Source of the DNA: a virus
Lineage: Duplodnaviria; Caudoviricetes
Direction: 5' to 3' (one strand)
DNA length: 24,921 nt
IMG/VR virus record: IMGVR_UViG_3300012940_000101
Span: 1 to 24,921 of that record
Part shown: positions 1-24,921 of the stretch, piece after piece
Numbering within the stretch: position 1 is the stretch's first letter
How the letters are laid out: every line of letters starts with the position of its first letter
Translations under genes and position numbers: made by a program
Notes under the pieces: model-generated
Seen by the model: only the letters and a program-made list of their open reading frames with translations
Databases searched by the model: none
Told to the model about the DNA's origin: nothing

Positions 1-136
1 CCTCAAAATTCCTCCGGGGGGATATTTCGGCAGACATTGGTGACCCCCGAGGGTCCGAAACCCCTCCCTTTCCCCTGTGACCCTTAACCTACCCCAAGCT
101 TTCTTGGCATGAACTCAACCGAAAGGAGTTGATACC

Positions 137-496
137 GTGCCGCCTCCGAAGAGAACTAATGGGAAAAACATCGAAAGGCGAATGAAAGTCGCGGCAACTC
201 CTGAAGGCCGCGAGAGCAAGATGATCGCGCTGGCGGCGAGACTGGCCGAACAGCAGCTTACGGAGGGAACCGCCTCCGCACAGGTGATCACTCACTACCT
301 AAAGCTTGGGTCGACTCGCGAACAGTTGGAGCAAGAGAGACTCAGGCACGAGAACGAGCTGCTGAGGGTTAAGCGAGAGGCGATCGAGTCTCAGAAGCGC
401 ATCGAGGAACTCTACCTCAAGGCCATAGATGCCATGCGAGCCTACTCCGGCCACGGAAAGCTTCAGCACGAAGACGACAGTCAAAATGATGAGTAG
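137..496 (+). CDS. Hypothetical protein, candidate terminase small subunit (119 aa)
   Basis: GAAAGGAG RBS at 121-128 before GTG. Basic N-terminus and coiled-coil C-terminal half. First gene ahead of HNH and terminase; the function is inferred from position only. Confidence 0.6.
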   Translation: MPPPKRTNGKNIERRMKVAATPEGRESKMIALAARLAEQQLTEGTASAQVITHYLKLGSTREQLEQERLRHENELLRVKREAIESQKRIEELYLKAIDAMRAYSGHGKLQHEDDSQNDE

Positions 497-896
497 GAGT
501 TACCGAGATCTTCGACGGCTCTCGACCTTCGAAGAACGCTTTCGCTATCTCGCCCTTGGGGGTCGAGTCGGAAGAGAGACCTTCGGGTTCGACCGCTGGG
601 TGAATCAAGGCTTCTACAAGTCCCGAGAGTGGCGCCAAGCCAGAGACCAAACGATCGTTCGGGATAACGGCTGCGATCTCGGCGTCGAGGGTTACGAGAT
701 CTACGACAAGATTTATATCCATCATATCAACCCGGTCACTCTTGAGCAGATCGAACGTGGCGATCCTTGTCTTGTCGATCCTGACAACCTGATCACAGTC
801 ACCCATCGAACTCACAACGCCATTCACTACGGAAACGAGAGGCTACTTCCAAGTCCTCTCGTTGAGCGACGAGCCGGAGACACAAAGCTCTGGTGA
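486..896 (+). CDS. HNH endonuclease (packaging-associated, HK97 gp74-like position)
   Basis: Motifs FYKSREW...RDNGCDLG...IYIHHIN...NLITVTHRTHNAIH. Start moved from 429 to ATG 486 (or 489), overlapping the end of the upstream gene. Confidence 0.88.
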   Translation: MMSRSYRDLRRLSTFEERFRYLALGGRVGRETFGFDRWVNQGFYKSREWRQARDQTIVRDNGCDLGVEGYEIYDKIYIHHINPVTLEQIERGDPCLVDPDNLITVTHRTHNAIHYGNERLLPSPLVERRAGDTKLW

Positions 897-907
897 GAGG
901 AGGGTCC

Positions 908-1015
908 GTGCCCAACAAGAACACCGGTCCTTGTGAGGACGCCTTCGACGACCTGGACGACAAGGTCGCCGAGGAGACCGAGGCCAACTACGAAGCCGAG
1001 GAGAAGAACGAGTGA
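908..1015 (+). CDS. Small acidic protein, 35 aa (MPNKNTGPCEDAFDDLDDKVAEETEANYEAEEKNE), not in the ORF track
   Basis: Strong RBS GAGAGGAGGG at 895-904, GTG at 908, and a TGA stop overlapping the endolysin start (GTGA 1012-1015). It fills the gap between the two genes. Confidence 0.7.
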   Translation: MPNKNTGPCEDAFDDLDDKVAEETEANYEAEEKNE

Positions 1016-1872
1016 GCACCTACGAGTACGTCAGCGCCAAGCTCGGGAAGGTAGCTCCCGCTACCAAGTCCATCTCCAAGGAGATCTACGACGCCGCGAA
1101 GGCTGCGGGCCATGAGATCTGGTACATGTGGGGTATGGGCACCAGCTCGGAGCACGCGACCGGGCGGGCGCTCGACCTGATGGTCCGCAACAAGGCCGCC
1201 GGGGACTGGATCCGAGACTACATCTGGAAGAACCGACAGCGCCTTCGTCTCCAGCACGTCATCTGGTGGCAGCACATCACGTCGACTGTCACGCAGCCCG
1301 GCGTGGTTCGGAAGATGAAGGATCGCGGCAGCGTCACGGAGAACCACAAGGATCATGTTCACGTTCTCTTCTTCCCCGGCGACTACGTCCCTCCGAGCGG
1401 CAAGTCTTCTTCCGGTTCTTCCAAGAAGCCGGTTACCAAGAAGAGCGTCGCTGAGGTCGCGCGCGACGTTATTGCCGGGAAGTACGGCAACGGCCAGACT
1501 CGCATCGACAAGCTTCGTGCCGAGGGTTACAACCCCGCCGAGGTTCAGGTTGAGGTCAACCGTCTAATGGCGGGACTGAAGGCGCCGAAGAAGTCCATCC
1601 GTCAGGTCGCGGGAGAAGTCATCGCTGGTAAGTACGGCAACGGTGAGGAGCGCAAGAAGCGTCTCGAGGCGGCTGGCTACGACCCGGCCGCTGTGCAGAA
1701 GGAAGTGAACCGACTTCTCGGCATGAGGGTCGACAAGTCCTTCAATGATGTCGTGATCGATGTGATCAAGGGTAAGTACGGCAACGGCGAAGAGCGAAGG
1801 AAGCGTCTGGAGCGCGAAGGCTACGACTACACCAAGGTCCAGGCCGAGATCAACCGTCGTCTCCGGCGCTAA
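1012..1872 (+). CDS. Endolysin: N-terminal Zn-peptidase-like (LAS/M15-type) domain plus three C-terminal CW_7 (Cpl-7) cell-wall-binding repeats
   Basis: H-x6-D (HATGRALD) and HxxHxH (HKDHVH) metal-ligand motifs, a Ser/Lys linker, and three repeats of V(A/V)xxVIxGKYGNGxxRxxxLxxxGYxxxxVQxE(V/I)NR. Confidence 0.88.
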   Translation: MSTYEYVSAKLGKVAPATKSISKEIYDAAKAAGHEIWYMWGMGTSSEHATGRALDLMVRNKAAGDWIRDYIWKNRQRLRLQHVIWWQHITSTVTQPGVVRKMKDRGSVTENHKDHVHVLFFPGDYVPPSGKSSSGSSKKPVTKKSVAEVARDVIAGKYGNGQTRIDKLRAEGYNPAEVQVEVNRLMAGLKAPKKSIRQVAGEVIAGKYGNGEERKKRLEAAGYDPAAVQKEVNRLLGMRVDKSFNDVVIDVIKGKYGNGEERRKRLEREGYDYTKVQAEINRRLRR

Positions 1873-1900
1873 TCCGTCAAAATGAAAGGAGGTGTCTCAC

Positions 1901-2272
1901 ATGGCACAGAGTATTCTCAACAGCATTAAGAAGGTCATCGGAATACACCCGGATGACGTCTCGTTCGACGAGGACATCGTAATGCACGTGAACTCGGCGT
2001 TCTCGACACTGGCACAACTGGGCGTGGGACCTGCCGAAGGCTTCATGATCGAAGACGACTTGGCTACGTGGGACACCTTCCTCGGCGCCGACCCGAGACT
2101 CCTCAACTCGGTGAAGACCTACGTCTACCTCAAGGTTCGTTTGGTCTTCGATCCGCCGAATACTTCCTTCGTCATCGAATCGATGAACAAGCAGATCCAG
2201 GAGCTCGAATGGCGCCTGAACGTACAGAGGGAGGAGGAGTCGTGGACCGATCCACTTACGTCAGTGGCTTGA
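1901..2272 (+). CDS. Head-to-tail adaptor (gp6/gp15-like connector)
   Basis: SILNSIKKVIGI...FDEDIVMHVNSAFSTLAQLGVG...YVYLKVRLVFDPP pattern. AAAGGAGG RBS lies 8 nt before ATG 1901. Confidence 0.7.
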   Translation: MAQSILNSIKKVIGIHPDDVSFDEDIVMHVNSAFSTLAQLGVGPAEGFMIEDDLATWDTFLGADPRLLNSVKTYVYLKVRLVFDPPNTSFVIESMNKQIQELEWRLNVQREEESWTDPLTSVA

Positions 2273-2289
2273 AGCTCAACGAGGTGAGA

Positions 2290-2832
2290 ATGAGCGATCT
2301 CGAGGAAGCTCTCGCCCACTACGGCATCAAAGGCATGAAGTGGGGTGTGAGGAGAAGCGAGGCTGAACTGTCACGGGCTCGAGACGGAAAGCCGCCTGCC
2401 GAGAAGCCTCGGCCTCCCGCTTCGAAAGACTTCGAGGCCGTCGCCAAGCTCAATCAGAAGATCAAGGAAGGAGGGACTCGGTCACTCAGCAACCAGGAAT
2501 TGAGGCAGTACCTGGAGAGGGTCGAACTCGAGCGCCGCTACCAGACGGTTATGGCGGCTTCGGTCCCTCACCCCAACTCCGGAGGACAGAAGAAGTCCGC
2601 GCTGGAGAAGGGGCATGACGCCACACGGACCATTCTCAAGTACGGCAAGACGATCAACGACGCTAGAAAGTTCTTGAATACTCCGACCGGAAGGGCTGTG
2701 AAGACCGGTCTCTCTACTGCCGCCGCTGCTACGGCTGCGTATTTGACCGGAGGAACTTCGGCTGCTGTGGCTGCTGGTGGTAGCACGCTTCTTCGAAAGG
2801 CGGGCCGCAAGATCGACGAGGACGACGAGTAG
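2290..2832 (+). CDS. Phage protein with N-terminal LAHYGIKGMKWGVRR motif (180 aa), possibly virion-internal
   Basis: GAGGTG RBS before ATG 2290. The HxGIKGMKWGVRR motif is recurrent in this type of phage. Ala/Gly-rich hydrophobic C-terminal segment. Confidence 0.75.
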   Translation: MSDLEEALAHYGIKGMKWGVRRSEAELSRARDGKPPAEKPRPPASKDFEAVAKLNQKIKEGGTRSLSNQELRQYLERVELERRYQTVMAASVPHPNSGGQKKSALEKGHDATRTILKYGKTINDARKFLNTPTGRAVKTGLSTAAAATAAYLTGGTSAAVAAGGSTLLRKAGRKIDEDDE

Positions 2833-2855
2833 AACTCTGGAAGGGAGGGTAGACG

Positions 2856-4601
2856 ATGGCGCTGTCGAATACGGCGACCCCATACTACTATGGCAAGTTC
2901 CGAGACGCTGTCATACGAGGCGAGATCCCGGTAAACCGAGAGATCTCGATGGAGATGAACCGTATCGACGCTCTCATCGCCAACCCGAACATCTATTACG
3001 ACCCCGACCCAGTCGAAGGTTTCATCAGCTTCTGCGAGAACGAGCTTACTCTCACTGACGGAAGCGACCTTCATCTGCTCGACACGTTCAAGCTCTGGGC
3101 CGAGCAGATATTTTGCTGGTACTACTTCGTGAAACGGACGGTCTACGAGCCTTACCCGGACAATCGCGGAGGCCGGTACGTCGAGAAAACGATCAAGAAG
3201 CGTCTGACCACGAAGCAGTACCTGATCGTAGCCCGAGGGGCCGCCAAGTCTCTGTACGAGTCTTGTCTACAGAGTTACTTTCTCAACGTGGACACATCGA
3301 CGACTCATCAGATCACTACGGCTCCCACGATGAAGCAGGCCGAAGAGGTGCTGCAGCCCATCCGGACTGCCATCACTCGAAGCCGAGGGCCGCTCTTCCA
3401 GTTCCTGACTGAGGGGTCACTTCAGAACACCACCGGCTCGAAAGCCAACCGGGTGAAACTAGCCGCCACCAAGAAGGGAATAGAGAACTTCCTGACAGGT
3501 TCTCTACTTGAGGTTCGTCCAATGACCATCAACAAGCTTCAGGGTCTGAGGACGAAGATGGCGACGATTGATGAATGGCTGTCCGGCGACCTCCGAGAGG
3601 ACGTCATCGGCGCGATCGAGCAGGGCTCGTCCAAGCTCGACGACTATCTTATCGTCGCGGTCAGCTCGGAGGGTACCGTCCGTAACGGAAGCGGCGACAC
3701 CATCAAAATGGAACTAGCCAGCATCCTCAAGGGCGAGTACCAGGCTCCTCATGTCTCGATCTGGCACTACAAGCTTGATGAGATCGAGGAAGTCAACAAT
3801 CCCGAGATGTGGTTGAAGGCGAATCCCAACCTCGGTAAGACCGTCACCTACGACGTGTACCAGCTGGACGTCGAGAGGGCGGAGAAGGCGCCTGCTTCCC
3901 GGAACGACATTCTGGCGAAGCGCTTCGGGATTCCCATGGAGGGCTACACGTACTTCTTCACCTACGAAGAAACCATCCCCCACCATCACCGAGAGTACTG
4001 GGGTATGCCCTGCGCTCTTGGCGCGGACCTTTCGCAGGGTGACGACTTCTGCGCGTTCACCTTCTTGTTCCCTCTCCCTGATGGGAAGTTCGGCGTTAAG
4101 ACCCGTAGCTACATCAGCTCCCTGACGATGATGAAGCTTCCGGGTGCGATGCGGCACAAGTACGAGGAGTTTGTCAACGAAGGGAGTCTGCACGTACTCG
4201 AGGGTACGATCCTCGACATGATGGAGGTCTACGATGACCTGGATGTTCACATCCAGGAGTGTGACTATGACGTGCGCGCACTTGGTTTCGACCCCTACAA
4301 CGCAAAGGAGTTCGTAGCCCGCTGGGAGGCGGAGAACGGTCCATATGGTATCGAGAAAGTCATTCAGGGGGCGCGTACAGAGTCTGTCCCGCTTGGGGAA
4401 CTGAAGGCTCTGAGTGGACAACGGATGTTGTTGTTTGATCAGGAGCTCATGAGCTTTGCGATGGGTAACGCCATCACGCTCGAGGATACCAACGGAAACC
4501 GCAAGCTCCTTAAGAAGCGACACGAGGCGAAGATCGACAACGTAGCCGCGATGATGGATGCTTTCGTGGCGTACAAGCTGAACAAGGAGGCGTTCGAGTG
4601 A
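2856..4601 (+). CDS. terL: Terminase large subunit (581 aa)
   Basis: Walker A-like IVARGAAKS, Walker B ATIDEW, coupling motif VSSEG, nuclease acidic motifs LGADLS and KIDNVAA, and WLKANPNLG. GGGAGGG RBS. Confidence 0.95.
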   Translation: MALSNTATPYYYGKFRDAVIRGEIPVNREISMEMNRIDALIANPNIYYDPDPVEGFISFCENELTLTDGSDLHLLDTFKLWAEQIFCWYYFVKRTVYEPYPDNRGGRYVEKTIKKRLTTKQYLIVARGAAKSLYESCLQSYFLNVDTSTTHQITTAPTMKQAEEVLQPIRTAITRSRGPLFQFLTEGSLQNTTGSKANRVKLAATKKGIENFLTGSLLEVRPMTINKLQGLRTKMATIDEWLSGDLREDVIGAIEQGSSKLDDYLIVAVSSEGTVRNGSGDTIKMELASILKGEYQAPHVSIWHYKLDEIEEVNNPEMWLKANPNLGKTVTYDVYQLDVERAEKAPASRNDILAKRFGIPMEGYTYFFTYEETIPHHHREYWGMPCALGADLSQGDDFCAFTFLFPLPDGKFGVKTRSYISSLTMMKLPGAMRHKYEEFVNEGSLHVLEGTILDMMEVYDDLDVHIQECDYDVRALGFDPYNAKEFVARWEAENGPYGIEKVIQGARTESVPLGELKALSGQRMLLFDQELMSFAMGNAITLEDTNGNRKLLKKRHEAKIDNVAAMMDAFVAYKLNKEAFE

Positions 4602-4613
4602 GCGAAAGGGGGC

Positions 4614-4832
4614 GTGGACAGATTGGAAGCCGAGATCGAGAGAGTCGTCCAAAGTGATCCTCAGTATGCTTCGGCAGTCACGGCATTTGTCGCGAGCGAC
4701 GCCCTGGCGCCCCGCAAGATCGGAATCGACAAGATCATTCTCAGCGCCGGAAAGCAGGCGTATTCCAAGGCTGCTGATCCGAATGGTCACAAAGCGGCCA
4801 AGAAGCTTCTGAAGAACATCGGCATCAGCTGA
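4614..4832 (+). CDS. Hypothetical protein (about 70 aa) between terminase and portal
   Basis: GAAAGGGGG RBS at 4604-4612 (TTG 4623 is an alternative start). Fills the intergenic gap; no motif recognised. Confidence 0.55.
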   Translation: MDRLEAEIERVVQSDPQYASAVTAFVASDALAPRKIGIDKIILSAGKQAYSKAADPNGHKAAKKLLKNIGIS

Positions 4833-4866
4833 CACGATCGCATACTTTTTAGAAAGGGGGTGACCA

Positions 4867-6114
4867 ATGGCAGGCTTTCTAACTCGAGTCAAGGAAGGAT
4901 TCAAACATAGCTGGAACATCTTCCGAGACGCCGACTACCTAGACGGGCTTCACGCTCAGAGCGCACACGGCCTCGGATATTTCGGAATGCCCAGCCGGAG
5001 TCGAACCACGTATTCGAGCGAGCGGTCGATCATCTCCTCGATCTATACTCGCTTGAGTATCGATGTTTCCGGGGTCGATATTCGCCACGTTCGGCTTGAC
5101 AAGGATGGGAGGTATCAGGAGGACATTCGAGGCGCTCTGCAGGATTGTCTTACTGTAGATCCGAACCTGGATCAGGGTCCTCGTCAGTTCCGTCAGGACA
5201 TCGCAATGACTCTTTTCGAAAAGGGCGTCGCTGCGATCGTTCCTGTCGAAACAGATGTTGATCCTTCGGTCTCGTCGAGCTACATCATTAAGTCACTTCG
5301 CGTCGGGGAGATCGTCGGATGGCACCCCCAGCATGTAACAGTCGACCTTTACGACGAACGAACTGGTGAGCGAAAGCAGGTAACCGTTCCGAAGAGGATG
5401 GTCGCAATTGTCGAGAATCCTCTTTACGCGGTGATGAACGAGCCAAACTCGACTCTTCAGCGACTGATTCGCAAGTTGAACATGCTGGACTCAGTCGATG
5501 AACAGACGAGTTCTGGGAAGCTCGATCTGATCATTCAGCTCCCCTACGTGATCAAGTCTGAAGCCCGAAGGAAGCAGGCCGAACAGCGCCGCAAGGAGAT
5601 TGAGTTCCAACTCAAGGGCAGTAAGTACGGCATCGCTTACACCGACGGCACCGAGAAGATCACGCAGCTGAACCGTCCGGTCGAGAACAACCTCTTGAAA
5701 CAGATCGAGTACCTGACCGCGCAGTTGTACTCGCAGCTGGGTCTGACCGAAGAGGTGATGAACGGTACGGCCGACGAAAAGGCCATGATCAACTACTTCA
5801 ACCGCACCATCAAGCCGGTTGTACAGGCGATTACGGAAGCCATGAAGAAGTCGTTCCTGACAAAGACCGCTCGGTCGCAGGGGCAGTCGATCATGTACTT
5901 CCGCAATCCGTTTGATCTCGTACCCATGGAGCAGGTTGCCGAAATCGCGGACAAGTTCACCCGGAACGAGATTCTCTCGGCGAACGAAGTCCGTCAAGGA
6001 ATCGGTTTCAAACCGTCGAAGGATCCGAAGGCCGATCAACTCATCAACAGCAACATGCCTCAGCCTGTCGAGGCGCCTATGGACATAGGAGACAGTCAAA
6101 ATGGAAACAGCTGA
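4867..6114 (+). CDS. Portal protein (415 aa)
   Basis: Position between terminase and protease/capsid, typical size, and C-terminal EILSANEVRQGIGFKP (HK97-portal-like NEVR motif). GAAAGGGGG RBS. Confidence 0.9.
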   Translation: MAGFLTRVKEGFKHSWNIFRDADYLDGLHAQSAHGLGYFGMPSRSRTTYSSERSIISSIYTRLSIDVSGVDIRHVRLDKDGRYQEDIRGALQDCLTVDPNLDQGPRQFRQDIAMTLFEKGVAAIVPVETDVDPSVSSSYIIKSLRVGEIVGWHPQHVTVDLYDERTGERKQVTVPKRMVAIVENPLYAVMNEPNSTLQRLIRKLNMLDSVDEQTSSGKLDLIIQLPYVIKSEARRKQAEQRRKEIEFQLKGSKYGIAYTDGTEKITQLNRPVENNLLKQIEYLTAQLYSQLGLTEEVMNGTADEKAMINYFNRTIKPVVQAITEAMKKSFLTKTARSQGQSIMYFRNPFDLVPMEQVAEIADKFTRNEILSANEVRQGIGFKPSKDPKADQLINSNMPQPVEAPMDIGDSQNGNS

Positions 6115-8122
6115 CTTCGGCGGCTGGGCCACCAAGGCTGGGCTCAAGTGCTCTGACGGTCGCGTCATCATGCGCGGTGCTTTCGAGCACATGGACCAGC
6201 AGCAGGTTCCCCTGGTCTGGCAGCACGGACATCACAGCGCGGAGAACGTCCTGGGTCACGCCATTCTCGAGACCCGTGACGAGGGCGTTTACGCCTACGC
6301 GTTTTTCAACGACACCAAGCAGGGGCAGAACGCCAAGGAACTCGTCCAGCACGGCGACATCAAGCACCTCTCCATCTACGCCAACAATCTGGTGGAGAAG
6401 GGGAAGAACGTCATCCACGGTATGATCCGAGAGGTCTCGCTGGTTCTGGCAGGAGCGAATCCGGGCGCTGTCATCGACTACGTCCGTCTCGCTCACTCAG
6501 ACGGAAGCTACGACGACCTCGAGGACGAGGCGGTCATCACCACCGGCATTGAGATCGAGAAGGCGGATGAGTACGCCCTCGAACACGCCGATTCCGAGAG
6601 CAACGATGGCGACGATGGCGACGATGGCGAACTCACTGTTCAGGACGTCTACGACACCCTGGACGAACAGCAGAAGAACGTTGTTCACTACCTGATCGGC
6701 GTTGCACTGGAGGCCGCTATCGCTTCCGGCGCCGAAAGCGAGAAGAAGAGCGCGCAGCACTCCGACGACGAAACAAGCCTGAAGACGACCGACCCCGAAG
6801 GAGGCGACGCAATGTCGCGCAACGTTTTCGACCAGTCCGACGCCATCCGGAAGGGCGGCTCGGGTTCCCTGAAGCACAAGCTCACCGAGGACGACATGAA
6901 GGCGATCGTCGCCGACGCCATGAAGGTGGGCTCCCTTAAGGAGGCAGTGAACAACTACGCCCTCCAGCACGGCATCACCAGCGTCGAGACGCTGTTCCCC
7001 GACGCCAAGTCCCTGACCAACACGCCTGAGTTCAACAAGCGTCAGACCGAGTGGGTTCCCAAGGTTCTGGACTCTGTTCGCCGCAGCCCGTTCTCCCGCG
7101 TGAAGACGCTGATGGCTGACATCACGATGGACGAGGCGCGCGCTAAGGGTTACATCAAGGGGAACTTCAAGAAGGAAGAGTGGTTCGGCGTCACCAAGCG
7201 TACGACCACTCCGACCACCATCTACAAGAAGCAGCAGCTCGACCGGGACGACGTCGTCGACATCACCGACTTTGACGTCGTAGCCTGGATCCGTGGCGAG
7301 ATGCGGATGATGCTGGAGGAGGAGATCGCTCGCGCGATCCTGATCGGCGACGGCCGTGACGTCTCCAGCGAGGACAAGATCAAGGACCCGATGGCTGCGG
7401 CCGACGGTTCCGGCATCCGTTCGATCCTGAACGAGCACGAGCTGTACGCGACTACGGTCAACGTCAACCTCGGTTCGCCGGCGGACTACCTGAACGTCGT
7501 TGAGGAGATCCTCCGCGCCCGCCGCTTCTACAAGGGTACCGGCACGCCGACCCTCTACACCACAAACCAGACCGTGGTGGAGATGCTCCTGACCAAGGAC
7601 GAGATGGGGCGCCGCTACTGGAACACCAAGCAGGAGCTGGCTTCGGCCCTCATGGTCAACGACATCGTCGAGGTCGAGGTCATGGAGGAGGAGCCGGACC
7701 TCCTCGGCATCATCGTCAACCTGGCCGACTACAACGTCGGCGCGGACAAGGGCGGCGAGGTCAGCCTCTTCGACGACTTCGACATCGACTACAACCAGTA
7801 CAAGTACCTCATCGAGACTCGCATCTCGGGAGCGCTTGTCAAGCTGAAGTCCGCTCTGGTCATCAAGAAGGCTGCCAACACCGGCGTCGTGGTCACTCCG
7901 GGCAGCCCGACCTTCAACGAGACCACCTACGTGGTGACGATCCCGAAGAAGACTGGCGTGGTCTACAAGAACAACAGCACCAGCGAGGTGCTGAACCCCG
8001 GTCCGCAGGACGCTCTGGGCGAGAACGAGACGCTGACGGTCAAGGCCGTTCCGGCATCCGGCTTCGACTTCCCGGTTGGCGTGACGACCGAGTGGGCCTT
8101 CGAGGGGCCGACGGGCGGCTGA
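6101..8122 (+). CDS. Prohead protease-scaffold-major capsid protein fusion (673 aa) with C-terminal Ig-like extension
   Basis: N-terminal HK97-type protease motifs (GAF...VPLVWQH...LSI...IREVSLVLAGANPGA), an acidic linker, then a capsid region (EEEIARAILIGDG, FDDFDIDYNQYKYLIETRISG). Confidence 0.9.
   Translation: METADFGGWATKAGLKCSDGRVIMRGAFEHMDQQQVPLVWQHGHHSAENVLGHAILETRDEGVYAYAFFNDTKQGQNAKELVQHGDIKHLSIYANNLVEKGKNVIHGMIREVSLVLAGANPGAVIDYVRLAHSDGSYDDLEDEAVITTGIEIEKADEYALEHADSESNDGDDGDDGELTVQDVYDTLDEQQKNVVHYLIGVALEAAIASGAESEKKSAQHSDDETSLKTTDPEGGDAMSRNVFDQSDAIRKGGSGSLKHKLTEDDMKAIVADAMKVGSLKEAVNNYALQHGITSVETLFPDAKSLTNTPEFNKRQTEWVPKVLDSVRRSPFSRVKTLMADITMDEARAKGYIKGNFKKEEWFGVTKRTTTPTTIYKKQQLDRDDVVDITDFDVVAWIRGEMRMMLEEEIARAILIGDGRDVSSEDKIKDPMAAADGSGIRSILNEHELYATTVNVNLGSPADYLNVVEEILRARRFYKGTGTPTLYTTNQTVVEMLLTKDEMGRRYWNTKQELASALMVNDIVEVEVMEEEPDLLGIIVNLADYNVGADKGGEVSLFDDFDIDYNQYKYLIETRISGALVKLKSALVIKKAANTGVVVTPGSPTFNETTYVVTIPKKTGVVYKNNSTSEVLNPGPQDALGENETLTVKAVPASGFDFPVGVTTEWAFEGPTGG
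6603..6629 (+). repeat. 9-bp tandem repeat (ACGATGGCG)x3 encoding the acidic DGD linker
   Basis: Three exact adjacent copies read directly. Confidence 0.85.
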
Positions 8123-8140
8123 GATATTTAGGCTCAGTCT

Positions 8141-8464
8141 ATGACTCGATTCTACGGAAAGGTGGGATACGGCGTAACAGTTGAGACCTCTCCCGGCGTA
8201 TACGAGGATGTAATCACTGAATTCCCATATTTTGGGGACGTAGTGCGAAACTCGGTAAAGTTCAGGGAGGGGCAGAGCGTCAACAACGACCTCTCATTGA
8301 GTCACTCAATCAGTATCGTTGCGGACGCGTATGCGAACGAAAATTTCTTCGCGATTCGTTACGTGTCCTGGGGTGGGGCTCTGTGGTCTGTCACTGAGGT
8401 GGAAGTGCAGAGCCCCCGCCTCGTTTTGCGTCTGGGAGGCGTCTACAATGGGCCGACGCCTTGA
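8141..8464 (+). CDS. Head-to-tail stopper / head closure protein
   Basis: Position after capsid, 107 aa, beta-rich with YVSWGGALWSVTEVEV...RLVLRLGG pattern. Confidence 0.65.
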   Translation: MTRFYGKVGYGVTVETSPGVYEDVITEFPYFGDVVRNSVKFREGQSVNNDLSLSHSISIVADAYANENFFAIRYVSWGGALWSVTEVEVQSPRLVLRLGGVYNGPTP

Positions 8465-8753
8465 TCTGCAGGCGCTTTTTGAGGGGTTGCTGGGAAGCGA
8501 GAACGTATATTTTCAGCCCCCTTCCAACTTGCAGATGAAGTATCCCTGCATAGTCTACGCAAGGGACAACGCGAAGACAGAGTTCGCAGACAACAAACCT
8601 TACAGTTACGCCAAGCGCTACCAAGTCACGGTGATCGACAGGAACCCGGACACCGATATTCCTGACAAGATCGCTGCGCTGCCGTTGTCCAACCTGAACC
8701 GCGTGTTCACGGCTGGCAACCTCCATCACTACGTCTTCAACCTATATTTCTGA
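8448..8753 (+). CDS. Tail terminator / tail completion protein (101 aa)
   Basis: GGGAGG RBS at 8434-8439, ATG 8448, motif NVYFQPP...YPCIVY. Directly precedes the major tail gene. Confidence 0.7.
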   Translation: MGRRLDLQALFEGLLGSENVYFQPPSNLQMKYPCIVYARDNAKTEFADNKPYSYAKRYQVTVIDRNPDTDIPDKIAALPLSNLNRVFTAGNLHHYVFNLYF

Positions 8754-8772
8754 GGAGCGAGGAGCAAAACAC

Positions 8773-9654
8773 ATGGCCAGGCTCTCTTGGGACAAGGTCG
8801 GTGAGCGGTACTACGAGACCGGTGTCGACCGTGGCGTCCTCTACCTCCCTGACTCTCAGGGCGCATACACGACGGGCTACGCCTGGAACGGTCTGACGAC
8901 CGTAACCGAGTCGCCCTCGGGCGCCGAGTCCAACCCGCAGTACGCGGACAACATCAAGTATCTGAACCTCATCTCGACTGAGGAGTTCGGCGGGACCATC
9001 GAGGCGTTCACCTACCCGGACGCCTTCGCCGAGTGTGATGGTACGGCCACCCCGACGCCGGGTGTCGGTATCGGTCAGCAGACCCGGAAGACGTTTGGTC
9101 TCTGCTACCGCACCAAGGTCGGCAACGACCTGGATGGTCAGGACCACGGCTACAAGCTGCATCTGGTCTACGGCGCTCTCGCGGCGCCTTCGGAGAAGGA
9201 ATATTCCACGATCAACGACTCGCCTGAGGCGATCACCCTCAGCTGGGAGTTCACCACCACGCCGGTCGAGGTGGGCACCATCGCCGGTGTCACCTACAAG
9301 CCGACGTCGAACATCGTGATCGACTCGACCAAGGTCGACGCCGAGGCGCTGGAGACACTGGAGGAGTTCCTCTACGGCACCGTGGGTTCGGATCCGTCGC
9401 TTCCGTTGCCCGCGGCTGTCATCGCGATCTTCTCCAGCACCGTGACCGAGGTTTCTCCGGTGCCGCCTTCCTACGACGACGCCACTCACACGATCACGAT
9501 CCCGACTGTCACCGGCGTCGAGTACTACATCAACGGCGTTCTGGTCACTGGCGAGGTCATCATCAACCAGGACACGCTCGTCACGGCTCGGCCGGCGATC
9601 GGTTACAAGTTCCCGGCACTCGTCGACGTCGACTGGCTCATCAAGTACAGCTGA
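8773..9654 (+). CDS. Major tail protein with C-terminal Ig-like domain
   Basis: YETGVDRGVLY...AWNGLTTVTESPSGAE...YADNIKY...TIEAFTYP tail-tube pattern. Strong GGAGCGAGGAG RBS and strongly C/G-ending codons. Confidence 0.88.
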   Translation: MARLSWDKVGERYYETGVDRGVLYLPDSQGAYTTGYAWNGLTTVTESPSGAESNPQYADNIKYLNLISTEEFGGTIEAFTYPDAFAECDGTATPTPGVGIGQQTRKTFGLCYRTKVGNDLDGQDHGYKLHLVYGALAAPSEKEYSTINDSPEAITLSWEFTTTPVEVGTIAGVTYKPTSNIVIDSTKVDAEALETLEEFLYGTVGSDPSLPLPAAVIAIFSSTVTEVSPVPPSYDDATHTITIPTVTGVEYYINGVLVTGEVIINQDTLVTARPAIGYKFPALVDVDWLIKYS

Positions 9655-9681
9655 CAAGTCGTCTGAAAGGAGGTCCAGGGA

Positions 9682-10218
9682 GTGCTTGTCGTCAAAGTTC
9701 CTATGGAGGAGTCGCTCGTTGGGAACGAGTTCGTCGTCACGGAGTCTTTCAAGCTGGAACTCGAGCACTCCCTGGTCTCTCTGTCAAAATGGGAGTCAAA
9801 GTTCGAAAAACCCTTCCTCGGTAGGGAAGAAAAGACTCCTGAAGAATCCCTCTGGTATGTGAAAGCCATGACGCTCACACCAGATGTTCCGGAGCAGGTC
9901 TACCAGAACCTCACTCAGGAGAATCTGGATGAGATCGCCGCCTATATCAACGCCAAGATGACGGCGACCTGGTTCAACGAGAGGGAACAACAACGCCCGA
10001 GTCGAGAGATCATCACTGCCGAGCTGATTTACTACTGGATGATCAGCCACGGCATTCCTTTCGAGTGTCAGCACTGGCATCTTAACCGCCTTCTGACACT
10101 CATTAAGGTCTGCAACATCAAGAATTCTCCTCCGAAGAAGACGTCTAGGGCAGAGATGATCGCCCAACGTCGCAAACTGAATGCTCAGCGGAGGAGTATG
10201 TACGGAACCAGCGGGTGA
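9682..10218 (+). CDS. Tail assembly chaperone-like protein (178 aa, single ORF)
   Basis: Follows the major tail gene. [12 protein letters not shown] and YYWM...[10 protein letters not shown] motifs. AAAGGAGG RBS. Confidence 0.6.
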
Positions 10219-10232
10219 AAGGAGGTTGTTGA

Positions 10233-11021
10233 GTGCCCAGATTGACTTGGGGCAGTCCCGGAACCCGGGCGTTCGAGACCGGCGTCGATCGTGGCGTTAT
10301 TTACGTCGGGAATCAACCTGGGATTCCCTGGGTTGGATTGACCTCCGTCGATGAATCGCCCGATGGTGGAGGCACCAAGTCGTACTACTTCGACGGCGTC
10401 AAGTACGCCCACACGACGGCCTCCGAGGAGTTCTCGGCGACCATTACAGCCTACACCTATCCGGAGATCTTTGCTCATTGCGACGGTACTGCCCAGCTGA
10501 GAACCGGACTTTTCCTTACTCAGCAGAAACGGAAGACGTTCGGCTTGAGCTACCGGACCAGGGTGGGGAATGACCAGGACCCGGAGCGTGGGTACAAGAT
10601 CCACATCGTTTACAACGCGCTGGCTGAACCTTCGCAGAGGAACTACTCCTCGGTCGGGGAGACGGCGGAACCCGTCGAGTTCAGCTGGACTGTGACGACT
10701 CGTCCTCCGGTGATTCCAGGTTACAAGCCGACGGCGCATGTCGTAATCGACTCGAGAAGTACTGACGCAGACGTGTTGAAAGCCGTGGAGGATGCGCTTT
10801 ACGGCGATGACGAGAACACGGCCAGACTTCCCACTCTGGACGATATTCTCGCCATGTACGACGCGTTCTACCACTTCGAGGTTACGGATCTCGGCGATGG
10901 CGTATACACCATTTCCGGTCCGGATGAAGCGATCACGCTTCTCGAGAACAACATGATTCAGTTCGACTGGCATACGGTGGTTCAGGTCGACGAAGAAACA
11001 TACACCATCAGTTCGGGGTAG
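10233..11021 (+). CDS. Second major-tail-protein-family paralogue (262 aa)
   Basis: Aligns by eye with 8773..9654 (RLxW, ETGVDRGV, WxGLTxVxESP, EEF..TI.A.TYP, RKTFGL.YRT.VGND, GYK.H.VY.ALA.PS, YKPT...IDS) and has a different C-terminus. Confidence 0.85.
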   Translation: MPRLTWGSPGTRAFETGVDRGVIYVGNQPGIPWVGLTSVDESPDGGGTKSYYFDGVKYAHTTASEEFSATITAYTYPEIFAHCDGTAQLRTGLFLTQQKRKTFGLSYRTRVGNDQDPERGYKIHIVYNALAEPSQRNYSSVGETAEPVEFSWTVTTRPPVIPGYKPTAHVVIDSRSTDADVLKAVEDALYGDDENTARLPTLDDILAMYDAFYHFEVTDLGDGVYTISGPDEAITLLENNMIQFDWHTVVQVDEETYTISSG

Positions 11022-11033
11022 AAAGGAGGTTTT

Positions 11034-11780
11034 GTGGGCTACACTCCGGCGTTGATCGATGACTTCGACGACGATATTCTCGACACCAACAAGTGGACGA
11101 TCACTCAGAGTCCGGGCGCCACGGAATCCGATGGAACCCTGAACATGGCTTGTGTCGCGGACTACCCGAGAGTCGAGGGAAGCGCCCTCTACGATCTCAC
11201 CAGTGGTATTCTCGCGGCGAAGCTCTCCGCTTCGGGGACTCGATCTTCTGGCACCGAGTTCTATATTGGCGCCAGAGATGGATCTGGAAACGCGGTCTCT
11301 GCACTGGGAACCCCTCTCACTGCTTACGTCGCCTTCCAACCCAGCGGATCCGCAACCATCAGTAACGAGGAGATCATCGACACTGAGGTAGGCGTAGGAC
11401 CGAACTGGGTGGACGGAACCTGGTGGGGAATTGGAAACATGGGGAACGACAATGTCGTCCGCATGTACAACTCCCCCGATGGCGAAACCTGGTACGAGAT
11501 GGCCAACTGCAAGGTCGGCGGGACGTTCGATAAGTCCCACGCCGGTCTTGTGTTCATGGCTGGCGTTTGGGATGGCACCACTCCAGACCTGGTCGCGCAT
11601 TTCGACGACGCAACCTACTGGGTCGTCGAATCACTCTCGTATCAGAAGAGGAGGGTACGCAGCGGAGGAGTCTGGGTCTACGCGACTCCCAAGGTTCGTG
11701 TGAATGGGGAGTGGGTTGTGGCATCCCCCAAGCCCAAGATCGATGGCGAATGGTTCCTTCCTTGGAAGTCTGACGCCTAA
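11034..11780 (+). CDS. Minor tail/fibre-associated protein: probable lectin-like beta-sandwich plus C-terminal Trp-containing triple repeat
   Basis: DDFDDDILDTNKW start typical of ConA/LamG-like folds. C-terminal RVRSGGVW / KVRVNGEW / KPKIDGEW repeats. GAAAGGAGG RBS. Confidence 0.6.
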   Translation: MGYTPALIDDFDDDILDTNKWTITQSPGATESDGTLNMACVADYPRVEGSALYDLTSGILAAKLSASGTRSSGTEFYIGARDGSGNAVSALGTPLTAYVAFQPSGSATISNEEIIDTEVGVGPNWVDGTWWGIGNMGNDNVVRMYNSPDGETWYEMANCKVGGTFDKSHAGLVFMAGVWDGTTPDLVAHFDDATYWVVESLSYQKRRVRSGGVWVYATPKVRVNGEWVVASPKPKIDGEWFLPWKSDA

Positions 11781-11803
11781 GATAAGAGGAAGAGGGTATA
11801 TTT

Positions 11804-12676
11804 ATGGCTACAGTAACCGTGCTGGACGCCACCAGGACCCTGCAGATCGAAGCTGCATCGATCGTGGGTGGCTACATCAACAGCGAGGGCCACCTTGTTC
11901 TCCAGAAGCACGACGAGACGGAAGTCGATCTGGGTCCAGTCTCGAGCATGAGGTACTACGATGGCGAGGAGTACCAACCCGTCGAGACATATTCTTACAT
12001 CGGGTCTGCTGACCCCGGTGCCGTACCCGACGGAACTGTCTGGTTCGACACCAACGACGTCGGAGGTCCTTCGGCGACGACTTCTCAGAAGGGGCTCGTC
12101 GAGCTCGCGACCGACGCTGAGACCGCCGCTGGTACCGACAACACCCGAGCCGTCACTCCTGCTGGACTGAACGCCGCTGTTTCAGCGACATATTTGAAGC
12201 TGGAAGGAGGGAACGTCACTGGAACGATCGAAGGAGCCATCGCTTCCGCAGGAACTCCTTTTTTGGGTACTCTCCTGAGCGGCGAGGTCTTCGACCGAGC
12301 GCGTCTGTATCCTGACGGTTCTCTCGAATTCGGTCCTGGGAACGCCGCTCGCGACATCAAGTTGCTTCGCCTCGGCGCGAACCGCTTCGGTATCCAAGGT
12401 GGAGATTTTGTAGTCGACACCGTAGGGCGAGGAATCAGGATCGCTGAGGGCACGAACGCCAGGATGGGTACTGCGACGCTGGTCGCTGGTACCGCTACGG
12501 TGAACACCGCTGCGGTCACGTCCAACAGTCGCATATTTCTGACGGCTCAGAACGCGGGCGGCACACCAGGGGCTCTTTATGTTAGCGCACGAACGCCTGG
12601 AACGTCGTTCACCATCGCTTCGACCAGCAACACCGACACGAGTCTGGTGGCTTGGGAGATCAAGGAACCGGCTTAG
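11804..12676 (+). CDS. Tail fibre-like protein (290 aa)
   Basis: Phage tail-fibre repeat ATTSQKGLVELATDAETAAGTDNTRAVTP, an ADP..DGTVWF motif, and a Thr/Ala-rich beta C-terminal domain. Confidence 0.7.
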   Translation: MATVTVLDATRTLQIEAASIVGGYINSEGHLVLQKHDETEVDLGPVSSMRYYDGEEYQPVETYSYIGSADPGAVPDGTVWFDTNDVGGPSATTSQKGLVELATDAETAAGTDNTRAVTPAGLNAAVSATYLKLEGGNVTGTIEGAIASAGTPFLGTLLSGEVFDRARLYPDGSLEFGPGNAARDIKLLRLGANRFGIQGGDFVVDTVGRGIRIAEGTNARMGTATLVAGTATVNTAAVTSNSRIFLTAQNAGGTPGALYVSARTPGTSFTIASTSNTDTSLVAWEIKEPA

Positions 12677-12691
12677 ATCAAGGGAGAAGTC

Positions 12692-13069
12692 ATGATTTCG
12701 TTCGCAGTCCGCCGTTCGGGCAAGCGAACGGAAGACTCTCTCAGAAGATTGCAGCGAGGTGATATTTACAAGAGTCTCGATTCGGCAGCTCAGGAAGGCG
12801 TCAGGGCTCTGGCGTCTTCCACGCCGGTCGACACAGGACTTGCCGAGGATTCCTGGGGCTACGAGATCGAATATTCTCGCGGCCGGGTGACCATTCGGTG
12901 GACGAACAGTGACATCGAGAACGGCTTCCCCGTTGCCATCATGCTTCAGTACGGCTATGGGACTGGAACGGGCGGCTACGTACAGGGTCGTGACTACATC
13001 AACCCGGCCATGAGGCCAGTATTCGACCGTATTGCAGATCAGGTTTGGAAGGCGGTGACAATGGTATGA
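12692..13069 (+). CDS. HK97 gp10-like neck/tail-completion protein
   Basis: TPVDTGL...SW and LQYGYGT...YINPAM motifs characteristic of the gp10-like family. Confidence 0.7.
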   Translation: MISFAVRRSGKRTEDSLRRLQRGDIYKSLDSAAQEGVRALASSTPVDTGLAEDSWGYEIEYSRGRVTIRWTNSDIENGFPVAIMLQYGYGTGTGGYVQGRDYINPAMRPVFDRIADQVWKAVTMV

Positions 13070-16000
13070 GCAGCATCGACGAGCGCGTCGTTCAAATGAG
13101 GTTTGAGGACGCCGAGTTTCGGCGTGGTGTCCAGCAAACTCTCAATGCTCTAAATCAGTTGAACCAAGCACTGAAGCTTCAGGGCGCTACGCAAGGTTTT
13201 CAGGAAGTCGCCGCCGCGAGTCGGCAGTTCGACGTCAACATGTCCCGCAACAGGGACGCTATGGGTCGCTTCACCGCGAGTATGGCTCAGGTGACCACGG
13301 CGACGACCCAGTTCGATCAAAATGTAGGTAGAAACCGTGACTCGCTCGGACGCTTCACCGCTTCGGTCGAGCAAGTCTCGACATCTACCAACGGTTTTTC
13401 CCAGAAGATCGAGTCGAGCAAAGAGAAGATCGAGCGTTTCGCCACCGGCGTTTCCTCCGCCATCCAGACCTTCGGTGAAAAGATCAACCTGGGTAGGGAG
13501 CACGTCAACAGCTTCGCCGACAAGCTCAACGACATCGGCAAGGAAGCTGACAAGCAAAACGGCGCCCTCAAGAGGATAGGCGACAACGTCCAGAACATAG
13601 CGAGTCGGTTCACTAAGCTCGGTACCGTAGCCACCGGCGCGCTCATGAACATCGGCGCCAGGGCTCAGGAAGCCGGTATGCGGATGCTCAACTCGTTTAG
13701 TTTCGGACCCATCATGGATGGTTTTCGAGAGTACGAGCTGAACATCAACTCGATCCAGACGATCCTCGCCAATACTCAGGCCGCTGGTACCACTCTGAAA
13801 GACGTCACTGGCGCTCTTGACCAGCTGAACACCTACGCCGACCAGACCATCTACAACTTCGCCGAGATGACGAGGAACATCGGTACCTTCACGGCCGCCG
13901 GCGTTGGTCTGAAGGAGTCGGTCGCCGCAATCAAGGGTATTGCCAACCTCGCCGCCATCTCCGGCTCCAATTCGGAGCAGGCTGCTGGCGCTATGTACCA
14001 GCTTTCACAGGCCATCGCTGCGAACCGGGTCACCCTGGAGGACTGGAACTCGGTAGTCAACGCTGGTATGGGCGGTACTGTCTTCCAGCGCGCCCTCGCG
14101 CAGACAGCTGTTGCGCTCGGAAAGCTTGACAAGAATGCGGTCAAGCTGGACGGCGCGATGAAGAACGTCACCGTAAACGGCAAGTCCTTCCGCGAATCCA
14201 TATCTGCGGAGAACGGAAAGTCGTGGTTGGACTCCGAGGTCCTCACCAAGACCTTGGCCCAGTTCACCGGTGATCTTAAGGATGCCGATCTTGCTGCTAT
14301 GGGTTTCAACAAGCATCAGATCAAGGCCATCCAGGAACAGGCCAAGATGGCAAAAGCAGCCGCCACCGAGGTCAAGACGCTATCTCACCTGTTCGACACC
14401 TTCAAGGAGCAGCTCGGCTCCGGATGGGCTCAGACCTGGCAGATCATATTTGGTGACTTCGCCGAAGCTAAGGGGCTCTTCACTGGCATCAGCAACTCTG
14501 TTGGCGATATGCTGCAGAAGTCTTCGGACGCCAGGAACAAGATGCTCCAGGACTGGAAGTCGTTCGGTGGACGAGATGCTCTGATCAAGGGTATCACCAA
14601 CGTATTCCAGGCCCTGGTCGGGGTTCTCAAGCCCGTCAAGGACGCCTTCCGGGAGATATTTCCTCCCACCACTGGTAAGCAACTCGCCGAGATGACGAAG
14701 TCGTTCCGGGACTTCACCGAACGACTCAAGATTGGTAGTGATACTGCTGAGAAATTGAAGCGCACCTTCGCTGGCGTCTTCGCCATATTTGGTCTGGCGT
14801 GGGACGTCATCAAGGGTGTCGTTGGTGTTATATTTGATCTGGTTGGTGCCGCTTCAAAGGGTTCTGGCGGAATCCTCAGCTTTACCGCCAAGATCGGAGA
14901 CTTCCTCGTAGCCATCCGCAAGGGCATCAAGGAAGGAAAGGGGCTCACCAACTTCTTCAAGGGTTTGGGCGATATTCTTGCCGTGCCCATCAAGTTGGTC
15001 GTGAAGCTTGGCGAGCTTCTCGGAAAGCTGTTTAAGGACACCGACACCAAGGGCGTTGAGAAGAGCGTCGAAAACCTCTCGGCCAAGCTCGATCCTCTCG
15101 GGAAGATCGGAGAGGTGGTCTCTAAGGTCTGGGGGAAGGTTCTCACGGTCATGAAGAACGTGGCGAACGTCTTCAGGGATCTTGGCGATCGCATCTCACG
15201 TGTCTTCGAGGGGCTGGGTCTCGACATCTCCACGATGTTCAGCGGCTTGGACTACGGGAAGATCTTGGCAGGAATCAACACCGGCCTCTTCGCTGGTCTG
15301 GTTCTCATGTTCAAGAACTTCTTCGACAGCTTCGACGACGGGCCGTCTGGCCTCCTCGACAAGCTGAGCGAGGGGGTCGAGAACCTGACCGACGCCATCG
15401 GGGCGATGCAGGATACTCTTCGCGCGGCGACTCTGCTTCAGATCGCCGTTGCGATCGGAATTCTGGCCGTCTCGATGAATATCCTCTCGAAGATCGACGC
15501 GGACGGTCTTACAAGGGCTTCCGCTGCTATGGCTGGCCTGTTCACCCAGCTGATTGGCGCTCTTCTGGTCTTCGAGAAGCTCTCAAGCTTCAAGGGTTTC
15601 GCCAAGATGCCCTTCGTTGCTGCTTCGATGATTCTCCTGTCCACAGCCATCGTTATTCTTGCTCAGGCTGTGGAAGACCTCGCAGCTCTGAATTGGAAGG
15701 AGCTTGCTAAGGGTCTTACCGGCACGGTGGTGCTTCTCGCCGCAGTCGGCGGCGTGACGCAGCTGATCAAGAACCCCGGCGGTCTTATTTCCGTGGGGCT
15801 CGGTATGATCGCCATCGGTGCCGCCATCAAGATCCTCGCGAGCGCTGCCAAGGACATGGCCGCGTTGAACTGGGAGGAGATCGGGAAGGGACTTCTCGGG
15901 GTCGGAACGCTCCTCACGTCCCTGGCTATATTTACAAGATTCGGCAACATCAACAAAGCCGGACTTATGCAGGGAGCCGGGATCATATTGCTTGCGACCG

Positions 16001-18699
16001 GGCTCAAGATTCTTGCCAGCGCGACCAAGGACTTCGCCAAGATGTCCTGGGATGAGATCGGAAGAGGACTCGCCGCGCTCTCCGGCGGTCTTGTGTTGGT
16101 CGCCGGCGCGCTCAAGCTCATCCCGCCGACGGCTCCTCTTGCTGCCGCCGGTATTCTCCTGACTTCGCTTTCTCTGGGGATGGTTGCGGACGCCCTCAAG
16201 AAGATGGCGAAGATGAGCTGGTCAGACATCGGTAAGAGTCTTACGACCATGCTCGGCGTTCTCACCCTCATCACGGCGGCTCTGTATGTCATTCCGCCCA
16301 CCGCACCTCTTGGCGCTGCCGGGATATTTACCACGGTTCTGGCACTTAAGCAGGTGTCTGATGTTCTGAAGGAGATGTCTCAGTACTCCTGGGAAGAGAT
16401 CGGCAAGTCCATGGTCATGCTCGCCGGTACTCTCGGGATCATATCTGGCGCGCTTCTTCTTTCGTCCGGCGCTCTTTCAGGAGCAGCGGCAATCATCGTC
16501 ATCGCTGGTGCACTTGGCATCCTTCAGCCGGTGCTGCTGTCGTTCAGCCAGATGTCGTGGGAGGAGATCGGAAAAGGTCTTCTCATGCTCGCCGGTGCTC
16601 TTACGGTTATCGGTGTCGCTGGCGCGCTTCTGGCACCTGTGGTGCCGGCAATCCTGGGGCTTGGCGCCGGTATCGCCCTTCTGGGCGTCGGCCTTGCGGC
16701 CGCAGGTGCTGGAACACTCTTGTTCGCAACAGCTCTGACTGCGCTGGCCGCAGCTGGCGGCGCGGCTGTAGCCGTGGTCGTCGGTATCGTGACAGGTCTG
16801 ATAGACCTCATCCCTCGCTTCATGAAGAGAGTGGGCGAGGGGCTGGTCGAATTCGCCAAGGTTATCGAGAAATCCGGCCCGGCTATTACCAAGGCTCTGG
16901 TCGTGGTTATCGAATCGCTTATTTCTGCGATCACAACGCTTACGCCCAAGATCGTGGACGCGCTTCTGAGAATGCTCACAATGATGCTTCAGAAGATGTC
17001 TCAGTATATTCCACGGATGGTGGATGCTGGTCTGAAGCTTCTGAACGGTATTCTCAGGGGTATCTCGAACAACATCGGAAAGGTTCTGGACACCGCGACG
17101 AAGGTCGTTGTGAACTTCATCAACGGCGTTGGAAGGAATCTTCCGAAGGTTGTCGACGCCGGTGTGAAGCTCATCATCAACTTCGTCAATGGCGTCGCCA
17201 AGGCGATCGATCGGAATTCTACGGCCCTTGGTCAGGCTGGTGGTCGCCTAGGCGTGGCCATCGTCAAGGGTATGGCCAAGGGCATAATGGGCGGTCTCGG
17301 CGAGATCAAGAACGCCGCAATGAGCGTCGCACGTACTGCGCTCAACAGCGCTAAGAACTACCTCGGTATTCATTCTCCTTCGAAGGAGTTCGAGAAGGTT
17401 GGTAAGTTCGTTGTCGACGGTTTCCGCAAGGGGCTCGACGGCAACAAGGAGCAGATCAACAAGGCGTTCAGCGATCTCAAGACGATGATCAGTGATGCCA
17501 GGAAGGCTGCTTCTGAGGACGTCACCAAGCTCGAGGCGAAGCTCAAGAAGCTCAATTCGGCTCGTAAGAAGGACTGGGGTGAGATTCGTAAGACCAAGAA
17601 CGAACTCGCTCAGGCCAGGAAGGAAGTTAAGGCCACAAGCGCCGCCTACACCGAGCTGACCAAGAACCTTGTCAACAAAAAGACGGAACTTGGAAAGCTC
17701 GCCGACAAGTACGACCAGTACACCGAGAAGATCAAGTCTGCCCAGGAGGCGTACGACAATGCGGTGAAGACTCGCGACGACTATCGCAAGTCCATTACCG
17801 AGCAGTACTCCGACATGGAGACGCCGACCGGTGAGACCCAGCTGACCGACTATATTTCGAATCTGAAGAAGCAGATCGAGGACACCAAGCAGTTCTCGAA
17901 TGTGCTTCAGAGGCTTCGTGCGTTCGGTCTGAACGACGAGACGTACAAGGACCTTCTCACTGCGGGTACGAGTGCCCTCCCGTTCATGGAGCAGCTTCTC
18001 GACAGCGGCAAGGACGGTATCGCGGAGCTGAACCAGCTGGCGAAGGAGCTGGACGAGGCCGGTGGGCACCTCGGCAAGACGGCTTCTACGAGTCTGTACC
18101 AGGCGGCAGTCGACTCTGCAAAGGGCTTCCTCGACGGGCTCAAGAAGGAGCAGGCGAACATCGAGAAGCAAATGGACAAGATCGCCGACGGGATGGTCAA
18201 AGCCATCAAGAAGAAGCTGGGCATCAAGTCTCCTTCGCGGGTCTTCATGGAGATCGGCGAATATTCTGCGGAGGGGCTTGTCAAGGGCGTGGACAAAATG
18301 TCCGGTGTTGTCGAGAATTCGGCGACTCGTGCCGGTTCTGCGGCAGTCGAAGCTCTTCGGAAGTCTATCTCCGGGTTCTCCGACCTCGTCAGCAGCGATC
18401 TCGACTCGAAGCTAGTCATCACCCCGGTGCTGGATCTCTCCAGCGTCCGTAAGGATGCCGCTCAGGTCGGTAGGATGTTTGAGGCTCAACCGATCAAGGT
18501 GGACTCGGCATATTCCAAGGCGAAGTACGTCGCTTCTCAGTACGCATCCAATCAGACGGCTAGGGAGGAACTGGCTACAACACCCAACCTTATTTCCTAC
18601 GTTCAGAACAACTACTCGCCGAAGGCTCTGTCCTCGGCTGAGATCTACCGTCAGACCAAGAATCAGTTGTCTACGATGAAGGGAGCTCTGACGACGTAA
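13066..18699 (+). CDS. Tape measure protein (1877 aa)
   Basis: ATGA overlap with the upstream stop. Very long Ala/Gly/Leu-rich helical protein with a tape-measure domain (YADQTIYNFAEMT...AMYQLSQA), repeated MSWxEIG units, and GIHSPS/GIKSPSRVF motifs. Confidence 0.95.
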   Translation: MSSIDERVVQMRFEDAEFRRGVQQTLNALNQLNQALKLQGATQGFQEVAAASRQFDVNMSRNRDAMGRFTASMAQVTTATTQFDQNVGRNRDSLGRFTASVEQVSTSTNGFSQKIESSKEKIERFATGVSSAIQTFGEKINLGREHVNSFADKLNDIGKEADKQNGALKRIGDNVQNIASRFTKLGTVATGALMNIGARAQEAGMRMLNSFSFGPIMDGFREYELNINSIQTILANTQAAGTTLKDVTGALDQLNTYADQTIYNFAEMTRNIGTFTAAGVGLKESVAAIKGIANLAAISGSNSEQAAGAMYQLSQAIAANRVTLEDWNSVVNAGMGGTVFQRALAQTAVALGKLDKNAVKLDGAMKNVTVNGKSFRESISAENGKSWLDSEVLTKTLAQFTGDLKDADLAAMGFNKHQIKAIQEQAKMAKAAATEVKTLSHLFDTFKEQLGSGWAQTWQIIFGDFAEAKGLFTGISNSVGDMLQKSSDARNKMLQDWKSFGGRDALIKGITNVFQALVGVLKPVKDAFREIFPPTTGKQLAEMTKSFRDFTERLKIGSDTAEKLKRTFAGVFAIFGLAWDVIKGVVGVIFDLVGAASKGSGGILSFTAKIGDFLVAIRKGIKEGKGLTNFFKGLGDILAVPIKLVVKLGELLGKLFKDTDTKGVEKSVENLSAKLDPLGKIGEVVSKVWGKVLTVMKNVANVFRDLGDRISRVFEGLGLDISTMFSGLDYGKILAGINTGLFAGLVLMFKNFFDSFDDGPSGLLDKLSEGVENLTDAIGAMQDTLRAATLLQIAVAIGILAVSMNILSKIDADGLTRASAAMAGLFTQLIGALLVFEKLSSFKGFAKMPFVAASMILLSTAIVILAQAVEDLAALNWKELAKGLTGTVVLLAAVGGVTQLIKNPGGLISVGLGMIAIGAAIKILASAAKDMAALNWEEIGKGLLGVGTLLTSLAIFTRFGNINKAGLMQGAGIILLATGLKILASATKDFAKMSWDEIGRGLAALSGGLVLVAGALKLIPPTAPLAAAGILLTSLSLGMVADALKKMAKMSWSDIGKSLTTMLGVLTLITAALYVIPPTAPLGAAGIFTTVLALKQVSDVLKEMSQYSWEEIGKSMVMLAGTLGIISGALLLSSGALSGAAAIIVIAGALGILQPVLLSFSQMSWEEIGKGLLMLAGALTVIGVAGALLAPVVPAILGLGAGIALLGVGLAAAGAGTLLFATALTALAAAGGAAVAVVVGIVTGLIDLIPRFMKRVGEGLVEFAKVIEKSGPAITKALVVVIESLISAITTLTPKIVDALLRMLTMMLQKMSQYIPRMVDAGLKLLNGILRGISNNIGKVLDTATKVVVNFINGVGRNLPKVVDAGVKLIINFVNGVAKAIDRNSTALGQAGGRLGVAIVKGMAKGIMGGLGEIKNAAMSVARTALNSAKNYLGIHSPSKEFEKVGKFVVDGFRKGLDGNKEQINKAFSDLKTMISDARKAASEDVTKLEAKLKKLNSARKKDWGEIRKTKNELAQARKEVKATSAAYTELTKNLVNKKTELGKLADKYDQYTEKIKSAQEAYDNAVKTRDDYRKSITEQYSDMETPTGETQLTDYISNLKKQIEDTKQFSNVLQRLRAFGLNDETYKDLLTAGTSALPFMEQLLDSGKDGIAELNQLAKELDEAGGHLGKTASTSLYQAAVDSAKGFLDGLKKEQANIEKQMDKIADGMVKAIKKKLGIKSPSRVFMEIGEYSAEGLVKGVDKMSGVVENSATRAGSAAVEALRKSISGFSDLVSSDLDSKLVITPVLDLSSVRKDAAQVGRMFEAQPIKVDSAYSKAKYVASQYASNQTAREELATTPNLISYVQNNYSPKALSSAEIYRQTKNQLSTMKGALTT

Positions 18700-19526
18700 T
18701 GCTCAGCAGGGTCGAAGTCCGAACTCGTCAGGGCGACCTGCTCAAGCTTCCCCTCCTGGAGGAGAACGACTCCGGCTATATTATTGCGGAGATGGATGGG
18801 ATCGGACCGGTCAAGGCCACCCTGGTCTCTTCGAGCTTTGCAGGAGTGGACGGAGAGATCTACCAGTCCGCCAGGAGGGAAGCTCGAAACATCACCATGA
18901 AACTGGAACTCGACCCTGATCCAGCAACCGACAGCGTATGGGGACTTCGGAACAGGCTGTACGACTTCTTCATGCCAAAGTCTGAAGTCTCCCTGCGCTA
19001 TATTCTCCAAACCGGGCTCGCGGTTGAGATCATGGGACGGGTGGAATCCTGCTCTCCTGACCACTTCTCACGGGAGCCTATGGTGGATATTTCCATCATG
19101 TGCTTCCAGCCGGATTTTTACGAGCTCGGGTCGAGGACCCTGTCCGGTCTCCTCACGGACGACGCCGACTACACGCAATTCGAGTACGAAGGCACCGTGG
19201 AAACCGGTATTGTCGTCACGGTGAAGCCGGACAGGTCCTTGGATGAACTCACCGTCTACCATCTTCGCCCCGACGGTGAAACGGAGACGCTGACGTATGA
19301 CAACGCTCCCTTGCAATCCGGCGACGAGCTGACCATCAGCACCGTCTTCGGCGAGAAGGGAGCGACTCTCAAGCGGAGTGGCGTTGTCAGCTCGGTTCTC
19401 TATGGCATCTCGCCGGTGTCCAAGTGGATCGAGTTGCAGCCCGGACTCAACGGAATCCGTGTCTACGCGACAGGAACCGGAGTTCCCGTGACCATCGAGT
19501 ACGTCACTAAGTACGGAGGGTTGTGA
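18699..19526 (+). CDS. Distal tail protein (Dit-like)
   Basis: Immediately after the tape measure (TAATG overlap). DGEIYQSARREARNITMKL and WIELQPGLNGI motifs. Confidence 0.8.
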   Translation: MLSRVEVRTRQGDLLKLPLLEENDSGYIIAEMDGIGPVKATLVSSSFAGVDGEIYQSARREARNITMKLELDPDPATDSVWGLRNRLYDFFMPKSEVSLRYILQTGLAVEIMGRVESCSPDHFSREPMVDISIMCFQPDFYELGSRTLSGLLTDDADYTQFEYEGTVETGIVVTVKPDRSLDELTVYHLRPDGETETLTYDNAPLQSGDELTISTVFGEKGATLKRSGVVSSVLYGISPVSKWIELQPGLNGIRVYATGTGVPVTIEYVTKYGGL

Positions 19527-20692
19527 TGGAAGCCTATATTCTTGACCCCCTCCTCCGTCGGCAGGAAGTCATCGACAGCTTCGAGTCTTTCATCTGGACC
19601 GAGAGATTCCAGGCGTACGGTGACTTCCAGCTGGATCTTCTCCCGAACACCAGATACCGGTCGCTCATCAAGACTGGCACCCGACTCGCCATGAACGAGT
19701 CCTACAGGGTAATGGAGGTCGAAACCCTAGAGGATACCGTCGATACAGAAGGGAGGCAGATACTCACTATCAAGGGGCGCTCGATCGAGTCCATTCTCGA
19801 GAGCCGCGTCGCCAAGGAATCAGACGACGATTTGGAAACCTCTCCTAAGTGGGTGATTACCGACGAACCAGCCAAGGTAGCCAGGAAGATCTTCCACGAT
19901 ATTTGCGTCGAAGGAGTTCTTGATCCGGGCGACGTGATTCCGTTCATCGTCGAGGGAACCTTCATGCCGGAGGACACGCTCGCCGAGCCGGTAGATCCGA
20001 TCACAGTAGAGCTGGAACCCACCACAGTCTACGACGCGATCAAAGAGATCTGCGAAGTCTGGAATCTCGGTTTCCGAATCCTTCGACAGACGGACGATTC
20101 CAAGCTCTACTTCGACGTTTATTCCGGAAGTGATCGTACCACGGGTCAGACGACTCTTCCGCCGGTTATATTTGCGCCGGGACTGGACAACCTCCAGAAC
20201 ATCAAAGAGCTGACCACGGTTGAGAAGGCGAAGAACGTTGCCTATGTATTTTCTCCGGCGGGTTTTCAGAAGGTGTATGCGCTGGACGTCGAGGAAGATA
20301 TTTCAGGCTTTGATCGCCGCGTCCTCGTCGTCAACGCAAGCGACATCACCACCGACAACCCGAACCCCGTCTCGGCCATGATTCAGCGGGGTAAGGAGGA
20401 ACTCGCCAAGAACAAGGCTATGCAGAGTCTCGATGGCGAGATCAGCCAGTTCAGTCAGTATCGGTACGGCGTCGACTACAACCTCGGCGACATCGTGGAG
20501 ATGCGTAACTCGAATGGTGTGACGAATAACATGCGCGTCACGGAGCAGATATTTGTACAGGACCGGGAAGGTCAGCGCTCCTACCCGACGCTCACCGTCA
20601 ACACCTTCATCACGACCGGATCCTGGCTGTCCTGGCTCAACAACAAGGTCTGGTCTGAACTCACGGATGAGGAATGGGCCGACCAGCCTTGA
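19526..20692 (+). CDS. Baseplate hub / Tal-like minor tail protein (ReqiPepy6 gp37-like type)
   Basis: TGATG overlap with Dit. FESFIWTERF..YGDFQL N-terminus and YGVDYNLGDIV C-terminal motif. Confidence 0.8.
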   Translation: MEAYILDPLLRRQEVIDSFESFIWTERFQAYGDFQLDLLPNTRYRSLIKTGTRLAMNESYRVMEVETLEDTVDTEGRQILTIKGRSIESILESRVAKESDDDLETSPKWVITDEPAKVARKIFHDICVEGVLDPGDVIPFIVEGTFMPEDTLAEPVDPITVELEPTTVYDAIKEICEVWNLGFRILRQTDDSKLYFDVYSGSDRTTGQTTLPPVIFAPGLDNLQNIKELTTVEKAKNVAYVFSPAGFQKVYALDVEEDISGFDRRVLVVNASDITTDNPNPVSAMIQRGKEELAKNKAMQSLDGEISQFSQYRYGVDYNLGDIVEMRNSNGVTNNMRVTEQIFVQDREGQRSYPTLTVNTFITTGSWLSWLNNKVWSELTDEEWADQP

Positions 20693-20713
20693 TATTTGGA
20701 AGGGAGGTACGTC

Positions 20714-20953
20714 ATGGCTGTTGGCGATCAGGCGCAAGCCGCCGGTTACCCCATCGTCCCGGAGACGGGCGAAGAGGGTCGAGTCCGCTGGGGCGCCAGG
20801 GAGATCAACCGCACGCGTGACTTCATCGCGGCTCTCAAGGCCCTCATCCCTACTGGAAAGGCTGGCTACCGTACCGCTGGTGGAATTACCTCGGGTACGG
20901 CCGACCCGTCCGGTGGGAACGACGGGGATATTTACTTCAAGATCATCAACTAA
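20714..20953 (+). CDS. Small minor tail protein (79 aa)
   Basis: GGGAGG RBS before ATG 20714. GAREINRTRD and ITSGTADPSGGNDGDIYF motifs. Confidence 0.7.
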   Translation: MAVGDQAQAAGYPIVPETGEEGRVRWGAREINRTRDFIAALKALIPTGKAGYRTAGGITSGTADPSGGNDGDIYFKIIN

Positions 20954-20962
20954 GGTGGTGTC

Positions 20963-21949
20963 GTGACCGACTACACGAAAACCACCGGCGTAAACGGCAA
21001 GATGATGATCCGGGACTTGAACCCGAAGATCGAGTTCTGGTTCAAGGCCGGTTACGCCAGCGACTGGTGGAACGGTATGCCGTTCAACTGGACGGCCAAC
21101 GGTAAGACCACCTACAAGACCATCAACTACCCGAAGGGCGCCGAATGGTACAAGGTTGGCGAGGTCACCGTCACGACCTCCCAGACCGTCACCTTCAGGC
21201 TTCTTGAGAAGTCAAGCGCCACGGGTATCGGTGGACCGACTACATTTAGCCAGTATATTCAGCGGGCGACGGTACCGGCAAAGCCGACCACCCCGGTTAT
21301 TTCCCAGATCAAGGCTAACTCGGTCTACGTAACGTTCTCGGATGGTTCCAACGGCGGGTCTGCCATCACTTCAAGGCAGATCGGTTACGGCACCAACTCC
21401 TCAACGCCTCAGACCACCGTCAGCTCCAACAAGGCTACGACGATCACAGGGCTGACGCCGGGAACGACATACTACTTCTGGGCCAGGACGAGAAACGCAA
21501 TCGGTTGGTCGTCTTGGTCTGGAAGGGCAAGTGCTAAGACACTCAAGGTTCCGGATGCTCCCACTACGCCACTGTTGGCTGCTGTGCGCATGACTAGCGT
21601 GGATGTTGCCTTCACTGCGAATGGGAACGGCGGTTCCGCGATTACCGGCTTCGAGATCGGCTATAGCACAAGCTCGAGTGGCGACCCCACAACGCGTGTA
21701 GCCGCTACATCACCTGCCACGGTAACCGGGCTGACGCCGGGCACCACGTACTATTTTCGCGCCAGAGCCAAAAACTCGGTGGGATGGGGTCCGTGGTCTG
21801 GAGCCAGCAGCATCAGAACGATCGCGGGCGCTTACGTCAAGGTAGGCGCTCAGTGGAAGCTTGCAGTTCCTTATGTGAACGTAGGCGGTACTTGGAAACT
21901 AGCGGAACCGTGGGTCAGGAGCGTGGGGGTCTGGAAGAGAACAACATAA
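20963..21949 (+). CDS. Minor tail protein with two fibronectin type III domains and C-terminal Trp triple repeat
   Basis: Two copies of P..P...V...F...NGGSAIT...IGY...TGLTPGTTYYF.AR..N..GW..WS. C-terminal YVKVGAQW / YVNVGGTW / WVRSVGVW. Confidence 0.85.
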   Translation: MTDYTKTTGVNGKMMIRDLNPKIEFWFKAGYASDWWNGMPFNWTANGKTTYKTINYPKGAEWYKVGEVTVTTSQTVTFRLLEKSSATGIGGPTTFSQYIQRATVPAKPTTPVISQIKANSVYVTFSDGSNGGSAITSRQIGYGTNSSTPQTTVSSNKATTITGLTPGTTYYFWARTRNAIGWSSWSGRASAKTLKVPDAPTTPLLAAVRMTSVDVAFTANGNGGSAITGFEIGYSTSSSGDPTTRVAATSPATVTGLTPGTTYYFRARAKNSVGWGPWSGASSIRTIAGAYVKVGAQWKLAVPYVNVGGTWKLAEPWVRSVGVWKRTT

Positions 21950-21976
21950 GAAATGTATATTTAGGGGAGGGTGCGC

Positions 21977-22375
21977 ATGGAGACGTGGGTGCAGCTGGGC
22001 GTCACCTCTTTGGTTACGCTTTGCGCATCATCGGGCTTCTGGGGCTACGTGATGTACAAAGACAGAGCTAGAACGGCGATGTCGCGCCTCCTGATGGGAA
22101 TGGCATACGGAACCATCACGACCCTTGGGATCTCCTACATCGAACGGGGATGGATTACCAAGGACGAATATGAGGAGTTGCGCAAGTACTTCTTCGAGCC
22201 CTACAAGACACTCGGAGGCAATGGGGTCGCCGAGCGCATCATGTCGGAAGTCTCAAAGCTTCCCTTCCGATCGAACAGCCAGTATTCCGACATATTCCGG
22301 AATCCTACTGAGGGAGCAATCAACGATGTCCGGATCATCACACGCCGCGAAACCCAAAACGCCCCTCCTCAGTAA
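21977..22375 (+). CDS. Membrane protein of the lysis region (holin-associated)
   Basis: GGGGAGG RBS, N-terminal hydrophobic helix, and EYEEL...Y..LGGNG motif common in phage genes next to holins. Confidence 0.65.
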   Translation: METWVQLGVTSLVTLCASSGFWGYVMYKDRARTAMSRLLMGMAYGTITTLGISYIERGWITKDEYEELRKYFFEPYKTLGGNGVAERIMSEVSKLPFRSNSQYSDIFRNPTEGAINDVRIITRRETQNAPPQ

Positions 22376-22706
22376 TGGGGCTTACGACGTTCTGAAGAGA
22401 GCCGTCACGATCGTTCTTCCGGCTCTGAGCACGCTATATTTCACGCTGGCTCAGATCTGGAGTCTTCCGAAGTCCGAGGAGGTCGTGGGAACCATCGCGG
22501 CGGTCAACACCTTCCTCGGCGTGATCCTGGGTGTCTCGTCGAAGACGTACAACAATAGCGATGCGAAGTATACCGGTGAGATCCAGGTCGAAGATACGGG
22601 AGAACGGAAGGTAGTATCGCTGGTTGTCAATGGCGACCCGTACGATCTCGAACACATGAACGAGGCCACCTTCAAGATCAGTCGGGAAGGTCAAGCACTC
22701 TCTTAG
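22326..22706 (+). CDS. Holin, Dp-1-like (126 aa)
   Basis: LSNGAYDVLK...VLPALSTLYFTLAQIW.LP...VVGTIAAVNTFLGVILGVSS..Y pattern with two transmembrane segments. GAGGGAG RBS; overlaps the upstream gene by 50 nt. Confidence 0.82.
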   Translation: MSGSSHAAKPKTPLLSNGAYDVLKRAVTIVLPALSTLYFTLAQIWSLPKSEEVVGTIAAVNTFLGVILGVSSKTYNNSDAKYTGEIQVEDTGERKVVSLVVNGDPYDLEHMNEATFKISREGQALS

Positions 22707-22715
22707 CAGGAGTGC
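22695..22715 (+). terminator. Possible hairpin at the end of the late operon
   Basis: GCACTC / GAGTGC stem spanning the holin stop codon, with only a weak U-tract. Confidence 0.3.
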
Positions 22716-22731
22716 CGGTTCGTCACGGGGC

Positions 22732-22774
22732 TCGCACGTTTTGCAGGCCCTTTAATGAGACCCCTCGGAAAGGA
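22732..22774 (+). promoter_or_regulatory. Repeated promoter-like element, copy 1 (TCGCA...TTTAAT-GAGACCCC...GAAAGGA)
   Basis: One of four copies with identical internal spacing, each followed by an RBS and start codon. Confidence 0.75.
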
Positions 22775-22783
22775 ACGGAACTG

Positions 22784-23083
22784 ATGTTCACTTTCACCGG
22801 CAAGGAAAAGGATCAGAAGCCGACCTCCCTGGAGATGGAGATCGAGCGACTGTTCGGAATTCTTGAGGAACTGGACCCGACGAGCGAGGACTACGAGAGG
22901 GCTGCGAACCAGCTCGCCAAGCTGTACAAGTTGAAGGAGATCGACAACAACTCCAACAAGCCTGTCAGCAAGGACGAGGCGCTCAAGGCCCTCACGAACC
23001 TCACCGGGATTCTTCTGATCCTCAACTACGAACGGTTGAGCGTCATCACCACCAAGGCGTTCGGACTGATCAGGAAGGTGTGA
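22784..23083 (+). CDS. Hypothetical protein (99 aa) with a hydrophobic C-terminal segment
   Basis: ATG 22784 follows the GAAAGGA RBS of the repeated element. Bounded downstream by a strong terminator. Confidence 0.8.
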   Translation: MFTFTGKEKDQKPTSLEMEIERLFGILEELDPTSEDYERAANQLAKLYKLKEIDNNSNKPVSKDEALKALTNLTGILLILNYERLSVITTKAFGLIRKV

Positions 23084-23114
23084 CGAACTAACCATCCGCC
23101 CGACCGAAAGGAAG

Positions 23115-23163
23115 ACAGAGGCGTGTAGACCCTAGCACGGTTTACACGCCTTCTGTTTTTTTT
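23115..23163 (+). terminator. Intrinsic terminator
   Basis: ACAGA-GGCGTGTAGACC / GGTTTACACGCC-T-TCTGT stem (about 17 bp, 7-nt loop, one bulge) running into T8. Confidence 0.85.
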
Positions 23164-23187
23164 CTCCCGTTGCGTTCGGAGTTCAAA

Positions 23188-23421
23188 ATGCGAAACAAGC
23201 TGGCGATCGCTGTTATATTCTCTCCCCTTGCTGCCACCGCTTTTCTGATCCTCAAGGACGCCAGGAGACGCTACAAGAACCAGAAGCGTAAGGAATTCGA
23301 AATCAACGCGAGAAATCACGCTACTTTCGTCACGCTTCGGCTCTGGCTCGAAGGGGAAATCAACAGCAAGAAGGAACTCGACGAGGTTTGGCAGTTCGCC
23401 TATATGACCTACGGCCTCTGA
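23188..23421 (+). CDS. Hypothetical membrane-anchored protein (77 aa)
   Basis: GGAG RBS then TCAAAATG start. N-terminal hydrophobic helix LAIAVIFSPLAATAFLIL followed by a basic cluster. Confidence 0.7.
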   Translation: MRNKLAIAVIFSPLAATAFLILKDARRRYKNQKRKEFEINARNHATFVTLRLWLEGEINSKKELDEVWQFAYMTYGL

Positions 23422-23508
23422 TCGTATTTTCCTTCAAGTTATAGAAGACGAGTCCACGTCGGAACGTCTGATCGAGGCGAGGGACTAGTCTCGCCAGGCC
23501 GAAAGATC

Positions 23509-23546
23509 AACCCCCCCTGTACGGGGGTTTTGGGTTTTATATTTTT
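23509..23546 (+). terminator. Repeated terminator-like hairpin, diverged copy
   Basis: AACCCCC-CCTGTAC-GGGGGTT followed by TTGGGTTTTATATTTTT; similar to the copies at 23812 and 24196. Confidence 0.65.
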
Positions 23547-23551
23547 GCGGA

Positions 23552-23594
23552 TCGCACGAAATACACGTGCTTTTATGAGACCCCTAGAGGAAGG
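23552..23594 (+). promoter_or_regulatory. Repeated promoter-like element, copy 2 (TCGCA...TTTTAT-GAGACCCC...GAGGAAGG)
   Basis: Same spacing as copy 1; precedes ATG 23601. Confidence 0.75.
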
Positions 23595-23600
23595 CACGAA

Positions 23601-23801
23601 ATGATCCGCGAAATCCACGTGCAGGAAACCGCCAACCCGCTGAACTCCGGCATCATAGCCATATCGCCCGACGGCCGACAGGCTGCTTACATGCTTGTCG
23701 AGGAAGGGTGTGTGGTTGGTACCGTGTTCATCGGGCAGGGTGATTTCCACCGCATGACCGATCATCAGATCATCGAGCACGTCGCCAGAATTCTCTACTG
23801 A
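23601..23801 (+). CDS. Hypothetical protein (66 aa)
   Basis: Flanked directly by the promoter-like repeat and a terminator-like repeat. Confidence 0.75.
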   Translation: MIREIHVQETANPLNSGIIAISPDGRQAAYMLVEEGCVVGTVFIGQGDFHRMTDHQIIEHVARILY

Positions 23802-23805
23802 TCGC

Positions 23806-23846
23806 AAAAAGCCCGGCCCCTACAAGGGGTTTGGGTTTTATATTTT
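23806..23846 (+). terminator. Repeated terminator-like hairpin
   Basis: AAAAAGCCCGGCCCCT-ACA-AGGGGTTTGGGTTTT then ATATTTT. The 28-bp core is identical to 24196-24223. Confidence 0.75.
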
Positions 23847-23888
23847 CGACCTCGCGTCCGAGATTCCGAAGGAGACCAAAGACTGGCC

Positions 23889-23931
23889 TCGCATATTCTA
23901 CACGCGCTTTTATGAGACCCCGTCGAAAGGA
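23889..23931 (+). promoter_or_regulatory. Repeated promoter-like element, copy 3 (TCGCA...TTTTAT-GAGACCCC...GAAAGGA)
   Basis: Same spacing as the other copies; precedes GTG 23938. Confidence 0.75.
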
Positions 23932-23937
23932 AGCGCC

Positions 23938-24189
23938 GTGTTCGGTAAGAAGAACAAGAAGGCTCTGCAGATTTCTGTCGTAAACCACCCCAAGACTGAC
24001 GAAGGTGCGGTTTGCGAGGAGAGCAAGAAGGTCATCGATCCCGAAACCGTTCGGAACATCGCCGAACAGGGGAAGGAGTTCGCCAAGAAGCTTGCTCTCA
24101 TCGCAATCGGCACCTACGCCGCCATCAAGGCTATCGACACAGCGAGCCAAGTGATCGTCAACAAAACCAAGAACGGCAAGGAAGACTGA
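23938..24189 (+). CDS. Hypothetical protein (83 aa) with one hydrophobic helix
   Basis: Flanked by the promoter-like repeat and a terminator-like repeat. LALIAIGTYAAIKAI segment. Confidence 0.75.
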   Translation: MFGKKNKKALQISVVNHPKTDEGAVCEESKKVIDPETVRNIAEQGKEFAKKLALIAIGTYAAIKAIDTASQVIVNKTKNGKED

Positions 24190-24193
24190 TCTC

Positions 24194-24223
24194 AACCCGG
24201 CCCCTACAAGGGGTTTGGGTTTT
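24194..24223 (+). terminator. Repeated terminator-like hairpin
   Basis: AACCCGGCCCCT-ACA-AGGGGTTTGGGTTTT immediately after the stop at 24189. Confidence 0.7.
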
Positions 24224-24242
24224 CGCCGGAGAGGATGCTTTC

Positions 24243-24479
24243 GTGCACAGAAAGGCTTATCATTACGTCATAACCATCGAAGGTAGAAAGATCAACCCCG
24301 AGCCTGGCGCTTCTGAGATCGGATGGATTACTCTCGACGGGGTCGTCAAACTCAGCGAGGTCGCCACCCGTAAGGGTGTATACGATTACGCTCTCGCCAA
24401 CGCTTGCGCAATCGCCGGTCTTGAACGGGAGAATCCCAAAGTCCTGTTCTTCTCCGCAGAGCCGCAGTACTTCACCTAG
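24243..24479 (+). CDS. Hypothetical protein (78 aa)
   Basis: GGAGAGGA RBS at 24228-24235 before GTG 24243, in frame with the track ORF 24012..24479. Confidence 0.65.
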   Translation: MHRKAYHYVITIEGRKINPEPGASEIGWITLDGVVKLSEVATRKGVYDYALANACAIAGLERENPKVLFFSAEPQYFT

Positions 24480-24493
24480 AGAGGAATATTTTC

Positions 24494-24790
24494 ATGGCGA
24501 GGAACAACGAAGCGAACTTCACCTTTCCGAACCTCACGCCGCAGCTCATTGTCGCGCCGAACTTCGATCAGGCTCGTAGGTTCTGCGAGAAGATGGGGTG
24601 GAACCCTCGCTACGTCGAGGTCGCGATTTCGCCGAAGTACCTCGATGTTTTCTATACCCTGAAGGGATGGGAGGTTTGGTTCCTCGACGGCGAGTGGCCA
24701 TGCAGAACATACGAGCAGGTTCGGATAAGAGGGATCATGGAGAAGAAGCTCAGAAGACTCGACGCCGACATTCGCCACTGGTGGGCGTAA
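24494..24790 (+). CDS. Hypothetical protein (98 aa)
   Basis: GAGGA RBS before ATG 24494; no motif recognised. Confidence 0.7.
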   Translation: MARNNEANFTFPNLTPQLIVAPNFDQARRFCEKMGWNPRYVEVAISPKYLDVFYTLKGWEVWFLDGEWPCRTYEQVRIRGIMEKKLRRLDADIRHWWA

Positions 24791-24849
24791 GTCCGAAAGA
24801 GAAAACCATATTTTCCCCGGTGGGGTTTTCCGGAAAAAACTTTCCGGGC

Positions 24850-24892
24850 TCGCAAAAAATACAAGCCCTATAATGAGACCCCTACGAAAGGA
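24850..24892 (+). promoter_or_regulatory. Repeated promoter-like element, copy 4 (TCGCA...TATAAT-GAGACCCC...GAAAGGA)
   Basis: Same spacing as the other copies, with a perfect TATAAT at 24869-24874; precedes ATG 24901. Confidence 0.78.
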
Positions 24893-24900
24893 GCATCCTG

Positions 24901-24921
24901 ATGCACATCATCCCTGTCATC
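24901..24921 (+). CDS. 5' end of a hypothetical protein, truncated by the window edge (MHIIPVI...)
   Basis: ATG 8 nt after the GAAAGGA RBS of repeat copy 4. Confidence 0.6.

Follow-up and report, generated by a model that had tools for sequence, protein, structure and literature searches.

A dispersed, one-strand ATATT(T/C) word in a Streptomyces cluster BI-like siphophage, a candidate start site for a predicted single-chain RNA polymerase

Introduction

Thermus phage P23-45 encodes two single-chain two-barrel RNA polymerases, gp96 and gp64, and motifs were described upstream of 14 and 7 mapped starts (10.1101/2022.12.01.518664). The locus described here shares with it a phage-encoded two-barrel polymerase (predicted here), an AT-rich motif and two motifs for two time classes, whereas P23-45 has two enzymes with mapped starts and our 6-base word is mostly intragenic, has one candidate enzyme and is known from sequence alone. 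YonO of the Bacillus prophage SPbeta is a single chain of ~100 kDa that transcribes late genes with little pausing from one late start site (PMC5467207). The polymerase predicted here would likewise be a single chain of about 100 kDa; comparison with the single YonO sequence gave an hhalign probability of 1%, no Bacillus phage was among the main organisms tallied in 250 tblastn records, and the late region of SPbeta showed no excess of ATATTY (12 vs 16 and 11 vs 14).

Cluster A mycobacteriophages carry stoperators, described in two papers as many asymmetric sites oriented with transcription, some of them at promoters (PMC9283540, PMC4351075), and the cluster O repeat is given there as a palindrome, not an asymmetric site (PMC4351075). 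Our word is similarly asymmetric, oriented and dispersed genome-wide with some copies at promoters, but it has 6 bases and is strongest in lytic phages, whereas stoperators are longer and bound by the immunity repressor. A stoperator measures 13 bp. Within the same lineage as our phage, the replicase GP55 of Lactococcus phage 1706 primes with low specificity at CCAAC (PMC12205980). Both are short single-strand words, and the GP55 site is tied to a lineage-wide phage enzyme as ours may be; the two sequences differ and CCAAC is unenriched in the genomes studied here. We found no description of the ATATTY word in the literature.

Results

The window, that is the whole stretch of 24,921 nucleotides analysed, is the left end of a Streptomyces cluster BI-like siphophage and constitutes a 44% fragment. 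Its GC content is 56.8%, below the figure of about 60% used in an earlier note on this DNA. The viral collection is estimated to hold ~4,700 stored stretches of the lineage, which ranges over soil actinobacteriophages, dairy phages and gut prophages, includes the cultured phages Rima, LibertyBell and Kerry, and has almost strictly one-way genomes. All relatives were located via the gene of a predicted single-chain two-barrel RNA polymerase.

ATATTT is the top 6-mer of the window, with 31 copies on the plus strand and 0 on the minus strand against a second-order Markov expectation of 1.02. Every one of the 31 plus-strand coordinates noted earlier was recovered on recount (22, 3108, 4977, 8124, 8227, 8507, 8744, 11798, 12190, 12533, 12762, 14446, 14656, 14785, 14830, 15928, 16324, 17852, 19087, 19899, 20168, 20298, 20549, 20692, 20928, 21957, 22436, 23539, 23840, 24486 and 24808). 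AAATAT is indeed absent, a zero that by itself is without significance since 0.87 copies are expected. The variant ATATTC, rightly called numerous, has 17 copies, and ATATT occurs 51 times compared to 6 for AATAT. The true word is thus ATATT(T/C), or ATATTY, rather than ATATTT alone. A base other than A is preferred at positions -1 and -2, the flanks are otherwise without information, and 928 pooled sites showed no information beyond -2..+6. Sites are spaced in a Poisson-like manner (CV 0.9-1.2). The copies and their settings are as follows:

22..24813, plus strand: dispersed ATATT(T/C) word, 31 ATATTT and 17 ATATTC, 38 of 48 inside genes
3..30, plus strand: left-end element next to cos, carrying ATATTT at 22 and TCAAAAT at 3
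11798..11803, plus strand: ATATTT between ribosome-binding site and start codon; 24486 likewise
20692..20697, plus strand: ATATTT just 5' of a ribosome-binding site, 22 bases before the start codon; also 21957 (-20) and 8744 (-29)
23539..23544, plus strand: ATATTT after a hairpin and T-rich tail, preceding a host-type promoter; 23840 similar
23890..23913, plus strand: host sigma-70-type promoter repeat whose spacer contains ATATTC; the repeat copies at 22733, 23553 and 24851 lack the word

Within coding sequence 22 ATATTT were observed, compared to 0.82 expected when codons were shuffled genome-wide and 1.50 when they were shuffled within each gene; none of 1000 shuffles reached 22 under either null, and the enrichment therefore survives a codon-preserving control. 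The coding copies fall in the three codon phases as 10/6/6, in agreement with the earlier remark that the word also uses the other two frames, and 9 further sites are non-coding or overlap a stop. All six Ile-Phe pairs of the tape measure are written ATA-TTT as had been claimed (4 of 10 outside it), and the ATA codon is used for 13 of 18 Ile that precede a TTN codon vs 17 of 447 other Ile. Taken together, the three frames, the non-coding copies and the shuffle nulls uphold the view that selection acts on the nucleotides. The idea of a nucleotide-level, oriented and dispersed cis-signal finds support, whereas the stoichiometry argument that had been attached to it, from a gap over the capsid and major tail genes, does not.

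That gap is real for ATATTT, which is missing from the capsid gene and from 8773-11780, but the latter region contains ATATTC at 9201, 10843 and 11074 and ATATTG at 11263. The genes concerned are:

6101..8122, plus strand: protease-capsid gene, strongly codon-optimised, no site and 1 position that permits one
8124..8749, plus strand: five-site cluster (8124, 8227, 8507, 8656, 8744) from the capsid stop to major tail gene 1, with the late word (below) absent between
8773..9654, plus strand: major tail gene 1, codon-optimised, with a single ATATTC at 9201
13066..18699, plus strand: tape measure gene, 11 of 15 permitted positions occupied, late word at 13317

The capsid gap is uninformative because synonymous change permits the word at only 1 position of the protein. 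The capsid and major tail genes have a GC3 of 0.92, and four capsids use ATA for 0 of 134 Ile and TAT for 0 of 84 Tyr, so that only 0.01-0.02 sites are expected. Extreme codon optimisation accounts for the absence, and we rejected the gap as a signal of virion-protein stoichiometry. After correction for the codon use of each class, enrichment is 9-55-fold in 11 of 15 gene classes. Roughly half to two-thirds of the permitted synonymous positions are occupied in most tail genes, and 11 of 17 in the low-copy head-tail genes that separate the capsid gene from the major tail gene. The five-site cluster is absent before the major tail gene of Kerry, Gordon and FP_oengus.

Placement was analysed around start codons, terminators and host-type promoters. 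The motif is not mainly upstream of genes: 38 of the 48 window copies are intragenic, and the word is spread flat across gene deciles (2.6-3.1-fold) without becoming denser near 3' ends. A minor peak at 21-30 bases ahead of the start codon is still present when gaps are long (9-13 per kb vs ~2.5) and arises from 52 sites in 43 protein families. Such sites just before the ribosome-binding site (pre-SD) were present in 38 of 361 gaps without a terminator vs 2 of 231 mid-gap controls, in 14 of 62 gaps with a terminator at most 50 bases from the start and in 2 of 57 with a far terminator; directly after far terminators the word occurs in 4 of 57. The copies track start codons, not terminators. Other T-rich hexamers share about half of the pre-SD excess, and genes with a host promoter (5/80) and without (43/402) have pre-SD sites alike (p=0.31). 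Host-type promoters carry the word in the spacer in 14 of 53 cases and in the leader in 0 of 53, these 53 being paralogous copies that are possibly read through; the spacer position is upstream of the predicted host start site and often right after a terminator. No purine signal was seen after the word. Some of the copies described earlier as lying at gene junctions do so, but the copy at 8744 is part of the final codons of the tail-terminator gene, and the one at 20692 overlaps a stop codon.

To separate gene strand from genome strand we considered 10 reversed genes, judged real by eye. Their sense strand had 4 copies vs 4.8 and was not enriched, and the genome plus strand had 23 vs 15.8 (p ~0.05), counts too few to separate the two. 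A pooled set of 38 minus-strand ORFs with a reverse-strand excess was discarded, many being shadow frames. AUAUUY was unpaired to 0.63 compared to 0.60 for other AU words (199 and 152 sites; p=0.39; p=0.12 in a second comparison). On balance we lean toward a signal on DNA rather than RNA.

Of the 77 polymerase-linked loci that have sufficient coding DNA upstream, 56 show an ATATTY enrichment of 2-fold or more. In a pool of 127 non-redundant loci, the ATATTT counts were 1027 vs 376 upstream of the polymerase gene and 175 vs 113 within the late region. Most relatives have their highest density of the word in early and replication genes and not in virion genes, and the word fills early regions evenly. 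Phages of Streptomyces, Gordonia, Arthrobacter and Faecalibacterium and Lachnospiraceae-binned contigs all have the same word. KOPS and Chi-type signals are host-specific words read by a host enzyme. A host-read, KOPS-like signal, as once suggested here, is unlikely with the same word recurring in phages of Actinomycetota and Bacillota, and since the hosts span two phyla the reader is probably phage-encoded. Kerry has 104 forward copies vs 1 reverse copy; strong reverse depletion (1 vs 27.7) is confined to this phage, where other AT-only 5-mers are also low, and was seen neither in the window nor in Gordon. Apart from words that overlap the motif, the remaining AT-only 5-mers are flat or depleted. 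The word is sparse over the head block and starts after it in Kerry, Gordon and Scap1, has a flat density over 46 kb far from the late genes in Paella, and is not enriched in P162 (48 vs 42). Genomes contain from 24 to over 100 copies, with ATATTY-free gaps of up to 9.2 kb (Scap1) and 10.9 kb (Kerry), and density was not constant across GC content (3.8 to 0.35 per kb). With regard to conservation, enrichment of the word is widespread but site positions turn over, 8 of ~30 being common to each of three relatives. Beside cos the word is found in 6 of 7 left ends (named relatives and window), at position 3 in LibertyBell, Rima and Scap1, near 22 in Kerry and Gordon, and not in P162.

A second word, TCAAAATG, was found in the following places:

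481..488, plus strand: late word TCAAAATG on the HNH start codon
1877..1884, plus strand: late word before the ribosome-binding site of the connector gene
3703..3710, plus strand: late word within the terminase gene (Ile-Lys-Met), a position shared with Scap1, Kerry, Gordon, FP_oengus and P162
6096..6103, plus strand: late word including the protease-capsid start codon
9784..9791, plus strand: late word within the gene that follows major tail gene 1, a position shared with five named relatives
23183..23190, plus strand: late word on a start codon, with a hairpin and T-run immediately before it

In the pooled loci it is late-only (97 vs 22; reverse 1 vs 13) and 74 copies include a start codon. 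It is likely the late class of signal, and its layout is complementary to the early layout of ATATTY. The poxvirus late initiator is TAAATG and the T4 late promoter is TATAAATA. Both are very short AT-rich late start signals, as TCAAAATG may be, and the poxvirus initiator also spans the start codon, an analogy that applies to the late word only. In one relative, L069, ATATTY is not enriched (5 vs 7.5) and CCAAAAT, a near-twin of TCAAAATG, takes its place with the same layout, running from the first phage gene to the first kb of the polymerase gene and occurring beside cos.

The polymerase gene lies outside the window and encodes 910 residues in relatives. The RxPH and GADFDGD-type motifs are invariant in 109 of 109 aligned relatives' proteins, there is a weak PF05183 match (E 0.022), and Koert et al. 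(10.1101/842583) proposed that the protein, for which most annotations say helix-turn-helix protein, is an RNA polymerase. The protein is present in 250 phage records (tblastn) vs 247 for the capsid. A structure model from the 109-sequence alignment had a pLDDT of 87.5 vs 42 from a single sequence. The PDB sequence search returned only helix-turn-helix matches with E above 0.1, and the Atlas search only the protein's own family. In genome contigs the single-sequence search gave nothing and the alignment search gave matches; the viral scan for polymerase-linked loci, run twice, gave the same 80 loci. We infer that the 910-residue protein is an active polymerase, with a predicted single-chain two-barrel form. 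Its helix-turn-helix 2 was tried as the reader of the word and found no support: L069 has unique changes in helix 2, but L049, L062, L064 and L209 also deviate and keep ATATTY.

Discussion

We tentatively favour, at a rough probability of 0.42, that ATATT(T/C) is a start or loading site of an early/middle class for the lineage's predicted single-chain RNA polymerase. The polymerase would read the word and start RNA at such dispersed sites, beside the likely late class TCAAAATG. Because any copy would work, copies would build up at positions where a synonymous substitution costs little; tail-gene copies would serve downstream and early genes, and copies ahead of ribosome-binding sites would function as ordinary promoters. 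We counted for this reading the lineage spread, the pre-SD peak, the promoter-spacer copies, the five-site cluster, the late-only TCAAAATG and the L069 swap, together with the polymerase motifs, the PF05183 match, the proposal of Koert et al. and the 250 records. Counted against it were the flat intragenic spread, unlike that of ordinary promoters, the lack of a purine signal, the share of other T-rich hexamers, the similarity of genes with and without host promoters in pre-SD sites, reverse depletion in Kerry only, the failed helix-turn-helix test, the absence of the cluster in three relatives and the unenriched P162. A more speculative extension, which we regard as doubtful, is that two words of 6-8 bases, spread through the genes via synonymous changes, a swappable early one (ATATTY or CCAAAAT) and the fixed late TCAAAATG, run the whole programme, with one minimal and possibly virion-packaged two-barrel polymerase loading anywhere, so that site density and not promoter position would set transcription.

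It is unlikely, though the best of the alternatives, that the word instead acts negatively on transcription, either by making the phage polymerase pause or terminate or as an oriented, stoperator-like roadblock bound by a phage protein, damping early and low-copy genes. An oriented, intragenic word with operator-like overlap of 14/53 host-type early promoters would suit this, as would the way in which it is sparse across the head block of Kerry, Gordon and Scap1 and begins behind that block. T7 has a pause at its concatemer junction, which the cos-side copy in 6/7 left ends recalls. However, five copies lie between the capsid gene and the codon-optimised major tail gene 1, where no late word is present for a restart, the copies follow start codons and not terminators (4/57), density in Paella is flat far from late genes, and the word has only 6 bases with uninformative flanks.

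T4 RegB is a phage nuclease that turns over early messages. A comparable cleavage or decay site at AUAUUY, for a phage nuclease turning over early and low-copy messages, is a still weaker prospect. The even intragenic spread, the peak near translation starts, the early-region density and the 11/17 permitted positions used in low-copy head-tail genes are consistent with it, but copies lie in promoter spacers upstream of the predicted host start (in paralogous promoters), AUAUUY is no more unpaired than other AU words, the 10 reversed genes weakly favour the genome plus strand over the unenriched sense strand, and the cos-side copy is co-switched in L069.

That the lineage's primase-helicase-polymerase or terminase reads the word, as a priming site on the lagging strand or as some other oriented signal for replication or packaging, is as improbable as the nuclease site. 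A short, one-strand, Poisson-spaced and position-independent word present beside cos is what such a signal might look like, and the CCAAAAT of L069 has CCAA in common with the GP55 site CCAAC. Yet GP55 prefers CCAAC with limited specificity and ATATT goes unmentioned in the available part of that source (PMC12205980), CCAAC is unenriched in the window (27 vs 23) and P162 (35 vs 32), word-free gaps reach 9.2 and 10.9 kb, and the early/late split and pre-SD peak would be left unexplained. A by-product of codon or codon-pair usage, which the dipeptide-linked ATA-TTT in 6/6 tape-measure Ile-Phe pairs might evoke, is scarcely credible given three frames, non-coding copies, 0/1000 shuffles, flat or depleted AT-only 5-mers and the wholesale swap in L069.

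Whatever the reader, the word is a second code that overrides codon preference in tail genes. Koert et al. described poor codon adaptation of these phages (10.1101/842583), and the word may account for part of it. How enzymes of this class recognise promoters can be tested directly, given two defined words, a swap that occurs in nature and members in culture. An excess of TACTGG in L052 comes from a pentapeptide repeat.

Results

On the + strand of the window ATATTT occurs 31 times and AAATAT is missing, exactly as the earlier note had counted, at 56.8% GC, which is lower than the roughly 60% given there; the ATATTC variants it mentioned are present (17 on +), and ATATT was found 51 times against 6 for AATAT. 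Coding DNA holds 22 ATATTT where two synonymous-codon shuffles predicted 0.82 or 1.50, and the excess survives this null, with 0 of 1000 shuffles reaching as high. The note was also right that every tape-measure Ile-Phe pair is written ATA-TTT (6/6) and that coding copies fall in several frames (phases 10/6/6). The opposite-strand zero is at chance level (0.87 AAATAT expected) and the signal is therefore the ATATTT excess on +. Around 928 sites of ATATT(T/C), hereafter ATATTY, the only information in the flanks was avoidance of A at -1 and -2.

Streptomyces phages of cluster BI, Rima among them, have terminases 90% identical to that of the window, and the LibertyBell capsid is 73.6% identical to the window's. 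The record, linear and incomplete (about 44%), has a start that resembles the left ends of relatives. The accessible text of Koert et al. (10.1101/842583) groups cluster BI with AM, AU, AW, DJ, CC, EL, Lactococcus 1706-like phages and FP_oengus, and proposes a right-end protein of roughly 910 residues as an RNA polymerase. Across the stretches examined in annotated relatives all genes lie on +, with the exception of an integrase and one inserted gene in FP_oengus. In MW145539.1 (SscP1EGY) terminase and capsid gene lie on opposite strands, through either an inversion or an assembly error. Features of the window are as follows.

Gene order: HNH, endolysin, terminase, portal, fused protease-capsid, two major tail genes, tape measure, baseplate, holin, small genes
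481, 1877, 3703, 6096, 9784, 13317 and 23183, + strand: a second word, TCAAAATG (0 on -); TCAAAAT stands besides at position 3
2290-2832: short His-containing N-terminal motif (DUF7211 at 2290), which heads several head-module proteins
4614-4832: short ORF matching the last third of PHROG 6291 only, possibly a remnant of a tagged head-module gene
22733, 23553, 23890 and 24851: host-type promoter repeats (TCGCA, -10 hexamer, then GAGACCCC) before small genes, some preceded by near-identical terminator hairpins; the repeat is already known from the accessible part of PMC9671010
24806-24850: internal stretch with ATATTT, a GC core and an A-run hairpin in this order, much like the cos element at the left ends of LibertyBell and Rima; cos ends are given in the part of PMC9671017 available

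The excess extends through the lineage. ATATTT in genes (observed/codon-expected) stood at 21/0.9 in the window, 16/0.7 in LibertyBell, 27/1.0 in Rima, 12/0.3 in Scap1, 29/4.1 in Kerry, 26/7.1 in FP_oengus and 18/5.9 in Gordon, P162 (48/42) being the sole negative among the 8 genomes. Polymerase searches found 129 genome and 523 viral loci; keeping 80 of each and adding 3 more gave 163, reduced to 127 non-redundant ones. Pooled over these, ATATTT stood at 1027/376 in the DNA upstream of the polymerase gene; the gene itself gave 107/30 over the first kb and 41/21 beyond it, and the late region 175/113, with a ratio of 0.65-0.92 for the reverse word. ATATTY was enriched at least 2-fold in 56 of the 77 loci that offered sufficient coding DNA upstream. 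In Paella 63699-113698, from a 113-kb relative, 139/139 annotated genes lie on one strand, ATATT counts 187 against 45, and the stretch ends at the polymerase gene. Drifted early words were hinted at in single loci (L183, L164, L047, L053: CATATC, GTATTC, ATATTG, TTATAT), and the palindromes GGATCC and GCCGGC were enriched in some relatives (L116, L127 and Kerry, which is L028; GGATCC 56 against 15.6 in Kerry).

With expectations from class-specific codon use, ATATTY was enriched 9-55-fold in 11 of 15 gene classes; zero-site classes were capsid, the small gene after major tail 1, left end (0/0.28) and polymerase gene (0/0.13). The four BI genomes used 11/17 allowed positions in head-tail genes, 9/10 in neck, 30/46 in tape measure and 33/61 in baseplate, 1/10 in major tail 1, and none in capsid (0/10), left-end genes (0/28) or polymerase (0/14). 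For the sites, which it found missing from capsid and major tail genes, the earlier note had offered, as one of two readings, a role in setting virion protein amounts. The window's capsid protein allows ATATTY at 1 position only and, because GC3 is 0.92 in capsid and major tail 1, only 0.01-0.02 sites are expected there; the gap therefore lends this reading no support.

The polymerase gene lies outside the window fragment, and the activity of its product is a prediction. RxPH and GADFDGD-type motifs were invariant across 109 aligned sequences, the candidate was found in 250 phage records (capsid in 247) and its structure model is confident (pLDDT 87.5); profile comparison with YonO gave no similarity.

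Lineage-wide TCAAAATG is late-only (97/22 late, 29/31 early, reverse 1/13), 74 copies include the start codon, and it is likely a late start signal. One prophage-like element (L069, G001:C1:8775-64300) has no ATATTY excess (5/7.5) and shows the same layout as its relatives with CCAAAAT as early word, which occurs 4-7 times every 2 kb, starting at the first phage gene and running into the polymerase's first kb; there are 0 in the host flank and 2 in reverse, and copies flank cos on both sides and sit on start codons. Its late region still carries TCAAAATG. The ATATT and AAAAT cores have A-W-A-W-T in common, thus suggesting, from this one case, that ATATTY and CCAAAAT belong to one kind of signal that exists in two specificities. 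The swap was found in none of 18 distinct loci among 42 fetched with this element's polymerase (closest 51% identical). That polymerase has unique changes in its second helix-turn-helix; a role of this helix as reader was unsupported, because four other loci deviate there yet keep ATATTY. Two head-module proteins of the element (14618 and 17156) closely match the polymerase N-terminus, and the shared motif is a possible capsid-loading tag.

Discussion

Comparison systems are KOPS, RegB of phage T4, the late promoters of T4 and of poxviruses, and the class II pauses of T7. Our leading reading, with a probability of about 0.42, is that the lineage's predicted polymerase would start or load at the dispersed ATATTY copies. 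Speaking for a start signal are a peak 21-30 bases upstream of start codons, drawn from 43 protein families and present even in long gaps, the tracking of start codons and not terminators by these sites, copies in the spacer of 14/53 host-type promoters (0/53 leaders), and five copies preceding major tail gene 1 in the window. Against it, the distribution is flat along genes, sites just upstream of the ribosome-binding site did not differ by whether a gene has a host promoter (p=0.31), their peak is partly common to T-rich controls, reverse-copy depletion is inconsistent between genomes, and the cluster before major tail gene 1 is not general (none in 3/7 relatives, one site in two more). Reversed genes, which bear on coding against physical strand, showed a weak lean to the genome strand only.

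ATATTY most resembles the AT-rich promoter motif of the P23-45 two-barrel polymerase, as given in the accessible part of 10.1101/2022.12.01.518664. It differs in not lying mainly upstream of genes, and we therefore do not class it with promoters of that type. The word is undescribed in the accessible literature searched, and ATATT is absent from the accessible parts of PMC12859696, PMC5513430, PMC13313380 and PMC12205980, papers on these phages.

Spacing was Poisson-like. Larger holes depend on the phage; they cover 0-16 kb in both Kerry and Gordon, 0-8 kb plus a large part of the right arm in Scap1, and the greater part of the FP_oengus late region. Holes over the head block agree with a pause site or roadblock, a reading we consider unlikely, since the cluster precedes a highly optimised tail gene and density is level across 46 kb in Paella. 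The even spread inside genes would suit an RNase site, which is rather improbable given copies in promoter spacers and beside cos; RNA accessibility of ATATTY was not special. Site positions turn over between relatives, the window having 8/32 in common with LibertyBell, 8/28 with Rima and 8/30 with Scap1. Such turnover agrees with a priming or packaging signal, an equally improbable role: ATATTY-free gaps reach 9-11 kb, and the preferred site of the lineage's characterised primase, CCAAC in the accessible part of PMC12205980, is not enriched. Readings beyond these are very unlikely. In two loci (L036, L160) the stretch from putative tRNA gene ends to the following ribosome-binding site contains ATATTY.
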